A stretch of DNA of 64,000 nucleotides from Candidatus Latescibacterota bacterium (GTDB lineage: Bacteria > Latescibacterota > UBA2968), in assembly GCA_965220765.1 (NCBI GenBank), contig OZ244847.1, positions 2,862,066-2,926,065 on the forward strand. Reading direction: 5' to 3'. Made by a program: the position numbers and the translations under genes. Numbering within the stretch: position 1 is the stretch's first letter; each line of letters starts with the position of its first letter. Of this stretch, positions 1-64,000 are shown in pieces. A model generated the notes under the pieces. That model did no database searches. It had not been told where the DNA came from and saw only the letters and a program-made list of their open reading frames with translations.

Positions 1-1559
1 ATAAACACACGGGTGAAACCACGTGGATGGCTCGTCCGGGCGGTGGTGGGCAGGTCGATTTAACCGTTTACTCTACGCCTGTTGTCACGACAATTGATGG
101 GCAGCGCGTGTTGGTTGCCGGTAATGGCAATGGCGGCATTTTTGCCTTTAAAGTCGCAACGGGTGAAAAAGTATGGGGTTTTCCATTCAGTAAGCGCGGC
201 ATCAACACCTCGCCTGTCGTGGCTGATAATCGCGTTTTTGTCACACACAGCGAAGAAAACGTCGATAATACCGCTCTTGGTCGCGTTGCGTGTTTGGATG
301 CGCGCACGGGCAAAGAAATCTGGCGACAAGACGGTATGACCGCCGGCTATGCTTCGCCAGCGGTTCACGCGGGGCGCGTCTATGTTATAGATAATTCGGC
401 CAATGTGCATTGTTTGGACGCCAGGACGGGGAAGCAATATTGGGAGCAAAATATCGGTACTGTGGGCAAGGGATCGCCGACATGGGCCGATGGCAAACTC
501 TATGTTACTGAAGTCAATGGCGGCTTTCAAATTCTCAAAGCGGGCAATATGGGCGCGGAAGTTCTCGACAAAAAGAAAATTGCAATGCCCGAGGGCGGGC
601 ATGCCGAGATCTACGGATCGGTCGCTGTTGCATATCGCCGCATCTATTTTGCGACCGAAGCCGGGTTGTTTTGTCTGGGTGATAAAAACGCGCGATTTGA
701 AGTCACATCTTCTCCCCATGCAAAGCACGAAAGCGCGCCTTCGGGTGCCAAACCCGCATCTATTCTCTCTATTCCGGCTGAGGCTACGATACAACAGGGC
801 GAGGTGTTGCCCCTGCGGGCAGAGGCTTATGATGAGAAGGGGCGCTTGATCGGCAATGCCGACGCCGAGTGGTCGTTGAATGGTCTGGACGGAGAAATAA
901 AGAACAATCAGTTTGTACCATCCCGACCGGGACAGGGCGGCTGGATCACGGCTAAACTGGGTGAATTAACCCGACGGACATGGGTGCGCGTGGTGCCCGA
1001 TGTGCCCTGGACTGAAGATTTTGAAAATGTCGAAGTCGGCACAAATCCATTGCACTGGGTGTGGGGGGGCAGGGGGTTTATGGTGGAGGAAAAAGATGGC
1101 AACAAGGTCCTGGCAAAACCGCCAGCTGCACGCGGCTTAGATCGTTCAAATCTCTATGTGGCGCCGTACAAACTCAGTGGTTATACTATTCAGGCCGATC
1201 TTATGGGCACGCAAAACAAACGGCGTCGTCCCGATATGGGTCTCATTGCCCACCGCTATATCCTCGACCTTCAGGGCATTCACCAGCGACTCGAAGTTCG
1301 GTCGTGGTCGTCGGATTTGCGCATGGCAAAACGCATCGATTTCCACTGGGACATGGGCGTTTGGTACACCATGAAAATGAGAGTTGATATCGAAGATGGT
1401 AAAGCCATCATCCGGGGCAAAGTTTGGAAAAAAGGCGATCCCGAACCCGATGCGTGGAGTATCGAAGTAGAGGATCCCCTGCCGATAGAAGAAGGCAGTC
1501 CCGCCCTTTACGGCTATTCACCCGCTACGATTTACTACGATAATGTGAAAATGTGGTAA
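1..1559 (+). CDS. PQQ-like (BamB/YVTN-type) beta-propeller repeat protein with Ig-like and lectin-fold-like C-terminal domains; 5' end lies outside the window
   Basis: The frame is open from nt 3 up to the listed ATG at 27, so the gene starts upstream. Repeated propeller blades are visible (VFVTHSEENV..LGRVACLDARTGKEIW; VYVIDNSANVHCLDARTGKQYW). They are followed by an Ig-like stretch (SIPAEATIQQGEVLPLRAEAYDEKGRLIG) and a ~190-aa tail ending YYDNVKMW. Confidence 0.8.
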   Translation, partial: KHTGETTWMARPGGGGQVDLTVYSTPVVTTIDGQRVLVAGNGNGGIFAFKVATGEKVWGFPFSKRGINTSPVVADNRVFVTHSEENVDNTALGRVACLDARTGKEIWRQDGMTAGYASPAVHAGRVYVIDNSANVHCLDARTGKQYWEQNIGTVGKGSPTWADGKLYVTEVNGGFQILKAGNMGAEVLDKKKIAMPEGGHAEIYGSVAVAYRRIYFATEAGLFCLGDKNARFEVTSSPHAKHESAPSGAKPASILSIPAEATIQQGEVLPLRAEAYDEKGRLIGNADAEWSLNGLDGEIKNNQFVPSRPGQGGWITAKLGELTRRTWVRVVPDVPWTEDFENVEVGTNPLHWVWGGRGFMVEEKDGNKVLAKPPAARGLDRSNLYVAPYKLSGYTIQADLMGTQNKRRRPDMGLIAHRYILDLQGIHQRLEVRSWSSDLRMAKRIDFHWDMGVWYTMKMRVDIEDGKAIIRGKVWKKGDPEPDAWSIEVEDPLPIEEGSPALYGYSPATIYYDNVKMW

Positions 1560-1591
1560 TCTTCATAAACCCTTACAGACAAAGGAATAAA

Positions 1592-3019
1592 ATGAAATTG
1601 AAAAGATTTTTAAGCGGATGTGTCATCGCTGGTCTGATCGCATCAGCAGGAATTGCTGAAGAGACCATGTGGGGATTTACACCAGATCGCAACCTCGTGT
1701 CAGATGCAAAAAATTTGCCGACGAGTTGGAATACAGAAACAGGGGAAAATATCGCCTGGAAAGCAGATCTCGGCGCACAGTCCTATGCCGGCCCCATCAG
1801 GATCGGTGGAAAGATCTTTATGGGCACAAATAACCAGATTGAGCGCAATCCCAAAATTACGGGTGACAAGGGCGTGATCATGGCTTTTCAGGAATCCGAT
1901 GGAAAATTTCTCTGGCAATCAGCGCATCCCAAGCTCCCGGCTGGGCGCGTCAATGACTGGCCACAGCAGGGCATTTGCTCCACGCCTTATATTCGCGGAG
2001 ATCGGATGTATTATATTTCCAATCAATGTCGCATTGTGTGCGCGGATACAGAGGGTTTTTTGGATGGGGAAAATGATGGTCCGTACACAGGGGAAGAGGA
2101 TACGAGCGATATCGGTGTGGATATTATCTGGGAATACGACATGATGGAAGAATTGGATGTATTTCCTCACAATCTGGCGACCTGTTCGCCCGTGGGGGCG
2201 GGCAATCTGCTGTTTGTTATCACTGCCAATGGTGTCGATGAAGGTCACGTCGCCATTCCGTCGCCTCTGTCGCCCAGCTTTATTGCGGTTGATCTCAATA
2301 CTGGGGAGTTGGTTTGGGAAAAAGACTATCCCGGCGAAAATATCTTGCACGGGCAGTGGTCCAATCCCGCTTATGGCGTTATCAATGGCAAGCCGCAGGT
2401 GATCTGCCCCGGAGGCGATGGCTGGGTTTATTCGCTGGAATCCGAGACCGGCGATTTGATCTGGAAATTTGACTGTAATCCAAAAGACTCTGTGTGGGAG
2501 TTGGGTGGCCGCGGTACGCGCAATGCGATTATTTCCACTCCCGTTATTTACGATAACAAGGTTTTTATCGGTGTTGGACAAGATCCCGAACACGGTGAGG
2601 GTATTGGTCATTTGTGGGCTATTGACGCGACGGGTACAGGTGATGTGACGGGAAGCCATGCGGTGTGGCACTTTGGCAATGAAAATTACAACCGAACCAT
2701 TTCAACGGTGGGCATTAGCGATGGCTTGCTCTATGCGGCAGATCTGAGCGGATTTGTCTATTGCCTTGACGTTAAAACCGGCACACAGCACTGGAAATAC
2801 GATACATTTGCCGCGATATGGGGATCGCCTTTTGTCGCGGATGGGAAGGTGTACATCGGAGATGAAGACGGCGATGTGGCGATTTTGAAAGCGGGAACCG
2901 AGTTTGAACTCATCAACGAAATCAACATGGGCAGTGCCGTATATACCACGCCTATTGCAAAAGATGGCATGCTCTACATTGGCACGCGCAATACATTATA
3001 TGCAATTAAGGGCAAATAG
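1592..3019 (+). CDS. Exported PQQ-like beta-propeller repeat protein
   Basis: ATG at 1592 is preceded by AAAGGAA and gives a signal peptide, MKLKRFLSGCVIAGLIASAGIAEE. Repeated blade motifs follow (KIFMGTNN, LLFVITANG, VFIGVGQD, LLYAADLSGFVYCLDVKTGTQHW, VYIGDEDGDVAIL, MLYIGTRNTLYAI). The longer listed start at 1553 adds no recognisable sequence. Confidence 0.85.
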   Translation: MKLKRFLSGCVIAGLIASAGIAEETMWGFTPDRNLVSDAKNLPTSWNTETGENIAWKADLGAQSYAGPIRIGGKIFMGTNNQIERNPKITGDKGVIMAFQESDGKFLWQSAHPKLPAGRVNDWPQQGICSTPYIRGDRMYYISNQCRIVCADTEGFLDGENDGPYTGEEDTSDIGVDIIWEYDMMEELDVFPHNLATCSPVGAGNLLFVITANGVDEGHVAIPSPLSPSFIAVDLNTGELVWEKDYPGENILHGQWSNPAYGVINGKPQVICPGGDGWVYSLESETGDLIWKFDCNPKDSVWELGGRGTRNAIISTPVIYDNKVFIGVGQDPEHGEGIGHLWAIDATGTGDVTGSHAVWHFGNENYNRTISTVGISDGLLYAADLSGFVYCLDVKTGTQHWKYDTFAAIWGSPFVADGKVYIGDEDGDVAILKAGTEFELINEINMGSAVYTTPIAKDGMLYIGTRNTLYAIKGK

Positions 3020-3035
3020 ACGAGGTCATTACAAT

Positions 3036-4124
3036 ATGGAAGTGTTGGCAACACCTTTTGCTGATAGAGTCAAAGACGCGCGCGATACCCTTGACGCCCA
3101 TGTGCGGGATATGGTCGCGTGGCATTTTAATCCCGGTACGGGATGTCCTTTCTGGCTGGAATTTGCAGAGGAATTGGATTTTGATCCGCGGCGGGAGATC
3201 GGCGGGTACAGCGATCTGAAATATCTCGGGCATTTCCAGGACGAATGGTTGCGCGGAGGCCCCGTGAGGCGATGGATCCCGAGGGGAAGTGAAGAACAGC
3301 GGACTTATGTATTTGAGACGGGTGGCTCAACCGGTGTTCCCAAATATCGGATCAGTCAAAATGATTTTCAGATCGACTACGAGATGTTCAGTGAGCACCT
3401 TTCTGAAGAGACATTTCCAAAGGGTGCAGATTGGTTGATGCTGGGGCCAACAGGTCCCCGGCGATTGCGTCTTGCAGTGGAATATCTCTGCCAGATTCGC
3501 GGTGGGATTTGTTTTCTCGTGGATCTCGATCCCCGATGGGTCAACAAGCTGATCAAGCGCGGCGCACTTCAGGAATTGGAACTCTACAAAGCCCATGTTA
3601 TCGATCAGGCGCTCACTATTTTGCGCGCGAACGATAATGTGAAGTGCATGTTCACGACTCCCAAGCTTCTCGAAGAATTGTGCGAAAAAATTTCCCTGCA
3701 AAAAGCCGGGATTAGCGGCATTTTTTGCGGCGGTACAGAGATGAATGCACAATTTAATCGGTTTGCGAGAGAAGAGCTTGTCCCCGGTATTGATTTTGTT
3801 CCCACCTATGGCAATACCCTGATGGGGCTGGCTTATTCCAAGCCACTGGAGCCCGAAGACAATTACGCGATTACGTATTACCCACCCGTGCCCCGCGCGT
3901 TTATCGAACTGGTGAATCCGAATAATCCCGATGAAGAGGTCGATTACGACGATGTCGGGCGCGTGATGCTGACGACGCTTACGAAAGAATTTTTTATGCC
4001 CCGCTTTCTCGAACGCGATGAGGCCGAACGCGCCAAACCGATTGACGCCTATCCCTGGGATGGCGTGAGAAATCTGGGTTTGTTCTCTGAGTTGCAGGAG
4101 TCAGTCGTCGTTGGGGTGTATTAA
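3036..4124 (+). CDS. Adenylate-forming enzyme, PaaK / coenzyme F390 synthetase / LuxE-like (short form)
   Basis: The internal ATG at 3036 (MEVLATPF...) avoids overlap with the upstream gene. A P-loop-like motif, FETGGSTGVPKY, sits at the position of the AMP-binding SSGTTG motif. The ~360-aa size is typical of the PaaK/LuxE branch. Confidence 0.7.
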   Translation: MEVLATPFADRVKDARDTLDAHVRDMVAWHFNPGTGCPFWLEFAEELDFDPRREIGGYSDLKYLGHFQDEWLRGGPVRRWIPRGSEEQRTYVFETGGSTGVPKYRISQNDFQIDYEMFSEHLSEETFPKGADWLMLGPTGPRRLRLAVEYLCQIRGGICFLVDLDPRWVNKLIKRGALQELELYKAHVIDQALTILRANDNVKCMFTTPKLLEELCEKISLQKAGISGIFCGGTEMNAQFNRFAREELVPGIDFVPTYGNTLMGLAYSKPLEPEDNYAITYYPPVPRAFIELVNPNNPDEEVDYDDVGRVMLTTLTKEFFMPRFLERDEAERAKPIDAYPWDGVRNLGLFSELQESVVVGVY

Positions 4125-4144
4125 ATCGGGTGGATTTTTTTTTA

Positions 4145-5284
4145 TCAGGGTAGCCCCACCTCGCGGCAAAAGGTAGAAAACGGCAGAACGCGGGTGTTGG
4201 TTGTTGCGTTGCCAAAATCCTTTGTGCCCAGATGTACCTGGTAGAATCGCGGAATATTTGTTCGCTCTCTGAAGTACTTGCACGCGGGAGAAGTACCGCG
4301 CTCACCAGTTTTGCACTCGACGGCAAATTCCGCATGTCCATCGCGGAGAACGACAAAATCTACCTCGCGCTTGTCGGTATCTCGAATAAAGCGCAACTCC
4401 ATGTCATATCCTTCTGTATCTTCGACGTAGTGGCAGTATTTCAGCAAGTGTCCGGCCACCATGTTCTCAAAACGGGCACCGCGGTCTGTTATGCGCGACC
4501 AGTCCCAGAAATACAACTTCTTTTCCTTGCGTACAGCTCTGATTCTCTTTGCTCCAAATGGAGGAATGCGGTAGCACATATATAGCCTTTCAAAGATTGC
4601 GAGCCAGCGTTCGACGGTTTCGTAAGCCACTTGCAAGAGTTTGCTGAGGCTGTTGACCGAAAGAGGGGATCCCACACAGGCGGGCAGGTGAGATAGCAAG
4701 AGGTCTAACATGGATACTTCACGCACATTTTCCAGATCGCGGAGGTCTTCATAGATGACTCTTGCGGAATGCTCGCGTAGCCACCTGCGATGAAACCGCG
4801 TCTCTCCCCTGAGAAAAGGCTCCGGAAAACCGCCAAATCTGAGCAGTTGCGCCACGAGCGCGTTATCGGGCTTCTGCCCGCATTCCATCAGCGTGAAGGG
4901 ATGAAGACGGTAGTAGTGATATCGTCCATGCAAAGAGTCTCCGCCTTTGCGATAGTAGTCCAGCCGTGCCGAGCCGGTGACGATAAAAGAAACGGATGAT
5001 TTGTTTTTGTCGAATAACCCCTTCATTAGATTTCGCCACTGCGCGTACTTGTGAATTTCATCGAAAATAATGCGGGTTTGTCCCGAAGGGAGTCTTCCCG
5101 CCAGAATATCCTCGCGATCGGCGAGTACATCCCAGTTCAGATAGGCAGGTGACGACTCATTCTGGCCTTGCCCCAACATTGAGATTGCGAGTGTTGTTTT
5201 TCCAACCTGACGCGGACCGCCGATGAATATCATTCTGTCTGCGATATCTGCTTCAATATGATCCATGATGTAGCGGGGTTCCAT
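4145..5284 (-). CDS. AAA+ ATPase with C-terminal DUF4143-type domain (ATP-binding protein)
   Basis: Walker A motif GGPRQVGKTTLA and Walker B-like motif RIIFDEIH. The C-terminal half (REVDFVV...FAVECK) resembles the PD-(D/E)xK-like DUF4143 region. Start taken at MEPRYIM (5284), which follows AAAGGTG; the listed start at 5329 would run through the promoter repeats. Confidence 0.85.
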   Translation of the reverse strand: MEPRYIMDHIEADIADRMIFIGGPRQVGKTTLAISMLGQGQNESSPAYLNWDVLADREDILAGRLPSGQTRIIFDEIHKYAQWRNLMKGLFDKNKSSVSFIVTGSARLDYYRKGGDSLHGRYHYYRLHPFTLMECGQKPDNALVAQLLRFGGFPEPFLRGETRFHRRWLREHSARVIYEDLRDLENVREVSMLDLLLSHLPACVGSPLSVNSLSKLLQVAYETVERWLAIFERLYMCYRIPPFGAKRIRAVRKEKKLYFWDWSRITDRGARFENMVAGHLLKYCHYVEDTEGYDMELRFIRDTDKREVDFVVLRDGHAEFAVECKTGERGTSPACKYFRERTNIPRFYQVHLGTKDFGNATTNTRVLPFSTFCREVGLP

Positions 5285-5306
5285 ACTTATCACCTTTCTC
5301 GCATGT

Positions 5307-5374
5307 CGTGAGTATTTTAGACTCAACATTAATATACTCGTGAGTATTTTAGAGTCAATGTAAAAATACTCACG
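5307..5374 (-). promoter_or_regulatory. Operator-like repeats overlapping a sigma70-like promoter of the DUF4143 ATPase gene
   Basis: The 21-nt unit TCGTGAGTATTTTAGA(C/G)TCAA occurs twice (5306-5326 and 5338-5358). CGTGAGTATTTT (5339-5350) and AAAATACTCACG (5363-5374) form a perfect 12-bp inverted repeat with a 12-nt spacer. On the minus strand, TTGACT-N16-TATATT lies inside the repeats. Confidence 0.4.
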
Positions 5375-5521
5375 TTATTGCGCTTGCTTTTATTTGGGTG
5401 AAAAGCTACTTTTTATGTTCTGCTATGCGATTTGAAGCCACACTTGTAGATGATTTAATGGTTATAAATTTCTTCCCTAAAGCAGGGAGGCGATAATTAG
5501 TCTTTCAAAGAGGCGAAATAC

Positions 5522-6946
5522 ATGATTCACTTACCCATTTTACGTGCGGGGGAACCTTACACGAGTTTGAGCGTTCAGGAAGTGTCGCATATTCAAACTG
5601 GCGAGCCGCTCGTTCAGGTCAGTCAGGCAAATCGGGGTTTGGTCGCGAAGGACTTAAATGTAGCGGCGGCGAACAAACAGGCGCTCGACAGGCTGAGTGT
5701 GTCGGAACTCGTGGATATGACCCGCGAAGCCGCGCGCTTATTTGCAGAAGCCGATTTGCCCATTGGTGACCATATCCAAACGCCCGATGATTATGTCAAA
5801 CAGGTTTCTGGCACAACGGGTATGCCCGAAGCGCTCTGCCGTGCGAATATGGAAAAAATTCAGCTCGTGTGTACAGAGATCGAAGCTATTTTAGGAGGTC
5901 TCACGCGCGGGTTGGATCTCGCTGCTCTCGATGAGGGCTGGCACAACCAGGATGGTCGCTCTCTCAGCTATATTTGTCAGGCCGATGCACTCGGAGCTAT
6001 ATTGCCGAGCAATTCGCCAGGGGTACACGCGCTGTGGGTTCCATCCATCCCACTCAAAGTTCCTCTCGTTCTAAAACCCGGACGCGAAGAGCCCTGGACG
6101 CCTTTCCGAATTGCACAGGCGTTTATAGAAGCGGGGTGCCCGCCAGAAGCGTTTGGGTTCTATCCGACGGATCACGGTGGTGCTACTGAAATTTTGATTC
6201 GATGTGGTCGCTCCATGCTCTTCGGGGGCGGATCAACGGTCGCCCCCTGGCTAGACGATCCTCGCGTGGAAATTCACGGGCCTGGGCAGAGTAAGGTCAT
6301 TATTGGCGAAGATATGATAGATCGCTGGGAAGACTGTCTCGATATCGCAGTTGCTTCAATTACTGCAAATGGTGGTCGCTCTTGTATCAATGCGTCGGGC
6401 GTGTGGGTTCCCGCGCATGGTCGAGAAATTGCCGAAGCACTTGCAGAGCGATTGGCAAAAATCGTCGGGAGACCTCTGGATGATCCAGAAGCGCAGATCG
6501 CTGCATTTACCAACCCCGCATTCGCCGATCAAATTTCGCTGGCTATAGATATCAACCTGAAAACCATAGGGGCCGAAGATTTGACCGAGAAATTGCGCGG
6601 TGATCGGCTGGTTGAGATCGATGGATTGAAATTCTTAAACCCTACGGTTGTCCGGTGTGACGATTTTGAACATCCTCTTGCAAATACGGAATATTTGTTC
6701 CCCTACGCGAGCGTGGTCGAGGTTTCTCAGTCGGAAATTCTGGACGTGATTGGACCGAGCCTTGTGGTGACAGCCATAACAGAAGACCGTGTATTTATCG
6801 ATAAATTGCTCAATTCTCCCCATGTAGAAAGACTCAATGTGGGGGCGATTCCCACGCATCAGATTTCATGGGATCAACCACACGAGGGCAATTTGTTCGA
6901 ACACCTGTACCGGCAACGCGCGTTGCAATGGGCGAAACAGGCTTAG
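5522..6946 (+). CDS. Aldehyde dehydrogenase-superfamily protein (possibly LuxC-like acyl-CoA/acyl-enzyme reductase)
   Basis: ALDH-like core: LPSNSPGVHALWVPSIPLKVPLVLKPGREEP, EAGCPPEAFGFYP, and a candidate catalytic Cys in NGGRSCINASGVWV. The N-terminus (LPILRAG) and C-terminus (DQPHEGNLFEHL) resemble LuxC-type reductases as I recall them. Confidence 0.85.
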   Translation: MIHLPILRAGEPYTSLSVQEVSHIQTGEPLVQVSQANRGLVAKDLNVAAANKQALDRLSVSELVDMTREAARLFAEADLPIGDHIQTPDDYVKQVSGTTGMPEALCRANMEKIQLVCTEIEAILGGLTRGLDLAALDEGWHNQDGRSLSYICQADALGAILPSNSPGVHALWVPSIPLKVPLVLKPGREEPWTPFRIAQAFIEAGCPPEAFGFYPTDHGGATEILIRCGRSMLFGGGSTVAPWLDDPRVEIHGPGQSKVIIGEDMIDRWEDCLDIAVASITANGGRSCINASGVWVPAHGREIAEALAERLAKIVGRPLDDPEAQIAAFTNPAFADQISLAIDINLKTIGAEDLTEKLRGDRLVEIDGLKFLNPTVVRCDDFEHPLANTEYLFPYASVVEVSQSEILDVIGPSLVVTAITEDRVFIDKLLNSPHVERLNVGAIPTHQISWDQPHEGNLFEHLYRQRALQWAKQA

Positions 6947-6949
6947 GAG

Positions 6950-8065
6950 ATGAAAGCATTTGATTTTTGTCCTACTACGCGCGTGGTGTTTGGGGAGGGT
7001 ACACTCGCGCAATTGGGGAAATTGTCAAAAGAATTGGGCGGAAGCCGCATTCTTTTTGTGACCGATCCAGGGATTGTAAGCGCCAAGCTCACAGACCGTG
7101 CGATTGCGCCGCTTCAAAGCGCTTCCCTGGATTTTTTTGTGTTTGATGGTGTGGATGAAAACCCCACGACCGCGCATATAGAGGCCGGTGTTGCGTTTGC
7201 AAAAGCACAGGGGAATATTGATCTGATCGTCGGGATGGGTGGGGGTAGTGCGATGGATTGCGCCAAAGGGATCAATTTTATCCTGACAAACGGCGGACAG
7301 ATGGAAGATTATCTGGGTATGGGCCATGCGGCAAAACCCATGTTGCCCTCTATCGGGATTCCAACGACTGCGGGCACTGGGAGCGAGGCGCAGTCCTACG
7401 CGCTTATTTCCGATGCAAAAACACATGTCAAGATGGCCTGTGGCGACCTGAAAGCGCGATTTCGGAGTGTTATTCTCGATCCGTCGCTGGTCGAAACTGT
7501 GCCGAAAAATGTCGCAGCAGCAACGGGTATAGACGCCATCGCACATGCTATTGAAAGTTATGTTTGCACACGCCGCAATGCTATTTCTATGATGTTCGCA
7601 CAAAAGGCGTGGCAATTGCTTGCATCGAGTTTTGAAAGCGTGCTGAAGGATGCCTCCGATAACGAAGTGAGAAGCAAAATGCTTTTGGGCGCGCACTTTG
7701 CCGGCGCGGCTATTGAGAACGCCATGTTGGGTGCAGCACATGCGTGTGCCAATCCATTGACCGCGCATTTTGGTATTGTACATGGCGTCGCCGTGGCACT
7801 TATGCTGCCCGCTGTCGTCCAATTCAATGGAGAAACCGCAGGCGCGCGCTATCGTGGACTTGGAGCGGATGTTGATGAACTCGTCGAGAAGGTCGTTTTT
7901 CTGAAAGAATGTGCAAATCTGCCTTTTCAACTGCGCGACCTCGGTGTAGCGCGTGACAGCCTCCCAATGCTGGCAAGAGATGCGACTGAACAATGGACGG
8001 GTACCTTTAATCCGAGACCCGTGGATGAAGATGATTTTCTCGCCCTTTACGAATCTGTGTATTGA
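6950..8065 (+). CDS. Iron-containing (group III) alcohol dehydrogenase
   Basis: Motifs GMGGGSAMDCAKG, PTTAGTGSE, and the His cluster DAIAHAIESY ... HACANPL ... HGVA. It starts 3 nt after the upstream gene. Confidence 0.9.
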   Translation: MKAFDFCPTTRVVFGEGTLAQLGKLSKELGGSRILFVTDPGIVSAKLTDRAIAPLQSASLDFFVFDGVDENPTTAHIEAGVAFAKAQGNIDLIVGMGGGSAMDCAKGINFILTNGGQMEDYLGMGHAAKPMLPSIGIPTTAGTGSEAQSYALISDAKTHVKMACGDLKARFRSVILDPSLVETVPKNVAAATGIDAIAHAIESYVCTRRNAISMMFAQKAWQLLASSFESVLKDASDNEVRSKMLLGAHFAGAAIENAMLGAAHACANPLTAHFGIVHGVAVALMLPAVVQFNGETAGARYRGLGADVDELVEKVVFLKECANLPFQLRDLGVARDSLPMLARDATEQWTGTFNPRPVDEDDFLALYESVY

Positions 8066-8071
8066 TCCGCA

Positions 8072-9169
8072 ATGAGAACATTTCTTTTTTTTGTTTTTTA
8101 TTTATTTTTGATTCCCGTCCAGGCAGAAGAATGGAGCCGATTCCGCGGGGATGCACAATCTACAGGTGTTGCAAATAATAGTCTGCCCGCTGAACTGGAT
8201 GTGTTGTGGACGGCACAGGTCGAAATAGGGATTGAATCCACCGCCGCAATTTGGCAAGACGCGGTGTATGTGGGCGGGTTGGATGAAAAGCTATACGCTT
8301 TTGATTTTGATAGCGGTGCGCTCAAGTGGACGTATTCGGCTACGGGTGAGGTCAAATCATCGCCACTGGTTTTTGAAAAAACCGTGTTTTTCGGCGATGG
8401 CAATGGCGTTTTTCACGCTGTTGATGCACAAACAGGTAATGCATTGTGGACGTTTCAAACAGATGGGGAGATTATCTCGTCGGCAAATGCAACCGGGGGG
8501 CGCATCCTGTTTGGGTCTTATGACCAGTTCTTATACTGCCTCGCGCCGGACGATGGGGCTTTATTGTGGAAGATAGAAACGGATGGTTATGTTCACGGCA
8601 TGCCGGCTATTGCACAAGCGCATACGCTGATTGCGGGTTGTGATGGTCTTTTGCGCGTTATTGATATTGCCAGCGGAAAAGAGCAATCGCAAATTGAACT
8701 CGGCGCTTATGTGGGTGCCAGCGCAGCCGTTCATCAGACGCGCGCTTATGTGGGGACTTATGAAAGCCAGGTTTTGTGCATTGACTTAACGGCAAAAGAA
8801 ATTGCCTGGCGATACGAACATCCGCAGAGAAAGTTGCCCTATTTTGCATCGCCATCCGTAACTCCTGAGTGGGTTATTGTGGCAGGGCGCGACAAAATGG
8901 TTCACGCGCTTGATCCCGATACGGGGGATGTGTTGTGGACTTACATGTCCCGCTCCCGATTTGAAGCATCTCCCGTTGTGGTGGGAGATCGCGTTTTTGC
9001 AGGTACAATGGATGGAAAACTCGTGGCATTAAATCTCGAGACCGGTGAACTCGGTTGGGAATTTGTGACCGGATCGGAATTTATCGCCTCGCCCAGTGTG
9101 GCGCGCGAGCGGCTGATTATTGGCACAACAAATGGCACGTTATATTGTTTTGGAAAGGCGGAAGAATGA
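8072..9169 (+). CDS. Exported PQQ-like beta-propeller repeat protein
   Basis: Signal peptide MRTFLFFVFYLFLIPVQAEEW. Eight-blade-like repeats are visible (VYVGGLDEKLYAFDFDSGALKW, VFFGDGNGVFHAVDAQTGNALW, ILFGSYDQFLYCLAPDDGALLW, and others). Confidence 0.85.
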   Translation: MRTFLFFVFYLFLIPVQAEEWSRFRGDAQSTGVANNSLPAELDVLWTAQVEIGIESTAAIWQDAVYVGGLDEKLYAFDFDSGALKWTYSATGEVKSSPLVFEKTVFFGDGNGVFHAVDAQTGNALWTFQTDGEIISSANATGGRILFGSYDQFLYCLAPDDGALLWKIETDGYVHGMPAIAQAHTLIAGCDGLLRVIDIASGKEQSQIELGAYVGASAAVHQTRAYVGTYESQVLCIDLTAKEIAWRYEHPQRKLPYFASPSVTPEWVIVAGRDKMVHALDPDTGDVLWTYMSRSRFEASPVVVGDRVFAGTMDGKLVALNLETGELGWEFVTGSEFIASPSVARERLIIGTTNGTLYCFGKAEE

Positions 9170-10512
9170 GCGAGCAAATCCAGATTCCAGAGCCAGCAAC
9201 AACCCGCAAAGTGTGGAAGGAAACAGATGTTGGTAGCGTATTTGTTTCCAATTATCCGCCTTACTCTTTCTGGCGCGATGAAAATACGGCGCAGATTGAA
9301 GAGATGTTGCACACATCCGATTCGGGGGATAGAGAAATATCGCTGGGCCTTTACATGCATATTCCATTTTGTCGAAAGCGGTGCAAGTTCTGTTATTTTC
9401 GGGTTTATACAGATCGCAATAGTGCTGAAATTCAAACGTATTTAGATGCTCTGGCAAAAGAGGTGGAAACATATAGTACCTTGCCCCGTATTGCAGGTCG
9501 AAAATTGCACTTTGTTTATTTTGGTGGTGGTACGCCGTCTTATATTAGTGTCAAACACTTAAAGGCTCTGGTTGACCGGGTCAAGGCTGTGATGCCGTGG
9601 GATGATGCGGAAGAGGTGGCATTTGAGTGTGAGCCTGGTACGCTTTCACAGTCCAAAGTTGAGGCTATTCGGGAAATTGGCGTCACGCGCTTGAGCCTGG
9701 GTTTGGAGAACTTAAACGACGATATTTTGCGGGAGAATGGTCGCGCACACGTCAGCAAAGAAATATACAGGGCTATGCCGTGGGTCAAGGCGCAGGAATT
9801 TGCACAGGTCAATGTGGATTTAATCTCCGGTATGGTCGGGGAATCGTGGGAGACGTGGCGGGATACAGTGCAGGGCACCATTGATCTCGATGCGGATAGC
9901 GTTACTATCTATCAGATGGAATTGCCGTTTAATACGACGTATTCAAAAGCCATACGCGATGGAGGAGGTTTGCCTGTCGCAGATTGGGCCACCAAGCGCG
10001 CGTGGCACAATTATGCGATTGAAGAGTTTGCCAAAGCGGGTTATGAAACATCGAGTGCTTATACGCTGGTCAAAAAAGGGCGCTTGAATAAATTTGTCTA
10101 TCGAGATGCTCTGTGGCGCAGCGCGGATCTCATCGGTACGGGTGTGGCTTCTTTCTCTCATGTGGGTGGTATGCATTTTCAAAACCAGACGCATTGGGAT
10201 CCCTATATCGAAACTGTTGGAAAAGGGCAGCTTCCGATCAATCGCTCTTTTGTTCCTACACGCGAAGAACGGCTGATCAGAGAGATGATTTTGCAACTCA
10301 AGCTGGGGCGGATTGAAACAGCGTATTTTCAGGATAAATTTGGTGTCAATATTTTGCACCAATTTGGTGAAGCCTATCAAAAACTCAGGGATTACGAGAT
10401 GCTGGATTTTGACTCGGAAAGTATCACTCTGAGTAGAGAGGGACTTTTGCGTGTCGATCAATTGCTCCCCGAATTTTATCACGAAAAGTATCGCAATTCG
10501 CGTTATACATGA
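9166..10512 (+). CDS. HemN-family radical SAM enzyme (oxygen-independent coproporphyrinogen-III oxidase-like)
   Basis: CX3CX2C motif as CRKRCKFC at nt 9370-9393. HemN-type motifs YFGGGTPS and LSLGLENLND, plus a HemN_C-like tail. ATG at 9166 overlaps the upstream stop (ATGA). There are no additional Cys clusters. Confidence 0.9.
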   Translation: MSEQIQIPEPATTRKVWKETDVGSVFVSNYPPYSFWRDENTAQIEEMLHTSDSGDREISLGLYMHIPFCRKRCKFCYFRVYTDRNSAEIQTYLDALAKEVETYSTLPRIAGRKLHFVYFGGGTPSYISVKHLKALVDRVKAVMPWDDAEEVAFECEPGTLSQSKVEAIREIGVTRLSLGLENLNDDILRENGRAHVSKEIYRAMPWVKAQEFAQVNVDLISGMVGESWETWRDTVQGTIDLDADSVTIYQMELPFNTTYSKAIRDGGGLPVADWATKRAWHNYAIEEFAKAGYETSSAYTLVKKGRLNKFVYRDALWRSADLIGTGVASFSHVGGMHFQNQTHWDPYIETVGKGQLPINRSFVPTREERLIREMILQLKLGRIETAYFQDKFGVNILHQFGEAYQKLRDYEMLDFDSESITLSREGLLRVDQLLPEFYHEKYRNSRYT

Positions 10513-10543
10513 GCGATCAATTTCCACTAACTATGGAGGATTT

Positions 10544-11785
10544 ATGAAATACGGGCATTATTTGTTAATCGCTGTTGTTTTGTGCTTTTCTCCCGCACAC
10601 GGAGATTGGCCCCAGTGGTTGGGCCCCAACCGGACGGGTATTTCATCTGAAACGGGATTGTTGACAACCTGGGCAAAAGATGGGCCAGCGGTTGTGTGGC
10701 AAAAAGAACTCGGTGAGGGGTTTTCCGGTATTTCGGTCGCGGATGGACGGGTTTATACAATGTTCTCTGCTGGGGAGGATGAATTTGTCATTTGTCTGGA
10801 AGAAAAAACGGGTGAGGAAATCTGGCGTTTTAAGACAGGTGCCAAATTCTATGAGCGTCAAGGTGGGAACGGTCCCCGTTCTCAGCCCACTGTGGATGGC
10901 GAGCGGGTTTTTGTGCTCAGTGCCGAAGGCTGGTTGTATGCGCTCAATGCAAAAGATGGAAAAAAACTGTGGTTGGTCGATCTCTATGATGGGTTGGGCA
11001 GTCGCGTGCCAAAATTTGGTTTTTCGACGTCGCCGCTGGTCGAAGGCGATTTATTGCTCTTAGAAGTGGGCACACGGCAGGGGACGTTTATCGCTTTGGA
11101 TAAGACAAATGGTGCTCTCAAGTGGGCGTCTCAACGAGATATCGTGTCTTATTCATCGCCCATTGTTGTAGATATTGCGGGTATTCGTCAGGTGGTTTTT
11201 GTTTCGGGTGAAGCAGCGGTTGGGCTTTCTCCCACTGATGGCTCGCTTTACTGGCGATTGCCCTGGCACACATCTTATGATCTGAATGTTGCCACGCCAA
11301 TTTTTGTGGCTCCAGATCGTATATTTATTTCTTCGGGTTATGACCACGGGGCAGCCTTGTTGCAAATTGAACCGCAGGGAGATGGTTTGAGCGTTAAAAA
11401 AGTGTGGGAAAGCCGCGGTATGAAAAACCATTTTGGCACATCGCTCCTGATCGGCGATTATATCTACGGTTTTGACAATGCAATTTTGAAATGTATTGAA
11501 GCAGAGACTGGCAAAGAACAGTGGCGACGCCGGGGGTATGGCAAAGGGACGCTTATTTTTGCCGATGGACAGTTGATCATTTTGAGCGATAAGGGCAAAC
11601 TCGCATTGGCAGATGCATCGCCCATGAATTTTAGTGAAAAAGTCAGTGCACAGGTGCTTTCGGGCAAATGCTGGACACCACCAACACTTGCCAATGGGAA
11701 AATATTTGTGCGCGATATGCACAGGATTGTATGCATGGATGTATCAGAGCCGCAGACGAAATCTGCGGACACGGAGAGCGAGTAA
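10544..11785 (+). CDS. Exported PQQ-like beta-propeller repeat protein
   Basis: ATG at 10544 follows GGAGGA. Signal peptide MKYGHYLLIAVVLCFSPAHG is followed by DWPQWLGPNRTG, which is typical of this family. Blade repeats follow (VYTMFSAGEDEFVICLEEKTGEEIW, VFVLSAEGWLYALNAKDGKKLW, and others). Confidence 0.85.
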   Translation: MKYGHYLLIAVVLCFSPAHGDWPQWLGPNRTGISSETGLLTTWAKDGPAVVWQKELGEGFSGISVADGRVYTMFSAGEDEFVICLEEKTGEEIWRFKTGAKFYERQGGNGPRSQPTVDGERVFVLSAEGWLYALNAKDGKKLWLVDLYDGLGSRVPKFGFSTSPLVEGDLLLLEVGTRQGTFIALDKTNGALKWASQRDIVSYSSPIVVDIAGIRQVVFVSGEAAVGLSPTDGSLYWRLPWHTSYDLNVATPIFVAPDRIFISSGYDHGAALLQIEPQGDGLSVKKVWESRGMKNHFGTSLLIGDYIYGFDNAILKCIEAETGKEQWRRRGYGKGTLIFADGQLIILSDKGKLALADASPMNFSEKVSAQVLSGKCWTPPTLANGKIFVRDMHRIVCMDVSEPQTKSADTESE

Positions 11786-11834
11786 TAGTCGGAAGAGGCC
11801 GGGGGACTGATATCTGACACTTGGAGAAGTCACT

Positions 11835-13961
11835 ATGCGTTATTTTCGACAGTTTTTGATTTTTACCTGTATTCTGGGCCTGACGAGTAATCTTATTTTT
11901 GCGCAAAATACAGAAGAGGTAGAGAAGAAGGAGGAGGAAGAACTGCCCGTTTATGCGGGGGAAGAGATTGTGGTGACGGAGAGCAAGGAAAAAGTGCCTA
12001 CCGTGAGCACTATCGCGATGAAGGTTCCCGTCCCAATCCGTTTGACACCGGCGAGTATCGGGGTTGTCAATCACGGGTTGTTCCAGCACCAGAGCGGTGT
12101 GGTTTTGGGGGATGCGCTTCGAAATGTGAGCGGGGTCAATATCCAGACCGTATTTGGCGTTACGGATTTCTTCGTCATTCGCGGGTTCGATTCGCTTTCC
12201 AGCGGGCTGGTGCTCACCGATGGCGCGTCTGAGCCAGAAGCTACGTTTTACAATCTTTACAATCTGGAGCGCGTGGAGGTGCTCAAGGGACCAGGCGCAT
12301 TTTTATACGGCGGCAACCCGCTTTCTGGATCGGTGAACCTGAGTCGCAAACAACCGATTTTTACAAATGCGCTCCAGGTCGGTGGTTCTTACGGTCCGTA
12401 CAACACGGGGCGCGGAACAGTAGATGCAAATTGGGCGGATATTGATCAGGGTATTGCCTTGCGCGTCAATGCACTACGGCAGGTATCTGATAGCTATCGA
12501 GATGATAAAGACAGCGGTTTGTGGGCTGTGAATCCCGCGGCGACGTGGCGGCCCAGTGACAAAACCACAGTGACCGCCAATTTTGAATATGTCACCAGCA
12601 GGTACAAATCGGATGCGGGGCTTCCCATTATCAATGGGGTGGTCGCTGATGTGCCGCGTACGCAATCGTATCAATCGCCTTTTGATGCGTCAGATCAAGA
12701 GATTTATCGGGCGCGCGTCGATCTCCACTCTCGCTTGTCGAGACAGGTCACGTTTCGCAATAAGCTCTATTATACCGACTTTTCATGGATATCCCAGGGT
12801 ACGTTGTTCAGCGGCGTTTTTCCCAATGCTCAGGGGAGTCTGGACATTTTGCGCTCACTTGTTCTTTTGGATGATCGCCAGAAGGTTTTAGGCAATCAGT
12901 TTGAGTTTTTATCTACATTCCGCACAGGGCACGTAGAACACACCTTGCTCACCGGACTGGAACTGATGCAGTGGAAAGATAAATTTACTTTAGATGTGGC
13001 GGCCTTGCCCAATATCGATGTGTTCAACCCCGTGGAAACCGCGAGTCGGCCATTTTTTATTATTCCGGGGCAATCGCAGGGGGCGGATTCAAAAAGCCGT
13101 GTTGTCGCGCCTTATGTCGTGGATCGCATTGTCTTTTGTCCCTGCTATGAGGCATTTGTAGGTGTGCGATATGACCGCATTGATTACGATGATCCCGTGA
13201 CTTCTACGTCGCGTAATTACAACAAACTGAGTCCTATGGCCGGCATGGTGGTTTCATTTAAGGATGTTCTCTCGTTGTACGCCAATGTGGGTAAAGCATT
13301 CGCGCCTCCTTCGAGCCTGGTCGCAGGCCCGCGAGAGACCGAGGAGAGTTTCCAGATGGAAGTGGGCGCGAAAAAATTCCTGATGGACGACCGCTTGCAC
13401 GCGAGCCTCGCAGTTTATCATTTGTCAAAGAACAACATCGGAATCCCCGATGCGACGGGTGTCACACAGCAAGATGGCGATCAACGGTCTCGCGGTGTCG
13501 AGGCCGAGGTGATGGTGCGCCCCTTGAGAAATTGGCATACATTTTTGTCTTACTCATTTTCCAATGCCACACTCACGCGCTTTACGGAGTTTGTTCCCGT
13601 GTTCACGCAAACGGGTATTACATACCAGCTTATGGACCGTTCGGGAAATAGGGCGGCTTTTTCGCCGCGCCATATTTTCAATGTGTGGACGGCGAGAGGA
13701 TTTGACAATGGGGTGGAATTTGGGGTTGGCGCGCGCTATGTCACCAACCAGTTTATTGCTGCAGATAATCAATTTCAAATTGGGGATGTGCTGACGCTGG
13801 ATGCATCCGCGTCTTATATGTACAAGCAGATAAAATTTCGCGTCAATGCCAAAAATTTGACCAATCGGGAATACGAAACGCAGGGTAGCCTTGGCGCCCC
13901 TACCTCAGTTATACCGGCCAATCCATTTGGCCTATACTGTGCTTTTGAAGTTAATATTTGA
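11835..13961 (+). CDS. TonB-dependent outer-membrane receptor
   Basis: Signal peptide MRYFRQFLIFTCILGLTSNLIFAQ. Plug-domain motifs are present (GDALRNVSGVN, FVIRGF, LERVEVLKGPGAFLYG), followed by a long beta-barrel region of about 550 aa. Confidence 0.9.
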   Translation: MRYFRQFLIFTCILGLTSNLIFAQNTEEVEKKEEEELPVYAGEEIVVTESKEKVPTVSTIAMKVPVPIRLTPASIGVVNHGLFQHQSGVVLGDALRNVSGVNIQTVFGVTDFFVIRGFDSLSSGLVLTDGASEPEATFYNLYNLERVEVLKGPGAFLYGGNPLSGSVNLSRKQPIFTNALQVGGSYGPYNTGRGTVDANWADIDQGIALRVNALRQVSDSYRDDKDSGLWAVNPAATWRPSDKTTVTANFEYVTSRYKSDAGLPIINGVVADVPRTQSYQSPFDASDQEIYRARVDLHSRLSRQVTFRNKLYYTDFSWISQGTLFSGVFPNAQGSLDILRSLVLLDDRQKVLGNQFEFLSTFRTGHVEHTLLTGLELMQWKDKFTLDVAALPNIDVFNPVETASRPFFIIPGQSQGADSKSRVVAPYVVDRIVFCPCYEAFVGVRYDRIDYDDPVTSTSRNYNKLSPMAGMVVSFKDVLSLYANVGKAFAPPSSLVAGPRETEESFQMEVGAKKFLMDDRLHASLAVYHLSKNNIGIPDATGVTQQDGDQRSRGVEAEVMVRPLRNWHTFLSYSFSNATLTRFTEFVPVFTQTGITYQLMDRSGNRAAFSPRHIFNVWTARGFDNGVEFGVGARYVTNQFIAADNQFQIGDVLTLDASASYMYKQIKFRVNAKNLTNREYETQGSLGAPTSVIPANPFGLYCAFEVNI

Positions 13962-13964
13962 ACT

Positions 13965-15236
13965 ATGCTTGACTTGACTACAGACCGAAATGCGCTCTGG
14001 CAGCGACAGTTAAAGCGGTTGCGAGGTATGCTGTCTCCAGTGCTGAATAGCAATGATTTTTATCGCGAGAAGTTGAACCGGGTGGGGATTTATCGACCCG
14101 AGGATATTCAGACGCGCGATGATTACAGGCTGTTGCCCTTCACGACTAAAGCTGAATTATCGGCTGATCAGATGGCGTATCCACCTTATGGCAGCAACGT
14201 GACTTTTCCGCCAGATCACTATATCCGCGTCCATCAAACATCGGGGACTACGGGAGAGCCTTTGAACTGGTTGGATACGGTAGAGAGTTGGGATTGGTTT
14301 GCGCGTTGCTGGACTTATGTGTATCGCGGGGCGGGCGTGACGGCAAATGACAGATTGTTTTTTGCCTTTTCTTTTGGTCCTTTTATTGGATTCTGGAGCG
14401 GGCATGAAGGCGCGCGTTTAATGGGGACGATGGCCATCCCTGGAGGTTCCATGTCCTCAATTCAGCGTTTGCAAGCGATTCGGGATCATGGGGCTACTGT
14501 TCTTGTCTGTACGCCGACGTATGCCCTGCATCTGGCAGAGGTGGCTGAGGCAGAAGGCATTGATATTGCAGGTGGGACTGTTCAGACCACGATTCACGCA
14601 GGCGAACCCGGTGCGGGATTGCCTGCGACCAGACAGCGCATTGAGGAGGCCTGGGGCGCGCGTTGTTATGACCACGCGGGGGCGACTGAGGTGGGTGCGT
14701 GGGGATTTGAATGTGCGTTTCGAGATGGCATGCATATAAACGAATCTGAATTTATTTGCGAAGTGATCGATCCCGATACGGGCGAGCAAGCGAGAGAAGG
14801 GGAGTTGGTGCTTACCAATTTGGGACGCGCTGGCATGCCCGTTATTCGCTATCGCACGGGAGATCGCGTAAAGCTGAATACAGAAATTTATGATTACGGT
14901 TCGAGTTTCTCGCGTCTTGAAGGAGGCGTGATTGGACGTATCGACGATGCGTTGATTATCCGCGGCGTCAATTTTTACCCCAGCGCGATTGAAAATATCG
15001 TGCGGGAATTTCCCGAAGTAACCGAGTTTGCAGTGGATATTTATCGGCAAGGCGAAATGGATGATATGAAAATTCGCATCGAATTAAATGGCGGAGAGGC
15101 GGGTGCAATTTCTGAGGCGATATCCAGAGAGGTGAGACATATTCTGGGCATACGCGCTGGCGTTCAAACCGTACCGCACAATACTTTGCCGCGGTTCGAG
15201 CTGAAAGCGAGACGATTTACGGATCATCGAGTTTAA
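13965..15236 (+). CDS. Phenylacetate-CoA ligase family / coenzyme F390 synthetase-like adenylating enzyme
   Basis: Motifs HQTSGTTGEPL (AMP-binding P-loop), YRTGDRV and GRIDDALIIRGVNFYPSAIE are typical of PaaK-type ligases. It starts 3 nt after the receptor gene. Confidence 0.9.
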   Translation: MLDLTTDRNALWQRQLKRLRGMLSPVLNSNDFYREKLNRVGIYRPEDIQTRDDYRLLPFTTKAELSADQMAYPPYGSNVTFPPDHYIRVHQTSGTTGEPLNWLDTVESWDWFARCWTYVYRGAGVTANDRLFFAFSFGPFIGFWSGHEGARLMGTMAIPGGSMSSIQRLQAIRDHGATVLVCTPTYALHLAEVAEAEGIDIAGGTVQTTIHAGEPGAGLPATRQRIEEAWGARCYDHAGATEVGAWGFECAFRDGMHINESEFICEVIDPDTGEQAREGELVLTNLGRAGMPVIRYRTGDRVKLNTEIYDYGSSFSRLEGGVIGRIDDALIIRGVNFYPSAIENIVREFPEVTEFAVDIYRQGEMDDMKIRIELNGGEAGAISEAISREVRHILGIRAGVQTVPHNTLPRFELKARRFTDHRV

Positions 15237-15240
15237 TTTA

Positions 15241-16503
15241 ATGGAAAGCGTTTCTATGATTTCAGATCATTACGATGTCATTGTCATTGGTGGGGGGCCT
15301 GCGGGAAGCACGACTGCCGCGCTGGTCGCTGAATATGGGCACCGCGTGTTGCTGCTGGAAAGGGAGGAATTTCCCAGATTTCAGATTGGTGAATCCCTGA
15401 TGCCGGGTACGTACTGGTCATTCAAACGACTGGGGCTGCTCGATAAGCTAAAAAAAAGTGCGTTTGTCAAAAAATACAGCGTCCAGTTCTTTAGCGGATC
15501 GGGAAAAGGTTCGGCGCCATTTTATTTTCACTTACACGATCCCCACGAAAGTTCGATTACATATCAGGTGTTGCGTAGTGAATTTGATCTTATGATGATG
15601 GACAATGCCCGTGAGAAAGGTGCCGAAGTTGAGCAGGGGGCGAGTGTGCATCAGGTGCATTTTAGCGGGGATAGGGCAACGGGTGTTCAGGTAAGATACC
15701 GCGATGGACAAATTAAAGATGTGTTTGCCAGTATTATCGTAGATGCGACGGGGCGAAGCGCGCTTATTTCGAGAAGGCTAAAGACCAAGACGATTGAGCC
15801 GAAGCTCAAAAAGGCGTCTATTTTCACGCACTACAAGGGCGCGTTCCGAGATGAGGGTATTGACGAAGGAGCAACGCTGATTTTACATACGCGAGATAAG
15901 GACTCCTGGTTCTGGTACATCCCGCTGCCAGATGATGTGGCCAGCGTGGGCGTTGTTGGGGGATTGGATTATTTGCTGCAAAACCGCAAGAGAACCCCTC
16001 AGGAAATTTTTGAAGAAGAGCTGGCAAAGTGCATCCGCATGGAAGAACGGCTCGCGGGAGCCGAGCAGTTGTTTCCCATGAAAGTCACGCAGGACTTTTC
16101 ATATCGGTCCAATACTGTCGCGGGCGAGGGATGGGTGCTGGTGGGCGATGCTTTTGGTTTTATCGATCCCGTTTATTCTTCGGGTGTGTTTCTCGCGCTC
16201 AAATCGGGCGAGATGGCCGCCGATGCGATACACGAAGCCATTGAGAAGCGCGATTTCTCTGCCGGTCAACTCGGCAAATGGGGGCCAGAATTTCTTCCGG
16301 GCATGGAGGCGATTCGCAAATTGGTCTATGCTTTTTATACCAAAGATTTCAGTTTTGCCAGATTTTTAAAAGCGCATCCAGAATGTATAGATGGCATTAT
16401 CAATATCTTAAAAGGCAATGTCTATCGCGAAGATGTCACCCCTATTTTTGAGCCTATGGGACAAATGTGCGATCTGCCCGAGACTGTGGATCACTATTCC
16501 TAA
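15241..16503 (+). CDS. FAD-dependent oxidoreductase with flavin-dependent-halogenase signature motifs
   Basis: GxGxxG motif (VIGGGPAGS, nt 15289-15306), FPRFQIGESL, Lys pair K77/K78 (FVKKYSVQF) and WxWxIP as WFWYIP (nt 15907-15924). Confidence 0.8.
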   Translation: MESVSMISDHYDVIVIGGGPAGSTTAALVAEYGHRVLLLEREEFPRFQIGESLMPGTYWSFKRLGLLDKLKKSAFVKKYSVQFFSGSGKGSAPFYFHLHDPHESSITYQVLRSEFDLMMMDNAREKGAEVEQGASVHQVHFSGDRATGVQVRYRDGQIKDVFASIIVDATGRSALISRRLKTKTIEPKLKKASIFTHYKGAFRDEGIDEGATLILHTRDKDSWFWYIPLPDDVASVGVVGGLDYLLQNRKRTPQEIFEEELAKCIRMEERLAGAEQLFPMKVTQDFSYRSNTVAGEGWVLVGDAFGFIDPVYSSGVFLALKSGEMAADAIHEAIEKRDFSAGQLGKWGPEFLPGMEAIRKLVYAFYTKDFSFARFLKAHPECIDGIINILKGNVYREDVTPIFEPMGQMCDLPETVDHYS

Positions 16504-16515
16504 TTCCTAATTATT

Positions 16516-17817
16516 ATGCGAATTGCTTATATTGCCGCGGGTGCGGCGGGTATGTATTGTGGCAGTTGTATTCACGACAATGCGCTGGCCTCAGCGCTTC
16601 AGCGCAAGGGAATAGATTTCGCGCTTATTCCGACGTACACGCCCCTGCGTACCGATGAACCGGGCGCGAGTATTGATCGGGTGTTTTACGGCGGCATAAA
16701 TGTTTATCTCCAGCAGAAAATGGGGATTTTCCGACACACACCCTCTTTTGTCGATAGATTATTGAATAGCCGAATACTGCTCAATAGTCTCGCACGTTTT
16801 AGTGGATCGACGCGCGCTGAGGACCTCGGCGCACTCACTGTGTCGGTTTTAGAGGGGGAAGACGGCGCGCAAAAAAAAGAACTCGCAAAGCTGGTGCGCT
16901 GGTTGAAAGAGGATTTTCGACCCGATCTTGTGCAATTGACCAATTCGATGTTTTTGGGCATGGCCAGAGAAATGAAACGGGAACTCGGTATTCCCGTTTT
17001 GTGTTCTCTGCAAGGTGAGGATATCTTTCTCGAAGGATTGATAGAACCTTACAGGTCGGACGCGCGGCAGTGCTTACGAGATCGAGCAAGAGATGTCGAT
17101 GGATTTGTCGCCACTTGCGATTATTATGCCGATTTTATGGCCGATTACCTCGATGTGCCGCGCAATCGGATTCACGTCGCGTCTTTGGGTATCAAATTAG
17201 ACGGGCATGGGGAAAGCGATGTAAAGCCGGCCCCATCGCCTTTTGCGATTGGTTATCTCGCTCGGATATGTCCCGAGAAGGGGTTGCATGTGCTGGTCGA
17301 TGCGTTTCATCAACTGGCTGAACAAGTCGGTGTGGAGAATGTAAGACTCAGTGTTGCCGGTTATCTGGGACAAAGAGACGCGCCGTATTTTCAGCACGTA
17401 TGCGAACAAATTGCATCCCGGGGACTTTCCGATGTTTTTGATTATCGCGGGGAAGTCAATCGAGAAGAAAAAATTGCATTCCTGAATGGCATCCATATCT
17501 TATCTGTGCCAACGCCTTATAAAGAGCCTAAAGGGCTATCGCTGCTCGAAGCTATGGCCAATGGCGTTCCCGTTGTTCAGCCCCGGCACGGTATTTTTCC
17601 AGAGTGGATTGAAAAAACGGGTGGGGGAATTCTGGTAGAACCGGATTCTTCAGAGGCATTGGCGGCAGGGTTGCTGCGGATGATGAACGACGCAGAGGGG
17701 CGAGAGGCGATGGGGCAAAAAGGTAAAGAAGCAGTGCATCAAAATTTTAGCGACGACGATATGGCGGAAGCAACACTGGCGGTATATCGACAGTATGTGA
17801 CGGATTCAAAAACTTAA
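16516..17817 (+). CDS. Glycosyltransferase, GT4-like (GT-B fold)
   Basis: The C-terminal retaining-GT motif region EPKGLSLLEAMANGVPVV (E-x7-E) is present. The N-terminal Rossmann half carries an unusual CGSC motif. Confidence 0.85.
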   Translation: MRIAYIAAGAAGMYCGSCIHDNALASALQRKGIDFALIPTYTPLRTDEPGASIDRVFYGGINVYLQQKMGIFRHTPSFVDRLLNSRILLNSLARFSGSTRAEDLGALTVSVLEGEDGAQKKELAKLVRWLKEDFRPDLVQLTNSMFLGMAREMKRELGIPVLCSLQGEDIFLEGLIEPYRSDARQCLRDRARDVDGFVATCDYYADFMADYLDVPRNRIHVASLGIKLDGHGESDVKPAPSPFAIGYLARICPEKGLHVLVDAFHQLAEQVGVENVRLSVAGYLGQRDAPYFQHVCEQIASRGLSDVFDYRGEVNREEKIAFLNGIHILSVPTPYKEPKGLSLLEAMANGVPVVQPRHGIFPEWIEKTGGGILVEPDSSEALAAGLLRMMNDAEGREAMGQKGKEAVHQNFSDDDMAEATLAVYRQYVTDSKT

Positions 17818-17830
17818 TACAGGAGGGCAA

Positions 17831-18322
17831 ATGCCGACTTCATCTACTGGACTTACGTGGTTGATTTTTGCGTTGTTGACTGTGGGATCGTGGGGTTTGT
17901 ACGGGATTTTTCTGCATACTGGTCAGATCGCTATGGGCGATCCCGAAAATGGACGCTATAAGGCGTTTCTGTTTGTGGGTATTGCCTATCTTGTGACGGC
18001 TGTTATTGGATCTCTCATTGTGCTGGCTATCAACGGATCGGACTGGTCATTTCCGACAAAGGGGCTGACATGGTCGCTGCTGGCTGGTACTGTGGGTGCT
18101 ATTGGCGCGTTTGGTGTGCTCCTCGCCTTTGGCGCTAAGGGGACGCCACCCGTGGTTATGTCCATTGTTTTTGCCGGCGCGCCTATGGTCAATGCTATCG
18201 TCTCTCTCATTATGCATCCGCCAGCAGGTGGATGGGGCGGTTTGAACTGGCAATTTGTTTTGGGTATTATATTGGCTGCGCTGGGAGGGTGTCTGGTGAC
18301 CTTATTTAAACCTTCGTCTTGA
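17831..18322 (+). CDS. Small integral membrane protein (about 5 TM, DMT/EamA-half-like)
   Basis: Five hydrophobic Gly/Ala-rich segments. It is tightly packed between the GT4 and thioesterase genes. There is no diagnostic motif. Confidence 0.65.
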   Translation: MPTSSTGLTWLIFALLTVGSWGLYGIFLHTGQIAMGDPENGRYKAFLFVGIAYLVTAVIGSLIVLAINGSDWSFPTKGLTWSLLAGTVGAIGAFGVLLAFGAKGTPPVVMSIVFAGAPMVNAIVSLIMHPPAGGWGGLNWQFVLGIILAALGGCLVTLFKPSS

Positions 18323-18333
18323 TAGATAGCACT

Positions 18334-18750
18334 ATGCACAGTGAATTTCACACCACTCGCAGGGTAGAATTTTCCGATACGGACATGGCCGGGATTGTAC
18401 ACTTTTCCCGGTTTTTTGTCTTTATGGAAGCGGCCGAGCATGCTTTTTTGCGCGCGTTGGAGACGAGTGTTTCAACAGAATGGGATGGAAATAAAATTGG
18501 ATGGCCGAGGTTGGAGGCAACATGTACATATCTCAGTCCAGCCGTATTTGAAGATGTGCTGGATATTCATCTGAAGGTGATACGCAAAGGTACAAAATCC
18601 CTGACCTATCGGTTTGATTTTTTTCGCGGAGAAACGGCTATTGCCAGCGGAGAATTGAGTGTGGTATGTTGTATATGCAATCCCGGCGAAAAAATCAGGT
18701 CCATACCGATTCCAGATTTTATTGCGGATCAGATTCAGGTCTCGGAATAG
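18334..18750 (+). CDS. Hotdog-fold acyl-CoA thioesterase (4HBT/YbgC-like)
   Basis: The motif VEFSDTDMAGIVHFSRFF carries the catalytic-Asp signature of 4HBT-type thioesterases. The size is about 138 aa. ATG at 18334 is preferred over the listed TTG at 18319. Confidence 0.85.
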   Translation: MHSEFHTTRRVEFSDTDMAGIVHFSRFFVFMEAAEHAFLRALETSVSTEWDGNKIGWPRLEATCTYLSPAVFEDVLDIHLKVIRKGTKSLTYRFDFFRGETAIASGELSVVCCICNPGEKIRSIPIPDFIADQIQVSE

Positions 18751-18769
18751 TATATTTAAGAGGTCGCAA

Positions 18770-19423
18770 ATGGCACTAAAAGTTGAAAATCTTTCCAAAC
18801 ACTTTGGCGATGTAAATGTTCTGCAGGATATATCTTTTGAAATGGCAGCGGGGCAATCGCTGAGTGTTATGGGTCCTTCGGGGTCGGGGAAGAGTACCTT
18901 GTTGCATGTGCTGGGTACGCTGGACCGACCATCTGAGGGTAGTCTCGAAATAGAGGGGCAGGATCCCTTCGCATTATCTGAAAACGAACTCGCGCGGTTT
19001 AGAAATCAGGGTATTGGATTTGTGTTTCAAGAGCACCATCTTTTGCCGCAATACTCGGTTCTGGAAAATGTCTTGATCCCGACACTGGCATTTCGAGATG
19101 GCGATGCGCGAGACCGCGCCCGAGAGATTATTGATCGCGTGGGCTTGTCGCATCGCATTGATCACCGTCCCGCTGAATTATCTGGCGGCGAGCGACAGCG
19201 CACAGCTGTTGCGCGTGCGCTTATCAATTCCCCTGCATTGCTTTTGTGCGACGAACCAACGGGTAGCCTGGATGGGGCGCGAGCAGAGGAAATAGCCAAT
19301 TTGCTGTTTGAATTGCACGAGCGGGAAAATAATATCCTGATCTGTGCAACGCACAGTACGGCGCTTGCCCATCGCTTTGAGCGGCGGTTTGATTTGCAGG
19401 GGGGAACGTGCGTCGAAGTCTGA
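18770..19423 (+). CDS. ABC transporter ATP-binding protein (MacB/LolD-type)
   Basis: Walker A GPSGSGKST, signature LSGGERQR, Walker B LLLCDEPT. Start taken at MALKVENLSKHFG (18770). Confidence 0.9.
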   Translation: MALKVENLSKHFGDVNVLQDISFEMAAGQSLSVMGPSGSGKSTLLHVLGTLDRPSEGSLEIEGQDPFALSENELARFRNQGIGFVFQEHHLLPQYSVLENVLIPTLAFRDGDARDRAREIIDRVGLSHRIDHRPAELSGGERQRTAVARALINSPALLLCDEPTGSLDGARAEEIANLLFELHERENNILICATHSTALAHRFERRFDLQGGTCVEV

Positions 19424-22400
19424 TCTATTTCTGGCGAATTAATCTGGCTGTTATGCTCGGCGTGGCAGTGGCGACGGCTGTTCTGACGGGTGCTTTGATC
19501 GTGGGCGATTCCGTTCGGGGTAGCTTGAGAGATTTGTCGTTGAGTCGTCTGGGCAAAATTGACCACGCTCTGGTATCCGAGCGATTTTTCCGCGAGAGTT
19601 TGGAACGGGACCTCGAGCGTGAACTCGGCGCTCCGGATGTTGTATCGGCTATTAGCCTGAACGGAACAGCTGTTCAGGCGGAATCGAATACGCGGGCTTC
19701 CCGCGTTCAAATTCAGGGTATTGACAACCGCTTTGCAAATCTGTTTGATCAAATATTGCCCGAGTTGACGATCGGGGGAATATTCCCATCGGTTGTTGTC
19801 AATGAATCCCTCCAAAAAGAACTCAATGCACAGATTGGCGATGCCATTCTGCTGTCTTTCGAGCAATCAGATGATATTCACCGCGAATCGCTATTTGGAC
19901 GTGCTGATGATGCGGTTCAGACAATTCGACTGACGCTCGCAGGCGTGCTTCCCGATAGGGGAATGGGGCGCTTTGGCCTTTTCGCCCGCCAGAATGTTCC
20001 GCTCAATGCATATTTGTCGCTGCCGGTTTTGCAAAAAGCGTTGGGTCAAAGAGGTCGCGTGAATACATTGCTGGTGTCGGGTGATCCAGATGCAGAAGTT
20101 CAGGAAGCTCTTTCCCGCGTTGCAACGCCGGATGATCTCGGTATCGTCATCCGCCATGAAGCAGATTATTTCGCTATTGAGAGCACGCAGTTTATTCTCA
20201 AATCCCATATTGCGGAAACTATTCAACACATATCTACGGAATTAAACGCGTCCCACATGTCTATTCTCACCTATCTGGCGAATATCACACAGGTCGGGGA
20301 GAGAGAATTGCCCTATTCTACAATTTCTGCTTTAGATGTTGGGAATTTGGGGACCTTTCAGATTGTAGATGGATCACTACAACTCGGGGAAGATGGTATT
20401 TTGCTGAATACCTGGGCGGCTGAGGATTTGAACGCACGGGTTGGCGATGAAGTGAGAGTTGCCTATTACGAAGTCGCGCCTGGGGAAAAACTCCTGACCC
20501 GTTGGGCGACATTCCAACTCAAGGGTATTGTGGCAATGGCGGGATTGGGCGCAGATGAAAAGTTGTCTCCCGATTATCCGGGCCTGGGGGATGCAAATAA
20601 TATGGCAGATTGGGAAGCGCCTTTTCCCATAGACTTGAGCCGTGTTCGCCCGAAAGATGAAGATTATTGGGATACCTATCGCGACGCGCCAAAAGCCTTT
20701 GTGTCTGTCGCGACTGGGCAGAGATTGTGGCAAAGTCGATTTGGCGTATTAACCGCTATACGCATTGGGGCTATTGCGGGAGAAGATATCGAAACAACAG
20801 CGAAGCGATTTGAGGACCGCTTGCTGACAAATATTGCACCCGGATCGGTTGGCCTGACATTTCAGCCTGTCAAACAGCAGGGCCTGGCCGCTTCTGCGGG
20901 AGCGACGGACTTTAGCGGGCTGTTTATTGCATTCAGTCAATTCCTGATTATTTCCGCAGCTCTTCTGGTCGGATTATTATTTCGTCTGAGTGTGGAGCAG
21001 CGGGGTAGAGAAGTCGGGATGCGGATGGTATCGGGATATACGGGAAAAAAAATTCGCAGCCTCCTTAGCTGTGAGGGCTTTGTACTGGCCGGTGTGGGCG
21101 GCATCACAGGGCTGATAGGCGGTGTTTTCTATGCCTATCTGATTATGGTGGGATTGCGTACTTATTGGGTGGGCGCAGTTGGTACGTCTGATCTCTCGCT
21201 TCACATCCATGCATCGAGTCTGTTATTGGGCTATGCCATTTCACTCATCGTGATCCTGCTGGCAATCTGGCTCACGCTCCGCCGTTTGGGCACTATTTCT
21301 GTTCGCGCACTATTATCGGGTATTACGGAAGTGCTGCGCGCAAAGCCGCGTACAAAATGGTATGCCCAGGGCAGCCTCGTTTTCGCCGCGCTCAGTCTGG
21401 GGGGGGGTGCGACGGTGGATCCATCAACAGGTACAGGCTTATTTTTTCTTAGTGGCGCGCTGTGGATGGTTTCGGGGTTGTGCTTTCTATCACTCTGGTT
21501 TAGACGCGGGCATCGCGCCATAAGAGAGGGTATTATTGGGATGGGGGTGCAAAATAGCAAACGGCAGCCCGCGCGAAGTTTGTTGTGTGCCTCACTCATC
21601 GGATGTGCGTGTTTTGTCATTGTTGCAGTAGGCGCGAATAGGCGAACTGATTTGACTCAAAATATCGCTCAGGACAAAGCCTCTGGCACGGGGGGCTTTG
21701 CCCTCATCGCCGATGTTGATGTGCCGATTTATCGGGATTTCAATTCAAAAGAAGGGCAATTTGAACTCGGATTTTCGCAGGCAGATACAGAACTCTTAAA
21801 TCAGGCGCGGTTTATCCCGCTACGCGTTTTGCCGGGTGAAGATGCGAGTTGCCTCAATCTTTACAAGCCCGAAAGTCCGCGCGTTTTGGGTGTTCCCGAA
21901 GCTCTGCGTCAGCGAGGTGGTTTTACATTTCAGCAAATGAGTACTGAAGTGGAAAATCCCTGGACTCTATTATCCGAGGATTTGGGTGCAGATGTGATTC
22001 CGGCAATTGGGGATTACAATTCGGCTATGTGGATCTTGCACAAGCAATTGGGCGATGATATTGTGTTGCAGAATGAAATAGGGGAGATTGTCAGGCTGAG
22101 ATTGGTGGGCTTGTTAAAGACGAGTATTTTTCAAAGTGAGTTGCTGATTTCCGAAGACAATTTTTTGCGGCACTTTCCCGATCAGAGTGGATATGGTGCT
22201 TTTCTCGTTGAAACGCAACAACCCGTTCAGCTTACTGCACTTTTGGAAAACCGATTAAAAGATATCGGGTTAGACGCCGTATCCACAACGCAAAAGCTCG
22301 CGCATTTTCAGGAGGTCGAAAATACGTATCTCTCCACCTTTCAAACACTGGGGGGATTGGGCCTGCTGTTGGGTACGCTCGGATTGGGGATCGTCCTGTT

Positions 22401-22707
22401 GAGAAATGTTATTGAAAGACGCGGTGAATTGGCGGTTCTTCGCGCCTTTGGATTTCGCCGCGCAGTGCTGTCGCGCATGTTGCTCGCGGAGAATGGTTTT
22501 TTAATGTTTGTGGGCCTGGCTATCGGCAGCGTCTCCGCGCTTATTGCCGTAGCCCCCCATGTCATGAGTTATGGTGCGTTAATCCCCTGGGGATCGCTGG
22601 CTCTCACGCTTGTCATTATATACGGTGCGGGCCTTATCGCAAGCGCGATAGCCGTTTTCTATGCCCTGCGAGCACCTTTATTGCCAGCGTTGAAACAGGA
22701 GATATGA
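19408..22707 (+). CDS. ABC transporter permease with two FtsX-type domains (MacB/LolCE-like, fused)
   Basis: 1099 aa with two TM bundles separated by large extracytoplasmic regions. FtsX-like C-terminal modules lie around aa 560-700 and 980-1099. The GTG start overlaps the ATPase stop by 16 nt. Confidence 0.85.
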   Translation: MRRSLIYFWRINLAVMLGVAVATAVLTGALIVGDSVRGSLRDLSLSRLGKIDHALVSERFFRESLERDLERELGAPDVVSAISLNGTAVQAESNTRASRVQIQGIDNRFANLFDQILPELTIGGIFPSVVVNESLQKELNAQIGDAILLSFEQSDDIHRESLFGRADDAVQTIRLTLAGVLPDRGMGRFGLFARQNVPLNAYLSLPVLQKALGQRGRVNTLLVSGDPDAEVQEALSRVATPDDLGIVIRHEADYFAIESTQFILKSHIAETIQHISTELNASHMSILTYLANITQVGERELPYSTISALDVGNLGTFQIVDGSLQLGEDGILLNTWAAEDLNARVGDEVRVAYYEVAPGEKLLTRWATFQLKGIVAMAGLGADEKLSPDYPGLGDANNMADWEAPFPIDLSRVRPKDEDYWDTYRDAPKAFVSVATGQRLWQSRFGVLTAIRIGAIAGEDIETTAKRFEDRLLTNIAPGSVGLTFQPVKQQGLAASAGATDFSGLFIAFSQFLIISAALLVGLLFRLSVEQRGREVGMRMVSGYTGKKIRSLLSCEGFVLAGVGGITGLIGGVFYAYLIMVGLRTYWVGAVGTSDLSLHIHASSLLLGYAISLIVILLAIWLTLRRLGTISVRALLSGITEVLRAKPRTKWYAQGSLVFAALSLGGGATVDPSTGTGLFFLSGALWMVSGLCFLSLWFRRGHRAIREGIIGMGVQNSKRQPARSLLCASLIGCACFVIVAVGANRRTDLTQNIAQDKASGTGGFALIADVDVPIYRDFNSKEGQFELGFSQADTELLNQARFIPLRVLPGEDASCLNLYKPESPRVLGVPEALRQRGGFTFQQMSTEVENPWTLLSEDLGADVIPAIGDYNSAMWILHKQLGDDIVLQNEIGEIVRLRLVGLLKTSIFQSELLISEDNFLRHFPDQSGYGAFLVETQQPVQLTALLENRLKDIGLDAVSTTQKLAHFQEVENTYLSTFQTLGGLGLLLGTLGLGIVLLRNVIERRGELAVLRAFGFRRAVLSRMLLAENGFLMFVGLAIGSVSALIAVAPHVMSYGALIPWGSLALTLVIIYGAGLIASAIAVFYALRAPLLPALKQEI

Positions 22708-22713
22708 GGCGCG

Positions 22714-24249
22714 TTAATTTATCTTTTTGAGTGCGAGTTCATAACACGCCGCTTCCCGATCATTTCGCACGAGGAGATAAGGCGCGGCAAGTGTGGGAGC
22801 GTTCCATGTGTGGCTGCTTAGAGCGGGGAAGCGCGCGCGTTCATTGTGTTCATCTGGCGAGGCATCGACGAGGACGACATCGCCCGATTCGGTTTGGATG
22901 AGCAAGAGATCATCTACCAGAATGAGTTGCCCGTGGCCATAGCGCCCTCGTTTCCATTTTCGCTGTCCGTCTGCGAGATCCAAACATACGAGGACGCCGT
23001 CGTCCAGTCCGTAAATATATCCGTCTTTATAGACCATATTGGCAAATTTGGCTTTGAGACGAGGGCTTTTCCATATCCGTTCGGCAGTAAATTCATCCTG
23101 GCTATTTTTCGCAATTTGAATCAATTCACTGCCAATGCCATAACCTGTTGATACAAAGACGCGGTCTCCAGACAGTGGGATGGGTTGGGCAACGTGTTGC
23201 GTTATCCCGCCATACCAGGGATATTCCCATAGCAACTTGCCGGAAATTGGATCGTGACCCGCGACTTGCCCCCTGTTAAAGATGAGTACTTGATCCATTC
23301 CCGCTATGGCGGTTAAACTCGGCGAGCTGTGACCCGCTCTTGCAGGACCACTTCCCCAAATAATATCACCGGTTTCGCGGTGGTATGCCATCAGCGATTG
23401 TTCGTGTTGTCCGCCCGGACTTACGATCACTTTGTCGTCTAAAACGAGGGGTGAACCACTCATGCCCCATTCTTTAACGCGTGCGTCGGTTTCTTTCACG
23501 GTATCGCGCGACCAGATTTCTCGACCGGTTTCCAAATCGAGACAGGTGAGAATGCCGGTTGCGCCAAAAGAATAAACGCGGTTGCCCGATATGGTGGGCG
23601 TGGCTCGCGGACCAATTCCGGCAATCGCGGTTTCATATCGCGCACGCATGCTGTGACGCCATTTCTTTTTTCCGGTCAAGAGATCGTAACAAACCACGGT
23701 TTCGTCTTCGCCTTTTTGCTCTTGAGTCACGGCGGAGTGCCCGACAACGGCAAAGGCGGAATAGGCTTCACCAACGGGTACGCGCCAGAGTAATTTGGGG
23801 GGATTTTGAACCCAATCGGACTCCAGTTTTATTCCATTGAGTATGGCGTTGCGGTGTGGACCCAAAAATTGAGGATAGTCTATGCCGGGACCATCTGAAG
23901 ACTGTCCCGCCACGGATATGGATGTAACAGAAGACCAGCGCCACTCTATCTTGGGAGCCAAATCGCCTGTAAAACCGCGGATTTGAAATAATGAAACTGT
24001 CAGGACGGTCAGGAGTATAAGAATACTTAGACCCCGCAGGCGGATTTTTCGACTCGCTCGGGAAAAAGCAAAGAACCAGAGACAGAGCAAAAGTGAGCCG
24101 ATTGAGCCGACCAGTATTGTCGGCATAACCTGCATCTGGCGGTTTGGTCTTTCGGGAATCCATATTACCGATAATACAATGAGGATCAAGGCGGCGATAG
24201 CAATAGCGGGCCACCATCGAATGGATTTGGGATAAAGAGGTGCAGGCAT
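22714..24249 (-). CDS. Membrane-anchored PQQ-like beta-propeller repeat protein
   Basis: Three N-terminal TM segments (WWPAIAIAALILIVLSVIW, ILVGSIGSLLLCLWFFAF, LSILILLTVLTVSLF) are followed by DYPQFLGPHRN and propeller blades. Confidence 0.85.
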   Translation of the reverse strand: MPAPLYPKSIRWWPAIAIAALILIVLSVIWIPERPNRQMQVMPTILVGSIGSLLLCLWFFAFSRASRKIRLRGLSILILLTVLTVSLFQIRGFTGDLAPKIEWRWSSVTSISVAGQSSDGPGIDYPQFLGPHRNAILNGIKLESDWVQNPPKLLWRVPVGEAYSAFAVVGHSAVTQEQKGEDETVVCYDLLTGKKKWRHSMRARYETAIAGIGPRATPTISGNRVYSFGATGILTCLDLETGREIWSRDTVKETDARVKEWGMSGSPLVLDDKVIVSPGGQHEQSLMAYHRETGDIIWGSGPARAGHSSPSLTAIAGMDQVLIFNRGQVAGHDPISGKLLWEYPWYGGITQHVAQPIPLSGDRVFVSTGYGIGSELIQIAKNSQDEFTAERIWKSPRLKAKFANMVYKDGYIYGLDDGVLVCLDLADGQRKWKRGRYGHGQLILVDDLLLIQTESGDVVLVDASPDEHNERARFPALSSHTWNAPTLAAPYLLVRNDREAACYELALKKIN

Positions 24250-24321
24250 AAAATTCCTTTTTTAAGTGGTCAGTAGTCGGTTCATCAACCTCTATCCCCA
24301 ACGTAAACAAAAAAGAAAGGT

Positions 24322-24350
24322 TTGACAACCCTTCATTAAACGGATATTTT
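24322..24350 (+). promoter_or_regulatory. Candidate sigma70-type promoter for the propeller gene at 24396
   Basis: TTGACA (24322-24327), a 17-nt spacer, then TATTTT (24345-24350), in a divergent intergenic region. Pattern match only. Confidence 0.3.
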
Positions 24351-24395
24351 GAATCTCTGAATTGCAAAATATCACATTATAGAAAGGAGTTTGAG

Positions 24396-25706
24396 ATGAA
24401 GAAATGGCTTTTGATTTTGATGGGGTTCTGTTTGATTCCAATTCTGGTTCAGGCAAAACACCATGCGGCGAAGGAGACGCAAAACTGGCCCCACCTGCGG
24501 GGGCCGAATGCAAATGGACTCGTGGATATGGGCAATCCTCCCGTGGAGTGGAGCGAAGATACCAATATCCGCTGGAAAGTAAAAATTCCGGGTACGGGTC
24601 ACGCGACGCCTATTGTATGGGGCGATAAAATTTTTGTCCAGACAGCGGTTAAGACCGACAAAACCGTAGAAGTCGCCCAGACAGGCAGGAAGCAGTTGCC
24701 TACTCATATCTATAATTTTATGTTGCTTGCACTGGATCGCAAAAGTGGCAATGTGGTGTGGGAAAAGACCGTGCGCGAGGCACTGCCCCACGAAGGCACT
24801 CATAAAACGGCTAATTATGCCGGCACATCGGGTGTTACGGATGGCGAGCACCTGTACGCATTTTACGGTTCATGGGGCTTGTATTGTTTTGATTTAGACG
24901 GCAATTTGAAATGGGATAAGGACTTTGGCGATATGAGAGTTGCAGGCTCTTTTGGAGAAGGCTCATCGCCGACGATTCACGGCAATACCCTGATTATCAA
25001 CTGGGATCACCAGGGCGATTCATTTATTGTCGCGCTGGACAAACGCACGGGTGAGGAAATCTGGCGCACGGCGCGACGGGAAAGAACGACGTGGACCACG
25101 CCGATCGTCGTCGAACACAAGGGCACGCAACAGATTATTGTGGGCGCGAGCGGAAAGACCCGCAGTTACGATCTCAAAACTGGCGACGTTTTATGGGAAT
25201 GCGCGGGACTGGGGTCAAATGTCATTCCCACCGCCCTCTATGCCGATGGCATTGTCTATGTTACAAGCGGCCATAGAGACCCGGCGATGCAGGCGATTTC
25301 ACTCGACAAAGCCAAAGGCGATATCACGGGTACAGATGCCGTGCTTTGGACGGTTGCTGGTGATACCCCTTATGTTTCCTCGCCCCTTCTTTCCGGGGAC
25401 AATATCTACTGCATGAAAAGTACCAGAAACATCTTGTCCTGTTTCAACGCCAAAACAGGCGAAACAGTTTTCGGTCCCGTTCGACTCCAGGGCATAAATC
25501 GCATATATGCCCCACTGGTTGGCACAGGTGACCGCATTTACATCGCAGGGCTGGCGGGCACGACATATGTGATCAAGAACGGCAGCGAATTTGAAGTGCT
25601 CGCGCAAAACAGACTCGACGAGGGCACGGGTGCATCTCCCATTATCGCGGGCGATGAGTTGTATTTGCGCGGCAGTGAACACCTGTATTGTATTGCGGCA
25701 AATTGA
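24396..25706 (+). CDS. Exported PQQ-like beta-propeller repeat protein
   Basis: AAAGGAG lies upstream of the ATG. Signal peptide MKKWLLILMGFCLIPILVQA is followed by NWPHLRGPNANG and blade repeats (IFVQTA, LYAFYGSWGLYCFDLDGNLKW, VYVTSGH, IYIAGLAGTTYVI, LYLRGSEHLYCI). Confidence 0.85.
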   Translation: MKKWLLILMGFCLIPILVQAKHHAAKETQNWPHLRGPNANGLVDMGNPPVEWSEDTNIRWKVKIPGTGHATPIVWGDKIFVQTAVKTDKTVEVAQTGRKQLPTHIYNFMLLALDRKSGNVVWEKTVREALPHEGTHKTANYAGTSGVTDGEHLYAFYGSWGLYCFDLDGNLKWDKDFGDMRVAGSFGEGSSPTIHGNTLIINWDHQGDSFIVALDKRTGEEIWRTARRERTTWTTPIVVEHKGTQQIIVGASGKTRSYDLKTGDVLWECAGLGSNVIPTALYADGIVYVTSGHRDPAMQAISLDKAKGDITGTDAVLWTVAGDTPYVSSPLLSGDNIYCMKSTRNILSCFNAKTGETVFGPVRLQGINRIYAPLVGTGDRIYIAGLAGTTYVIKNGSEFEVLAQNRLDEGTGASPIIAGDELYLRGSEHLYCIAAN

Positions 25707-25760
25707 TCGCGGATTAAAGGGATGGCGCGGATTTCACGGATTAAATCTGCGCCATCGTTA
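25704..25760. repeat. Intergenic CGGATT-type repeat element (copy A)
   Basis: GATCGCGGATTAAAGGGATGGCGCGGATTTCACGGATTAAATCTGCGCC contains three (G/A)CGGATT units. It shares GATCGCGGATT, GCGCGGATT and ACGGATTA words with 50321-50368. Confidence 0.5.
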
Positions 25761-25766
25761 TTTCGG
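25721..25766 (+). terminator. Possible intrinsic terminator after the propeller gene
   Basis: An 11-bp stem, GATGGCGCGGA (25721-25731) with TCTGCGCCATC (25746-25756, one G-U pair), has a 14-nt loop and a weak T-tail GTTATTTC. Confidence 0.35.
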
Positions 25767-25846
25767 GCGCACAGCGATTGAATCTGGATGCTATCAAAAA
25801 TTGCAATAGTTGAAGTGTCCGATTTGTAAACTTTGAAAGGATAACT

Positions 25847-26797
25847 ATGCAGTACAAAGCGTTACTCATCTTCGCAGTAGCTCTGTTCATCGGCTGCGGC
25901 GCGCCTCAGGATCGAGAGAATAAATTTCTCAGCGTGGGCACAGCGCCGCCCGGTGGTGCGTTTTTTGTCGTGGGGGGGGCGATTGCTCAGGTTGTCAACG
26001 ATCACATGCCCTGGGAGGTGTCTGCCGAGGCCACCAAGGGGACGCAGGAAAATATTCGCCGCCTTTCGAGCGGGGAACTGGATTTTGCGCTGGCCAATGC
26101 TGCTATCTCCTATTTTGCAGTGCGCGGAGAAGGCGCGTGGGGAGAGAAACAGAATATCAATGCAGTTATGACATTGGCGCCGAATGTCGCGCTTTTTATT
26201 GCGCCACAAAGCGCAGATGTCAATGGTTTGAGCGACCTTAAAGGCAAGCGCGTTGTCGTTGGGCCAGCGGGTGCAGGATTTGAGTATTTCTTAAAACCCA
26301 TCCTGAATGCGCATGGCGTTACCTATGACGATTTCACACCGCTTTACAATACGCAGGCGGGAACGGTTGACATGCTCGCCGACGGATCGGCTGCGGCGGC
26401 TTTTTTAGGGGGCGCAGTGCCCACGGCCTCGATCACTCAGGCCAGCGCGTCTCAGGATATTTATTTTATTCCCTACGATGAAGCGGCCAAACAAAGCCTT
26501 TTTGAGACCTATCCTTTCTTTTTTGCCGCAACGATTCCCGCAGATACGTACCGGGGACAAGCAGAAGATTTTGCCGGGATGAATGTCGGTTCTATGCATC
26601 TCGTCACGCGGGCGAGTTTGAGCGAAGATATGGTTTACAATTTTACCAAAACGCTCTATGAACGCCGTGAGGAAGTCGTAAAAAAACACCCGGCGGGCAG
26701 GGCGATAAATCCCAGGAATATCGTTCGGGACACGGGTACGCCTTTTCATCCGGGGGCGATAAAATACTTCAAAGAAATTGGTATCTGGAACGAATAG
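25847..26797 (+). CDS. TAXI-family TRAP transporter solute-binding protein (lipoprotein)
   Basis: Lipobox ALFIGCG. The TAXI hallmark GTAPPGGAFFVVGGAIAQVVN is present, together with a C-terminal PFHPGAIKYFKE motif. Confidence 0.9.
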   Translation: MQYKALLIFAVALFIGCGAPQDRENKFLSVGTAPPGGAFFVVGGAIAQVVNDHMPWEVSAEATKGTQENIRRLSSGELDFALANAAISYFAVRGEGAWGEKQNINAVMTLAPNVALFIAPQSADVNGLSDLKGKRVVVGPAGAGFEYFLKPILNAHGVTYDDFTPLYNTQAGTVDMLADGSAAAAFLGGAVPTASITQASASQDIYFIPYDEAAKQSLFETYPFFFAATIPADTYRGQAEDFAGMNVGSMHLVTRASLSEDMVYNFTKTLYERREEVVKKHPAGRAINPRNIVRDTGTPFHPGAIKYFKEIGIWNE

Positions 26798-26801
26798 ACG
26801 C

Positions 26802-28688
26802 ATGACGCGCCTCCATTCCCACCTGTTTCGCATTCTCTCTATCCTTCTCGGTCTTTTTATTCTGGTTGAAGTCAATTATCCGCAACTCGCACCACAAGCC
26901 CAGCTTTCGGTTTTTGCCCTGCTGGGCTTGTGTCTTGTGTTTCTAAAATATCCGATCCATTCTAATAAATCCCTCCAGATCCTCGATCTCTTTTTTTTCC
27001 TGGCTGTTGTTTTCTGTTTTGGTTATGTCCTGACCCAAACTGAATCCTTCTTTCAATTTTCCTGGCTCAATGGTCAATCCCTGGGCAATCGCGCGGGACT
27101 CGAACACACGCTCGACCACGTTGTTGGTCTCATTGGGCTTATCCTGGTCCTCGAAGCCACCCGTCGCGCTATTGGTTTCACCCTGCCCTTGCTCGCACTC
27201 GCTTTTCTGATTTATGCAGCTTATGGATATATCCTGCCCGATTGGCTCTTTCCCCACCGCGGATATAACTGGGAGCGCATTGTATCCCAGACCTATCTCC
27301 ACTCTCAGGGCGTTTTTGGCATCGCGTTGAAAGTGATGTTTACCTACGTTTTTCTTTTTGTACTTTTTGGCACTGTACTCGAAGAGACTGGCGCTACGGG
27401 ATATATTTTGAACACGGCTCGCCGCATTTTTCGCAATAGCACCGGAGGACCAGCCAAAGTGGCTGTTATTTCTTCGGGTATGATGGGGTCACTTTCGGGC
27501 AGTGCCGTGGCCAATACGGCGACTACTGGCACGTTTACCATTCCGCTGATGCGCTCAACGGGTTTTCGTCCAACGGTTGCTGGTGGTATTGAAGCCGCAG
27601 CGAGTTCGGGGGGGGCGCTCGTTCCGCCGATTATGGGGGCGGGTGCGTACATGATGCTCGAAATTGTCGAACCGGCTGTCACGTATTTGGAGATTATCAA
27701 AGCCGCTCTGATCCCGGCGATCCTCTATTACGCGGCTCTTTTGCTGATTGTCCATTTTCACGCCAAACGCATTGGTGCGTCTGCAGGCGATGGAGATGTT
27801 CAGGAACGTCCTCCCAGACCCCGGGGCCTGGTGTTTCTCGTCGCTTTTATCACACTTATTGTATTTCTCATTTTGGGATACACGCCTTTTCGCGCCGTGA
27901 GTATCGCTCTGCTTTTTGTCCTCATTGTTGGTGCGTTTAGCCCCACAACGCGCGTTGCCCCCCGCGCTATGACCCGAGCATTGGAAAAGGCCGCACACGG
28001 CGGTGTCTCGCTTATTGCAGCAGCTTCATGTGTGGGCATCATTATCGGTGTTGTGACGCTTACGGGTATTGGCACAAAACTTCCGAGTACTTTGTTGCCA
28101 CTGGCGCAAAATAATATCATCCTGGCTTTGATTCTCCTGATGATCTCCACCATTATTCTGGGGATGGGTTTGCCTTCGGCTGTGTGTTATCTGCTTATGG
28201 CGACTCTGGTAGGACCCGTTCTGAGCGATCTCGGTATTGTGCCACTGAGCGCACATCTGTTTATTTTTTATTTTGGCATGATGTCTATGGTTACGCCTCC
28301 AGTCGCGCTGGCTGCTTACACGGCTGCCGCTATTGCAAAGGCGAGTATTATGCAAACTGGTGTTACGGCTTTCCGCTTTGCGCTGGTGGGCTTTGCTTTG
28401 CCCTATGCCTTTGTTCTGCATCCAGAAATTTTGCTTTTGTCTTCTGATTTTACTGCTATAATCGCCAATATCCTCGTTGTCCTGCTTGGTATTTTACCCC
28501 TATCAGCCGCTGCGGCGGGGCATGCTTTTGCCCCTTTGCCCACGTATCAGCGCGGCCTTTTAATCGCCGCAGCCCTTCTCTTATTCCTCACGCCATCGGG
28601 GGATGCCCGCCTTTATTTGCAGGTTATCGCACTGCTCATTGCCAGTGTTATCGCGATCTCAAACTATCGGTCTGCTCATCAGGATTGA
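26802..28688 (+). CDS. TRAP transporter fused permease (TAXI-type, DctQM-like fusion)
   Basis: About 628 aa and highly hydrophobic with many TM segments. It lies directly downstream of the TAXI receptor gene. ATG at 26802 is preferred over the listed TTG at 26778. Confidence 0.9.
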   Translation: MTRLHSHLFRILSILLGLFILVEVNYPQLAPQAQLSVFALLGLCLVFLKYPIHSNKSLQILDLFFFLAVVFCFGYVLTQTESFFQFSWLNGQSLGNRAGLEHTLDHVVGLIGLILVLEATRRAIGFTLPLLALAFLIYAAYGYILPDWLFPHRGYNWERIVSQTYLHSQGVFGIALKVMFTYVFLFVLFGTVLEETGATGYILNTARRIFRNSTGGPAKVAVISSGMMGSLSGSAVANTATTGTFTIPLMRSTGFRPTVAGGIEAAASSGGALVPPIMGAGAYMMLEIVEPAVTYLEIIKAALIPAILYYAALLLIVHFHAKRIGASAGDGDVQERPPRPRGLVFLVAFITLIVFLILGYTPFRAVSIALLFVLIVGAFSPTTRVAPRAMTRALEKAAHGGVSLIAAASCVGIIIGVVTLTGIGTKLPSTLLPLAQNNIILALILLMISTIILGMGLPSAVCYLLMATLVGPVLSDLGIVPLSAHLFIFYFGMMSMVTPPVALAAYTAAAIAKASIMQTGVTAFRFALVGFALPYAFVLHPEILLLSSDFTAIIANILVVLLGILPLSAAAAGHAFAPLPTYQRGLLIAAALLLFLTPSGDARLYLQVIALLIASVIAISNYRSAHQD

Positions 28689-30946
28689 ATGGTCAAATTT
28701 TCTGATCCGGATGATAGAGACAGAACGGTGCTTTCATTTGGAGACAGATTGATTTGCGCCGTTATATTTTCCGCAGAAAGTGCAATTTGATTTTCTGATA
28801 CAGTTATCGAAAAGTCGGGATCGCTCTCGCCTGGACCGCGAACAGAGAAAATCGCGGCAATCCTGCAGCGTTTTGTGCGCTCTGTCTCTGCTGTAAGATG
28901 CCATCGTTTTTCGGGCAATTCTTTATCGAGGGTCGGATAGCCTTTATCTGGCGGCACGGGCCATTCATCTGTCTGGCTGAGGCTAAGGTCTGTTGATCCA
29001 AAAAGCTGACCTTTTAATGATGCTCCCTTGCGATTAGAGATGACAGTCGTTGCATCGAGATCAAATTTTTCGAATGCGTGCAGTAACCATTGGAAGGTCG
29101 ATGCTTCGGGGACGTCCAATTCATCGACGAGAATTGTGACCGATGGGCGGATCATCACGAGATGTCGCCTGTATCGGTTCAACCGGTCCCCATAAGCGTT
29201 TTCCGCTTCGCCGCAGACATAGCCAAACGGATCTGTGGTCTTAAAATCGATAATTTCACCACCGCGGTTGCCATCCCGGTTGATTGCTCCCTCGCCATTG
29301 ACGAGAACGCAGTTGTGTGAAATCGAGTGTTGTGCATATTCGTTGTGAAATGGTGTGCCGTGATGCGGATAGCGAAGGCCACCGGCGCAGATTAAAGCGC
29401 GTCCACCTTTCATGATTGCAAAATCATTCTGGCTCGCATGACCGTGGCTTACGCCGCCAAAGGGCGATGATCGGAAGAGTACCATAAAATCACTATCTGG
29501 GTGTTCGATATCGCTGTGCAATGCGCCCCAGCCGACGCCCCGAAAGGCGCGATCTTGTGGTATTGTATCTTTTTCTTTCGGGATGGGCTTATATTCGAGT
29601 AAAATTCCGGGGAAGGGATCGATCTCTGCGGGCTGACTCTCGGAGTCGCGCACCTGATCTGCCCAGGCGCATAGCCGGTGATTTTGCAATCTGAGACCGT
29701 GAAATTGGAGAAAGGTTCTGGCTTGTGAGGCGCGAACGGGTTGATCTTCAGTATCGCCAAATGGCATAAGTTCACCAATTGGGGAAACGACGTAATAAAA
29801 AAACCACGGCATGTTCTGATAATAGGGTTTGAGCCATATATCGTGTCCGGTCGCCAATGTCCATGAGTGAATGGGCATTGCGTCACGCGAGTTGTAAGAC
29901 ATGCCATAGGGAACACCTTGCGCCCATCCCCCTTCATGCCCGGCCCAATGGGGAAAATTTGTCGCAATAAGTTTGAGCGCGTATTCCGCCCATGAGTGAG
30001 CGCGTTCGTCTTCTGCACATGCTATGGCGTGTTCGAGTAAGAAGCCGGGCAGGCGACCGTTGTGGCTCTCTTCGGGCGTGAATGTGTAATCGCTTTTCTC
30101 CAGTCTGCGGATCATCTGGTCTGCCCGTGCGCCGAGCATGCGAGCGACGAGTTCGCGTTCGTCTTTGGTGAAAATATCGTAGATCCAGTCATAAACTTCT
30201 GCGCCCGCTCTGAGCAATCCGAGGCCGACTTCGTCGCCATAAGGCGCGAGAATAGAGGATATGCCCTCCACATCCCACTGCGCAGCGTCAACAATAAAGC
30301 GCCGTGCGGCTTCGCCATATCGCTTCTCTCCTGTGAGTAAATAAAAAAGGGCGAGACTTCGCATGCCTCCATCGTGATATTTTCGCATGGTTCCGAAACA
30401 CTCTACATAAGCGAGCCTGCGTTCCGCAGGGTCTTCGATTTGATCGTAGGTCGGTTCTGGTGGTAGTTCGAGTGTGAGTGCGCGGTCGGCGTCTTTTTTC
30501 AGGGCTTCATAAGCTTCTGATCGGGTGGTTGTTAGCGAGCGGCGCACATTTTCCATGTCAGATGCCAGAAAGAAGAGTCGGGGGCGTTCTTTTGGGACGT
30601 TCGCGAGCAGTGTAGCGACGTCTGGGTGAGGTTGTTCGGCAGCGCAATCAGCAATTTCAAAAGATCGGCTTTCCGAGCGCGCATGAACCGCGCCATCCAC
30701 AATGGCGTGTACATGCCAGTCGTAAGTTCCGGGCGCAAAAGCGCGATCTGGATGGTGTATGGGATCGGAGAGCAGGGGAGATTCGTAGTAGGGTTTTCTA
30801 TCGCGCGTGACAATGACGCGATATTGACATGCATCCCGATCAGCGGCTCGCCACCAGCTAAAGCCGGGGGGCGAGAGTGTGAGGGTTTCACCGTCGAGTG
30901 GATGGATATAATTGGCGCGCGGCGGACGAATCGATGGAAATTTCAT
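28679..30946 (-). CDS. Heparinase II/III-family polysaccharide lyase-like protein (DUF4962-like N-terminus)
   Basis: N-terminal region PGFSWWRAADRDACQYRV.., an alginate-lyase-like alpha/alpha-toroid middle, and the C-terminal heparinase II/III motif GGVSHGHASQNDFAIM. No signal peptide is visible. Confidence 0.8.
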   Translation of the reverse strand: MKFPSIRPPRANYIHPLDGETLTLSPPGFSWWRAADRDACQYRVIVTRDRKPYYESPLLSDPIHHPDRAFAPGTYDWHVHAIVDGAVHARSESRSFEIADCAAEQPHPDVATLLANVPKERPRLFFLASDMENVRRSLTTTRSEAYEALKKDADRALTLELPPEPTYDQIEDPAERRLAYVECFGTMRKYHDGGMRSLALFYLLTGEKRYGEAARRFIVDAAQWDVEGISSILAPYGDEVGLGLLRAGAEVYDWIYDIFTKDERELVARMLGARADQMIRRLEKSDYTFTPEESHNGRLPGFLLEHAIACAEDERAHSWAEYALKLIATNFPHWAGHEGGWAQGVPYGMSYNSRDAMPIHSWTLATGHDIWLKPYYQNMPWFFYYVVSPIGELMPFGDTEDQPVRASQARTFLQFHGLRLQNHRLCAWADQVRDSESQPAEIDPFPGILLEYKPIPKEKDTIPQDRAFRGVGWGALHSDIEHPDSDFMVLFRSSPFGGVSHGHASQNDFAIMKGGRALICAGGLRYPHHGTPFHNEYAQHSISHNCVLVNGEGAINRDGNRGGEIIDFKTTDPFGYVCGEAENAYGDRLNRYRRHLVMIRPSVTILVDELDVPEASTFQWLLHAFEKFDLDATTVISNRKGASLKGQLFGSTDLSLSQTDEWPVPPDKGYPTLDKELPEKRWHLTAETERTKRCRIAAIFSVRGPGESDPDFSITVSENQIALSAENITAQINLSPNESTVLSLSSGSENLTIQS

Positions 30947-30965
30947 ATTTTAGTCCTTTCAGTTT

Positions 30966-32126
30966 CTAAGACCACAACACCGTGCCATCGGGCAGGTGTT
31001 TTAATATTTCTTCTTCGTCTAATTCGATGCCCAGTCCGGGACCTTCTGGCACGGTGATATATCCATTTTGAATCGGATTTTTGATATTCAACATCGTTGA
31101 CCAGAGCGGGATATTGGCGGAGTGATATTCCAGAGCCAGAAAGTTGGGTATGGTGGAACAGATGTGTACGGCGGCTATGCCCGCTACTGTGCTCGCCATA
31201 TAATGCGGCGCAATTGACATGTGATACATTTCAGCCAGTTCTGCGATGCGTCGCGTTTCTATGGCGCCGCCACTGCGCGGTATGTCGGGTTCGAGCAAGT
31301 CGCACGCGCCCTTTTCCATGAGTTCTCGAAATAGCTTTGCGCCATAAAAGATTTCGCCGGTGCAAATCGGCGTTTCTGTTTGCATACAAATTTTTGCCAA
31401 GGCATCCACGTTGCCCCATTCCCACCGAATGGGGTCTTCTAACCACAATAAGTCGAGGTGTTCCACATCTTTGCATATCCGCAAACCATCAATCGCGTTA
31501 AACGATCCGTGCAGATCTATCGATAAATCGATATACGGCCCAATCGCGTCGCGCAATGCTTCAATTGTCGTTACAATATGTTCGTGTTGTCGCCGTCCGA
31601 CAGATCGGTCGTACACATCCATTTTCCAGGGGTTGGGAACGTCCAGGTCGAACTTTAAGGCTGTAAATCCCTCGGCAACGCGCTCTTTTGCCCGCGCTAC
31701 ATAGCTCGATGTTTCATATACGGGATCTAATTCACCCGATGCCCGCACTTCATCCCAGCGTCGATTATAGTCTTCTGGTGTCCAGTACGCGCCCGAATGG
31801 CAATCGCAATACATCCGCACTTTGTCGCGGAGCTTTCCTCCCAGGAGATCGCACATTGGTACGCCGTAAGCTTTGCCAGCAATATCCCAGAGCGCGATTT
31901 CCACTCCGGCGCCCACGCCCTGCATGCGCCACAGGTGATCGTGATGCAATTGGTTTACATTGGTTGGGTCTTTTCCGATTAGCGTATTCTTTAATTGATC
32001 AACCGATTGTCCTCCGCGCCATTCACCCAATCCTTCAATGCCTTCGTCTGTGATGATTTTCACTAACGACCAGTGGCGGCATGCAGCACCCAGAGAGGGC
32101 GTTTTTTGTATATCTACGATTTTCAT
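30966..32126 (-). CDS. Enolase-superfamily acid-sugar dehydratase (mandelate racemase/muconate lactonizing enzyme family)
   Basis: Start at MKIVDIQ (32126). Motifs GIEGLGEW, IALWDIAGK, and metal-ligand contexts IDLHG, LWLEDP and CTGE are present. Confidence 0.9.
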   Translation of the reverse strand: MKIVDIQKTPSLGAACRHWSLVKIITDEGIEGLGEWRGGQSVDQLKNTLIGKDPTNVNQLHHDHLWRMQGVGAGVEIALWDIAGKAYGVPMCDLLGGKLRDKVRMYCDCHSGAYWTPEDYNRRWDEVRASGELDPVYETSSYVARAKERVAEGFTALKFDLDVPNPWKMDVYDRSVGRRQHEHIVTTIEALRDAIGPYIDLSIDLHGSFNAIDGLRICKDVEHLDLLWLEDPIRWEWGNVDALAKICMQTETPICTGEIFYGAKLFRELMEKGACDLLEPDIPRSGGAIETRRIAELAEMYHMSIAPHYMASTVAGIAAVHICSTIPNFLALEYHSANIPLWSTMLNIKNPIQNGYITVPEGPGLGIELDEEEILKHLPDGTVLWS

Positions 32127-32140
32127 GTTATCTCCTAATA

Positions 32141-33541
32141 TTAGTATCCCCAAATTCGTTTTTTGGGTCGTTCCATTTCGATTAGTCGTTTGATCAATAG
32201 ATGCCGATGTTCTATCAGTGCATTTGTGTGGTCTGGATCTTGCGATACATCGCGGTACTCGCCCCATTCGGCGTTCAGGTCATAGAGAAACTCGCTTCCA
32301 TCGTCATGCGCGATATAGCGATAGGCAGCAGACCGTATCATTTTCCAGCCCGTGGCTTCCATCAGTGCGACTGATTTGTGCGGGGCGTTTTCTCCGTTAA
32401 AAACGGGATATAGCGATTGGCCCTGTAAATGGGTTGGGAGGGGTACGCCACAGGCTTCGAGCAAGGTGGGGATTACATCGACGCCTTCGACGATGTTTGA
32501 TACGCGACGCCCGCTTTCTTTGCCGGGGATGTGCATCAGGAGGGGGACGCGGCTGACACAATCGTGCCCCGGGTAGTTTTTGCCATAGCGCAAATGTTCG
32601 CCCAGCCATTCGCCGTGATCGGATGTGAAGACCACGATTGTTTCATCTGCAATGCCCAATTCAGCCAGCGCGTCTAACATGCGTCCCACATGGTGATCTA
32701 CTTCGCTGACCATGCCGTAATATCCCTGTCGCGCGAGGCGAAGTTCGGGGTCGCCGTAGTGATTTTCATTGCGCTTTTCATCCTCTTCTGGCGGGAAGGA
32801 TGGCAGGGTCATTTGATCGGGGTCGTACAGGTCCAGAAAACGTTGTGGCGCAACCCAGGGCGAATGCGGGGAGTAAATTCCCGCGATGCACAAAAACGGG
32901 TTGCCTTCACTTGCGCGTTCCGACATATATTGAATTGATTGGCTCGCCACCCACGCCGTGTGGGTGTATTCATCTTTTCCGCGAAAGGCAATGGGGTGTT
33001 TGGGAAATCGTTCTTCGGGGTGATGCACACCGTCTTTTACACCCATCATCTGATGCCAGCGCTCCGATAATGGCGGCAATCCGAGGCTCAAATGATCGAG
33101 TTGGTCCGGTGCTTCCATGCGCACCCAGGCGCGATATGCATCTTCGTAACACCCGGGTTCGTCACTGATCTCCAGATGGTCAAATCCATAATCGGGATGT
33201 ATTTCGCGGTGGTCCCGATTGGCGTGTGGCAAAAAGTGCAATTTGCCGATATTTGCGGAGTGATATCCCGAATTGTGCAGCAATTTGGGCAATGTCACAA
33301 AGTCTTCGGGCACGGGTACACCCATATGCGTAATGCCGAGTGTGGAGGGGTATTGTCCGGTCAAAAAACTCACCCGACTGGGCATGCACACGGGGTTCTG
33401 GACAAAGTAGTGGTCGAAGTTTATACCCTCGTTTGCCAGACGATCCAGGTTCGGTGTCTGGATATCGGTGTTCCCATTTACACCCATGGCATCCCACCGC
33501 TGTTGGTCGGTGTAAATCAATAAGATATTCGGTCGTTTCAT
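32141..33541 (-). CDS. Cys-type sulfatase (arylsulfatase family), no signal peptide
   Basis: It begins MKRPNILLIYTDQQRWD. The formylglycine motif CMPSR (CxPxR) followed by FLTG is present, as is GKLHF and SDHGE. Confidence 0.9.
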   Translation of the reverse strand: MKRPNILLIYTDQQRWDAMGVNGNTDIQTPNLDRLANEGINFDHYFVQNPVCMPSRVSFLTGQYPSTLGITHMGVPVPEDFVTLPKLLHNSGYHSANIGKLHFLPHANRDHREIHPDYGFDHLEISDEPGCYEDAYRAWVRMEAPDQLDHLSLGLPPLSERWHQMMGVKDGVHHPEERFPKHPIAFRGKDEYTHTAWVASQSIQYMSERASEGNPFLCIAGIYSPHSPWVAPQRFLDLYDPDQMTLPSFPPEEDEKRNENHYGDPELRLARQGYYGMVSEVDHHVGRMLDALAELGIADETIVVFTSDHGEWLGEHLRYGKNYPGHDCVSRVPLLMHIPGKESGRRVSNIVEGVDVIPTLLEACGVPLPTHLQGQSLYPVFNGENAPHKSVALMEATGWKMIRSAAYRYIAHDDGSEFLYDLNAEWGEYRDVSQDPDHTNALIEHRHLLIKRLIEMERPKKRIWGY

Positions 33542-33689
33542 ATTGTTCCTTTCTTTTGTGTGATAAGGTCGTTCATAATACCCAAATTTACCGCCAAAAT
33601 CCACTGCCTTTTCTCTTGACATACCGTCCTATTTCGCCTTTTTTGATGTGACTTTGACGGATTTTTATTACTGATTATAGGAGATTGTA

Positions 33690-34979
33690 ATGCATTATAA
33701 AACACCGATTACCGATGTTCAGATTGAAGCCAATTTCGAGCACGCTGCCGAACAGTACGCCGCTTTTGGCGTGGATATTGAACGGGCTGTGGATAGGGCA
33801 CTCGAAGTGCCGATCTCGCTCCATTGCTGGCAGGGTGACGATGTGGCGGGTTTTGAAGTCAAAGACGAGGCTGTTGAAGGTGGTGGCATTATGGCTACGG
33901 GCAATTATCCCGGCCGTGCGCGTAGTGGAGATGAGCTTCGCCGAGATCTCAAAAAAGTGGTTGATCTGTTGCCCGGGCCACACAGGGCGAATATCCACGC
34001 TTCTTATGGTGATACGGGTGGCAAGGTCGTCGATCGCGACGCTCTGGAGCCTGAGCACTTTGCGAGTTGGATCGATTGGGCAAGAGCGTATGATATCGGT
34101 ATTGATTTTAATCCCACTTATTTTGCGCATCCCAAGGCGAATGATGGTTTTACTCTGAGCCATCCCGATAAAGGTATTCGCGATTTCTGGATTCAACACG
34201 GTATTGCGAGCCGCCGCATCTCTGAAGCCATTGGAAAAGCACTGGGGGATGAGGTTGTCAACAATCACTGGATTCCCGATGGTGCCAAAGACCATCCCGC
34301 TGATCGGTGGACGCCCCGCGAGCGTCTGGTGGAGGCATTGGATACTGTCTTTGACGATGGCCTGGGCATCGGTCCCGAATGTGTCGATGCGGTTGAAGGC
34401 AAGCTCTTTGGCTTGGGTATGGAAGATTATACGGTAGGATCCAATGATTTTTACGCCAATTATGCGTTGACACGGGGCGTACTCCTCTGTCTCGATATGG
34501 GGCATTTTCATCCGACTGAGTCGATTGCCGATAAGCTCTCAGCGCATTTTGCATTTCACGACAAGTTGCTCATCCACACGAGCCGCCCCATTCGCTGGGA
34601 CTCGGATCACGTTGTTCTCTTTAGCGATGATGTGCGCCATGTTTTTCTGGAACTCGCCCGCCACAATGCGATTGACCGCATGTATCTCGCACTCGATTTT
34701 TTCGATGCGAGCATCAATCGTATCGCCGCTTATGTTATTGGCACGCGCGCCACGCGCAAAGCCCTCCTCTATGGCCTCGTTGACCCAACGGATCGCCTGC
34801 GCCAACTCGAAGCCGAAGGCAAGCTCGCGCAAAAACTCGCGCTGATGGAAGATATGAAGACGATGCCATTTTCCGCCGTGTGGGATATGTGTTGCCTCAA
34901 AGCCAATGTACCTATCGGTGCTTCTTGGCTCGATGAGATAGAGGCTTATGAGCGCGATGTGTTGTCACAGCGCGATTGA
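33690..34979 (+). CDS. rhaA: L-rhamnose isomerase
   Basis: It appears colinear with E. coli RhaA as I remember it: SLHCWQGDDVAGFE, ATGNYPGRAR, GHFHPTE, RWDSDHVV and DFFDASINRIAAYVIGTR. Confidence 0.9.
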   Translation: MHYKTPITDVQIEANFEHAAEQYAAFGVDIERAVDRALEVPISLHCWQGDDVAGFEVKDEAVEGGGIMATGNYPGRARSGDELRRDLKKVVDLLPGPHRANIHASYGDTGGKVVDRDALEPEHFASWIDWARAYDIGIDFNPTYFAHPKANDGFTLSHPDKGIRDFWIQHGIASRRISEAIGKALGDEVVNNHWIPDGAKDHPADRWTPRERLVEALDTVFDDGLGIGPECVDAVEGKLFGLGMEDYTVGSNDFYANYALTRGVLLCLDMGHFHPTESIADKLSAHFAFHDKLLIHTSRPIRWDSDHVVLFSDDVRHVFLELARHNAIDRMYLALDFFDASINRIAAYVIGTRATRKALLYGLVDPTDRLRQLEAEGKLAQKLALMEDMKTMPFSAVWDMCCLKANVPIGASWLDEIEAYERDVLSQRD

Positions 34980-34995
34980 TTTTTAGTCCAGACGC

Positions 34996-35036
34996 AAAAC
35001 CGCCCGTCAGATCGTTCTGGCGGGCGGTTTGTTTTT
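34996..35036. terminator. Bidirectional intrinsic terminator between rhaA and the convergent PhyH operon
   Basis: CCGCCCGTCAG (35000-35010) pairs with CTGGCGGGCGG (35017-35027; 11 bp, one G-U pair). The loop is 6 nt. An A-tract lies 5' and TTTGTTTTT lies 3'. Confidence 0.65.
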
Positions 35037-35047
35037 CGGATTCGTCT

Positions 35048-35077
35048 TTCATCTGCGTTCATCTGCGTTCATCTGCG
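35048..35077. repeat. Tandem decamer TTCATCTGCG x3
   Basis: Three perfect head-to-tail copies lie at 35048-35077. A degenerate partial copy (TTCGTCT) precedes them. The repeat ends 2 nt before the stop codon of the minus-strand gene at 35080. Confidence 0.7.
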
Positions 35078-35079
35078 GA

Positions 35080-35901
35080 TCAAATCGTCAACGTCACGAA
35101 ATCCTTTTTTACGATCTCTTTTTCATGTGTATAGGATTGTGTCTCGAGAAGCTCTCGCGTTTCGGGCGCAAGCCTCGCCAGTATTGAATCGGGGTATTCG
35201 CGGATTTGTCGGTGATATTGCGGGCGATATCTGAGAATGAAGAAACGGCGATCTCGATCTTTGGGTTGCCAGGCCATTGCCCCATGTGTCATCAATTCTG
35301 TGGTTATGACAATATCACCAGCTCGAGCTGTGATATTCGCTACACCGAGGGGTACGTCTTTTTCGATCCACCCGTCGTTGAATACATCGGGTGGACGCTT
35401 AAAATCGCTTTTGTGCGATCCCGGTACGAGCAGCAATCCGCCATCTCCGGGCCAGACATCGGTGAGATAGATAAATACCACGAGGTCGTCGCAATAAATT
35501 TTGCCATCGTCGCAGCTATATCGGCAGCTATACGGACCAAAACTCTCGCGCGAGCAATGCAATCGATGAACGGGGTCTTTAGCCGTATTGATCCGCACTT
35601 CACCGCTGTTTAGCCTCGGTCGTCGCCCAGATACTTCCAGTACAATGGGCCAGAATGAACGGTGAAAGACCAACGCTTCCAGTACTTTGTCAAAAGCAAA
35701 AGCGTATTTGAATTGTGTGCGGTTTTTGTCAAATAATGAGGTCGAACGCCCAAATCCTTCGGGCAGTTCATCATCTGAGGCATTCACATACCGATCTATA
35801 GCCTGTTGTGCGGCTTTCAGTTCAGTTTGTTTAAGAAGTGCTTGTTCCAGATGCAAATATCCCATCATATCAAATAAATAGCGCTGTGCATCTGTCATCA
35901 T
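35080..35901 (-). CDS. Phytanoyl-CoA dioxygenase (PhyH)-family Fe(II)/2-oxoglutarate oxygenase-like protein, variant metal motif
   Basis: Start at MMTDAQ (35901), 5 nt after AGGAGG. It aligns by eye with its upstream paralogue (FIYLTDV / NYYLTDV; VPGSHK / IPGSHL; THG / WHRG; RRFFILRY / RSRYITQITY). It carries HCS where the paralogue has HQD. Confidence 0.8.
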   Translation of the reverse strand: MMTDAQRYLFDMMGYLHLEQALLKQTELKAAQQAIDRYVNASDDELPEGFGRSTSLFDKNRTQFKYAFAFDKVLEALVFHRSFWPIVLEVSGRRPRLNSGEVRINTAKDPVHRLHCSRESFGPYSCRYSCDDGKIYCDDLVVFIYLTDVWPGDGGLLLVPGSHKSDFKRPPDVFNDGWIEKDVPLGVANITARAGDIVITTELMTHGAMAWQPKDRDRRFFILRYRPQYHRQIREYPDSILARLAPETRELLETQSYTHEKEIVKKDFVTLTI

Positions 35902-35920
35902 AATTACCTCCTGTCTTTTG

Positions 35921-36769
35921 TCATCCATAAGCTCCATGATCCAAAAACCCGACGAGGCGTCTGAGTCTGGGGTTTGCGTTGCGATGGATTTGATCGGGCA
36001 TGGTGTAGTTCATAAAGGGATAGTATTTGTGCCCTATGAGCCGCCTGCCATAGGTGATTTGGGTGATGTAGCGGCTGCGATTGCTCTGATTTGGTCCCCC
36101 TCTGTGCCAGACCTGGTTGTTGAACATGATTACGCTACCGGCTTTGCCGAGGTTATAATGCACTTTGTCCTGCCATTTTTTCCAGGCATCAGTATTGAAA
36201 ACCTGACGCGGGTTTTCACCAATGAGATGTGAGCCTGGGATGACTTCTGTGCCGCCATGTTCGATTTTCGTCACATCGGTGAGATAATAATTGCAGGTGA
36301 ATACGAGTACGGGAAGGTGGATGTTTGTCGGTGGCTTGCCATCGGTGACAACATAATGCGGGGCGTCATCCTGATGCCAGGCGGTGAGGCCGCCGCCAGG
36401 GGGCGTGATGAAGGAGTTGTTGTGTATAACGTGACAATTTGCTTCAACAAGGGCTTCGGCAAAGCTGACGATGGGTTCGAGGTCAAACAGGTTGAGGTTG
36501 GCCTGGCTGTGTTCGAACATGCGATGGCACAGGCGGTGGCTGGCTTTGGAGCCTTGCGGATTGAGCTTGCCATTGGGGTCTTTATCTCGGCTGGTAAAAT
36601 GTGCGAGAGACCAGTCGAGGTCCGCTTTGAGTTGTGCGATGTGTTCTTCTTTTAAGACATCTTCGAGAAATAGAAATCCGTCTCTGTGAAATTGTTCTAC
36701 CCATTCGGAAATTTGGTCTGTATCGAGTAGATAATTGGATTCAAAGCGCTGATTTTGTGGTTTCATCAT
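35921..36769 (-). CDS. Phytanoyl-CoA dioxygenase (PhyH)-family Fe(II)/2-oxoglutarate oxygenase
   Basis: Motifs GFLFLEDVL, WHQDD (HxD), IPGSHL, the distal His in VWHRGGPN, and Arg in RSRY. Confidence 0.85.
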   Translation of the reverse strand: MMKPQNQRFESNYLLDTDQISEWVEQFHRDGFLFLEDVLKEEHIAQLKADLDWSLAHFTSRDKDPNGKLNPQGSKASHRLCHRMFEHSQANLNLFDLEPIVSFAEALVEANCHVIHNNSFITPPGGGLTAWHQDDAPHYVVTDGKPPTNIHLPVLVFTCNYYLTDVTKIEHGGTEVIPGSHLIGENPRQVFNTDAWKKWQDKVHYNLGKAGSVIMFNNQVWHRGGPNQSNRSRYITQITYGRRLIGHKYYPFMNYTMPDQIHRNANPRLRRLVGFLDHGAYG

Positions 36770-38804
36770 GGCCTCTATCGGTCAAGCCAATCACCAGGAT
36801 CGGCAAGGCATCCCGTATTTCGATTTGTGCGTTGCGAGACACTGTTTCGGTTTCTCCCGTGCATAGATGATAGATGCGAATAGGGCTGATGTCGAGTGAA
36901 AAATCGAGAGTATTGAGATCGAAAATATCACGAGCAGGTAGTATGAGAGCGAGCCTGCGATGGGTGTTGTTGAGATACAGGATGCGGTTGTTTTCCCATG
37001 TTTGTTCGCGGGGCTCTGTAAAAGTATTGGCGTGAACGGGACTGTTGATGAGCGTGTTCAGACAACGCAGAGTGTGAAAAGGTGCGCGGGGGTTGCAGAG
37101 GGTGTCGAGCAATCCATGTGTGACATCCATTGTGCGGTCAAAGTCGGTGAGTGGATCGACAAAGAGGCGTGTGCCTGGTTGGCGAACAATGGCAAATGTG
37201 GCTTCGGCAATTCGGCGGGCATTGGTGTTGTCGTTCTGCGCGTCTAATTCGAGTGAGATGTCTATGTGATCGATATTCGAGTATTTGCATTTGCTCAGGG
37301 ATTGGATATAAGTCCAGGGCGATTCGTTGGATGGTACGCGGCTGAGTACGCGCTGAAGGTGAATATCGGCGTTTTGGAGGGTCGCGTTCAGGCTTTCGAG
37401 TTCGTCGAGGTGATAACCTATTCGGGTTCGCAAGTGTTGTTTGCCGTGTACGCGTTCGTTGGGGATAATCGGGCAAATCGAGAGTTCGGCAAGCTTTGTA
37501 CATCGGTTGAGTGTTTCGCAAACTTCATCGGATGATAGCGAAGGATCAGATATCTGAATTTCCCAGTTCTGTATAAAATCGAGGTTGGCTTCGATGTATT
37601 CGGGCAATGAGGCGATGCGCGGTTCGAGGAATGTGGCAATGGGTGTTATTTCTTCGGAGCGGAGCATTTCGAGGCGCGTGCGCTGAAAGGAGTCGCGCAG
37701 GTCGCGCCAGGGAAAGCGCACAAATTTGGCGCCGAGTTCTATGCAGGCCAAGAAATGCTGGTCATTGCGCGCTTTTTGACGCACGACAGAGGGATATGCA
37801 ATTGGGAGTTCCGCAATGGGCGTGATGGGGTGGCGGAGGGTGAGTCCAACAGGTGAATCCAGATTGGCGGATGTGCAAGTGATGAGGTGGTCACGGGCAG
37901 GGCGTTTTATTTCGCCTTTTGTGTGGATAAAGTGGACATCGGTGTGATCGGCGCGTATGCGGAGGAGATAAAATCCGAGCTTGCCTGTGTCGTCTCGTCC
38001 CTGTTCGGGCGGTGGCGCACTGGCGTAGAGATGGCCGAACCCCGGGCGCGTAAAGGACGTAGAGGGAGTGATGAAATAGCGCGTTTTGTCAATTTTGTCG
38101 TAAAAAGGATAGTGTACGTGTGCTGCAAAGAGGAGTTCGATTCCGTATTTTTGAATCAATGCGAGGAGGCGGTCTCGATCTGGCGGGCTGATGTTGTCGT
38201 AGTGTCCCAATCCCGGCTCATTGTCATCCCAAAGGTAGAGGGGCAGGTGAAAAAAGAGAAAGAGCCGCTGGTTTTTGTGTTTTTCAAGGTCGGATTCAAA
38301 CCATTCCCACTGGTCGTCTGCTTCGGGGATTTTTGAGTTGAGGATCTGGGAATTGAGCACGATAAAGTGACACAGATCGCGGTCAAAACTGTACCAGGAA
38401 GGACCAAAGAGGTCGTGGAAGAATGCGAGCGATTCCGCGGTTGCCTCGTGGGTGGGCATGGTGGGATCGGTTTTGTCGCCGATATCGTGATTGCCGGCGA
38501 CATAGTGCGGATAAATATTGCAGGCGCGTATCTGATCGCGCGCTTCGACCATCGCGCGTTTGAAGTCCGGTGTTTCGGGATATTCCTGGACGAGGTCGCC
38601 CATGTGGATGACAAAATCGGCCTCAATGGACGCGACCTGTTCCAGGGCTATGCCGGCGCGTTGGGTTTGCACGCGGCGCGATTCAAATTCGAGGGGGCGG
38701 TCGCCAACGTCAATCATGTAATGCGTGTCGGCAATGACCGCGCATTCAAATTGAGCGGGGGGGAGGTGGGTTTTGTCGAAGCTTATTTTTCTTCCGCTTT
38801 CCAT
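36741..38804 (-). CDS. Calcineurin-like metallophosphoesterase fused to a ~380-aa domain of unknown function
   Basis: The N-terminal motifs appear in order: IADTHY, HMGDLV, AGNHDIGD, FFHLPL and AAHVH. Residues from about 310 to 687 have no motif I recognise. The gene overlaps the downstream PhyH gene by 29 nt and the upstream gene by 22 nt. Confidence 0.8.
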   Translation of the reverse strand: MESGRKISFDKTHLPPAQFECAVIADTHYMIDVGDRPLEFESRRVQTQRAGIALEQVASIEADFVIHMGDLVQEYPETPDFKRAMVEARDQIRACNIYPHYVAGNHDIGDKTDPTMPTHEATAESLAFFHDLFGPSWYSFDRDLCHFIVLNSQILNSKIPEADDQWEWFESDLEKHKNQRLFLFFHLPLYLWDDNEPGLGHYDNISPPDRDRLLALIQKYGIELLFAAHVHYPFYDKIDKTRYFITPSTSFTRPGFGHLYASAPPPEQGRDDTGKLGFYLLRIRADHTDVHFIHTKGEIKRPARDHLITCTSANLDSPVGLTLRHPITPIAELPIAYPSVVRQKARNDQHFLACIELGAKFVRFPWRDLRDSFQRTRLEMLRSEEITPIATFLEPRIASLPEYIEANLDFIQNWEIQISDPSLSSDEVCETLNRCTKLAELSICPIIPNERVHGKQHLRTRIGYHLDELESLNATLQNADIHLQRVLSRVPSNESPWTYIQSLSKCKYSNIDHIDISLELDAQNDNTNARRIAEATFAIVRQPGTRLFVDPLTDFDRTMDVTHGLLDTLCNPRAPFHTLRCLNTLINSPVHANTFTEPREQTWENNRILYLNNTHRRLALILPARDIFDLNTLDFSLDISPIRIYHLCTGETETVSRNAQIEIRDALPILVIGLTDRGHDETTKSAL

Positions 38805-39208
38805 TCGGCGATTTTTTCATCGGCTTTGCGGCGCAGTTCGCGGCCCTTGTCCGGGGTGGGGTCTTCTATGATGCCATAGACCTGGCGACCTTCGTGATCT
38901 TCGGGTAAGTATTCCGTAATGGGCATGCCTTCGGGGGTGACAAAGAGCAGGCAGTGACAGTATTTGAAAATTTTCATTTCGTCACAGGCACAGACCCATT
39001 CGCGGCTGCGTTCGAGTTCGGCCTTTTTGTCGGGATAAAAGTTGCAGGGGCAAAGTGGGCGGCCCAATTCATCGATGTTTTGTGCAAGGCCGTTGATGAC
39101 TGTGTCGGCAACTTCTCGGGTCGGATGCGGCGATGTCCCGGTTTTTTCCCAGTATTTTTCCGTGTATATCTGCATTCTTTTGAGGCTTTTTTCTGTGGGT
39201 TCGGACAT
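38783..39208 (-). CDS. Ferredoxin:thioredoxin reductase catalytic (beta) subunit-like protein
   Basis: Cys signature CPC-X17-CAC-X8-CHC (C53/C55, C73/C75, C84/C86; nt 38951-39052). The canonical FTR-B signature is CPC-X16-CPC-X8-CHC. The size is 141 aa. Confidence 0.8.
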   Translation of the reverse strand: MSEPTEKSLKRMQIYTEKYWEKTGTSPHPTREVADTVINGLAQNIDELGRPLCPCNFYPDKKAELERSREWVCACDEMKIFKYCHCLLFVTPEGMPITEYLPEDHEGRQVYGIIEDPTPDKGRELRRKADEKIAEWKAEEK

Positions 39209-39244
39209 GGCTTATACCTCCAGTTTTGGGATCTTGTGTTTGGA

Positions 39245-40050
39245 CTACAAGTGGCTGTTGAGGTAGTCCATAGATTTTCGGAGTTCTGCTCTGGCATCGC
39301 CCGGGGGAATGCTGCATTCAAAACCGCAGTAGTGTTCGTAGCCGATGTCGGATAGTGCTTTGAGCGGGGGACCAAAATCCGTGTGTCCATAGCCAGGCAA
39401 GATGCGATTGCTGTCGGCCAGATGTACATTGGCGATGTGTTTACCCCCTGCGCGGATGGCTTCGGCGAGGTCGGCTTCCTCAATGCTCATGTGGAAAAGA
39501 TCGGCCATGGTGGCGATGGAGGAACTGCCCACGGCTTCGCAGATTTCAACGCCCTGTGCAACGGTGCAGGGCCACCACTGTTCGTAGCGGTTCAGGGGTT
39601 CTATGATCAGGCGACTGCCGCACGCTTCGGCATGCGGTGCGATGTCTTGTTTGAGAATTTCGATGAGGAGATCTTTTTCAAGTGTAGATGTGCTGTACAG
39701 GGGCGAGAGGTCGGGAATGCGTTCGCCACCACCCATTTTGATGCCGAGGGGAAAATTACACCTATACCGCCGACTTCCGTACACAGAGTCAGGGCGTCGT
39801 TAATGGATTTTACGGCTGCGTTGCGTTCCTGGGGACGCGCGTCAAGCAGACCTTTACTGCCCCGGGAAGAGCAGATATTGGGCACGATACCCGTCGCGTC
39901 TGACGCTGCTTTGATCTCATCTGCAAAATCTGAGGTGCTGCTATTGGTGATTTCAATACCGGAAAAGCCGAGTTCTTCGAGTGCCTGGAATTTCTCCATC
40001 AGGGTGTTGCCAGGCGCCATGGGTTCACGAAGAGAATATTTGATGGTCAT
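39245..40050 (-). pseudogene. Sugar-phosphate isomerase/epimerase (xylose-isomerase-like TIM barrel), interrupted by a 1-nt frameshift
   Basis: Two overlapping ORFs (39607-40050 and 39245-39784) read as the two halves of one protein: ...TEVGGIGVIFP | LGIKMGGGERIPDL...IIEPLNRYE...VHLADSN.... The frames switch at the plus-strand G4A4 run (39748-39755). Adding one nucleotide gives a 268-aa ORF. Confidence 0.75.
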
Positions 40051-40133
40051 AAGTCGATTCCGATATGAGTGATAGTGCGATCCTATGAAAAGGGCTCAAT
40101 GATCTGATGGGGACTTTTTCGGAAAAATCAATT

Positions 40134-40664
40134 TCAACGCGCTGGTGGGGGAGGTGGGGAAGAGTAGGTGCGGGCGGCTCTACCGTTGCGTCGGATTGCG
40201 TCCGCGATAGGTCCAAGCCGCGATGGCCCCGAAAACATCCCATCGTCCAAAATTGTCTGAATTTCGTCCGTTTCCATTGTCGCTATGAACTTGAAAACCC
40301 TCGGTATAGCACTGGCCCGAGACTTGGACGCGGGTTCATCAATCCCGTAAATCTGGCAAAAATTTCTAATATCGCCAAAGGTTGGGAGAAAAGCCTTGTT
40401 TTCAAATCTGTTCGCAAGCTCAATTGCTATCGGCTCTTTTTCCGCAGAGAGTTCCATTTTTGCAACATACTCCGGCGCATTAACCTTTGCCCTCTTTTTT
40501 GGGGGCTTTGTCACCACCTCATTATCAGATAAAACGCTGCTCTGTTTAGGGCTTTTGAGTTGACGATCAGCAAGGCGGATTTCCCGTAGAGATCGGTCAA
40601 CTTGCTCGAACCCATATTGGTGAACCATCAAACGTAGCGTATCTTTGAGTTTAACGTTAGTCAT
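40134..40664 (-). CDS. Hypothetical protein (176 aa), no recognisable family
   Basis: The ATG is preceded by AGGAGGG. The ORF has a Lys-rich linker (KPPKKRAK) and a C-terminal PPPPP tail. No motif is recognised. Confidence 0.55.
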   Translation of the reverse strand: MTNVKLKDTLRLMVHQYGFEQVDRSLREIRLADRQLKSPKQSSVLSDNEVVTKPPKKRAKVNAPEYVAKMELSAEKEPIAIELANRFENKAFLPTFGDIRNFCQIYGIDEPASKSRASAIPRVFKFIATMETDEIQTILDDGMFSGPSRLGPIADAIRRNGRAARTYSSPPPPPAR

Positions 40665-41102
40665 AAGCTATCAGCCCTCCTGTCATCATTCAAGTCCAAG
40701 CACTGTAAAAAATTCGCTTGCAAAATTATCAAACTTATAGGCGTTCCCTGAGTGACTAAAATCTCCACGCATTATTTTTGGGAATCCACGGGAGAAAGGG
40801 ATTTGATTCTCGAATATGCGCCATTCGTTTTCTTCAGTTTCTTGACGTATTTCAGGCAGGGATCTCTCCCTTTCTGGACCACCCTATTTCCACTATAATG
40901 AGTTACGAAGGCTGAATATTACTTGATGTTAATATACGGTCTTCAGGGCAAAAGGCAAGTTTCAGATCGCTCAATATAGTTTGCTATACCGATAACTTCT
41001 GAATTGATTGACCGAAGTATCAGCATGAGATGTTGTCAAATGTAGAAAGATAGGCATTAAGTTTTTAGTTGTAAGTTCTGATCATTTGAGTATGTTTTAA
41101 CC

Positions 41103-41120
41103 ATCAACAGTTTTGCAGAA
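41103..41120. repeat. Left arm of an outer 18-bp inverted repeat that brackets the IS element
   Basis: ATCAACAGTTTTGCAGAA matches the reverse complement of 42282-42299 (ATCAACAGTCTCGCAGAA) at 16 of 18 positions. Confidence 0.5.
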
Positions 41121-41155
41121 CCCGATAGGTCGGGTCACTTGCTAAATAAAATAAA

Positions 41156-42203
41156 ACGCGATGTGTGACTTCAAAATTTTACGAGGCCGTCAAAATCAAG
41201 GGGGTCTCGATAATTGATGATATTGAGAAAGACACACATGGTATGAGTTAAGATTTTGGTATGCCACAAGTTTAATAGATGCCATACATCTCGCACTTTC
41301 ATGCGAGCAATATGTAAACGTTCTGTCAATTGTGCATAAACGGTTTCGACTAATCGCCTTGTGGCGTTCTTAGCTTTGGGCAAAATGAAAGGGGTGCGTT
41401 GTGGATCTTCTTTCATATTGGACTTTAAGGGCGTTTGGATGCGTATTCGGTAGGTATCAAAACACCTTTTTTGCCAGTCCAAATCCATAAATGCTTTATC
41501 TGCCAAGACGGTTGTCTCTCCCATTGTGCCATTGATGAGTGCGTCTCGGCAGTTCTTGTCGTGCCCATACGCTTTCAGGATCGGCGCGTGGACAATAAGG
41601 CCATAATCCGTGATCCTAAGGCCACCCTTAAAGCCAAAATACGCTTCGCCTTTAGCAGCACAGAAGCCTTTGGTAGGGGGTGGGAACGCAAAGACTGGCT
41701 CACTTTTAAATATCTTGCGCCTATGTCGCCTTGCCAGTTTACAGATTGGTAATGGCAAGGTATCTATGATCTGATACGGTGCCTGATGCCCTTCAAGATA
41801 GGCTACAATCCGCTGTTGCATCCACATCTTGACAGACCACAAATTGGCACATTGACGCACAAAGGCAGGGCGATCTTTCAAAGTAGGGAACCAGGCTATG
41901 AAATGTTCTTTCATCTGCTCATGAAGTCTCTTCTGGCTTGAATACCCCAAAAAGTGACCTACGATTTCTATGGTGAGGCATTCCGCATCGCTTAAACTGG
42001 GGTCAAAGCCAGCACGCCGGGGCTTGCCATGCACCTCACAGAAAGCTGGATAGAGATCCTCTTCAATAAAACAGTAGATTGCAATGACAAAAAGTTCTAA
42101 ATTATACATCGGAGGTTCCTTTCGTTGGATGGCTTCTTGTTTATTGGACAATCCAAGATAGCCGAGGAACCTCTTTTTGTCTATTTAAAGTCACACATCA
42201 CGT
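41156..42203 (-). mobile_element. IS982-family insertion sequence (about 1.05 kb) with terminal inverted repeats and target-site duplication
   Basis: The ends are ACGCGATGTGTGACTTCAAA (41156 onward) and the reverse complement of 42184-42203, ACGTGATGTGTGACTTTAAA; they match at 18 of 20 positions. Flanking direct repeats are TAAAATAAAA at 41147-41156 and 42203-42212 (8-10 bp; the exact length is ambiguous because the sequence is AT-rich). A single transposase ORF lies inside. Confidence 0.8.
41171..42109 (-). CDS. IS982-family DDE transposase
   Basis: IS982-like blocks are present: IAIYCFIEED, IIDTLPLPICKLARRHRRKIF, AAKGEAYFGFKGGLRITDYGLIV, AYGHD, VLADKAFMD, RRLVETVYAQL. ATG at 42109 (MYNLELF) follows AAAGGA. 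The listed ORF extends to 42151. Confidence 0.9.
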   Translation of the reverse strand: MYNLELFVIAIYCFIEEDLYPAFCEVHGKPRRAGFDPSLSDAECLTIEIVGHFLGYSSQKRLHEQMKEHFIAWFPTLKDRPAFVRQCANLWSVKMWMQQRIVAYLEGHQAPYQIIDTLPLPICKLARRHRRKIFKSEPVFAFPPPTKGFCAAKGEAYFGFKGGLRITDYGLIVHAPILKAYGHDKNCRDALINGTMGETTVLADKAFMDLDWQKRCFDTYRIRIQTPLKSNMKEDPQRTPFILPKAKNATRRLVETVYAQLTERLHIARMKVRDVWHLLNLWHTKILTHTMCVFLNIINYRDPLDFDGLVKF

Positions 42204-42281
42204 AAAATAAAATAACTCACAAGAGATTTGGGGTAGATCCCTGAGTCAGAGTGAATAGGCAAGACTTCCCGTATTCTAAAC

Positions 42282-42299
42282 TTCTGCGAGACTGTTGAT
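42282..42299. repeat. Right arm of the outer 18-bp inverted repeat
   Basis: TTCTGCGAGACTGTTGAT is the partner of 41103-41120. A perfect 9-bp hairpin follows immediately: GACATCCTC-ggagt-GAGGATGTC at 42306-42328. Confidence 0.5.
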
Positions 42300-42360
42300 A
42301 AGCCCGACATCCTCGGAGTGAGGATGTCAAAACGTCGACTTTCAAGAGGAGAGATTAGCT

Positions 42361-42834
42361 ATGCGGTTTTGTATGTACGCTGTATTGGTAGCATTGGTCA
42401 GCCAGACAATTTCTTGCGGAGCACTTTTCGTAGGAACAACCCAAACTGTCCATATAAACTCGTCTCCCGTCAATAGCAAGATCGAACTTGACGGAGGAAT
42501 TTACAGATCACCAGCGTCGGTTGTACTCGCTCGGAATAAGAACTACACAGTGACGATCTCAAAAGAGGGATACGAAACGAGATCGGTCAAGATCAATAGA
42601 ACAGTCAGCGGTGGAATTGTCATACTGGACGTTTTAGCAGGCGTCTTCCCTGTGATTATTGATATGGCTATGGGAACTTGGTATAAGCTATCACCGAACA
42701 CGATCAACGTCAACTTGGTTAGCACTCAATCAGGTAAGAGAAATGTTCCAGTGAACATAAGTATAGTAGATAAAGATGGAATCAGTATAAAATCAGCAGA
42801 GCCAGTTAAGATAAAAATAAAAGTCTCGGAATAG
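42361..42834 (+). CDS. Exported PEGA-like domain protein (possible lipoprotein)
   Basis: GAGGAG lies upstream of the ATG. The N-terminus is hydrophobic and ends in TISC. A PEGA-like segment is present (INSSPVNSKIELDGGIYRSPASVVLARNKNYTVTISKEGYETRSV). The gene is AT-rich relative to its neighbours. Confidence 0.65.
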   Translation: MRFCMYAVLVALVSQTISCGALFVGTTQTVHINSSPVNSKIELDGGIYRSPASVVLARNKNYTVTISKEGYETRSVKINRTVSGGIVILDVLAGVFPVIIDMAMGTWYKLSPNTINVNLVSTQSGKRNVPVNISIVDKDGISIKSAEPVKIKIKVSE

Positions 42835-42877
42835 AGATTGGCAGAGTTTCTTCACTTACATATTATTTATACTAACG

Positions 42878-42914
42878 AATCCGCTTCTTGAGAAATTGAG
42901 AAGCGGATTTTTAT
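42878..42914 (+). terminator. Intrinsic terminator after the PEGA-like gene
   Basis: A perfect 11-bp stem forms between AATCCGCTTCT (42878-42888) and AGAAGCGGATT (42899-42909). The loop is 10 nt and the tail is TTTATT. Confidence 0.7.
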
Positions 42915-43048
42915 TAATTGAAAATAAAGGACTTAGATTGCATAATTCAATAACCCGAAAGGTCTAATGAAAAATAGCTGTGCATGATGCCCACTGCATT
43001 GAAAGGTTTCTCATACTTCTCCGGTCAATGAGTGCCCTATCTCTCGAG

Positions 43049-44431
43049 CTATGCTCTTGATGCTTCCCAACCTTTTTTTATTACTTTTTCCAGTTTGCGT
43101 ACTGTTTCGGCATAGCGAATGTCTTCCGCGGCATTGACGTTTTCCGCTGCATCTTCCCGGTGGTCGTAAAGTTCTCGCGCCTTTATCTCTCCCGTATCTC
43201 TCGATTGCCATTCTGTGTAGCGGAAGTCGTCTGTCTTGATGGTGTAGCCCATCACGCCCGAACGCGGATACTGACTGAAAGCCGCCTGTTTCCAGGCTCT
43301 GTCGGGCTCCTCCATCAAGGGCACGAAGCTCTGGCCCTCGAGATGATCGGGCAGCGGTAGATCGCACAGGTCGCACAGGGATGGGTACATATCGACGAAT
43401 TCCGTAAGCCCGGATGCCTTTGCGCCCTGCTTGCCGCGTTCTGGGGAGCGGACGATCATTGGGGCATGTGTATCGATGTCGAAGTTCGTGTGCTTGCACC
43501 AGCTGCCGTGTTCGCCGAGTTTCCAGCCGTGATCTCCCCAGAGGATTACAACGGTGTTTGCCTTGAGGCCGAGCCGTTCGATTTCGTCGAGCACGCGTCC
43601 GACCTGCGCGTCCATATACGAGACACACGCGCAGTAGCCGTGGATCAATGTGCGCGCGAGATTCTCTGGTATTGGTCCCTCCTTGGGCATTCCGAAGTAG
43701 CCGCGAAGTTCTCCGAATTCAGTCAGAGAGTACTCTGTGACATTTTCTGGTGCGCTGGTATTCAGGGCGAGGGGCAATGCTTCCCGATCGTAACGGTCCC
43801 AGTGGCTCTTTGGAGCGTTGAAGGGCAGATGGGGTTTGTGAAAGCCCACGGCGAGGAAGAAGGGTTGATCGCGCAATTCGTTGAGGGTTTTGATCGCCTG
43901 ATCGGCGTCCTTGCCGTCGTGATAGGCCTCGTCGGGCACGTCCGCGGCTTCAAACGCCGGTCCCAGACCCCGTCGTGTGGAGCCTTCGGCGGTCAATAGG
44001 GCATCTGTGCGCTCGATCACTTCCATCGCTTCATCCGTCAAATAGCCTCGTCCCTTCCAATCACCTGTTGAGACGTGGGGTTCAGTAGTCCATCCTTGTA
44101 GATCATCGTTTCGATGGTGATAGATTTTCCCGATGGATCGCGTCTCGTAGCCGTGCTGCTTGAAGTGCTGTGGTAGCGAGAGGACATCGGGCATCACGGA
44201 CCGCAAGGGGGTTTGTAAATCGTAAATTGTCGTTGTATCCGGGCGGCAGCCGCTGAGAACACTCGCCCGAGAAGGTGCGCATACGGCTTGCTGGCAGTAA
44301 GCCCGCTCGAAGAGGACGCCCTCTGCGGCCAATTGATCGATGTTCGGCGACTGGACGAATTCTTGACCATAACAACCGAGTTGCGGGCGAAGATCATCTA
44401 CGGCGATGAATAACACGTTCATTTTGTTCAC
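43049..44431 (-). CDS. Cys-type sulfatase (iduronate-2-sulfatase-like), no signal peptide
   Basis: It begins MNKMNVLFIAVDDLRPQLGCYG. The CxPxR motif is CAPSR, followed by SVLSG. Also present are GKIYH and WGDHGW. Confidence 0.9.
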   Translation of the reverse strand: MNKMNVLFIAVDDLRPQLGCYGQEFVQSPNIDQLAAEGVLFERAYCQQAVCAPSRASVLSGCRPDTTTIYDLQTPLRSVMPDVLSLPQHFKQHGYETRSIGKIYHHRNDDLQGWTTEPHVSTGDWKGRGYLTDEAMEVIERTDALLTAEGSTRRGLGPAFEAADVPDEAYHDGKDADQAIKTLNELRDQPFFLAVGFHKPHLPFNAPKSHWDRYDREALPLALNTSAPENVTEYSLTEFGELRGYFGMPKEGPIPENLARTLIHGYCACVSYMDAQVGRVLDEIERLGLKANTVVILWGDHGWKLGEHGSWCKHTNFDIDTHAPMIVRSPERGKQGAKASGLTEFVDMYPSLCDLCDLPLPDHLEGQSFVPLMEEPDRAWKQAAFSQYPRSGVMGYTIKTDDFRYTEWQSRDTGEIKARELYDHREDAAENVNAAEDIRYAETVRKLEKVIKKGWEASRA

Positions 44432-44598
44432 AGTTCCCCCTGAGAATTAAAAATTAAAAATTGAGAGTTGGGCGTTTGCGTGGGCAATATAAAAGCCTGG
44501 ATATAAAAATCAAGCCACACAATAGATCAAAGGTTGACAAGACAAGTTCTGTGATGCCATATTACGGGCAGGTGGTTAGGCCAAACAAGGAGGGTATC

Positions 44599-45501
44599 AT
44601 GGCGCAGGATACTGTACGAGAGGTCACGACAGACACGGTTCCCCATAGAGTTCTGGGCAAGACCGGAGAGCAGGTGCCCATTCTGGGATATGGATCTGCA
44701 CCCGGTGGGATGGGGCTTTCGGATGAGGACGCCATTGCGCTTTGCCATAAGGTGATTGATCTGGGGGTGACGTATATCGATACGGCACCCGGATATGGTC
44801 GCGCGCATGTTCAACTGGGGCAGGTGATGGCGGAGCGGCGAGATGAGGTATTTTTGGTGACCAAGACAGCGGCGGATGAAGCGGAACAAGCCCTGAAGAT
44901 ATTGGAGAATGGGCTAAAGGATTTGCAGACGGATTACGTGGATCTGGTTTACGTGCATTCTATGGGCCATAGAGATGTCGATCGGGTGCTTGCTCCCGAT
45001 GGTGCGCTGGCAGGGTTGCGGGAAGCCCAGCGGCGGGGGTGGACGCGATTTGTAGGGGTTACCGCGCACAATGCGCCCTGGAGGACCGCTCGCGTGTTGC
45101 GTGAGGCGGATATAGATGTGGTGATGCTCGCCATAAATCTCGCGGACCGCTATACTTATAATTTTGAGAATGAGGTGTTGCCTCTGGCGTATGAGCGGAA
45201 TGTGGGGGTGGCGGCAATGAAGGTTTATGGCGGGGCGCAGGGGATGACTTACGAGAAACCCGCTGCTTCGGCTCTATCTGCGCATGGCCCACACGATCAT
45301 GAGGCAGCACTGCGTTACGCGCTGGGATTGCCCGGTGTTTGTACGGCCGTGATCGGCATGTTTTCGGAAGCGGAGCTTGTGCAGAATCTGGAGTGGGCAC
45401 AGCGATTTACGCCGCTGAATGCCGCGGATGGTATTGCGCTTGAGACACTTGGTCGAGAGATTGCGGCGGAATGGGGACCGCATTACGGCGCGGTGGAGTA
45501 G
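44599..45501 (+). CDS. Aldo/keto reductase
   Basis: ATG at 44599 lies 5 nt after AAGGAGG. Motifs LGKTGEQVPILGYGSA, IDTAPGYG, DYVDLVYVH and VGVTAH. The listed start at 44461 adds 46 non-homologous residues. Confidence 0.9.
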   Translation: MAQDTVREVTTDTVPHRVLGKTGEQVPILGYGSAPGGMGLSDEDAIALCHKVIDLGVTYIDTAPGYGRAHVQLGQVMAERRDEVFLVTKTAADEAEQALKILENGLKDLQTDYVDLVYVHSMGHRDVDRVLAPDGALAGLREAQRRGWTRFVGVTAHNAPWRTARVLREADIDVVMLAINLADRYTYNFENEVLPLAYERNVGVAAMKVYGGAQGMTYEKPAASALSAHGPHDHEAALRYALGLPGVCTAVIGMFSEAELVQNLEWAQRFTPLNAADGIALETLGREIAAEWGPHYGAVE

Positions 45502-45509
45502 GGCGAAAA

Positions 45510-47492
45510 ATGGCTGAAATCAAAAAGAAACGCTTCCCATCATCTGAGTTGGCCGAGGATAGCCTGCGCTGGACTGTCGTGGTGCTTTTTTCGGTCACAT
45601 TGGTTTTTGCCTGTATTGCCGCAACGTTTTTGGAGTTCGAATCCCGTTCTGCACATATGGCAATGGCGAATCTGCCTCTGGCGGTGTTGTTGCCCTTTGT
45701 GGCATGGCTTCTGGCGAATGCTTTTTTGAAGCGGTTCGCGCCCCGCCTATCTATGACTTCTGCAGAGTTGAGGCTGGCTTTGAGCATGCTCTGGGTGGGG
45801 GGATCGTTTGCGGGATATAACTGGATTACGCAGTGGGTAGGCGCGATGGCGGCGCCGAGATATTATGCGTCGCCCGAGAACCGGTGGCAGGAGTTGATTT
45901 TTGACTATTTGCCCTGGTGGATGTTTCCTTCGAATTTTCCCGGGGTGACAGAGGGATTTTTTTTGGGGCTGGAGGAGGGGGCTGCAGTGCCGTGGGGGGC
46001 GTGGATAGCGCCCATTTTTTGGGCGATGTCCGCCGGGTTGGCGATGACGGCTATTGGGCTGGGTTTGACGGCGGTGTTCCAGAAACAGTGGGTTCGGCAC
46101 GAACGGCTGACGTATCCCCTGGCACAGGTTCCTCTCGATTTGACGGAAGGATTCGACGGCAAGCGCGGCTGGCCGCCGTTTATGCGGAACTGGCTGTTCT
46201 GGGTGGGATTTGCCGTGGCTGCTCTTCCTTTGTTGTGGAATCTGATTGAGTACTGGTCCCCGGGTTTTCCCAGGCTGGCAATTTTTGATCCTTATTATGG
46301 TCCAAGAGGCCCCAGAGGCGCTGCATTGTCGCGTTATTTGTCGCCGTTCTCTTATCGGATTTTGCCCCCTGTGCTGGGGTTCACATTTTTGTGCGATCTG
46401 AATATCCTGTTTAGCATCTGGTCTTTGTGGCTGGTCGGGCAGGTGGGACTTTACGGGATGTCCAGGGTTGGATTTTCCGTGGGTTTGGCCGGGCAAGAGG
46501 CCAAACCCACTGCTATTTTGGGCCTGTTCACCCATGGCGTGAGCATGGGGCTGGCGATCTGGGCAATTTGGGTTGCTCGGGGACATCTGCGAAAGGTTTT
46601 TCAGCAGGTGTTACGCCCGCCTGTAGGCGGGGAGGCGGAAACCGCGATTTTGTCTCCCCGATTAGCCGTGTTTGGGATTCTGGGCGGCGGTATTTATATG
46701 GTTTTCTGGCTGTACAGCGCGGGTTATAGCGCGGGGATTGGCCTGGCCTGGCTGTTGCTTTTCTGGGCGAGTATTCTGGTGGTGATGAAGTTTTTGGCGG
46801 CGAGTGGGTTTGCGTATCTATTTCCGAGTTTCGGTACTTCGATTCTGGATATGACAGTGGGAGCCAGCCAGATGCAGAAATCTACGCTGGTGGGGCTTCG
46901 GCTGGTGAATTGGCGTTTGTTGGCAGGTTGGCGTTTGCCGGCAGCATTACCCCATGTGGAACGCCTGGTGAGGCCGGCAAAGCGGGTTGGTTGGGTGGTG
47001 ATTGGGAGCCTGATGCTGGGGATGCTGGCGGCAATTCTCTACACGGTTTCCATCTGCTATGAATCGGGGGGGAGTACTTTCCGGACATGGTCCTTGGTGG
47101 GCGCGCCAGTGGGGATGTACGAAGGTATTGCCAAGGCCGTTGCGGAAACCAACCCCACTGTAACCGATCCGGGAAAAATTGGTGTGTGGATTCTGGGCGG
47201 TGTGATAGCGGGTATTATTCAGGTGGTGCAGAGCCGGTTTTCCTGGTGGCCGTTTCATCCGCTGGGCGTGATGCTGATGTCGAGCGGTTATGTCCGGCTC
47301 TATGTGCTGGATATTTTTCTGGTGTGGCTGAGCAAATTGCTGGTTCTCAGTTTTGGAGGTATTTCGCTCTATCGAAAGGTTAAGCCGTGTTGTTATGGGT
47401 TGATTGTGGGGTATGTGTTCGCTGTGGGATGTTCTTTTTTGATTGATTTGATCTGGTTTCCAGAAGGCGGGCATTATATCCACGGGTATTAG
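45510..47492 (+). CDS. Large polytopic integral membrane protein of unknown function (about 660 aa)
   Basis: At least 14 hydrophobic segments rich in W, G and L. It starts 8 nt after the AKR stop. I can name no family from motifs. Confidence 0.75.
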   Translation: MAEIKKKRFPSSELAEDSLRWTVVVLFSVTLVFACIAATFLEFESRSAHMAMANLPLAVLLPFVAWLLANAFLKRFAPRLSMTSAELRLALSMLWVGGSFAGYNWITQWVGAMAAPRYYASPENRWQELIFDYLPWWMFPSNFPGVTEGFFLGLEEGAAVPWGAWIAPIFWAMSAGLAMTAIGLGLTAVFQKQWVRHERLTYPLAQVPLDLTEGFDGKRGWPPFMRNWLFWVGFAVAALPLLWNLIEYWSPGFPRLAIFDPYYGPRGPRGAALSRYLSPFSYRILPPVLGFTFLCDLNILFSIWSLWLVGQVGLYGMSRVGFSVGLAGQEAKPTAILGLFTHGVSMGLAIWAIWVARGHLRKVFQQVLRPPVGGEAETAILSPRLAVFGILGGGIYMVFWLYSAGYSAGIGLAWLLLFWASILVVMKFLAASGFAYLFPSFGTSILDMTVGASQMQKSTLVGLRLVNWRLLAGWRLPAALPHVERLVRPAKRVGWVVIGSLMLGMLAAILYTVSICYESGGSTFRTWSLVGAPVGMYEGIAKAVAETNPTVTDPGKIGVWILGGVIAGIIQVVQSRFSWWPFHPLGVMLMSSGYVRLYVLDIFLVWLSKLLVLSFGGISLYRKVKPCCYGLIVGYVFAVGCSFLIDLIWFPEGGHYIHGY

Positions 47493-47496
47493 GGAG

Positions 47497-49596
47497 TCAC
47501 TCACGAGAGAGGTGTGGCAGATAACCTTGTTGCTGGAGTATTTGAATCAGGGATTCGGGGTTTGCCGCATTGTTGAGGCTCGCAGTGGTTGGAGAAATGC
47601 GGTCGTCCAGTGCCTGGGCAATGCGGGGTTGGGCGTAGAGTTCGTCGAGCAATTCTCGCGTGGCGGTTTTGACACGTCCGGTGGCTGGAATAATTTCGAT
47701 CTCGCCGTATTTGTCGTCACATTCTGCAATTAAAGTATCGACCATGTCGGGCAGGCCACTCGCGCTGTGTTGCGTCAAAAATGTGCGTATCTCGTCCCCT
47801 GACAAACCGTGTGCAAATGCGCGGAGGATCGAGTCGCGCGAGAGATGGAAACACGCCATCACATCCTGTGTTTTGAGGTCGCTGAGGATGCACAGTCTGA
47901 GATAGTGCGCGCAGGGGAGATCTGGTGGGGATAGGACTTCAAAATTGGGCTGTACAACAAATTTTGCCTCTGAATTTTGCTGGGGTATTTGTTCTGTTAG
48001 TGCATCGTCATCGGTGTCGTGCAATAGCGCGTAGCCCGCAGGGGTGATCTGAAAGACCGCCCTTTTGCTGTGTTGCAATGGCATGGAGAAATTGGGGAAG
48101 TTGCCCACGCGAACAACGCCCATATAGGTGAGCGCACCTGTGATGGTGCGGCGCAGCAATTCATCGGCGGTGGTTCCGGTATGGGATGGGTCTTTGACGA
48201 AATGCCGAAAAGGTTCTGAAAGTCGCGTCAGAAATTGATAATACGCTGGGTATTTTATCCATGTGTCGGTGGGACAGTGCCGAAGACTTCGCACGATTTC
48301 ACTGCGGATATTTTTTAGTACTTGCATTCGGGCACTGGTGGCTTTGGTGCGGTCGGAAGACCACTCATTCCACCGCTCGCTGTGAGACCAAAATTCAAAG
48401 CACGCCTTGCGCGTGTCGATGATTTGCCCTATCCGGGTGCCGGCGCCCGGGACGGTATGCCAGGCTGCATCATGGGGTTTTATCAGTCCTGTGGTTTCGG
48501 CAAAGAGTGTGAGAAATTCAATATAGCCCGGATCGTCCTGGATATGGCAGTATTTGTTCGCGTCGCGCAAATCGCTTTTGGATATGCCGCCGTGTTTGAG
48601 TTTGCGAGGCAAGCGTTGCGCAATAATGCCGAGCAATGTGGTCAGATCCCGGATGAGAAAGGCGGTATTTTCGCGTATCGCGGTGGGAGCGGCGTCGGAG
48701 GTTTCGAGGAGGGTTTCGATACTGCTTTCGAGTTGTCCCCCCTGGGATTGGGCGATTTTGGATAGGGCAGCGCGCAGATCTGAAGCGAGATATATCGCCG
48801 CGTTGGGGGCGTGAAGATCGCGGTTCGGCGCGTAAAAGATCGGCATTTTCCAGAGCATGTCTTCCAATTCGCGGACTGCGGATTCCCCCAATTTGTCGGC
48901 GACTTCACTACGTGTGATTGCGTTGGCAGGGAGGAATAAATCGAAGATGGCGCGGCGGTCTTCGCTGAGTGTGTTGAGGTAGGCGTGTAGCGTTTTTATA
49001 TCGAGCAGGGCATCTCTTATGGCGTTGGATACCATGGGTTTGCGCGTGTCTAAAAGGTTCAGGTCAATCTGATCTGCAAAAGCGCGGAGCAAACCCACAG
49101 AGACGGGTTTCATGATGGCGAGCAATCGGCCCTGATCTGCGTCGGGGATGGGGATAGATTTGAGTAGCGATTCGGGAATGCCAATCAGGACACACGAATC
49201 GTCCAGTGTGTGTGCGTCTCGAAATACGAGGCCGGTCAGATCACTGATTTGTGCATGGAGACGGGGAAGAAATCCGTTGGCAAATTTTTCAACAACTTCG
49301 CTTTCTAAAAGCTCGCCTCCCTCGGCGGCGAGGGTCTGTACCATCGCGCGCTGTTCAGGCGATAGGGCACAGAGGCACCTGGCCACGTGGTCGGGATCGG
49401 GAAGTACGCGGCAGAGCGCGTCGGCGAGGCCGGTTTTGTTGCTGCCACCGGGATCAATACCCACGTCGCGGGCGAGTTGACAGAGCGTGCTGAAGGGATA
49501 TTGTGTGAGTACGGCGCGTAGCTTCATAATGGAAAGTTGTGAATTGTGGGGAGATAGGACCGGCTTATTTGTCTGTTTTGATGTGCATTGATGCAA
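47497..49596 (-). CDS. Helicase-associated protein with p52/Tfb2-like C-terminal domain (probable XPB partner)
   Basis: The C-terminal segment VQPNFEVL...LSRDSILRAFAHGLSGDEIRTFLTQHSASGLPDMVDTLIAECDDKYGEIEI resembles the p52/Tfb2 C-terminus and the bacterial helicase-associated (Helicase_C_3-type) domain. The listed start is TTG; an ATG at 49527 (MKLRAVL) is an alternative. Confidence 0.65.
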   Translation of the reverse strand: MHQCTSKQTNKPVLSPHNSQLSIMKLRAVLTQYPFSTLCQLARDVGIDPGGSNKTGLADALCRVLPDPDHVARCLCALSPEQRAMVQTLAAEGGELLESEVVEKFANGFLPRLHAQISDLTGLVFRDAHTLDDSCVLIGIPESLLKSIPIPDADQGRLLAIMKPVSVGLLRAFADQIDLNLLDTRKPMVSNAIRDALLDIKTLHAYLNTLSEDRRAIFDLFLPANAITRSEVADKLGESAVRELEDMLWKMPIFYAPNRDLHAPNAAIYLASDLRAALSKIAQSQGGQLESSIETLLETSDAAPTAIRENTAFLIRDLTTLLGIIAQRLPRKLKHGGISKSDLRDANKYCHIQDDPGYIEFLTLFAETTGLIKPHDAAWHTVPGAGTRIGQIIDTRKACFEFWSHSERWNEWSSDRTKATSARMQVLKNIRSEIVRSLRHCPTDTWIKYPAYYQFLTRLSEPFRHFVKDPSHTGTTADELLRRTITGALTYMGVVRVGNFPNFSMPLQHSKRAVFQITPAGYALLHDTDDDALTEQIPQQNSEAKFVVQPNFEVLSPPDLPCAHYLRLCILSDLKTQDVMACFHLSRDSILRAFAHGLSGDEIRTFLTQHSASGLPDMVDTLIAECDDKYGEIEIIPATGRVKTATRELLDELYAQPRIAQALDDRISPTTASLNNAANPESLIQILQQQGYLPHLSRE

Positions 49597-49618
49597 TGCG
49601 ATTGATTGTCAGGTCAAA

Positions 49619-49915
49619 TTAGGCAGGTGGCTTTATACAGAACCGGTAGTTGGCGATATCTTCTCTGGTCGCCAGACGCGCCTGAGATGGTGATACGGTG
49701 GCAATGGCAATAGTACTACCACTATCTGGATCGAGAAACTCTACATCAAAGGCTTCTCCATTACCCTGTATATACACAATCGTGCCGACATCACCGGCTT
49801 TCAACCCTGCCCTCGGATTGCCGTTCTCAATCAATGCGCTAGAGGGGGGAATATCCCAGATGTGACCGAGTGGAATTTCAGACGTAAGCACTATGACGTC
49901 TAATTCTTTGAACAT
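49619..49915 (-). CDS. DUF4926-family small protein
   Basis: The pattern LDVIVLTSEIP...GLKAGDVGTIVYIQGNGEAFDVEFLDPDSGSTIAIATVSPSQ matches the DUF4926 pattern as I recall it. Confidence 0.7.
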   Translation of the reverse strand: MFKELDVIVLTSEIPLGHIWDIPPSSALIENGNPRAGLKAGDVGTIVYIQGNGEAFDVEFLDPDSGSTIAIATVSPSQARLATREDIANYRFCIKPPA

Positions 49916-49924
49916 ATTCGCCTC

Positions 49925-50149
49925 CTAACCGGCCGGGTACGCCGTAACAAACCTGGGGTAGTCGCTTTCCTTGTCAATTTGCCAGATAGTCCTCACGTAT
50001 GGGTTGCGTCCATCGGGAGTCTCAAGCAGTCCATCTATAATATACTTTGTGCCGTAGTTGGTTTCGATAATCCTGATAACTTGATGACTCGCGCCATGAA
50101 TTCGCAATGCGTCTGCAAGGTTCTGCCATTGCGCTATGCGATGCTTTGG
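49925..50149 (-). pseudogene. DUF6883-family gene, 5'-truncated or degraded
   Basis: Only the C-terminal half of the family pattern is present (IAQWQNLADAL...NYGTKYIIDGLLETPDGRNPYVRTIWQIDKESDYPRFVTAYP). There is no ATG. An in-frame TAG lies at 50150-50152. An out-of-frame FFDSQSIA remnant sits just upstream. Confidence 0.6.
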
Positions 50150-50194
50150 CTATCAAAAAATTAAGACACTCGCAAACGCAAGTGCCTAAAAAAG

Positions 50195-50267
50195 TGGAGC
50201 CGAGCGGGATCGAACCGCCGACCTTTTGACTGCCAGTCAAACGCTCTCCCAGTTGAGCTACGGCCCC
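50195..50267 (-). tRNA. tRNA-Ala: tRNA-Ala (anticodon GGC)
   Basis: Reverse complement: GGGGCCGTAGCTCAACTGGGAGAGCGTTTGACTGGCAGTCAAAAGGTCGGCGGTTCGATCCCGCTCGGCTCCA. The 7-bp acceptor stem carries G3:U70. The anticodon stem is TTTGA/TCAAA and the loop is CTGGCAG. The T-loop is TTCGATC. CCA is not encoded. Confidence 0.95.
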
Positions 50268-50320
50268 ACATTTGTATGTAGTCAAGAGTAACAAAATGGG
50301 ATGGGTCTGTCAAGCAAAAA

Positions 50321-50368
50321 GCCGATCGCGGATTTTACGGATTACACAGATTGCGCGGATTAAACCCA
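50321..50368. repeat. Intergenic CGGATT-type repeat element (copy B)
   Basis: GCCGATCGCGGATTTTACGGATTACACAGATTGCGCGGATTAAACCCA lies between the ligA stop and the tRNA 5' end. It contains three (G/A)CGGATT units and shares words with 25704-25760. Confidence 0.5.
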
Positions 50369-50376
50369 TTAAGGGA

Positions 50377-52606
<2,230 letters not shown>

Positions 52607-52614
52607 GTTAGTTC

Positions 52615-53442
52615 TTAGGCAAAAAGAAAAGCGGCGAGTCCAAGTAGCATTCCCGCTTTGAGTAGTTTGTTCAGGTATCCGAGCGCGCCTTTTTGCCAGA
52701 GGCGGATGAGGACGAATATGAGCAAAAGATTGAGGAGGACGATCAGGCAGAGATAAATTGAGCTGTACATGCCCAGGAGTGCTGGCAATGGGGTTGCGAT
52801 GATGAGGATTGTAAAGATGGCGGTGATCAGGATGCGCGCGATGTTTTCGCCCCAGGAGATGGGTACGGTGCCACCGGATAACTGGCGGTCGCCCGCGCTA
52901 TCTTCGAGGTCTTTGAGGAGTTCGCGGCCCAGGTGAAATAGAAAGGCAAAGCCCGCAATGAGATAGGGGGCAGATATGACCTGGACGGCTGCGCCGCCAT
53001 AGAGAAATGCCAGGCCGCCGAGCGCACTTACTGTGAGGTTGCCGATGAGAGGTACGCGTTTGAGATAGGTATTGTAAAGGATCAGGCACGCGATGGCAAT
53101 GAGGGCAATGGCGAGGGCAGGCATTGGTAGGGGAAGAGCGAGGAGAATGCCCGCGAGGAGGAAAATTCCCATTTCTACGCGGGCGATGCCGGGGGATAAA
53201 CGCCCCGAGGGGAGTGGCCGGTGCGGTTTGTTTATGCGGTCTTCGATGATGCCACACAGGTCATTGAGCGCGTTGCCCCCTGCGGTGATGAGGGCGGCGG
53301 ATAGCGCGGCAAAAAGCAGGGGTTCAGGGATCCTGTGAATCCCCAGCCAGCCTCCGAGGAGTACTGAGGCAAAAGTAATGAGACAATTGACAGGGCGAGG
53401 CAGTTCAATCGCAGCGTAAAATCTGGTCTTGCGGAAGGCCAT
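52615..53442 (-). CDS. UbiA-family prenyltransferase (DGGGP-synthase-like short form)
   Basis: First Asp-rich motif NALNDLCGIIEDRINKPHRPLPSG. A second region is LKDLEDSAGD. The segment YLKRVPLIGNLTVSALGGLAFLYGG is present. About 8 TM segments; 275 aa. Confidence 0.85.
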   Translation of the reverse strand: MAFRKTRFYAAIELPRPVNCLITFASVLLGGWLGIHRIPEPLLFAALSAALITAGGNALNDLCGIIEDRINKPHRPLPSGRLSPGIARVEMGIFLLAGILLALPLPMPALAIALIAIACLILYNTYLKRVPLIGNLTVSALGGLAFLYGGAAVQVISAPYLIAGFAFLFHLGRELLKDLEDSAGDRQLSGGTVPISWGENIARILITAIFTILIIATPLPALLGMYSSIYLCLIVLLNLLLIFVLIRLWQKGALGYLNKLLKAGMLLGLAAFLFA

Positions 53443-53447
53443 GTTTT

Positions 53448-55136
53448 TCAGGCCTCATCAAAGACATCGTCTGCGTCTCGAATGGTGTAGCGATAGCCCT
53501 GTTCGGTGAGGAAGGTCTGGCGGTTTCGGGCAAATTCTTGTTCGCGGGTGTCGCGCGTGACGAGGGTGTAAAAATGAGCCAGGCTGCCGTCGGATTTGGG
53601 GCGCAATATGCGGCCGAGGCGCTGGGCTTCTTCCTGGCGCGAGCCGTAAGTGCCAGAAATCTGAATGGCGACGCTGGCATCGGGCAGATCGACGGCAAAG
53701 TTGGCGACTTTGGATACGACAAGGATCTTGATTTTACCCTTTCGAAATGCTTCGTAGAGATGGTCGCGGTCTTCGCTGGGGGTTTTGCCCATTATTAACG
53801 GGGCGTCGAGTTCTCGTGCAATATATTCGACCTGACGGATGTATTGCCCAATGACGAGGATTTGGTCGCCCTTGTGTTTTTTGAGCAGGTGCTTGACCAT
53901 GTGGGTTTTGTCGGTATTTTCCGATGCGATACGGAATTTGGCGCGTCTATCTGCTATGGCATAGCTGAGCCGCTTGCTCTGGGGTAATGGCAGGCGAATT
54001 TCACAGCATTCTGCGGTTGCTATCCAGCCGCTGGATTCAAGCTCGCGCCAGGGCACGTCGTAGCGCTTGGGCCCGATGAGCGAAAAGACATCGGTTTCGA
54101 GGCCATCTTCGCGCACGAGGGTGGCTGTGAGACCCAGACGACGTCGGGATTGCAATTCGGCGGTAAAGCGAAATACGGGTGCGGGAAGCAGGTGAACTTC
54201 ATCGTAAATAATGAGCCCCCAATTACCCTGATTAAAAATGCCGAAGTGGGGGAAATCTTCCTCCCGGCTTTTGCGATAGGTCAAGATATTGTAGGTGGCA
54301 ATGGTAACGGGCCGGATTTCTTTGCGCTCTCCGGAATATTCGCCTATCTGGTCGTCGGAGAGACTCGTTTTGTCGATGAGTTCTGCTTTCCACTGGCGCG
54401 ACGCCGTGATATTGGTGGTCAGGATCAGGGTTTCGCACTGGAGGGTATTCATCGCAGCCATGCCCACAATGGTTTTGCCCGCGCCGCAGGGCAAAACTAC
54501 CGTGCCGCTTCCGCCATCTGGACCTCCGCCCGCGTGAAATATATCGACGGCTTCGCGCTGATAGTCGCGCAATGCAAAGGGATTGCCCGACAGGGCAATC
54601 TGACGATGTCGAAATTTGAGCGTTCTACCTTTGAGGTATCCCGCGCGATCTTTGACCGGGAATCCGATGCGCGTGAGAGCCTGTTTGAGGTGTCCTCGAT
54701 AGAGGGGTAAAATACTAATGTGGTGGGCATCGATTCGCTTTTCAATATAGGGCTGGACGGTTTTGTGGCGGCAAATTTCAAGGATGATTAGCGGGTCATT
54801 GGAAGACAGGATGAGCGCGTCGTCTTCTCTGTCGAGATAGACTTTGCCATAGCGGCTCATTGCCTCGCGGATTTCAACGCTTACATTCTGGGGAATATCG
54901 TATTTGCCGTAGGTTTCGAGAGCGGCGATGATTTCTTCGGTGGTGACGCCCGCTGCGGCTGCATTCCAGAGCGAGAGGGGGTTGATGCGGTACGTGTGTA
55001 TGTGCTCGGGGCTTTTTTCTAATTCGGCAAAGCGCACGAGCCGATCTCGCGCCGCTTCGTATTTGGGCGAATTGACTTCGACGAGAACCGTGAGGTCGCT
55101 CTGGATGATGAGAGGATTTTCGGGGTTGTAGTTCAT
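53448..55136 (-). CDS. XPB/ERCC3/Rad25-type SF2 DNA helicase
   Basis: Start at MNYNPENPLIIQSD (55136). The N-terminal damage-recognition-like domain is followed by LRDYQ, Walker A PCGAGKT, a DEVH box (YDEVHLLP), a RED motif (LVREDGL) and a helicase C-terminal domain. Confidence 0.9.
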   Translation of the reverse strand: MNYNPENPLIIQSDLTVLVEVNSPKYEAARDRLVRFAELEKSPEHIHTYRINPLSLWNAAAAGVTTEEIIAALETYGKYDIPQNVSVEIREAMSRYGKVYLDREDDALILSSNDPLIILEICRHKTVQPYIEKRIDAHHISILPLYRGHLKQALTRIGFPVKDRAGYLKGRTLKFRHRQIALSGNPFALRDYQREAVDIFHAGGGPDGGSGTVVLPCGAGKTIVGMAAMNTLQCETLILTTNITASRQWKAELIDKTSLSDDQIGEYSGERKEIRPVTIATYNILTYRKSREEDFPHFGIFNQGNWGLIIYDEVHLLPAPVFRFTAELQSRRRLGLTATLVREDGLETDVFSLIGPKRYDVPWRELESSGWIATAECCEIRLPLPQSKRLSYAIADRRAKFRIASENTDKTHMVKHLLKKHKGDQILVIGQYIRQVEYIARELDAPLIMGKTPSEDRDHLYEAFRKGKIKILVVSKVANFAVDLPDASVAIQISGTYGSRQEEAQRLGRILRPKSDGSLAHFYTLVTRDTREQEFARNRQTFLTEQGYRYTIRDADDVFDEA

Positions 55137-55141
55137 ATTTT

Positions 55142-56830
55142 TTATCCGCGTTCTACTGTCACGTAATACGCACCGGCGAGGCGATTGCCATTCGCGTCTA
55201 TCCACCAGGTTTGCAAAGTTGTGGGACCGCTCGATAACGCCACTGTAAATGTTACGGACAGGTCATCGGGGCGCACGTCCATTTCATGTTCAGATCCTCC
55301 GATCTCCATCCACGCCCGATCTGCGGGAAGTGCTTTTCCAGCCATTAATGTACCGTCAACACCTTCCATCACGGGAGCCGGTGCTGTAATTGCGAGATTC
55401 GATTCTCGGGGCCAGCGCCGCAAGGTGATGTCGTATTTTCCGGATTGTGCAACTGCGAGTTGCCAGATACCGCTGTCCATCACACATCCGCGCACGCCAT
55501 TGGGATTATCGCAATAGACCTCCATCCAGTCGCAACTGGACAATCGCGTGGAATTTTCCTCCTCTGTCCCAATGGAAATGGGGTAGTAAATATCGAGATT
55601 TGCGCCAAGCTCATCCCACCATGCATCGTAATGCGCCCGCATCTTTTGCAAGACATCGGGGTGTTGGTCGGCGATGTTGTGTTCTTGCGCGGGATCGCTG
55701 TCGAGGTGATACAGTTCGGTATAATCCACGAGACGCCATCGATTCCACAAAACTGCGGCATTGCCTTTGCGCGTGGTTCGATTCCCCGTTGGGACATTGT
55801 GGCCGTATTGTACGACGAGCATCCGATTTTCCAATTCTTCCCGTTCGCGCAAGAGGCCGGTCAGAGAGACGCCGTCATAGGCAGTTCCTTCTGGTTCGTC
55901 GAGGCCGCAGAGGGAGATCAAGGTTGGCAAGACATCTGTACCGTGCGTGGGATCGGGTATATCGCGGGGGTCTCCCAACTGGCCTTCGGGCCATCGAATA
56001 AAAAATGGAACGCGGTGGCCGCCTTCATATAGCGTGGTTTTTTTTCCGCGCATGCCGGCGTTGTACACGGTTTCTCCGTTTGCCGTCCCATTATCGGTCA
56101 TAAAAATCAAAATGGTATTGTCGCGCAGTCCGGTTTTGCGGAGAAAGGCGTCGAGTTTGCCCATGTTTTCGTCGATATTGGCAATCATTCCGTAAAAGCT
56201 GGCGACATTATATGCGACCTGGTCGAGATAGGGCTGGCGGTATTTGTCGGGAACCCACAGCGGGGTATGGGGTGCGTTCGTGGCGATGTACGCAAAAAAC
56301 GGCGTGTCGCCCAGTTCTTCGATCCAGCTCATGGCTTCGTCAAACCACACATCTGTGCAATACCCTTCAAAAGCCTCAATTGTTCCATTGTGCCGATAGT
56401 GGTCGTCGAAATAATCATTTCCAAAATAATCTGCAGCGGATGTAATTCCCCAGGCGGGATGGTGAATTGTTTCGTGAAATCCCCGATCCTGTGGGCGGTA
56501 GGGATAATTGTCGCCGAGGTGCCATTTGCCAAAATGTCCCGTGCGGTAGCCATTCATGCCGAAAATATCCGACATGGTCGGCAATTCGGGATTTATCAAT
56601 GATCGTCCCATGCACACAAATGTGGCGCCATTGCGAAGTGCGTCCTGGCCTGTCAGCAATTCGCCGCGCGTTGGTGTACACATGGGCGCAACGTGGAAAT
56701 CTGTGAATTGGATGCTCTCGTCGTGTAATGCGTCCAAATTTGGCGTTTTTATGATCGGATTGCCATGGCAAGAGAGATCGCCATAGCCCTGGTCGTCGGT
56801 GAGCACAAAAATTACATTGGGTTTGTCCAT
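55142..56830 (-). CDS. Cys-type arylsulfatase with C-terminal beta-sandwich-like extension, no signal peptide
   Basis: It begins MDKPNVIFVLTDDQGYGD. The CxPxR motif is CTPTR, followed by ELLTG. Also present are GKWHLG and TDNG. Confidence 0.9.
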   Translation of the reverse strand: MDKPNVIFVLTDDQGYGDLSCHGNPIIKTPNLDALHDESIQFTDFHVAPMCTPTRGELLTGQDALRNGATFVCMGRSLINPELPTMSDIFGMNGYRTGHFGKWHLGDNYPYRPQDRGFHETIHHPAWGITSAADYFGNDYFDDHYRHNGTIEAFEGYCTDVWFDEAMSWIEELGDTPFFAYIATNAPHTPLWVPDKYRQPYLDQVAYNVASFYGMIANIDENMGKLDAFLRKTGLRDNTILIFMTDNGTANGETVYNAGMRGKKTTLYEGGHRVPFFIRWPEGQLGDPRDIPDPTHGTDVLPTLISLCGLDEPEGTAYDGVSLTGLLREREELENRMLVVQYGHNVPTGNRTTRKGNAAVLWNRWRLVDYTELYHLDSDPAQEHNIADQHPDVLQKMRAHYDAWWDELGANLDIYYPISIGTEEENSTRLSSCDWMEVYCDNPNGVRGCVMDSGIWQLAVAQSGKYDITLRRWPRESNLAITAPAPVMEGVDGTLMAGKALPADRAWMEIGGSEHEMDVRPDDLSVTFTVALSSGPTTLQTWWIDANGNRLAGAYYVTVERG

Positions 56831-56846
56831 ATCTTCTCCAGAAATA

Positions 56847-57860
56847 TCATTTGTTTTGAAAAAACGCGCGGTTAATGGTGAAAGATTTGGCGACGAGATC
56901 TACCCGTCTCAAAATGGGGGCCTTTTTTTTATTGGGCGCATAAAGTCCCATGTCGATAAAAAAGAATCGGTTGAGATCGATATCGACAAAAGCATAGCTC
57001 TTAAAAGGTCCGCCTTTCCACTCGGCCTCATTTTCCCAAAGGCCCTGAAGTACTACGGCGAGTTTGCCCGCAAATTCGACCTGACCAACGGTAACTTCGC
57101 CGAGTACGATGCGGTCTCCACCAAACCACTGCCCCATGATGTCATCTCGCTTCTGAATAACCCAGTCTTCGGTGAGTTGATCGGGGTGTACATTATCTTC
57201 CCAATAGACGGAAAGCCAGCGGTTGGGATTGTCTCTGGCAAGCACGACAAAGTTGGGATAGGTCTCGAGGATGCGGTAGCCAAAGGGCACCCGCACATTC
57301 CACCCGTAGGTTTCGGCGAGTTCCTGGGTGACATTTTTTCGCTCGCCAAAGCTGTAAACATTTTCTCGCACACTGTGATCAACGGCATCTTCCAGAGTGC
57401 TATACAAGCGATCGGATTCCATAAAGAGGTTTTCAACGGTGGTTTCTATATCTTTGCCGGACACGATATAAAGGGTTTGATCTCTGGCCCACACGTTTTT
57501 TTTCCAGGTTACACCTGCGCGACTGTCCAAAATGGTTTGTTGTACTTCGGGACTGAGTATCTCTTTGATGAATTGCGCGGTGAGATGGTTGGCATTGAGG
57601 GGCGCGATAACCATGAGGCTTTTGCGCTGATCGTGTTTGTGCGCGCTGAGGAAATTGACATCGCCCCATTCAATTTCATAAACGCGTTCGGCCTGGGGCG
57701 TATAGATAACGGTTTCAAAAATTTCGCGGAGGGGGTCTTCCAGCGTTTCCCAATCGGTTGAATCGGCCAGTACAATGATTTTGCGGGCGGGTCCGAGGGA
57801 TTCGGGCAAGTGGTCACCACATCCGATGCACAAGAGTAAGAAAAATAGAAAAATGCGCAT
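56847..57860 (-). CDS. Probable lipoprotein (DUF4837-like)
   Basis: N-terminus MRIFLFFLLLCIGCG. The body resembles DUF4837 proteins as I recall them (IIVLADSTDWE...IFETVIYTPQAE). It was chosen over the antisense 320-aa ORF on signal peptide, composition and strand context. Confidence 0.65.
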   Translation of the reverse strand: MRIFLFFLLLCIGCGDHLPESLGPARKIIVLADSTDWETLEDPLREIFETVIYTPQAERVYEIEWGDVNFLSAHKHDQRKSLMVIAPLNANHLTAQFIKEILSPEVQQTILDSRAGVTWKKNVWARDQTLYIVSGKDIETTVENLFMESDRLYSTLEDAVDHSVRENVYSFGERKNVTQELAETYGWNVRVPFGYRILETYPNFVVLARDNPNRWLSVYWEDNVHPDQLTEDWVIQKRDDIMGQWFGGDRIVLGEVTVGQVEFAGKLAVVLQGLWENEAEWKGGPFKSYAFVDIDLNRFFFIDMGLYAPNKKKAPILRRVDLVAKSFTINRAFFQNK

Positions 57861-57940
57861 AATGGTACCAAAAAAGAGGTGATTGGGAATAAGAAAAAAT
57901 AAAGATAACAGGATTTAGAGAGAGAAACAATGTTCAAGTT

Positions 57941-59056
57941 TTATTCAATATAAAGCCGAGGGAGACGTGCGCCGAGCAGAGAAACAACTTCATGTGAGAT
58001 ATAATTTCCCCATAGGGCGAGGTCGTTCACGGTAATTTCTCGGTCGCCCTGTTTCCCGAGCAGGACGACTTCATCTCCGACGGAAACAGGTGGTATATCG
58101 GTGACATCGATCATGATGGCGTCCATGCAGATCGCACCGACAACCGGACAGGGTTTTCCGCAGATGAGGACGTGGGATTTATTGGACATCTGACGGTTGT
58201 ATCCGTCGGCATATCCCAGGGGTGCGAGGGCGATGCGAGAAGGGCGCGTGAGCGTGTATGTGCCGCCGTAACTGAGGGTTTGACCGGTAGAAAAATTTCG
58301 CACTTGTGCGATCCGCGCTTTGATAGATAGCGCGGGAGAAAGTGAGAGTGGGCCTGCACCTTGCGTGGGGGAAATGCCATAGGTGAGCAATCCCACGCGC
58401 ACGAGATCAAAGTGCGATTCTGGCATGTGAACGGTCATGACGCTGTTGGCGGCGTGGCGATAGGGAACAGAAATGTCTGTGAGTTTGGACAGACATGCGG
58501 CAAATATTTTGATCTGATGACGGGCCTTGTCCATGTCTTCTGTGCGTTCCCAGGCCGCATGTGTTGCGATACCCTCGAAGAATAAGTGGGGATTCTGGGC
58601 GATTTTTTTGGCAAAGTCGAGTACCTCATCGGATGATAGGCCAAGGCGCCCCATGCCGGTATCGACTTTGAGATGTATGCATGCGCGTGTATTATAGCGT
58701 TTGGCTGCGGCTTCTATGGGGGGTATTGCAGCGGGATGACCGATGGTTTGAGACAGGTTGTGGGCAACAAGGCTGTCGGCCTGTTCGGGCATGGTGGGGA
58801 TGAGTACGACAACAGGTGCTGTGATACCCGCATTGCGAAGGGCAATGCCTTCTTGTAGCAGTGCAACGCCGAGTGCAGCCGCGCCGCCTTTTATAGCTGC
58901 TTTAGCAGCGGGTATGAGGCCATGACCATAGGCGTTGGCTTTGACAATGGCCATAACTTGCGTTGTTGGCGAAACAAAATGACGGACTGCAGAAATATTG
59001 TCCGCAATGGCTGATAGATCGATTTCGAGCCATGCGGGTCGGTCGGGTTTGGGCAT
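57941..59056 (-). CDS. alr: Alanine racemase
   Basis: The PLP-Lys motif AIVKANAYGHG is present, together with a C-terminal beta domain. The start abuts the sbcC stop. Confidence 0.95.
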   Translation of the reverse strand: MPKPDRPAWLEIDLSAIADNISAVRHFVSPTTQVMAIVKANAYGHGLIPAAKAAIKGGAAALGVALLQEGIALRNAGITAPVVVLIPTMPEQADSLVAHNLSQTIGHPAAIPPIEAAAKRYNTRACIHLKVDTGMGRLGLSSDEVLDFAKKIAQNPHLFFEGIATHAAWERTEDMDKARHQIKIFAACLSKLTDISVPYRHAANSVMTVHMPESHFDLVRVGLLTYGISPTQGAGPLSLSPALSIKARIAQVRNFSTGQTLSYGGTYTLTRPSRIALAPLGYADGYNRQMSNKSHVLICGKPCPVVGAICMDAIMIDVTDIPPVSVGDEVVLLGKQGDREITVNDLALWGNYISHEVVSLLGARLPRLYIE

Positions 59057-62000
59057 TTAGTAGAGTACCTCAAAGCGCGATCCCAGATCGGGATATTTGG
59101 TGACTTCGATGCGTACGGGAAATGCCTGTTTGAGCGATTCGACGTGAGTGATGATTAAAATTTTTTCAAAATCTCCGCTGATGGCTTGAATAGCTTCTAC
59201 GAGGTGGTCGAGTCCTTCGGCATCCTGGGTGCCAAAGCCCTCGTCGATGACCAGGGTCCGCAGGCGCGTGCCCGTGCGACGGGCGAGGAGTTTGGACAGG
59301 GCAATGCGGATAGAAAAGTCAATGCGAAAGGCTTCTCCGCCCGAATAGAGTTCGTAGCTGCGTTCGCCGAGTTCGTCGCTAATTTTGATGTCGAGGGTTT
59401 CGCGCGTTCCCCCGGTTTTGAGATCGCGTAGAGATTCCAGGGCGATTTGGGTGCGATTATCTGTCAGGCGTGCGAGAATGCGATTGGCTTCTTCTTCGAT
59501 TTCTGGAATGGCCTGTTCGATGATGAGTGCCTGAATGCCGTTTTTGCCAAATGCGGTGGTCAGTTCGCGATAGATGCGGATCTCGCGCTCGCAGGATTTG
59601 ATTTTCTCCTCGACAATGTTTTGTTCTGCGCTGAGTGCGTCGCAGTGTTCGATTTGGGATTGCAGGGCGGCATTTTTTTGGAGCAGGCCATCGCGTTGGG
59701 CGCGCATCTGTGCGATATTTTTTTCCAGCGCATTGGCTTCTTCGAGGGTTGACTCGGTGCTGTTGATGGCTACCGCGATTTCTGACAGGCGATTTTGCGT
59801 TTGTTCGTTGTGCTCTGTGAGTTCTGTCAGGCGATTTTCTGCAGTTTTGAGTTGCGTTTGTGCATTTTCAAGGTCGCGTTCGGCCACTTGAAGGCGTTCG
59901 TATTGCGCTGGCGCATCTCGCAGGGCAGCGAGTTGCTCGGAGATGCGCTGGTGGTGTTCGGCATTGTAATTCAGGGTGTGGATACGCTGGTGTACCTGTT
60001 CGCGTTCTGCTTGTTCGTTGAGTGCGTATTTGGCTTCGTCCAGCCATTGTTGTGCGAGGTCGCGTTTTTCTCGAAACGAGGGCAATTCCGCGAGGATTTT
60101 TTCTTTTCGTTCTTCGGCGAGTTGGAGTTGGGCATTTTGTGCCTCAACAGAGTCGAGTTCTTTGAGTTTTTCGCGCAGGGTGCGGTGTTCAGCCGGGTTA
60201 TAGGTCAAGTTTTCAAGCGCACTGCGGGCCTGGTATAGGGCGCGCGCATCCGGGCTGTTCTGGGTTTGTTCGCGCAATTGGTTTTTCAGGGCGTTGATTT
60301 CAGCCGACAATGTCTCGCGGGTTTGTACGGCGTTTTCGGCTTCTTTTATTGCGGCTTCGGCTTCGGCGAGGTGTTGGGCGACGCCTTCGCTCTGTGCGAG
60401 TTGGTTTTTAATCTCTTGATAGCGATGTCTGTGTTGTTCGCGTTCTGCTTCGGATTTTTGAATATCCGATTCCAATTGCGCTGTCTGTATCTGTTGCTCT
60501 TGCAACTGCTTTGAGAGTTTAGCTGTTACTTCTTCGCGATGGGTCTGATCGAGTTCGCTACCACACAGGGGACACGAAGCATCCTGAACATTTTGCAAAA
60601 TTTGCTGCTGTTGGGCGATGTCTTTGTGGGTTTGGCGCAGGGTGTCGAGGCGCTCCCTGTTGTTTTCGATCTGAATTTTGAGGGTGCTGCCTTTGTTGCG
60701 AATCTCATCGCGTTCGGTTTCGAGGAATTGGATTTCCTCTGCTTGTGCATGGAGAGATTGTCGCGTTTTTCTGCGCGCTTCAATCTCGGCTACCAGCACA
60801 TCGGTCTGCTGTTTGTGATGTGTGCGGGTGTTAATATCTACTTTTAGATTTTCAACGACGCTGTCTATTTGTCGCTCCAGGTCTCGAATATTGCGCTCAA
60901 CGCGCTCCCGATTTTCGCGTATGTCTTCCCATTCGCGGTCCTGTTGCCTGGCTTTGTGCAATGCTTCGAGCTGTATTTGAATGGCTTGACGGTCAGAGAG
61001 AAGTGCTTCTGTTTCTCGCAATGCGCGTTCGGCGTCTCCAATGCGTATTTGCCATTCGCCGAGGCGGCGTTCCACTTCGTGGCGACGATCGGCGATTTTT
61101 TGATCGAGTTCTCCTGCGCGTTTTTCAAGTGGTCTCAGGGCGTGTAGTTTTGTCTGCAGGTCTGTGTCTTCTTTTTGGAGTGTCCGATATTTTTCAGCGG
61201 CATTTGTGATTTCGGCGCGTCTGTCGAGAATTTCGCGATAGGTCGCCACATCTCGCCTTGCTTTTTCACATGCGGTTTGCTGTTCCACCAGATCCGATTC
61301 GGTGCGTGATACGTTCTTTTCAAGGGTCTCGCGTTCGGCTTCATGGCGTTCGCGTTGGGTGCGTATTTTTCGCAGTACTTCGCGGCGTTTTTCCGCGTTT
61401 TCCAATTCGCTATTGCAGGCATGGAGTTGTGTGTTGACGCTATCGCGCTGCGCTATAAATTCATCGCGTTTTTCTATGGTTTGCGCCATGTCATCTCTTT
61501 TTGCACGAGCAGTTGCAAGTTCTATATCTCCTTTGCGCGCGTGCTCTCGCGCAAGGGCAGACAGGTCGTCGTAATGCGATAGGCCGAGAATGTCCGAGAG
61601 AAGGGCTTTTCGCTGGCTCGCTTTGCAGCGCGTAAATTCATCTGCGCGCCCCTGAAGCAAAAAGGCCGAGTTGATAAAGGTCTCATAAGTCATTCTCAAC
61701 AGGGTATCGATACTGGCCTGTGTCTGGCGCACAGCGCTTTCTTCCGAGAGGGTTTTGTATGCGTTCGTTTCCGGAGAGTAAATCTGAAATTCCAGGCGAG
61801 TGGTCGCGCTTTTGCCTGTTTTGCGAAAGCTGCGGCTGATGCGATAGCGGTCATTTTCGAGGGAAAATTCAAAATCGACCCGCATTTCAGTGGCGCCAAT
61901 TCGCAACAGACCGTCGTTGGGACGACGATCACTGCCGGATTTGCGGGCTTCTCCCCACAGTGCCCAGGTGATGGCGTCGAGCAGGGCAGATTTGCCGTGC

Positions 62001-62107
62001 CCATTGCGGCCAGATATGCAGGCGACGTGAAAGCTCGAAAAGTCGAGGGGAGGCACGTTTTCACCGTAGCTGAGAAAGTTCTGTAGGGAAAGGCTTATGG
62101 GTATCAT
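59057..62107 (-). CDS. sbcC: SbcC/Rad50-type ATPase (exonuclease SbcCD, C subunit)
   Basis: Walker A GRNGHGKSALLDAI, a long coiled coil, a Zn hook CPLCG at mid-length, signature YSGGEAF and Walker B LVIDEGFG. Confidence 0.9.
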   Translation of the reverse strand: MIPISLSLQNFLSYGENVPPLDFSSFHVACISGRNGHGKSALLDAITWALWGEARKSGSDRRPNDGLLRIGATEMRVDFEFSLENDRYRISRSFRKTGKSATTRLEFQIYSPETNAYKTLSEESAVRQTQASIDTLLRMTYETFINSAFLLQGRADEFTRCKASQRKALLSDILGLSHYDDLSALAREHARKGDIELATARAKRDDMAQTIEKRDEFIAQRDSVNTQLHACNSELENAEKRREVLRKIRTQRERHEAERETLEKNVSRTESDLVEQQTACEKARRDVATYREILDRRAEITNAAEKYRTLQKEDTDLQTKLHALRPLEKRAGELDQKIADRRHEVERRLGEWQIRIGDAERALRETEALLSDRQAIQIQLEALHKARQQDREWEDIRENRERVERNIRDLERQIDSVVENLKVDINTRTHHKQQTDVLVAEIEARRKTRQSLHAQAEEIQFLETERDEIRNKGSTLKIQIENNRERLDTLRQTHKDIAQQQQILQNVQDASCPLCGSELDQTHREEVTAKLSKQLQEQQIQTAQLESDIQKSEAEREQHRHRYQEIKNQLAQSEGVAQHLAEAEAAIKEAENAVQTRETLSAEINALKNQLREQTQNSPDARALYQARSALENLTYNPAEHRTLREKLKELDSVEAQNAQLQLAEERKEKILAELPSFREKRDLAQQWLDEAKYALNEQAEREQVHQRIHTLNYNAEHHQRISEQLAALRDAPAQYERLQVAERDLENAQTQLKTAENRLTELTEHNEQTQNRLSEIAVAINSTESTLEEANALEKNIAQMRAQRDGLLQKNAALQSQIEHCDALSAEQNIVEEKIKSCEREIRIYRELTTAFGKNGIQALIIEQAIPEIEEEANRILARLTDNRTQIALESLRDLKTGGTRETLDIKISDELGERSYELYSGGEAFRIDFSIRIALSKLLARRTGTRLRTLVIDEGFGTQDAEGLDHLVEAIQAISGDFEKILIITHVESLKQAFPVRIEVTKYPDLGSRFEVLY

Positions 62108-63345
62108 TCGCTACCTCTGAGTTCGGCTTCGAGTTGCGCGCCGTAATTCTGCAGGTCTTTTTCGATATCTTTGAGGTCGGGGTGATTTTGCAAATATGCG
62201 TGGAGTGCGTCTTTTATACCCATATCTTCTGATATGCTGGATCTGCGCTGCTGTTTTTGGACTCTGGGCCTGGGTGCAATGCTGGCGATCATGAACGCAT
62301 CTTCGAGCGCGTTTTTGACGGCTTTGAGGTCAACGGTATCTGTGCGGTCGCCGGGCAAATCGTAGATGACGCGCACAATGGCATCGGTCAGGGTGTGTTT
62401 GCCAATGGCTTCGAGCATGGTTGTCGTGGGGTCCTGATCCGGGGCAATGTCAACTGATATTGTGCAAAAGGGGCGAGCCGGTGTGCGTACAAATTTGTAA
62501 GATGTCGTCCGTTCTGTCTCCCGAGTCTCTATTGTGACGATGACGACGCCTTTGGTTTCTCGTTCTTCGCCAAAATCAATGCGTTCAATGCTGCCGGAAT
62601 ACACAACAGGGGGCTGGGCATTGGGGTTGAGGTCCTGAAATTTGTGAATGTGGCCCAGGGCGACGTAGTCAAAGGCGGGATTGGCGAGTGTGCTGGTGAG
62701 AAAAACGGGATCGCGCCCAATTATCGCGGTTTGTTCAGATCCGGACAAGGTGGCGTCGGCAGCGGCGAGATGGCCCACGAGAACGGCGGGGTTATCGGGA
62801 TTGACCTCTGCGACCAGGCGGTCAATCAGGAGGGCTCCCAGGTCTTGAAGTTTTTCGACGACTTCTTCTTGCGACAGGTTGTGATAGGTGCCCTGGGTCA
62901 ACAGGCGGCTTCGGTGTAGCCAGGGCAAGCAGGCAACCTGAATGGGACCAGATTTTGTGTCAATGGGTATGAGGCGGTCTTCAGTGGCAATGTGGACGCC
63001 TTTTGTGCCCAGTGTGCCAAAGATGTCAACAGACGAGGCTTTGCCATAGGATACAGGGCTATCGTGGTTACCCGTGATCATGACGATGGGAATGTCGCGG
63101 GCACTGAGCATGTGAATGAGAGATGCAAATTCGCGCTGGTGCGTGGGCGTGGGATCGCATGAGCGATAAGCATCACCGGCAAATATGACGAGATTGACCT
63201 CTTCTTTTATGGCTTCTTCAAACGCAAATCGCAGACTTTTGATAAAGTCTTGCAAGCGCGTGTGAAGGCCCGTAGCCGAATCGAGACGGCCGTAGTTTTC
63301 AACGCCAACATGGGTGTCGGCAACGTGTAGAAATTTGATAGACAT
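62104..63345 (-). CDS. sbcD: SbcD/Mre11-type nuclease (exonuclease SbcCD, D subunit)
   Basis: Phosphoesterase motifs HVADTHVG, AGDAY, GNHD and GHL. The stop overlaps the sbcC start (ATGA). Confidence 0.9.
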   Translation of the reverse strand: MSIKFLHVADTHVGVENYGRLDSATGLHTRLQDFIKSLRFAFEEAIKEEVNLVIFAGDAYRSCDPTPTHQREFASLIHMLSARDIPIVMITGNHDSPVSYGKASSVDIFGTLGTKGVHIATEDRLIPIDTKSGPIQVACLPWLHRSRLLTQGTYHNLSQEEVVEKLQDLGALLIDRLVAEVNPDNPAVLVGHLAAADATLSGSEQTAIIGRDPVFLTSTLANPAFDYVALGHIHKFQDLNPNAQPPVVYSGSIERIDFGEERETKGVVIVTIETRETERTTSYKFVRTPARPFCTISVDIAPDQDPTTTMLEAIGKHTLTDAIVRVIYDLPGDRTDTVDLKAVKNALEDAFMIASIAPRPRVQKQQRRSSISEDMGIKDALHAYLQNHPDLKDIEKDLQNYGAQLEAELRGSE

Positions 63346-63429
63346 GGTAGAAAGGTTGTTATGGGGAGGGAGAGGATAGGAGAAATTTAAAGAAGAAATA
63401 AGAACGTGGAAAGTGCAAAGTTTACACAG

Positions 63430-64000
63430 TTATGGGATTACTTCTGGCGTGAGTTTTACTTTAACCTGAAGAGTTGTAACATCTGTGAAGTTTATCGCCA
63501 GTTTTCTGCGTCCCGTGTTATCGGCTTGTTTGGGATTTGGGGAGGTGGGCAAGGGAACTGCGTCGAGGACTGTGAATATTGCGTCGGATGGCGATAAAAT
63601 TTCCGCTTTGAGGTGTTTGCCCCTGCGCGTTAGAAGGGCGGTTTTGCCGTCGAGTTTGATACTGGCTCTCGTGTGCATAAACCACCAGAGTTCAGACGGA
63701 GATTTGGCTTTTATGTCGTCGGTGATTACGACATGGTTTTGATCAATTATCTCAAAGGTGCGCTGGGCGTGCGTTGCATCATCGGCATAAACATCGGTGA
63801 GGTCGAGAACAGCAGTCGCCTGATTGGGCGCAGCGTTGAAGGTCGTGATGGGACATTCGGCTTTGGGGTTCTGATCCGGACCATTGCCAGGGTTGAAGAC
63901 GAGGGTGTTGTGCCCTTCGGCGCGGATGCGATAAAATTCCCACCGTTGGCGTTTGTTGCGATGGGTCTGATAGGTTTCGCGTTCTGTACCCGAGTCGATA
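63430..64000 (-). CDS. Heparinase II/III-like protein, C-terminal part only (gene continues beyond the window)
   Basis: The minus-strand frame is open from the window edge: ...RNKRQRWEFYRIRAEGHNTLVFNPGNGPDQNP...WWFMHTRASIKLDGKTALL.... The GHNTL motif is typical of the heparinase II/III C-terminal domain. Confidence 0.7.
   Translation of the reverse strand, partial: IDSGTERETYQTHRNKRQRWEFYRIRAEGHNTLVFNPGNGPDQNPKAECPITTFNAAPNQATAVLDLTDVYADDATHAQRTFEIIDQNHVVITDDIKAKSPSELWWFMHTRASIKLDGKTALLTRRGKHLKAEILSPSDAIFTVLDAVPLPTSPNPKQADNTGRRKLAINFTDVTTLQVKVKLTPEVIP

Follow-up and report, generated by a model that had tools for sequence, protein, structure and literature searches.

The 64 000-nucleotide stretch of DNA analysed here (the window) comes from a sponge-type Latescibacterota genome and is best explained as holding the greater part of a conserved cluster of some 20 genes. 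The most likely task of this cluster is to synthesise a small halogenated aromatic compound, export it and take it up again. A cluster with the same gene order is shared by several marine and sponge-associated bacterial phyla.

Layout and conservation of the cluster

An earlier note on this DNA had described 13 plus-strand genes at 5522–22707. All 13 open reading frames were recovered on that strand, and the gene count and the successive gaps (3, 6, −4, 31, 49, 3, 4, 12, 13, 11, 19 and −16 nt) matched exactly on recheck. The internal ATG starts chosen for genes 4, 5, 11 and 12 were right: the lengths of the homologues (448, 413, 142–148 and 216–223 aa, respectively) agree with them. All family labels were upheld by Pfam and NCBIfam profiles. 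So was the reported lack of NRPS, PKS, carrier protein, IucA/IucC and regulator domains, none of which was found by a domain search of the 13 genes and their flanks. Judged by spacing, the 13 genes would form a single operon. Promoter and terminator scans gave background levels and an RNA-family search gave zero matches. The boundaries had been drawn too tightly: the conserved unit starts to the left of base 1 and reaches about 28688. Its additional members are, upstream, two propeller genes and an EhpF-like adenylating enzyme and, downstream, a further two propellers together with a TAXI-TRAP importer. The genes are listed below.

3–1559, plus: u1, PQQ_2 propeller (Pfam PQQ_2), C-terminal ~518 aa of ~730 aa, truncated by the left window edge
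1553–3019, plus: u2, secreted PQQ_2 beta-propeller, 488 aa (Pfam PQQ_2)
2904–4124, plus: u3, EhpF-like adenylating enzyme without the usual ANL C-terminal domain
4145–5329, minus: u4, AAA_14/DUF4143 ATPase (Pfam), insertion between u3 and g01
5522–6946, plus: g01, EhpG-like ALDH-superfamily reductase, 474 aa (Aldedh, weak at 54.7 bits)
6950–8065, plus: g02, iron-containing (group III) alcohol dehydrogenase (Fe-ADH 160 bits, ADH_Fe_C 130 bits)
8072–9169, plus: g03, Sec-exported, very regular 8-blade PQQ-like propeller (Beta-prop_ACSF4 199.5 bits, above cutoff; PQQ_2)
9166–10512, plus: g04, HemN-like radical SAM enzyme, 448 aa (Radical_SAM, weak HemN_C)
10544–11785, plus: g05, Sec-exported PQQ_2 propeller (PQQ_2 122 bits, signal peptide)
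11835–13961, plus: g06, TonB-dependent receptor of the siderophore-receptor subfamily (plug and barrel)
13965–15236, plus: g07, PaaK-type aryl-acid CoA ligase (AMP-binding_C_2 70.5 bits)
15241–16503, plus: g08, flavin-dependent halogenase of the PltA/CndH/CmlS/Bmp2 type (Trp_halogenase 89.7 bits)
16516–17817, plus: g09, GT4 glycosyltransferase (Glycos_transf_1 102.8 bits)
17831–18322, plus: g10, 5-helix membrane protein, 163 aa (five helices in hydropathy and AF2 analyses)
18334–18750, plus: g11, YbgC/4HBT-type hotdog acyl-CoA thioesterase (4HBT_2 and 4HBT)
18770–19423, plus: g12, LolD/MacB/YbbA-like ABC ATPase (ABC_tran 121 bits)
19408–22707, plus: g13, duplicated FtsX/MacB-type permease, 1099 aa (two FtsX stretches and MacB_PCD)
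22714–24249, minus: d1, membrane-anchored PQQ_2 propeller with 3 N-terminal TM helices (Pfam, TM helices)
24396–25706, plus: d2, secreted PQQ_2 propeller (Pfam PQQ_2)
25847–26797, plus: d3, TAXI-family TRAP solute-binding lipoprotein (NMT1_3 223 bits, TAXI structures)
26778–28688, plus: d4, fused TRAP permease (TIGR02123 548 bits, above cutoff)

At least five of the 13 genes were found colinear, with 45–97% identity, in 38 of 80 related loci, including 25 of 25 from Latescibacterota, 10 from Poribacteria and 2 from Gemmatimonadota. The ligase–halogenase pair was present in 47 of the 80. Co-occurrence of at least five genes in unrelated genomes was the check proposed in the earlier note, and colinear conservation so far above chance excludes a chance juxtaposition. 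Cross-phylum identity is at least 58% for the ligase and 65–83% for g10. Such values are unusually high for secondary metabolism and count against our main reading.

The locus might instead consist of two or more independent modules lying side by side, an aromatic-acid module (ligase, halogenase, reductase) and an envelope module (GT4, small membrane protein, thioesterase, LolD/FtsX pump, propellers and receptor). Some close relatives lack g08–g13 at the locus, among them L001, which keeps genes 1–7, and many loci carry the ligase without the rest of the cluster. In the Poribacteria locus L087, the GT4, g10 and importer genes lie apart from the ligase and halogenase genes, the g09–g10 linkage holding even in this split cluster. 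The gaps in L001 and the split in L087 also count against the main reading. This arrangement is nevertheless distinctly improbable, as gene order is kept across phyla at 45–70% identity with gaps of 3–19 nt. The supposed modules are also interleaved, with propeller genes amid the enzyme genes and an importer between the halogenase and GT4 genes.

Starter acid, halogenase and reductive module

The ligase g07 scored 257 and 228 bits with the PaaK models, below cutoff, and matched PaaK structures with an E-value of 1e-55. A gene for chorismate pyruvate-lyase (PF01947) was found near the ligase gene in 27 related loci, mostly directly upstream of it. These loci include the cluster variants L004, L074 and L079; the L083 copy is on the opposite strand. 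In the Acidimicrobiia locus L064, the module also contains DAHP synthase, PPTase and halogenase genes. The window has no chorismate lyase. The lyase genes of relatives point to a chorismate-derived aromatic acid as the starter, most likely 4-hydroxybenzoate.

The best PDB matches of g08 are halogenases (8zop with 229 bits, then PltA, CndH, Mpy16, CmlS and Bmp2), and the CmlS model gave 222 bits. GGGPAG (GxGxxG), K78 and WFWYIP (WxWxIP) are kept in 50 orthologues. No flavin reductase gene was found in the window. Substrates of halogenases of this type are usually carrier-tethered, and the one proposed for g08 would be tethered to CoA. This, like the lack of a flavin reductase and of a chorismate lyase, also counts against the main reading. 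The thioesterase g11 scored 61 bits with TIGR00051, slightly under the cutoff of 68.7, and its catalytic motif DTD is kept in 27 orthologues.

The true start of u3 is probably the ATG at 3033. The protein was aligned with EhpF (PDB 3hgu) over residues 7–354 of 369 (155 bits) and is 34% identical to the product of the EhpF-like gene of a phenazine (ehp/phz) cluster (E 7e-57), with a conserved TGGSTGVPK motif. For g01, identity with the EhpG-like gene product is 25% over 394 aa (E 8e-34). The catalytic Cys of g01 is retained (GGRSCINAS) and the general-base (hydrolytic) Glu is replaced (HGPGxSK) in 19 of 19 orthologues. A u3 homologue lies directly upstream of g01 in L011, L032, L033, L040, L071 and L082, and in all clusters without the DUF4143 insertion the two genes are direct neighbours. 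The ATPase gene u4 is present in L006, L007, L009 and L010 and absent from L005, L008, L011 and the more distant clusters. It is an insertion that splits the ancestral u3–g01 junction and does not belong to the pathway. The partner of g01, the EhpF-like u3, had been left outside the earlier block, from which it is cut off here by this insertion. The alcohol dehydrogenase g02 scored below every NCBIfam equivalog cutoff.

These enzymes could also serve salvage or catabolism. An exogenous aromatic or other carboxylic acid would then enter through the TonB-dependent receptor and the TAXI-TRAP or SSF importer and be joined to CoA. Hydroxylation or halogen chemistry, reduction and glycosylation would follow, either to supply the cell itself or to detoxify the acid, with no dedicated export product. 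The CoA ligase, thioesterase, ALDH and ADH all belong to families typical of catabolism, and three importer families are conserved parts of the cluster. The window's lack of a chorismate lyase and the abundance of sulfatase and polysaccharide-degrading genes in the surrounding genome fit the same reading. We consider it unlikely. The ligase-linked lyase, with the DAHP synthase of L064, favours de novo synthesis, and with its halogenase motifs intact g08 is unlikely to be a simple hydroxylase or dehalogenase. The module formed by the EhpF/EhpG-type pair is reductive and consumes ATP, ring-cleavage and beta-oxidation genes are absent, and the GT4 and MacB-type exporter are conserved.

Radical SAM enzyme, propellers and transport

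All model scores of g04 were below cutoff (ChuW/HutW 186, HemN 180, HemW 171 and STM4012 170 bits). Its CX3CX2C and GGGTP motifs are invariant in 40 orthologues, and HemN (1olt) and NocN (9p2u) were matched in the PDB. The six PQQ_2 genes of the window all lie within 1–25.7 kb, with none in 28–64 kb. The frame of u1 is open from nucleotide 3 and aligns to residues 204–728 of the 728-aa homologue that heads the L089 cluster. The u2 protein is 67–70% identical to the product of the gene just 5′ of the EhpF-like gene in L071, L076, L082, L089 and L090. The signal peptide of g03 is MRTFLFFVFYLFLIPVQA/EE, and in the PDB this protein is best matched by designed or consensus propellers, archaeal surface proteins and BamB rather than by catalytic quinoproteins. 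The g03 stop codon overlaps the start of g04, which g03 always adjoins in relatives. In relatives, g05 is present as 1–3 tandem copies; YWTD and Kelch propellers hold its position in L004. Identity of d1 is 89–95% in close relatives and 61–62% in L026 and L088. A homologue of d2 follows the FtsX gene in L002/L030, L032, L033 and L040 (60–62% identity).

The flavoprotein g08 and the radical SAM enzyme g04 might alternatively act on a propeller, installing a cofactor or cross-link, as with QhpG/QhpD or LodB, and the ABC transporter exporting the matured protein. Models of QhpG (137 bits), LodB (122 bits) and GoxB do match g08, the overlap of g03 with the radical SAM gene is seen in every lineage and propellers are strongly enriched in the cluster. 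Such maturation is, however, highly improbable. The QhpG and LodB scores are below cutoffs, and matches to true halogenases are much stronger (222–229 bits), with halogenase motifs kept. The propellers carry Sec signal peptides and would therefore cross the membrane unfolded, and their slot is held by unrelated families (PQQ_2, YWTD, Kelch). Nor would maturation account for the ligase, reductase pair, GT4 and thioesterase.

Solved structures match only the C-terminal donor domain of g09, the acceptor domain being unrecognised. The g10 protein gave zero Pfam or NCBIfam matches; several of its 7390 homologues carry the JGI label 'DMT-like permease' and one carries PF00892. It is possibly a single-domain DMT/EamA-type half transporter. 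The ATPase g12 scored 243 bits with LolD, below the cutoff of 308, and also matched the YbbA, MacB and DevA models. A weak ADOP match was obtained for g13, whose hydropathy gives two repeats of one TM, a large periplasmic domain and three TM. No membrane-fusion adaptor or TolC-like gene was found in the cluster.

On the import side, g06 scored 235.8 bits with TIGR01783, above the cutoff of 223.5, the next best match being Fiu. It has a signal peptide and a TonB-box-like EEIVVTE. The TAXI-TRAP genes of the window lie 3 kb downstream of g13. In Poribacteria clusters, copies of d3 (57–74% identity) are just 3′ of the halogenase gene, with one propeller between in L018, and copies of d4 (68–72% identity) are inside the clusters. 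TAXI-TRAP occupies the halogenase–GT4 slot in 12 loci; an SSF symporter is also present in 3 of these. The SSF+DUF3311 symporter was found in 22 loci, and in the full clusters among these it lies between the halogenase and GT4 genes. From these positions, a carboxylate importer appears to be a fixed, integral part of the system. Recapture of the product by the conserved importers is possible, and import of a precursor equally so. The L004, L074 and L079 clusters have their own lyase, yet they retain importers, another point against the main reading.

Conserved export and import would also suit a metallophore-like shuttle, in which the ABC transporter would send out a phenolic or catecholic chelator and the siderophore-type receptor would recapture its metal-loaded form. 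The subfamily score of g06 and its likeness to the catecholate receptor Fiu fit this, and methylolanthanin is an existing 4-hydroxybenzoate-bearing example. The shuttle is nonetheless improbable: the NRPS and IucA/IucC scaffold is absent, no Fur-type or other regulator was found and the receptor is wholly missing from Poribacteria variants. TRAP and SSF importers are atypical for ferri-siderophores, and the intact motifs of g08 are thought to block hydroxylation.

Proposed pathway and known systems

For the halogenated aromatic product that we favour, the following route has about an even chance of being correct; the order of its steps is our own construction. The starter would be an aromatic acid, most likely 4-hydroxybenzoate, which the Rv2949c-like lyase makes from chorismate in many relatives and which would be imported or made elsewhere in this lineage. 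The acid would be turned into its CoA thioester by g07, which belongs to the family expected for this step. The ring could then be halogenated by g08, with CoA as the handle replacing a carrier protein and with seawater halide, probably bromide. The acid would be freed from CoA by g11. It would be reduced to the aldehyde by u3 and g01 and then to the alcohol by g02; homology supports these last activities, and their direction and substrate are presumed. A radical step by g04, perhaps a C-methylation, is more tentative. The product would be glycosylated by g09 and exported by g10 and the MacB-type pump g12/g13. A carboxylate, either the recaptured product or a second precursor, would be brought back in by g06 and TAXI-TRAP, or by the sodium:solute symporter in other lineages. 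The secreted, non-catalytic-looking propellers are putative periplasmic or surface binding partners. Counting against this route, it leaves g04 and five or six propellers without a step of their own. The earlier note had seen a self-contained unit of activation, reduction, radical chemistry, possible halogenation, glycosylation, thioester hydrolysis, export and uptake; the conserved unit stands, its extent does not. The alternative of an envelope glycolipid is unsupported, because lipid-building enzymes are absent.

The closest known counterparts of u3 and g01 are EhpF and EhpG of the D-alanylgriseoluteic acid (phenazine) pathway in Pantoea agglomerans. The order is the same, adenylating enzyme then reductase, and u3 is of the same length class and likewise lacks the ANL C-terminal domain. 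Bera et al. are said to have proposed (2010, Acta Cryst D) that EhpF/EhpG reduce an aromatic carboxylate to the aldehyde via an acyl-adenylate. Here, phenazine genes are absent and an Fe-ADH follows the pair. Identity is only 25–34% and therefore the substrate must differ.

In the 4-chlorobenzoate pathway, an aryl-CoA ligase adds the CoA handle, ring-halogen chemistry follows and the handle is then cleaved off by a 4HBT-type hotdog thioesterase. The 4-hydroxybenzoyl-CoA thioesterase is in the superfamily of g11, but that pathway removes halogen with a crotonase-family dehalogenase, and the halogenase here would work in the opposite chemical direction. The MacB-type (type VII) exporters LolCDE, DevBCA and YbbAP combine a LolD/YbbA/DevA-like ATPase with a MacB-domain FtsX permease, as here; our permease is a fused double FtsX of 1099 aa and all equivalog scores are below cutoff. 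In mycobacterial p-HBAD synthesis, a chorismate lyase of the Rv2949c family supplies 4-hydroxybenzoate, which is glycosylated and leaves the cell. Lyases of that family are ligase-linked in relatives of our cluster and absent from this window. The p-HBAD pathway uses different glycosyltransferase families and involves neither halogenation nor reduction nor TonB/TRAP transport.

The bmp (Pseudoalteromonas, Hormoscilla) and ambigol (Fischerella) clusters encode a chorismate lyase, a stand-alone adenylating enzyme and a Bmp2/PltA-type flavin-dependent halogenase, which works on a thioester-tethered aromatic acid before release. Shared with our cluster type is a halogenase matching Bmp2 and PltA structures. 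The carrier protein, P450 coupling enzyme and decarboxylating halogenase are absent here, CoA would replace ACP as the handle, and reduction, glycosylation, propellers and dedicated import and export are extras.

The earlier note had found no cluster class for this locus. This is no longer wholly so: a bioinformatic pseudoclass from sponge metagenomes, 'Halo_AMP', has the same ingredients (Loureiro et al., 2026, bioRxiv 10.64898/2026.08.03.742642). Its members are recognised by an AMP-binding gene beside a gene of the Trp_halogenase type. The preprint reports no MIBiG match and assigns no product or function. It also covers bmp, and chorismate, 4-hydroxybenzoate, the EhpF/EhpG pair and importers go unmentioned in it. 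The one family analysed in depth there (CC A; Acidobacteriota; A, FDH, rSAM, P450) has an architecture unlike ours. Halo_AMP is a rule for detecting clusters and does not stand for a characterised system, and the likeness rests on shared ingredients: origins that include Latescibacterota and Poribacteria, PaaK-like adenylating enzymes with Bmp2-like halogenases, and frequent PQQ-like, TonB-dependent transporter, radical SAM, GT, TE and ABC genes (10.64898/2026.08.03.742642).

Extent and conservation of the gene block

The earlier note had described 13 plus-strand genes at 5522-22707 as one transcription unit. The same open reading frames were recovered, with the same successive gaps (3, 6, -4, 31, 49, 3, 4, 12, 13, 11, 19 and -16 nt). 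Its family labels were all upheld by Pfam and NCBIfam, and its internal ATG starts (in four genes where a TTG or GTG further upstream opens the longest ORF) fit the lengths of homologues. The domain search of the 13 genes and their flanks also bore out the absence of NRPS, PKS, carrier, IucA/IucC and regulator domains. No condensation, KS, carrier or IucA/IucC domain was found in the 21 proteins of 1-28688, and an NRPS, PKS or NIS (IucA/IucC) siderophore or natural-product cluster was rejected on this ground.

Gene content of the block and its upstream flank (window positions; Pfam and NCBIfam assignments for g01 to g13)
1-1559: u1, propeller, running off the left edge of the window
2904-4124: u3, EhpF-like adenylating enzyme
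4145-5329 (-): u4, AAA_14/DUF4143 ATPase
5522-22707 (+): g01 to g13
g01: weak ALDH-superfamily match (54.7 bits, Pfam)
g02: Fe-ADH
g03 and g05: Sec-exported PQQ_2 propellers
g04: HemN-like radical SAM enzyme
g06: TonB-dependent receptor
g07: PaaK-type ligase
g08: halogenase-like flavoprotein
g09: GT4 glycosyltransferase
g10: five-helix membrane protein of 163 aa, matching no family
g11: YbgC/4HBT hotdog thioesterase
g12: LolD-like ATPase
g13: double-FtsX permease of 1099 aa, bearing a MacB periplasmic domain

Scans for consensus promoters (27 vs 21 ± 5) and terminators (32 vs 24 ± 4) were at background and neither favour nor oppose a single transcript. Even at E ≤ 1, a search of 1-29000 gave no match to a riboswitch or any other Rfam family. 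Spacing and conserved synteny are therefore the grounds for calling the block one operon.

Very close relatives of the g07 ligase (at least 58-65% identical) were found in many metagenome-assembled genomes (MAGs). Related loci were scanned with one genome kept per species, which gave 80 loci, and were compared using a tblastn matrix and gene-order maps. The window was 90-96% identical to several Latescibacterota MAGs (L005-L011). At least five of the 13 genes were present in the same order, at 45-97% identity, in 38 of the 80 loci (25/25 from Latescibacterota, 10/25 from Poribacteria, 2/6 from Gemmatimonadota and one unclassified MAG). The ligase-halogenase pair was present in 47 loci and all 13 genes in ten. 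The same architecture was seen in annotated neighbourhoods of other assemblies. A chance juxtaposition, whose genes would not co-occur elsewhere, had been named in the earlier note as one outcome that would overturn its reading; co-occurrence was found in several phyla, and the block is not such a juxtaposition. Judging by isolate names and by papers on sponge genomes, many of the cluster-bearing MAGs would come from sponges; MAGs from ocean water and sediment carry the cluster too. Identity across phyla is unusually high for secondary metabolism.

In about 30 loci, the ligase is present and the remainder of the cluster absent. In the Poribacteria locus L087 (7669-10477), the GT4 gene is followed by three tandem g10 paralogues (49%, 53% and 76% identical to g10); together with TRAP and SSF importers they form a separate block, and the ligase lies elsewhere in the genome. 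Independent modules that are merely co-located would be consistent with such loci, and are a very unlikely explanation of a block that is colinear in 38 of the 80 loci. Two related clusters are interrupted, at differing points, by small genes of a toxin-antitoxin-like or selfish kind (DUF433, 23S_rRNA_IVP, ParE-like; L002 5443-5712 and 13303-13878; L001 11268-11752). These insertions echo an earlier comment that such clusters often contain toxin-antitoxin genes (Loureiro et al., bioRxiv 10.64898/2026.08.03.742642).

The boundaries of 5522-22707 proved too narrow on four lines of evidence. Firstly, an EhpF-like gene lies 20-60 nt upstream of g01 in relatives, and is adjacent to it in six; in the window, a 1.2-kb insertion parts u3 from g01. 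Secondly, two propeller genes precede the EhpF-like gene in the distant clusters L071, L076, L082, L089 and L090. In the window, the first of the two is cut by the left edge: the reading frame of u1 is already open at nt 3, and its product can be aligned with residues 204-728 of a homologue 728 aa long. Thirdly, a membrane-anchored minus-strand propeller and a secreted propeller are conserved downstream, followed by a TAXI-family binding protein and a fused TRAP permease. Fourthly, the window's six PQQ_2 genes are all confined to 1-25.7 kb, with none in the other 38 kb. The true start of the cluster and any upstream regulator are out of view beyond the left edge; a divergent pair of response-regulator and HD-domain genes was seen upstream of the cluster in L089 and in a JGI contig.

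The u4 ATPase gene, which parts the EhpF-like and EhpG-like genes in the window and in a few of its close relatives, has the behaviour of a mobile insertion. Copies 94-96% identical to it occur in L006, L007, L009 and L010; L005, L008, L011 and the more distant clusters have none. Upstream of the cluster in L001 there is a weak DUF4143 match.

Further features of the window
28679-34979, 43049-44431 and 55142-56830: three sulfatases, a heparinase II/III-like protein, an enolase-superfamily enzyme and an L-rhamnose isomerase
35080-36769: two tandem PhyH-type dioxygenase genes
40001-42151: lowest G+C of the window (0.445 vs ~0.51), coincident with a DDE transposase gene, 41171-42151 (-)
45471-47492: 673-aa DUF6785/DUF6784 membrane protein, adjoining an aldo/keto reductase
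47497-49596, 53448-55205 and 59057-63345: XPB/RAD25-type helicase, second Helicase_C_3 protein and SbcC/SbcD-like pair (housekeeping)
50194-50267: tRNA-Ala(GGC) (housekeeping)
50377-52431: NAD-dependent DNA ligase (housekeeping)
52615-53442 (-): UbiA-family prenyltransferase, 30 kb from the cluster

The sulfatase, heparinase and rhamnose isomerase set is a repertoire for degradation of sulfated polysaccharides, typical of sponge-associated Latescibacterota and Poribacteria. The UbiA family includes 4-hydroxybenzoate polyprenyltransferases.

Predicted enzymes of the cluster

The g08 protein is predicted from its motifs and closest relatives to be a flavin-dependent halogenase of the PltA/CndH/CmlS/Bmp2 type. 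The FAD-binding GxGxxG motif is present as GGGPAG (residues 17-22) and is found in this form in 48 of 51 aligned sequences (the query and 50 orthologues), with GGGPGG in two and GCGPAG in one. The WxWxIP motif reads WFWYIP, and W.W.IP is kept in 50/50 orthologues. Residue K78, invariant in orthologues, falls opposite the KK pair in PltA (FPKKF) and opposite RK in 8zop; the aligned residue of the KK pair is the catalytic lysine of PltA. The best PDB matches were almost all halogenases (134-229 bits: 8zop at 229 bits, then PltA, CndH, Mpy16, CmlS and Bmp2), against just 66.6 bits for a geranylgeranyl-type reductase. CmlS itself was rejected (222 bits vs an equivalog cutoff of 900). Halogenases of this type normally use thioester-tethered substrates. 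No carrier-protein or flavin-reductase domain that could partner g08 was found by domain search in any gene of 1-28688. Given this substrate preference and the absence of a carrier protein, CoA would be the obvious handle for halogenation. The g11 thioesterase, of the 4HBT type with a conserved DTD motif, would remove the handle afterwards.

The g07 ligase is of the PaaK type, yet it is not PaaK (257 bits vs a cutoff of 700 and 228 vs 646 for the equivalog models). In the ligase-only loci, an indolepyruvate oxidoreductase had been considered as the neighbour of the ligase; this was wrong, the neighbours being a chorismate pyruvate-lyase and a second AMP-binding enzyme. Counting all loci, an Rv2949c-like chorismate pyruvate-lyase gene (PF01947) lies near the ligase in 27, directly upstream in most, and is often accompanied by the second AMP-binding enzyme (~580 aa). 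The lyase lies inside the full-cluster variants L004, L074 and L079, and on the opposite strand in L083. An Acidimicrobiia contig (L064 16-8391) encodes, in a row, a halogenase, a DAHP synthase, an AMP-binding enzyme, a chorismate lyase, a PaaK-like ligase and a phosphopantetheinyl transferase, a different, apparently carrier-dependent relative of the module. The linkage to chorismate lyase suggests that g07 acts on an aromatic acid other than that of PaaK. Since the lyase gene lies near that of the ligase in 27 loci and sits in full clusters, and a DAHP synthase accompanies them in L064, the likeliest substrate would be a chorismate-derived hydroxybenzoate, most simply 4-hydroxybenzoate. In the window itself, no chorismate lyase, 580-aa AMP-binding enzyme or SSF symporter was found. 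In some ligase-only Poribacteria loci (L015 6613-9446; also L016, L017, L022, L023 and L025), the genes flanking that of the ligase encode a phenol-type O-methyltransferase, a GFO/IDH/MocA oxidoreductase and a conserved protein of 189 aa that belongs to no family.

By homology, u3 and g01 are an EhpF/EhpG-like pair, predicted to be an aryl-carboxylate reductase. The u3 start is probably the ATG at 3033. The protein matched EhpF (PDB 3hgu) with 155 bits over residues 7-354 of 369, is of the ANL type without the C-terminal domain, has the P-loop TGGSTGVPK and matched the EhpF-like protein of a phenazine cluster at E 7e-57. In that cluster (L085), the EhpF-like gene is followed by one for an EhpG-like ALDH-family protein, matched by g01 at E 8e-34. 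The catalytic cysteine of g01 is kept; at the glutamate site, all orthologues read HGPGxSK, and so does the EhpG homologue. The replaced glutamate activates water in hydrolytic ALDHs. Some homologues are named 'arylcarboxylate reductase' by NCBI; for EhpF/EhpG, reduction of the aromatic carboxylate to the aldehyde is itself only a proposal in the literature. Together with the Fe-ADH g02, the pair would form a module leading from carboxylate to aldehyde to alcohol.

By sequence, the g04 protein represents a distinct HemN-like radical SAM subfamily. It covers positions 21 to 434 of 454 of the HemN model and has the invariant CX3CX2C (CRKRCKFC) and GGGTP motifs. Scores were of about the same height, and all below cutoff, for ChuW (186 vs 400 bits), HemN (180 vs 325), HemW (171 vs 205) and STM4012 (170 vs 380); identity with ChuW/HutW, HemN, HemW or STM4012 was rejected, as was membership in a heme degradation (ChuW/HutW) cluster. 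Its step may, at a guess, be a C-methylation of the aromatic ring, as in class C methyltransferases.

In every lineage, the g04 gene overlaps that of the exported propeller g03, an arrangement that a propeller maturation system would fit. Such a system is most improbable, and a QHNDH/LodAB-type protein maturation cluster was rejected (defining components missing or scores below cutoff). The g03 protein resembles consensus or scaffold propellers and BamB, not catalytic quinoproteins. The slot between the radical SAM and ligase genes holds one to three propellers. In the Poribacteria locus L004 (2894-7314), where PQQ_2 propellers stand elsewhere, it is filled by a YWTD/LDL-receptor-class-B propeller (546 aa) and a Kelch propeller (415 aa), eukaryote-like repeat proteins embedded in a metabolic cluster.

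For the GT4 enzyme g09, solved-structure matches were confined to the donor-binding half, and the nearest include GT4 enzymes with small-molecule acceptors. For g10, 7390 homologues were found. The five helices were confirmed in an AlphaFold2 model of poor quality (pLDDT 63.5); Foldseek against the PDB returned nothing below E 0.1 and the PDB sequence search was also empty. The label 'DMT-like' comes only from the names of a few JGI homologues (DMT-like permease) and one precomputed PF00892 (EamA) match, and is putative.

Export and import

The core of a MacB-type pump is present in g12 and g13 (two FtsX stretches, MacB_PCD and a LolD/MacB-like ATPase). In the cluster, no domain of a membrane-fusion adaptor (HlyD/MFP) or of an outer-membrane duct (TolC-like) was found. 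In sequence searches of the PDB, the FtsX permease, GT4 and TAXI proteins matched generic relatives only.

The g06 protein has plug and barrel in Pfam, a TonB-box-like EEIVVTE after the signal peptide, and a TIGR01783 score of 235.8 bits (cutoff 223.5), and is predicted to belong to the siderophore-receptor subfamily of TonB-dependent receptors. A metallophore-like shuttle would account for this assignment; in a cluster that encodes none of the NIS or NRPS domains, it is distinctly unlikely.

An SSF symporter with a DUF3311 small subunit is encoded in 22 loci; in the full clusters among them, the genes lie between those of the halogenase and GT4 (e.g. L089 14159-15825; L090 15293-16980). TAXI-TRAP genes occupy the halogenase-GT4 slot in 12 loci, three of which also have the SSF symporter. 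Orthologues of the window's TAXI-TRAP genes (d3/d4) lie just downstream of the halogenase gene in Poribacteria and are 57-74% identical. The window lineage has no SSF symporter and keeps TAXI-TRAP 3 kb downstream of g13. The alternation of SSF and TAXI-TRAP at one position is a non-orthologous replacement of importers. Solute uptake is therefore part of the function of the cluster, and the solute is probably a carboxylate. Clusters with their own lyase still retain importers, so the imported solute may be a second precursor or the product itself. A system that imports a compound and modifies it would make direct use of these importers; with a lyase inside some full clusters and a pump core in the block, we regard it as rather unlikely.

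Proposed route and known systems

The cluster is read here as a carrier-free pathway whose product, a hydroxybenzoate derivative, is halogenated, reduced and glycosylated and has export and import systems of its own; we consider the case for this reading about evenly balanced. The earlier interpretation, a self-contained pathway with export and re-uptake, is supported in part: its observation was confirmed and the unit is conserved beyond chance, and its boundaries were drawn too tightly. The list of families is turned into specific proposals (a chorismate/4-hydroxybenzoate starter, a CoA halogenation handle, a two-protein aryl-acid reductase, and import as an obligatory part of the system). 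If correct, the route would yield halogenated benzyl alcohols or aldehydes, and glycosides of these, without a carrier, and would give the abundant secreted PQQ-like propellers of sponge symbionts a first functional context.

A wider and unlikely extension is an extracellular metabolite cycle of a previously unrecognised kind, which marine and sponge-associated bacteria of different phyla would have in common. In it, a halogenated phenolic glycoside would be made without NRPS, PKS or carriers, exported, handled by dedicated secreted beta-propellers and re-imported via outer- and inner-membrane importers, and would serve as a shuttle (for metal, redox equivalents or signal) or a host-acting factor. 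The very high conservation across phyla would then reflect a core physiological role, not ordinary secondary metabolism. Poribacteria, Latescibacterota and Gemmatimonadota are dominant in many sponges and still uncultured. To our knowledge, the microbial source of most sponge organohalogens is still unresolved. The cluster is among the most conserved halogenase-containing loci of these three phyla and escapes standard genome-mining rules.

Literature searches on 8ZOP, the EhpF/EhpG mechanism and combinations of the cluster's families returned only a 2026 preprint and annotation tables. In the preprint, sponge metagenomes were mined for halogenase and AMP-binding gene pairs (Halo_AMP); Latescibacterota and Poribacteria were among the source organisms, the same accessory families were reported, with frequent PQQ-like domains and TonB-dependent transporters, and no MIBiG match was found (Loureiro et al., bioRxiv 10.64898/2026.08.03.742642). 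Its rule, a Trp_halogenase Pfam match and an AMP-binding match within a few kb, applies here: g08 matches PF04820 with 89.7 bits, and the adjacent g07 matches PF00501 with 27.8 and PF14535 with 70.5 bits. Detection by that pipeline is likely but not certain, the PF00501 score falling slightly short of the cutoff set by Pfam. The only architecture that was characterised is a different, acidobacterial one, and chorismate, 4-hydroxybenzoate, the EhpF/EhpG pair and the importers are unmentioned (Loureiro et al., bioRxiv 10.64898/2026.08.03.742642). For these reasons, the cluster type is one already noticed and not yet explained.

An aryl-polyene, xanthomonadin or flexirubin cluster was rejected (no KS or ACP; FlxY model 157 bits vs a cutoff of 520). 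Each of the nearest mechanistic analogues fails membership on at least one defining component. For the reduction, the analogue is the ehp reductase pair; for the aromatic chemistry, the bmp and ambigol routes to halogenated 4-hydroxybenzoate derivatives and the CoA-handle logic of the 4-chlorobenzoate pathway; for glycosylation and export, the mycobacterial p-HBAD glycosides and the MacB-type exporters.

Follow-up and report, generated by a model that had tools for sequence, protein, structure and literature searches.

What does a homologue of the catalytic subunit of ferredoxin:thioredoxin reductase (FTR) do in a bacterium that is not a phototroph, and is its role set by the genes among which it lies? 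The question is raised by a gene at 38783..39208 of the window, i.e. the whole stretch of 64,000 nucleotides that was analysed, from a Candidatus Latescibacterota bacterium. Its product, here called P0001, is a protein of 141 residues. The original prediction, made from the DNA letters, described it as an FTR catalytic subunit (FTRc) that acts as a dedicated relay for the enzymes encoded next to it. The coordinates of the open reading frame and of its cysteine motif proved exact on translation; the strand needed correction, as the gene lies on the minus strand.

P0001 is an FTRc homologue from a non-phototrophic host, and none of the cluster and disulfide residues is missing. Its match to the Pfam family FeThRed_B (PF02943) scores 70.9 bits (cut-off 22, E 1.1e-19) and spans positions 2-90 of the 106 in the profile, and the FTR catalytic chains of the PDB (7bzk, 1dj7 and 2puk) match it at E 1.7e-20 to 5.5e-18. 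No Pfam domain beyond FeThRed_B is present. The CPC-x17-CAC-x8-CHC block, in full LCPC-N..V(17)-CAC-D..Y(8)-CHC, covers 38951..39052 on the minus strand, from the codon of C53 (39050-39052) to that of C86 (38951-38953).

In the HMMER alignment to 1dj7_A, C53, C73, C75 and C84 correspond to positions 55, 74, 76 and 85, C55 and C86 to 57 and 87, and H85 to 86. All six cysteines and the histidine are therefore aligned with Cys55/57/74/76/85/87 and His86 of Synechocystis FTR, in line with the predicted cysteine spacing. Following the roles of these residues in Synechocystis, we take C53, C73, C75 and C84 to be the predicted [4Fe-4S] ligands, C55 and C86 the predicted redox-active disulfide, and H85 the catalytic histidine. 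In the alignments the seven residues are invariant or nearly so, both in the subfamily to which P0001 belongs and in classical FTRc.

The predicted structure agrees with this assignment. The AF2 model has a pLDDT of 90.2, with values above 90 up to about residue 120, and Foldseek matches it to the FTRc fold at E 1.5e-8. Compared with 7c3f_P it has a Z-score of 14.4 and an rmsd of 1.2 Å over 94 residues at 42% identity, and the Z-scores for 1dj7 and 2puk are 13-14.

Structural matches to classical FTRc chains stop at about residue 95-96. What follows, residues 96-141 (38786..38923, minus strand), is a C-terminal extension specific to the subfamily: in the alignments it is present and conserved in all members and absent in classical FTRc. 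The core that is conserved reads PITEYLPEDHEGRQ.YG...DPTPDKGRE, and a charged helix of variable sequence comes after it. Two more distant structures of ferredoxin:disulfide reductases (FDR), 7pwe and 4tpu, align loosely with P0001 to residue 116-117, and the tail alone gave no phmmer match in the PDB. The conserved tail may be a stand-in for the missing variable subunit, by shielding the cluster or by stabilising the monomer. A Foldseek match to 7c3f_V (34 columns, 44% identity, E 3.1), considered as a sign of variable-subunit mimicry, was dropped: chains A, D and P of 7c3f are catalytic, i.e. every third letter, so chain V, too, is probably catalytic and poorly ordered.

The surrounding thioredoxin system can be followed in the genome of the host, a polysaccharide degrader (97.9% complete) with a single copy of the FTR gene. 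The original prediction had noted that neither an FTR variable subunit nor a thioredoxin is encoded next to P0001, and this can be extended: a search for the variable subunit (PF02941) found none genome-wide, while a Synechococcus control was matched, and the sole canonical thioredoxin, TrxA (108 aa, WCGPC), is encoded about 1.19 Mb away. Further, no TrxB was found in the genome, where the best match to TIGR01292 has 62 bits (cut-off 343). P0001 is probably the only thioredoxin reductase of the cell, since the genome encodes a WCGPC thioredoxin, MsrA and ribonucleotide reductase (RNR) but lacks TrxB.

Two other proteins were considered for this role. The best TIGR01292 match is a 758-aa fusion of Pyr_redox_3 and Fer4; it was rejected as a general replacement of TrxB because it is absent from a TrxB-less genus of the sister family (g6, 0 of 13 genomes). 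A 186-aa TrxR-like protein was set aside as well, as it consists of the FAD domain only and has no CxxC.

The distribution of TrxB among relatives shows a clear complementarity with that of the FTR gene. At the level of the order, 34 of 41 relatives have the FTR gene, none of them with TrxB, and four have TrxB, none with the FTR gene; the remaining three, with neither, are fragmentary genomes. Among 151 Latescibacterota genomes TrxB is found in 4 of 44 that are FTR-positive versus 95 of 107 that are FTR-negative, a pattern that rests on few independent events, given the relatedness of the families and genera. Many of the TrxB-less genomes are single contigs and 96-99% complete. In one genus (g15) the FTR gene and TrxB often occur together. 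Within Latescibacterota the complementarity points to a general role as thioredoxin reductase. In the literature we found no paper connecting Latescibacterota to FTR or to the loss of TrxB.

In other phyla with the subfamily, 24 of 25 genomes also contain TrxB or a homologue near the cut-off (326-402 bits); in the remaining genome the best TrxB match has only 205 bits. This coexistence indicates that the subfamily is not a general replacement of TrxB, and that another conserved substrate is possible. However, cyanobacteria and plastids normally have both FTR and the NADPH-dependent thioredoxin reductase (NTR) (PMC9025218), and the coexistence is therefore no argument against a function as thioredoxin reductase.

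The protein itself is highly conserved. Its subfamily occurs in 432 species. Members of the genus share 92-100% identity, and comparisons that reach across Latescibacterota, Gemmatimonadota, Binatia, Methylomirabilota and others still give 73-82%, a sign of strong purifying selection. The conservation is independent of which genes are the neighbours, and this fits conserved, general partners. A quick tree of 82 subfamily sequences has an unresolved backbone (48 of 74 forks are open), and for this reason we make no claim of horizontal transfer.

Taken as a whole, we consider it reasonably likely that P0001 is a single-subunit [4Fe-4S] ferredoxin:thioredoxin (disulfide) reductase, and probably the sole housekeeping thioredoxin reductase in the genus. 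As the cysteine constellation (CPC...CxC...CHC) and the fold are common to P0001 and classical FTRc, the same mechanism is expected. By homology with the Synechocystis and plant enzymes, reduced ferredoxin would dock on one face of the protein; a likely source of it is a 2-oxoacid:ferredoxin oxidoreductase, and a two-subunit form of this enzyme is encoded in the genome. A NifJ-type PFOR was also considered as the source and was not found in the genome. Electrons would pass singly from ferredoxin to the [4Fe-4S] cluster held by C53, C73, C75 and C84, and the cluster would split the neighbouring C55-C86 disulfide, with C86 transiently bonded to the cluster. Meanwhile C55 would attack the thioredoxin disulfide from the other face of the protein, assisted by H85, and a second electron would lead to the release of reduced thioredoxin. 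There is precedent for thioredoxin reduction by stand-alone FTRc and FDR enzymes of non-phototrophs (PMC9025218, PMC6262447).

A wider proposal, to which we give slightly less than even odds, is that at least two families form a lineage of heterotrophic, polysaccharide-degrading Latescibacterota that has lost NADPH-thioredoxin reductase, where the whole thioredoxin system would be run by ferredoxin through a monomeric FTRc variant, its tail replacing the variable subunit.

In the genome studied here the gene is part of a densely packed minus-strand operon. This begins with a gene (39245..40050) for a xylose-isomerase-like TIM barrel, by Pfam AP_endonuc_2 and similar to IolO and sugar epimerases. 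A deletion of 7 nt near 39745, seen as a gap in the alignment with three relatives, breaks its reading frame, and the two halves give Pfam matches in different frames; in relatives the gene is intact with 270 aa. A GGAGG ribosome-binding site (39217..39221) is found 8 nt 5' of the ATG of P0001. On the 3' side follows a metallophosphoesterase of 687 aa (36741..38804, PF00149), given here as context and at most as a putative partner. Its ATG at 38804 is the sole canonical start that precedes the essential D-x-H motif (..AVIADTHY..), and it confirms the overlap of 22 nt that had been predicted. Two paralogous PhyH-family dioxygenases (PF05721) come next, at 35921-36769 and, as the last of the operon, at 35080-35937. 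The successive overlaps from P0001 to the second PhyH gene are 22, 29 and 17 nt.

The operon is closed by a hairpin terminator at 34997..35030. The scan reported it on the plus strand only; we infer that the minus-strand operon uses it, from the A-run before the stem, which is a T-run on the minus strand. On the minus strand the terminator scan found nothing resembling a terminator from 35080 to 40050, and within the operon the promoter and terminator scan gave nothing above the shuffled expectation. With overlapping genes and no internal terminator, the co-transcription of P0001 with its neighbours in its own genus is real. A reading as general reductase leaves the tight, overlapping operon of this genus unexplained.

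Could the operon nevertheless define the function? According to the original prediction, P0001 would be a thiol switch dedicated to the operon, reducing a disulfide in the metallophosphoesterase or in the Cys-rich PhyH protein; the redox state would then gate a catabolic or tailoring pathway. This is consistent with the packing of the genes on one strand, and with an arrangement that most species of the genus retain. There are also conserved cysteines in the candidate targets: the metallophosphoesterase has 11 well-conserved columns, three of them fully invariant, and in the second PhyH paralogue four cysteines are invariant among 14 close orthologues, but conservation among such near-identical sequences carries little weight. 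A possible parallel is the FDR that serves the class III RNR of Methanosarcina barkeri, a case cited in PMC6262447. However, in a survey of 80 species-level loci of the subfamily the adjacency is essentially limited to the genus: a metallophosphoesterase gene adjoins the FTR gene in 15-16 loci, nearly all from the genus and a few relatives, and a PhyH gene in 12-13, nearly always from the genus. In the sister genus g6 the metallophosphoesterase orthologues and the FTR gene are about 500 kb apart, further orthologues occur in three FTR-less genomes (G021, G022 and G024), and two members of the same genus (G010 and G018) have the FTR gene and no metallophosphoesterase gene. The FTR protein is also far more conserved than the metallophosphoesterase and PhyH proteins, and phyletically independent of them. 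All this argues against a dedicated relay, which we regard as improbable; the position of P0001 among the TIM-barrel, phosphoesterase and PhyH genes is probably the result of lineage-specific operon accretion. Given the co-transcription, P0001 may still have an additional local role.

The survey also shows which neighbours recur across phyla, and these suggest that the subfamily might be a ferredoxin:disulfide reductase with a substrate other than thioredoxin, such as a low-molecular-weight disulfide or an atypical thioredoxin- or glutaredoxin-like protein, in sugar-acid or glyoxylate metabolism. A 2-hydroxyacid dehydrogenase (2-Hacid_dh) directly adjoins the FTR gene in 35 of the 80 loci, in several phyla, and matches the glyoxylate reductase model PRK13243 with 399 bits. 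The TIM barrel (AP_endonuc_2, IolO/hydroxypyruvate-isomerase-like) is found upstream on the same strand in 23 loci and has five invariant cysteines; among the same-strand neighbours in Latescibacterota it is the best conserved. An LLM oxidoreductase (Bac_luciferase) is found downstream in 10 loci. The occurrence alongside TrxB outside Latescibacterota, the tail, and the differences from classical FTRc beside the active cysteines are in agreement with such a substrate. On the other hand, the dehydrogenase gene always runs on the opposite strand, convergent or divergent, in Latescibacterota it does not adjoin the FTR gene, and the TIM-barrel gene is frameshifted in the genome studied here while the FTR gene is intact; the normal coexistence of FTR and NTR in cyanobacteria and plastids further weakens the argument from TrxB. 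The dehydrogenase itself was rejected as a disulfide target, having no conserved cysteine and no close orthologue in the host genome (only paralogues with 44% identity). Overall we find a non-thioredoxin substrate unlikely, if less so than the dedicated switch. The same frameshift, together with an FTR gene split near its 5' end in one genome of the genus (G020), could be taken to mean that P0001 is a decaying or non-catalytic remnant, e.g. a scaffold or sensor that holds an Fe-S cluster and reduces nothing. The split may be an assembly indel; alternatively, the FTR gene could be dispensable. With an intact frame, a strong ribosome-binding site, all seven catalytic residues invariant and the purifying selection described above, a remnant is very hard to credit.

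If the whole thioredoxin system of the lineage is indeed run by ferredoxin, the thiol redox state of the cell would report on the ferredoxin pool, and thus on carbon catabolism by 2-oxoacid oxidoreductases, and not on NADPH: a non-photosynthetic counterpart to the light/dark signalling of chloroplasts. Confirmation that P0001 is the sole thioredoxin reductase would extend ferredoxin-linked thiol control from chloroplasts and cyanobacteria to uncultured heterotrophs. It would also delimit a subfamily of monomeric FTR that brings its own tail, of use in understanding how the variable subunit became necessary. Stand-alone FTRc homologues of non-phototrophs are known and hardly characterised. As the only recognisable thioredoxin reductase in a thioredoxin-bearing, TrxB-less lineage, P0001 offers a concrete proposal for a physiological role, and it also cautions against inferring function from an operon context that is specific to a genus.

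P0001 is an additional member of the already known FTRc-type proteins. With the classical FTRc (7c3f, 1dj7 and 2puk) it shares the fold over residues 1-95 (Z 13-14.4, rmsd 1.2-1.7 Å, 41-43% identity). In contrast to the classical heterodimer, its genome has no FTRv (PF02941). Classical FTRc contains CPC-x16-CPC-x8-CHC, whereas in P0001 the loop is one residue longer (x17) and CAC takes the place of the second CPC; CPCRHY is replaced by CPCNFY, and the short C-terminal helix gives way to the conserved extension, about 45 residues in length. Next to the active cysteines P0001 is thus unlike classical FTRc, which we count against a reading as thioredoxin reductase. Further, classical FTR belongs to oxygenic phototrophs.

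More distant are the FtrB-family double selenoproteins (NF041072), which are weakly homologous in the FTRc core (40.9 bits, where the model requires 160). They have two selenocysteines, whereas P0001 has cysteine at all redox positions and no in-frame TGA. The FDR enzymes, Methanosarcina acetivorans MA1659 (PDB 4TPU) and the Desulfotalea psychrophila Grx-FDR (PDB 7PWE), share an FTRc-like [4Fe-4S]/disulfide core and likewise work without FTRv in non-phototrophic hosts. They are distant from P0001 in sequence (E 0.001 to 0.036) and structure (Z 7.2-8.2, rmsd 3.7-4.2 Å) and carry a fused rubredoxin-like or glutaredoxin domain that P0001 does not have. Some of the FDR have particular clients, e.g. 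MaTrx5 and the class III RNR of M. barkeri (PMC6262447).

A further comparison is with the stand-alone FTRc of deeply rooted non-photosynthetic bacteria, for which, as cited in PMC9025218, electron transfer from ferredoxin to thioredoxin was proposed (Balsera et al. 2013, Planta 237:619). Like P0001, these proteins are without FTRv and in non-phototrophs. By the same account their hosts are microaerophilic chemoautotrophs, where regulation of the reverse TCA cycle is concerned, while the host of P0001 is a heterotroph; and in difference to the proteins as they are described there, P0001 appears to replace a lost NTR.

The 141-aa protein encoded at positions 38783-39208 of the window, minus strand (ORF call and translation), is a genuine homologue of the catalytic subunit of ferredoxin:thioredoxin reductase (FTRc), as the original prediction held. 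It matches the Pfam family FeThRed_B (PF02943) with 70.9 bits (cut-off 22, E 1.1e-19), and in a phmmer search of PDB sequences the plant and Synechocystis FTR catalytic chains match it at E 1.7e-20 to 5.5e-18. In the translated ORF the motifs follow in the order LCPC, x17, CAC, x8, CHC, and the codons of C53 (39050-39052) and C86 (38951-38953) confirm the predicted motif coordinates, 38951-39052, exactly. All six cysteines and the histidine align with residues of Synechocystis FTR (1dj7_A): C53, C55, C73, C75, C84, H85 and C86 fall on its positions 55, 57, 74, 76, 85, 86 and 87. In the Synechocystis enzyme, positions 55, 74, 76 and 85 are the four cluster ligands, 57 and 87 form the redox-active disulfide, and His86 is the catalytic histidine. 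The lack of a profile hit or of such a mapping had been named as grounds for dropping the assignment; the profile match and the mapped cysteines thus secure it. The fold agrees: an AlphaFold2 model, built from a 30-sequence alignment, has a mean pLDDT of 90.2. Superposition of its residues 1-95 gives Z 14.4, rmsd 1.2 A and 42% identity for 7c3f_P, and Z 13-13.5 for 1dj7 and 2puk.

The reading frame is intact in the window, and a GGAGG box is read on the minus strand 8 nt 5' of the ATG. In a TrxB-less, single-contig genome of the same genus a break towards the 5' end divides the FTRc gene (G020:C1:1205412-1205830, locus L040), residues 2-41 and 29-141 lying in different frames; this may be an indel of the long-read assembly or a real disruption.

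The window's own genome encodes one canonical thioredoxin (108 aa, WCGPC, 121 bits to PF00085), MsrA, the large subunit of ribonucleotide reductase and a 2-oxoacid:ferredoxin oxidoreductase. It also has seven matches to PF00111, the 2Fe-2S ferredoxin-domain family, most of them within larger reading frames. No NADPH-thioredoxin reductase (NTR, TrxB) was found in this genome: the best TIGR01292 match reaches 62 bits, with a cut-off of 343; in 14 control genomes, this search detected an above-cut-off TrxB in 13.

No genome among 41 order-level relatives carries both the FTR gene and TrxB. The FTR gene is present in 34, none of them with TrxB; four have TrxB (G021, G024, G026 and G036) and none of these has the FTR gene, while the three with neither are all fragmentary genomes. 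When 151 genomes sampled evenly across the phylum are compared, TrxB occurs in 4 of 44 FTR-positive genomes as against 95 of 107 FTR-negative ones, a complementarity that involves only a small number of independent evolutionary events (in families f1 and f2, and partly in genus g15), related genomes being non-independent. In g15 the two genes often coexist. Many of the TrxB-less genomes are single-contig and 96-99% complete, so the absence of TrxB is no assembly gap.

We consider it rather probable that the FTRc homologue is a monomeric ferredoxin:thioredoxin reductase for general thiol redox, and likely the sole thioredoxin reductase of the genus. Its only TrxB-like competitor, 84-99% conserved within the genus, is a 758-aa protein (G000:C1:561609-563882; L112:610-2886:+) in which a Pyr_redox_3/Pyr_redox_2 flavoprotein is fused to 4Fe-4S ferredoxin domains. 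We rejected this fusion as the general substitute for TrxB because it is missing from the TrxB-less sister genus g6, which leaves the FTRc homologue as the one consistent candidate for reducing thioredoxin. A 186-aa protein (G000:C1:2130215-2130775; L111:416-976:+) resembles thioredoxin reductase in the FAD-binding parts alone, at TIGR01292 positions 2-113 and 239-296. Both the NADPH domain and any CxxC are absent from this mini TrxR-like flavoprotein.

It is possible that the subfamily acts on some other conserved substrate. Outside Latescibacterota, 24 of 25 subfamily-carrying genomes also encode TrxB or a near-cut-off homologue (326-402 bits), the remaining one (G158) having only a 205-bit match to the TrxB model; the subfamily is therefore no general replacement of NTR. 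If the protein is the thioredoxin reductase of these Latescibacterota, an ancestor would have had both the NTR and the FTRc-type system, as cyanobacteria do, and this lineage would have lost the former and retained the ferredoxin-driven reductase. It is the TrxB-less lineage that in our view deserves most attention here.

The FTR protein had also been proposed as a thiol switch dedicated to the phosphoesterase and PhyH enzymes of its operon. In the genus, the genes for a TIM barrel, FTRc, a metallophosphoesterase, PhyH and PhyH' clearly form one transcription unit, since they overlap, the terminator scan found no terminator-like site between them, and a hairpin terminator that would close the unit lies at 34997-35030. 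The metallophosphoesterase ORF (687 aa) starts at ATG 38804, the sole canonical start codon preceding its D-x-H motif, which bears out the predicted 22-nt overlap with the FTR gene.

To survey the neighbourhood, ORFs were called in 80 species-level loci and clustered, and recurrent clusters were annotated. The metallophosphoesterase lies downstream on the same strand in 15 loci, which apart from L036 and L070 belong essentially to the window's genus, and the two PhyH genes adjoin the FTR gene only within that genus. The metallophosphoesterase was also searched for genome-wide in the 41 relatives. In g6 its orthologues and the FTR gene are about 500 kb apart; orthologues occur in the FTR-less G021, G022 and G024, and none was found in G010 and G018, two FTR-positive members of the genus. 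The phosphoesterase thus neither depends on the FTR gene nor follows its distribution, and a dedicated switch is not supported.

Upstream on the same strand, 23 of the 80 loci, all Latescibacterota-type, carry AP_endonuc_2, a xylose-isomerase-like TIM barrel with IolO and sugar epimerases as its best NCBIfam matches. The operon looks like a lineage-specific accretion onto this older TIM-barrel-FTRc pair. The window's TIM-barrel gene, which heads the operon (39245-40050, minus strand), lacks 7 nt that three close relatives have, and a break near 39745 splits it into 147-aa and 179-aa frames; in relatives the protein is intact at 270 aa. As a 7-nt loss is atypical of homopolymer error, the gene is possibly a true pseudogene. 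A Helicase_C_3/WYL gene lies directly upstream of the TIM-barrel-FTRc pair in family f2; the window's Helicase_C_3 gene (47497-49596) is parted from it by inserted genes, among them a DDE transposase (DDE_Tnp_1_3, 41171-42151, minus strand) between the operon and sulfatase, aldo-keto reductase and DUF6785 genes. The surrounding sulfatases, heparinase-like enzyme and RhaA fit a polysaccharide degrader. The second PhyH paralogue (35080-35937, minus strand) has four cysteines, spaced roughly C-x9-C-x3-C-x6-C, invariant among 14 close orthologues; they may form a metal site.

Other lineages have other neighbours. A glyoxylate-reductase-like 2-hydroxyacid dehydrogenase, which has no conserved cysteine, adjoins the FTR gene in 35 of 80 loci. 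It never shares the strand of the FTR gene, being either convergent or divergent with it, and the loci come from MAGs labelled Gemmatimonadota, Binatia, Methylomirabilota and Thermodesulfobacteriota, some labels being other or doubtful (for example L090:6872-7864:-, L038 and L074, among L037-L101). In Gemmatimonadota-like loci an alternative complex III operon often lies on the other side of the FTR gene. Downstream, a luciferase-like (LLM) oxidoreductase is found in 10 of 80 loci, of Binatia and Methylomirabilota.

The subfamily is strikingly tight. Of 2289 homologues found, the best 120 are 72-100% identical, and relatives are encoded in 432 GTDB species representatives. Identity is 73-82% across Latescibacterota, Gemmatimonadota, Binatia, Methylomirabilota, Zixibacteria, Thermodesulfobacteriota and Planctomycetota. 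After clustering at 50%, no more than 20 representatives have E below 1e-30; behind them come sequences of the classical FTRc type, about 40-47% identical. In a quick tree a long, fully supported branch separates the two, the backbone inside the subfamily being unresolved.

In the searchable literature, which does not cover the original of Balsera et al. 2013, we found no description of a tailed, highly conserved FTRc subfamily, no report of it in heterotrophic Latescibacterota, Gemmatimonadota or Binatia, and none of the apparent TrxB loss in Latescibacterota carrying it. The stand-alone kind is already known, and databases already label such proteins: according to summaries of the earlier work, FTRc homologues without the variable subunit (FTRv) occur in non-photosynthetic bacteria and archaea (Balsera et al. 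2013, in PMC9025218), and ferredoxin:disulfide reductases (FDRs) reduce MaTrx5 and feed the class III RNR of M. barkeri (in PMC6262447).

As predicted, no variable subunit is adjacent, and a profile search found no PF02941 anywhere in the 97.9%-complete genome. Compared with classical FTRc, the first and second motifs are separated by one additional residue, the second one reads CAC instead of CPC, and a conserved extension, PITEYLPEDHEGRQ.YG...DPTPDKGRE, which classical FTRc lacks, follows CHC..TPEG. In the AlphaFold2 model the extension has pLDDT >90 to about residue 120. It has no match among PDB sequences and is not covered by the structural alignment with classical FTRc chains; the two distant FDR structures alone reach, in a loose alignment, as far as residue 116-117. 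The FDRs 4TPU (archaeal) and 7PWE (bacterial) are far more distant than classical FTRc (E 0.001 to 0.036, Z 7.2-8.2), and against the NCBIfam FtrB double-selenoprotein model the protein scores 40.9, with a cut-off of 160.
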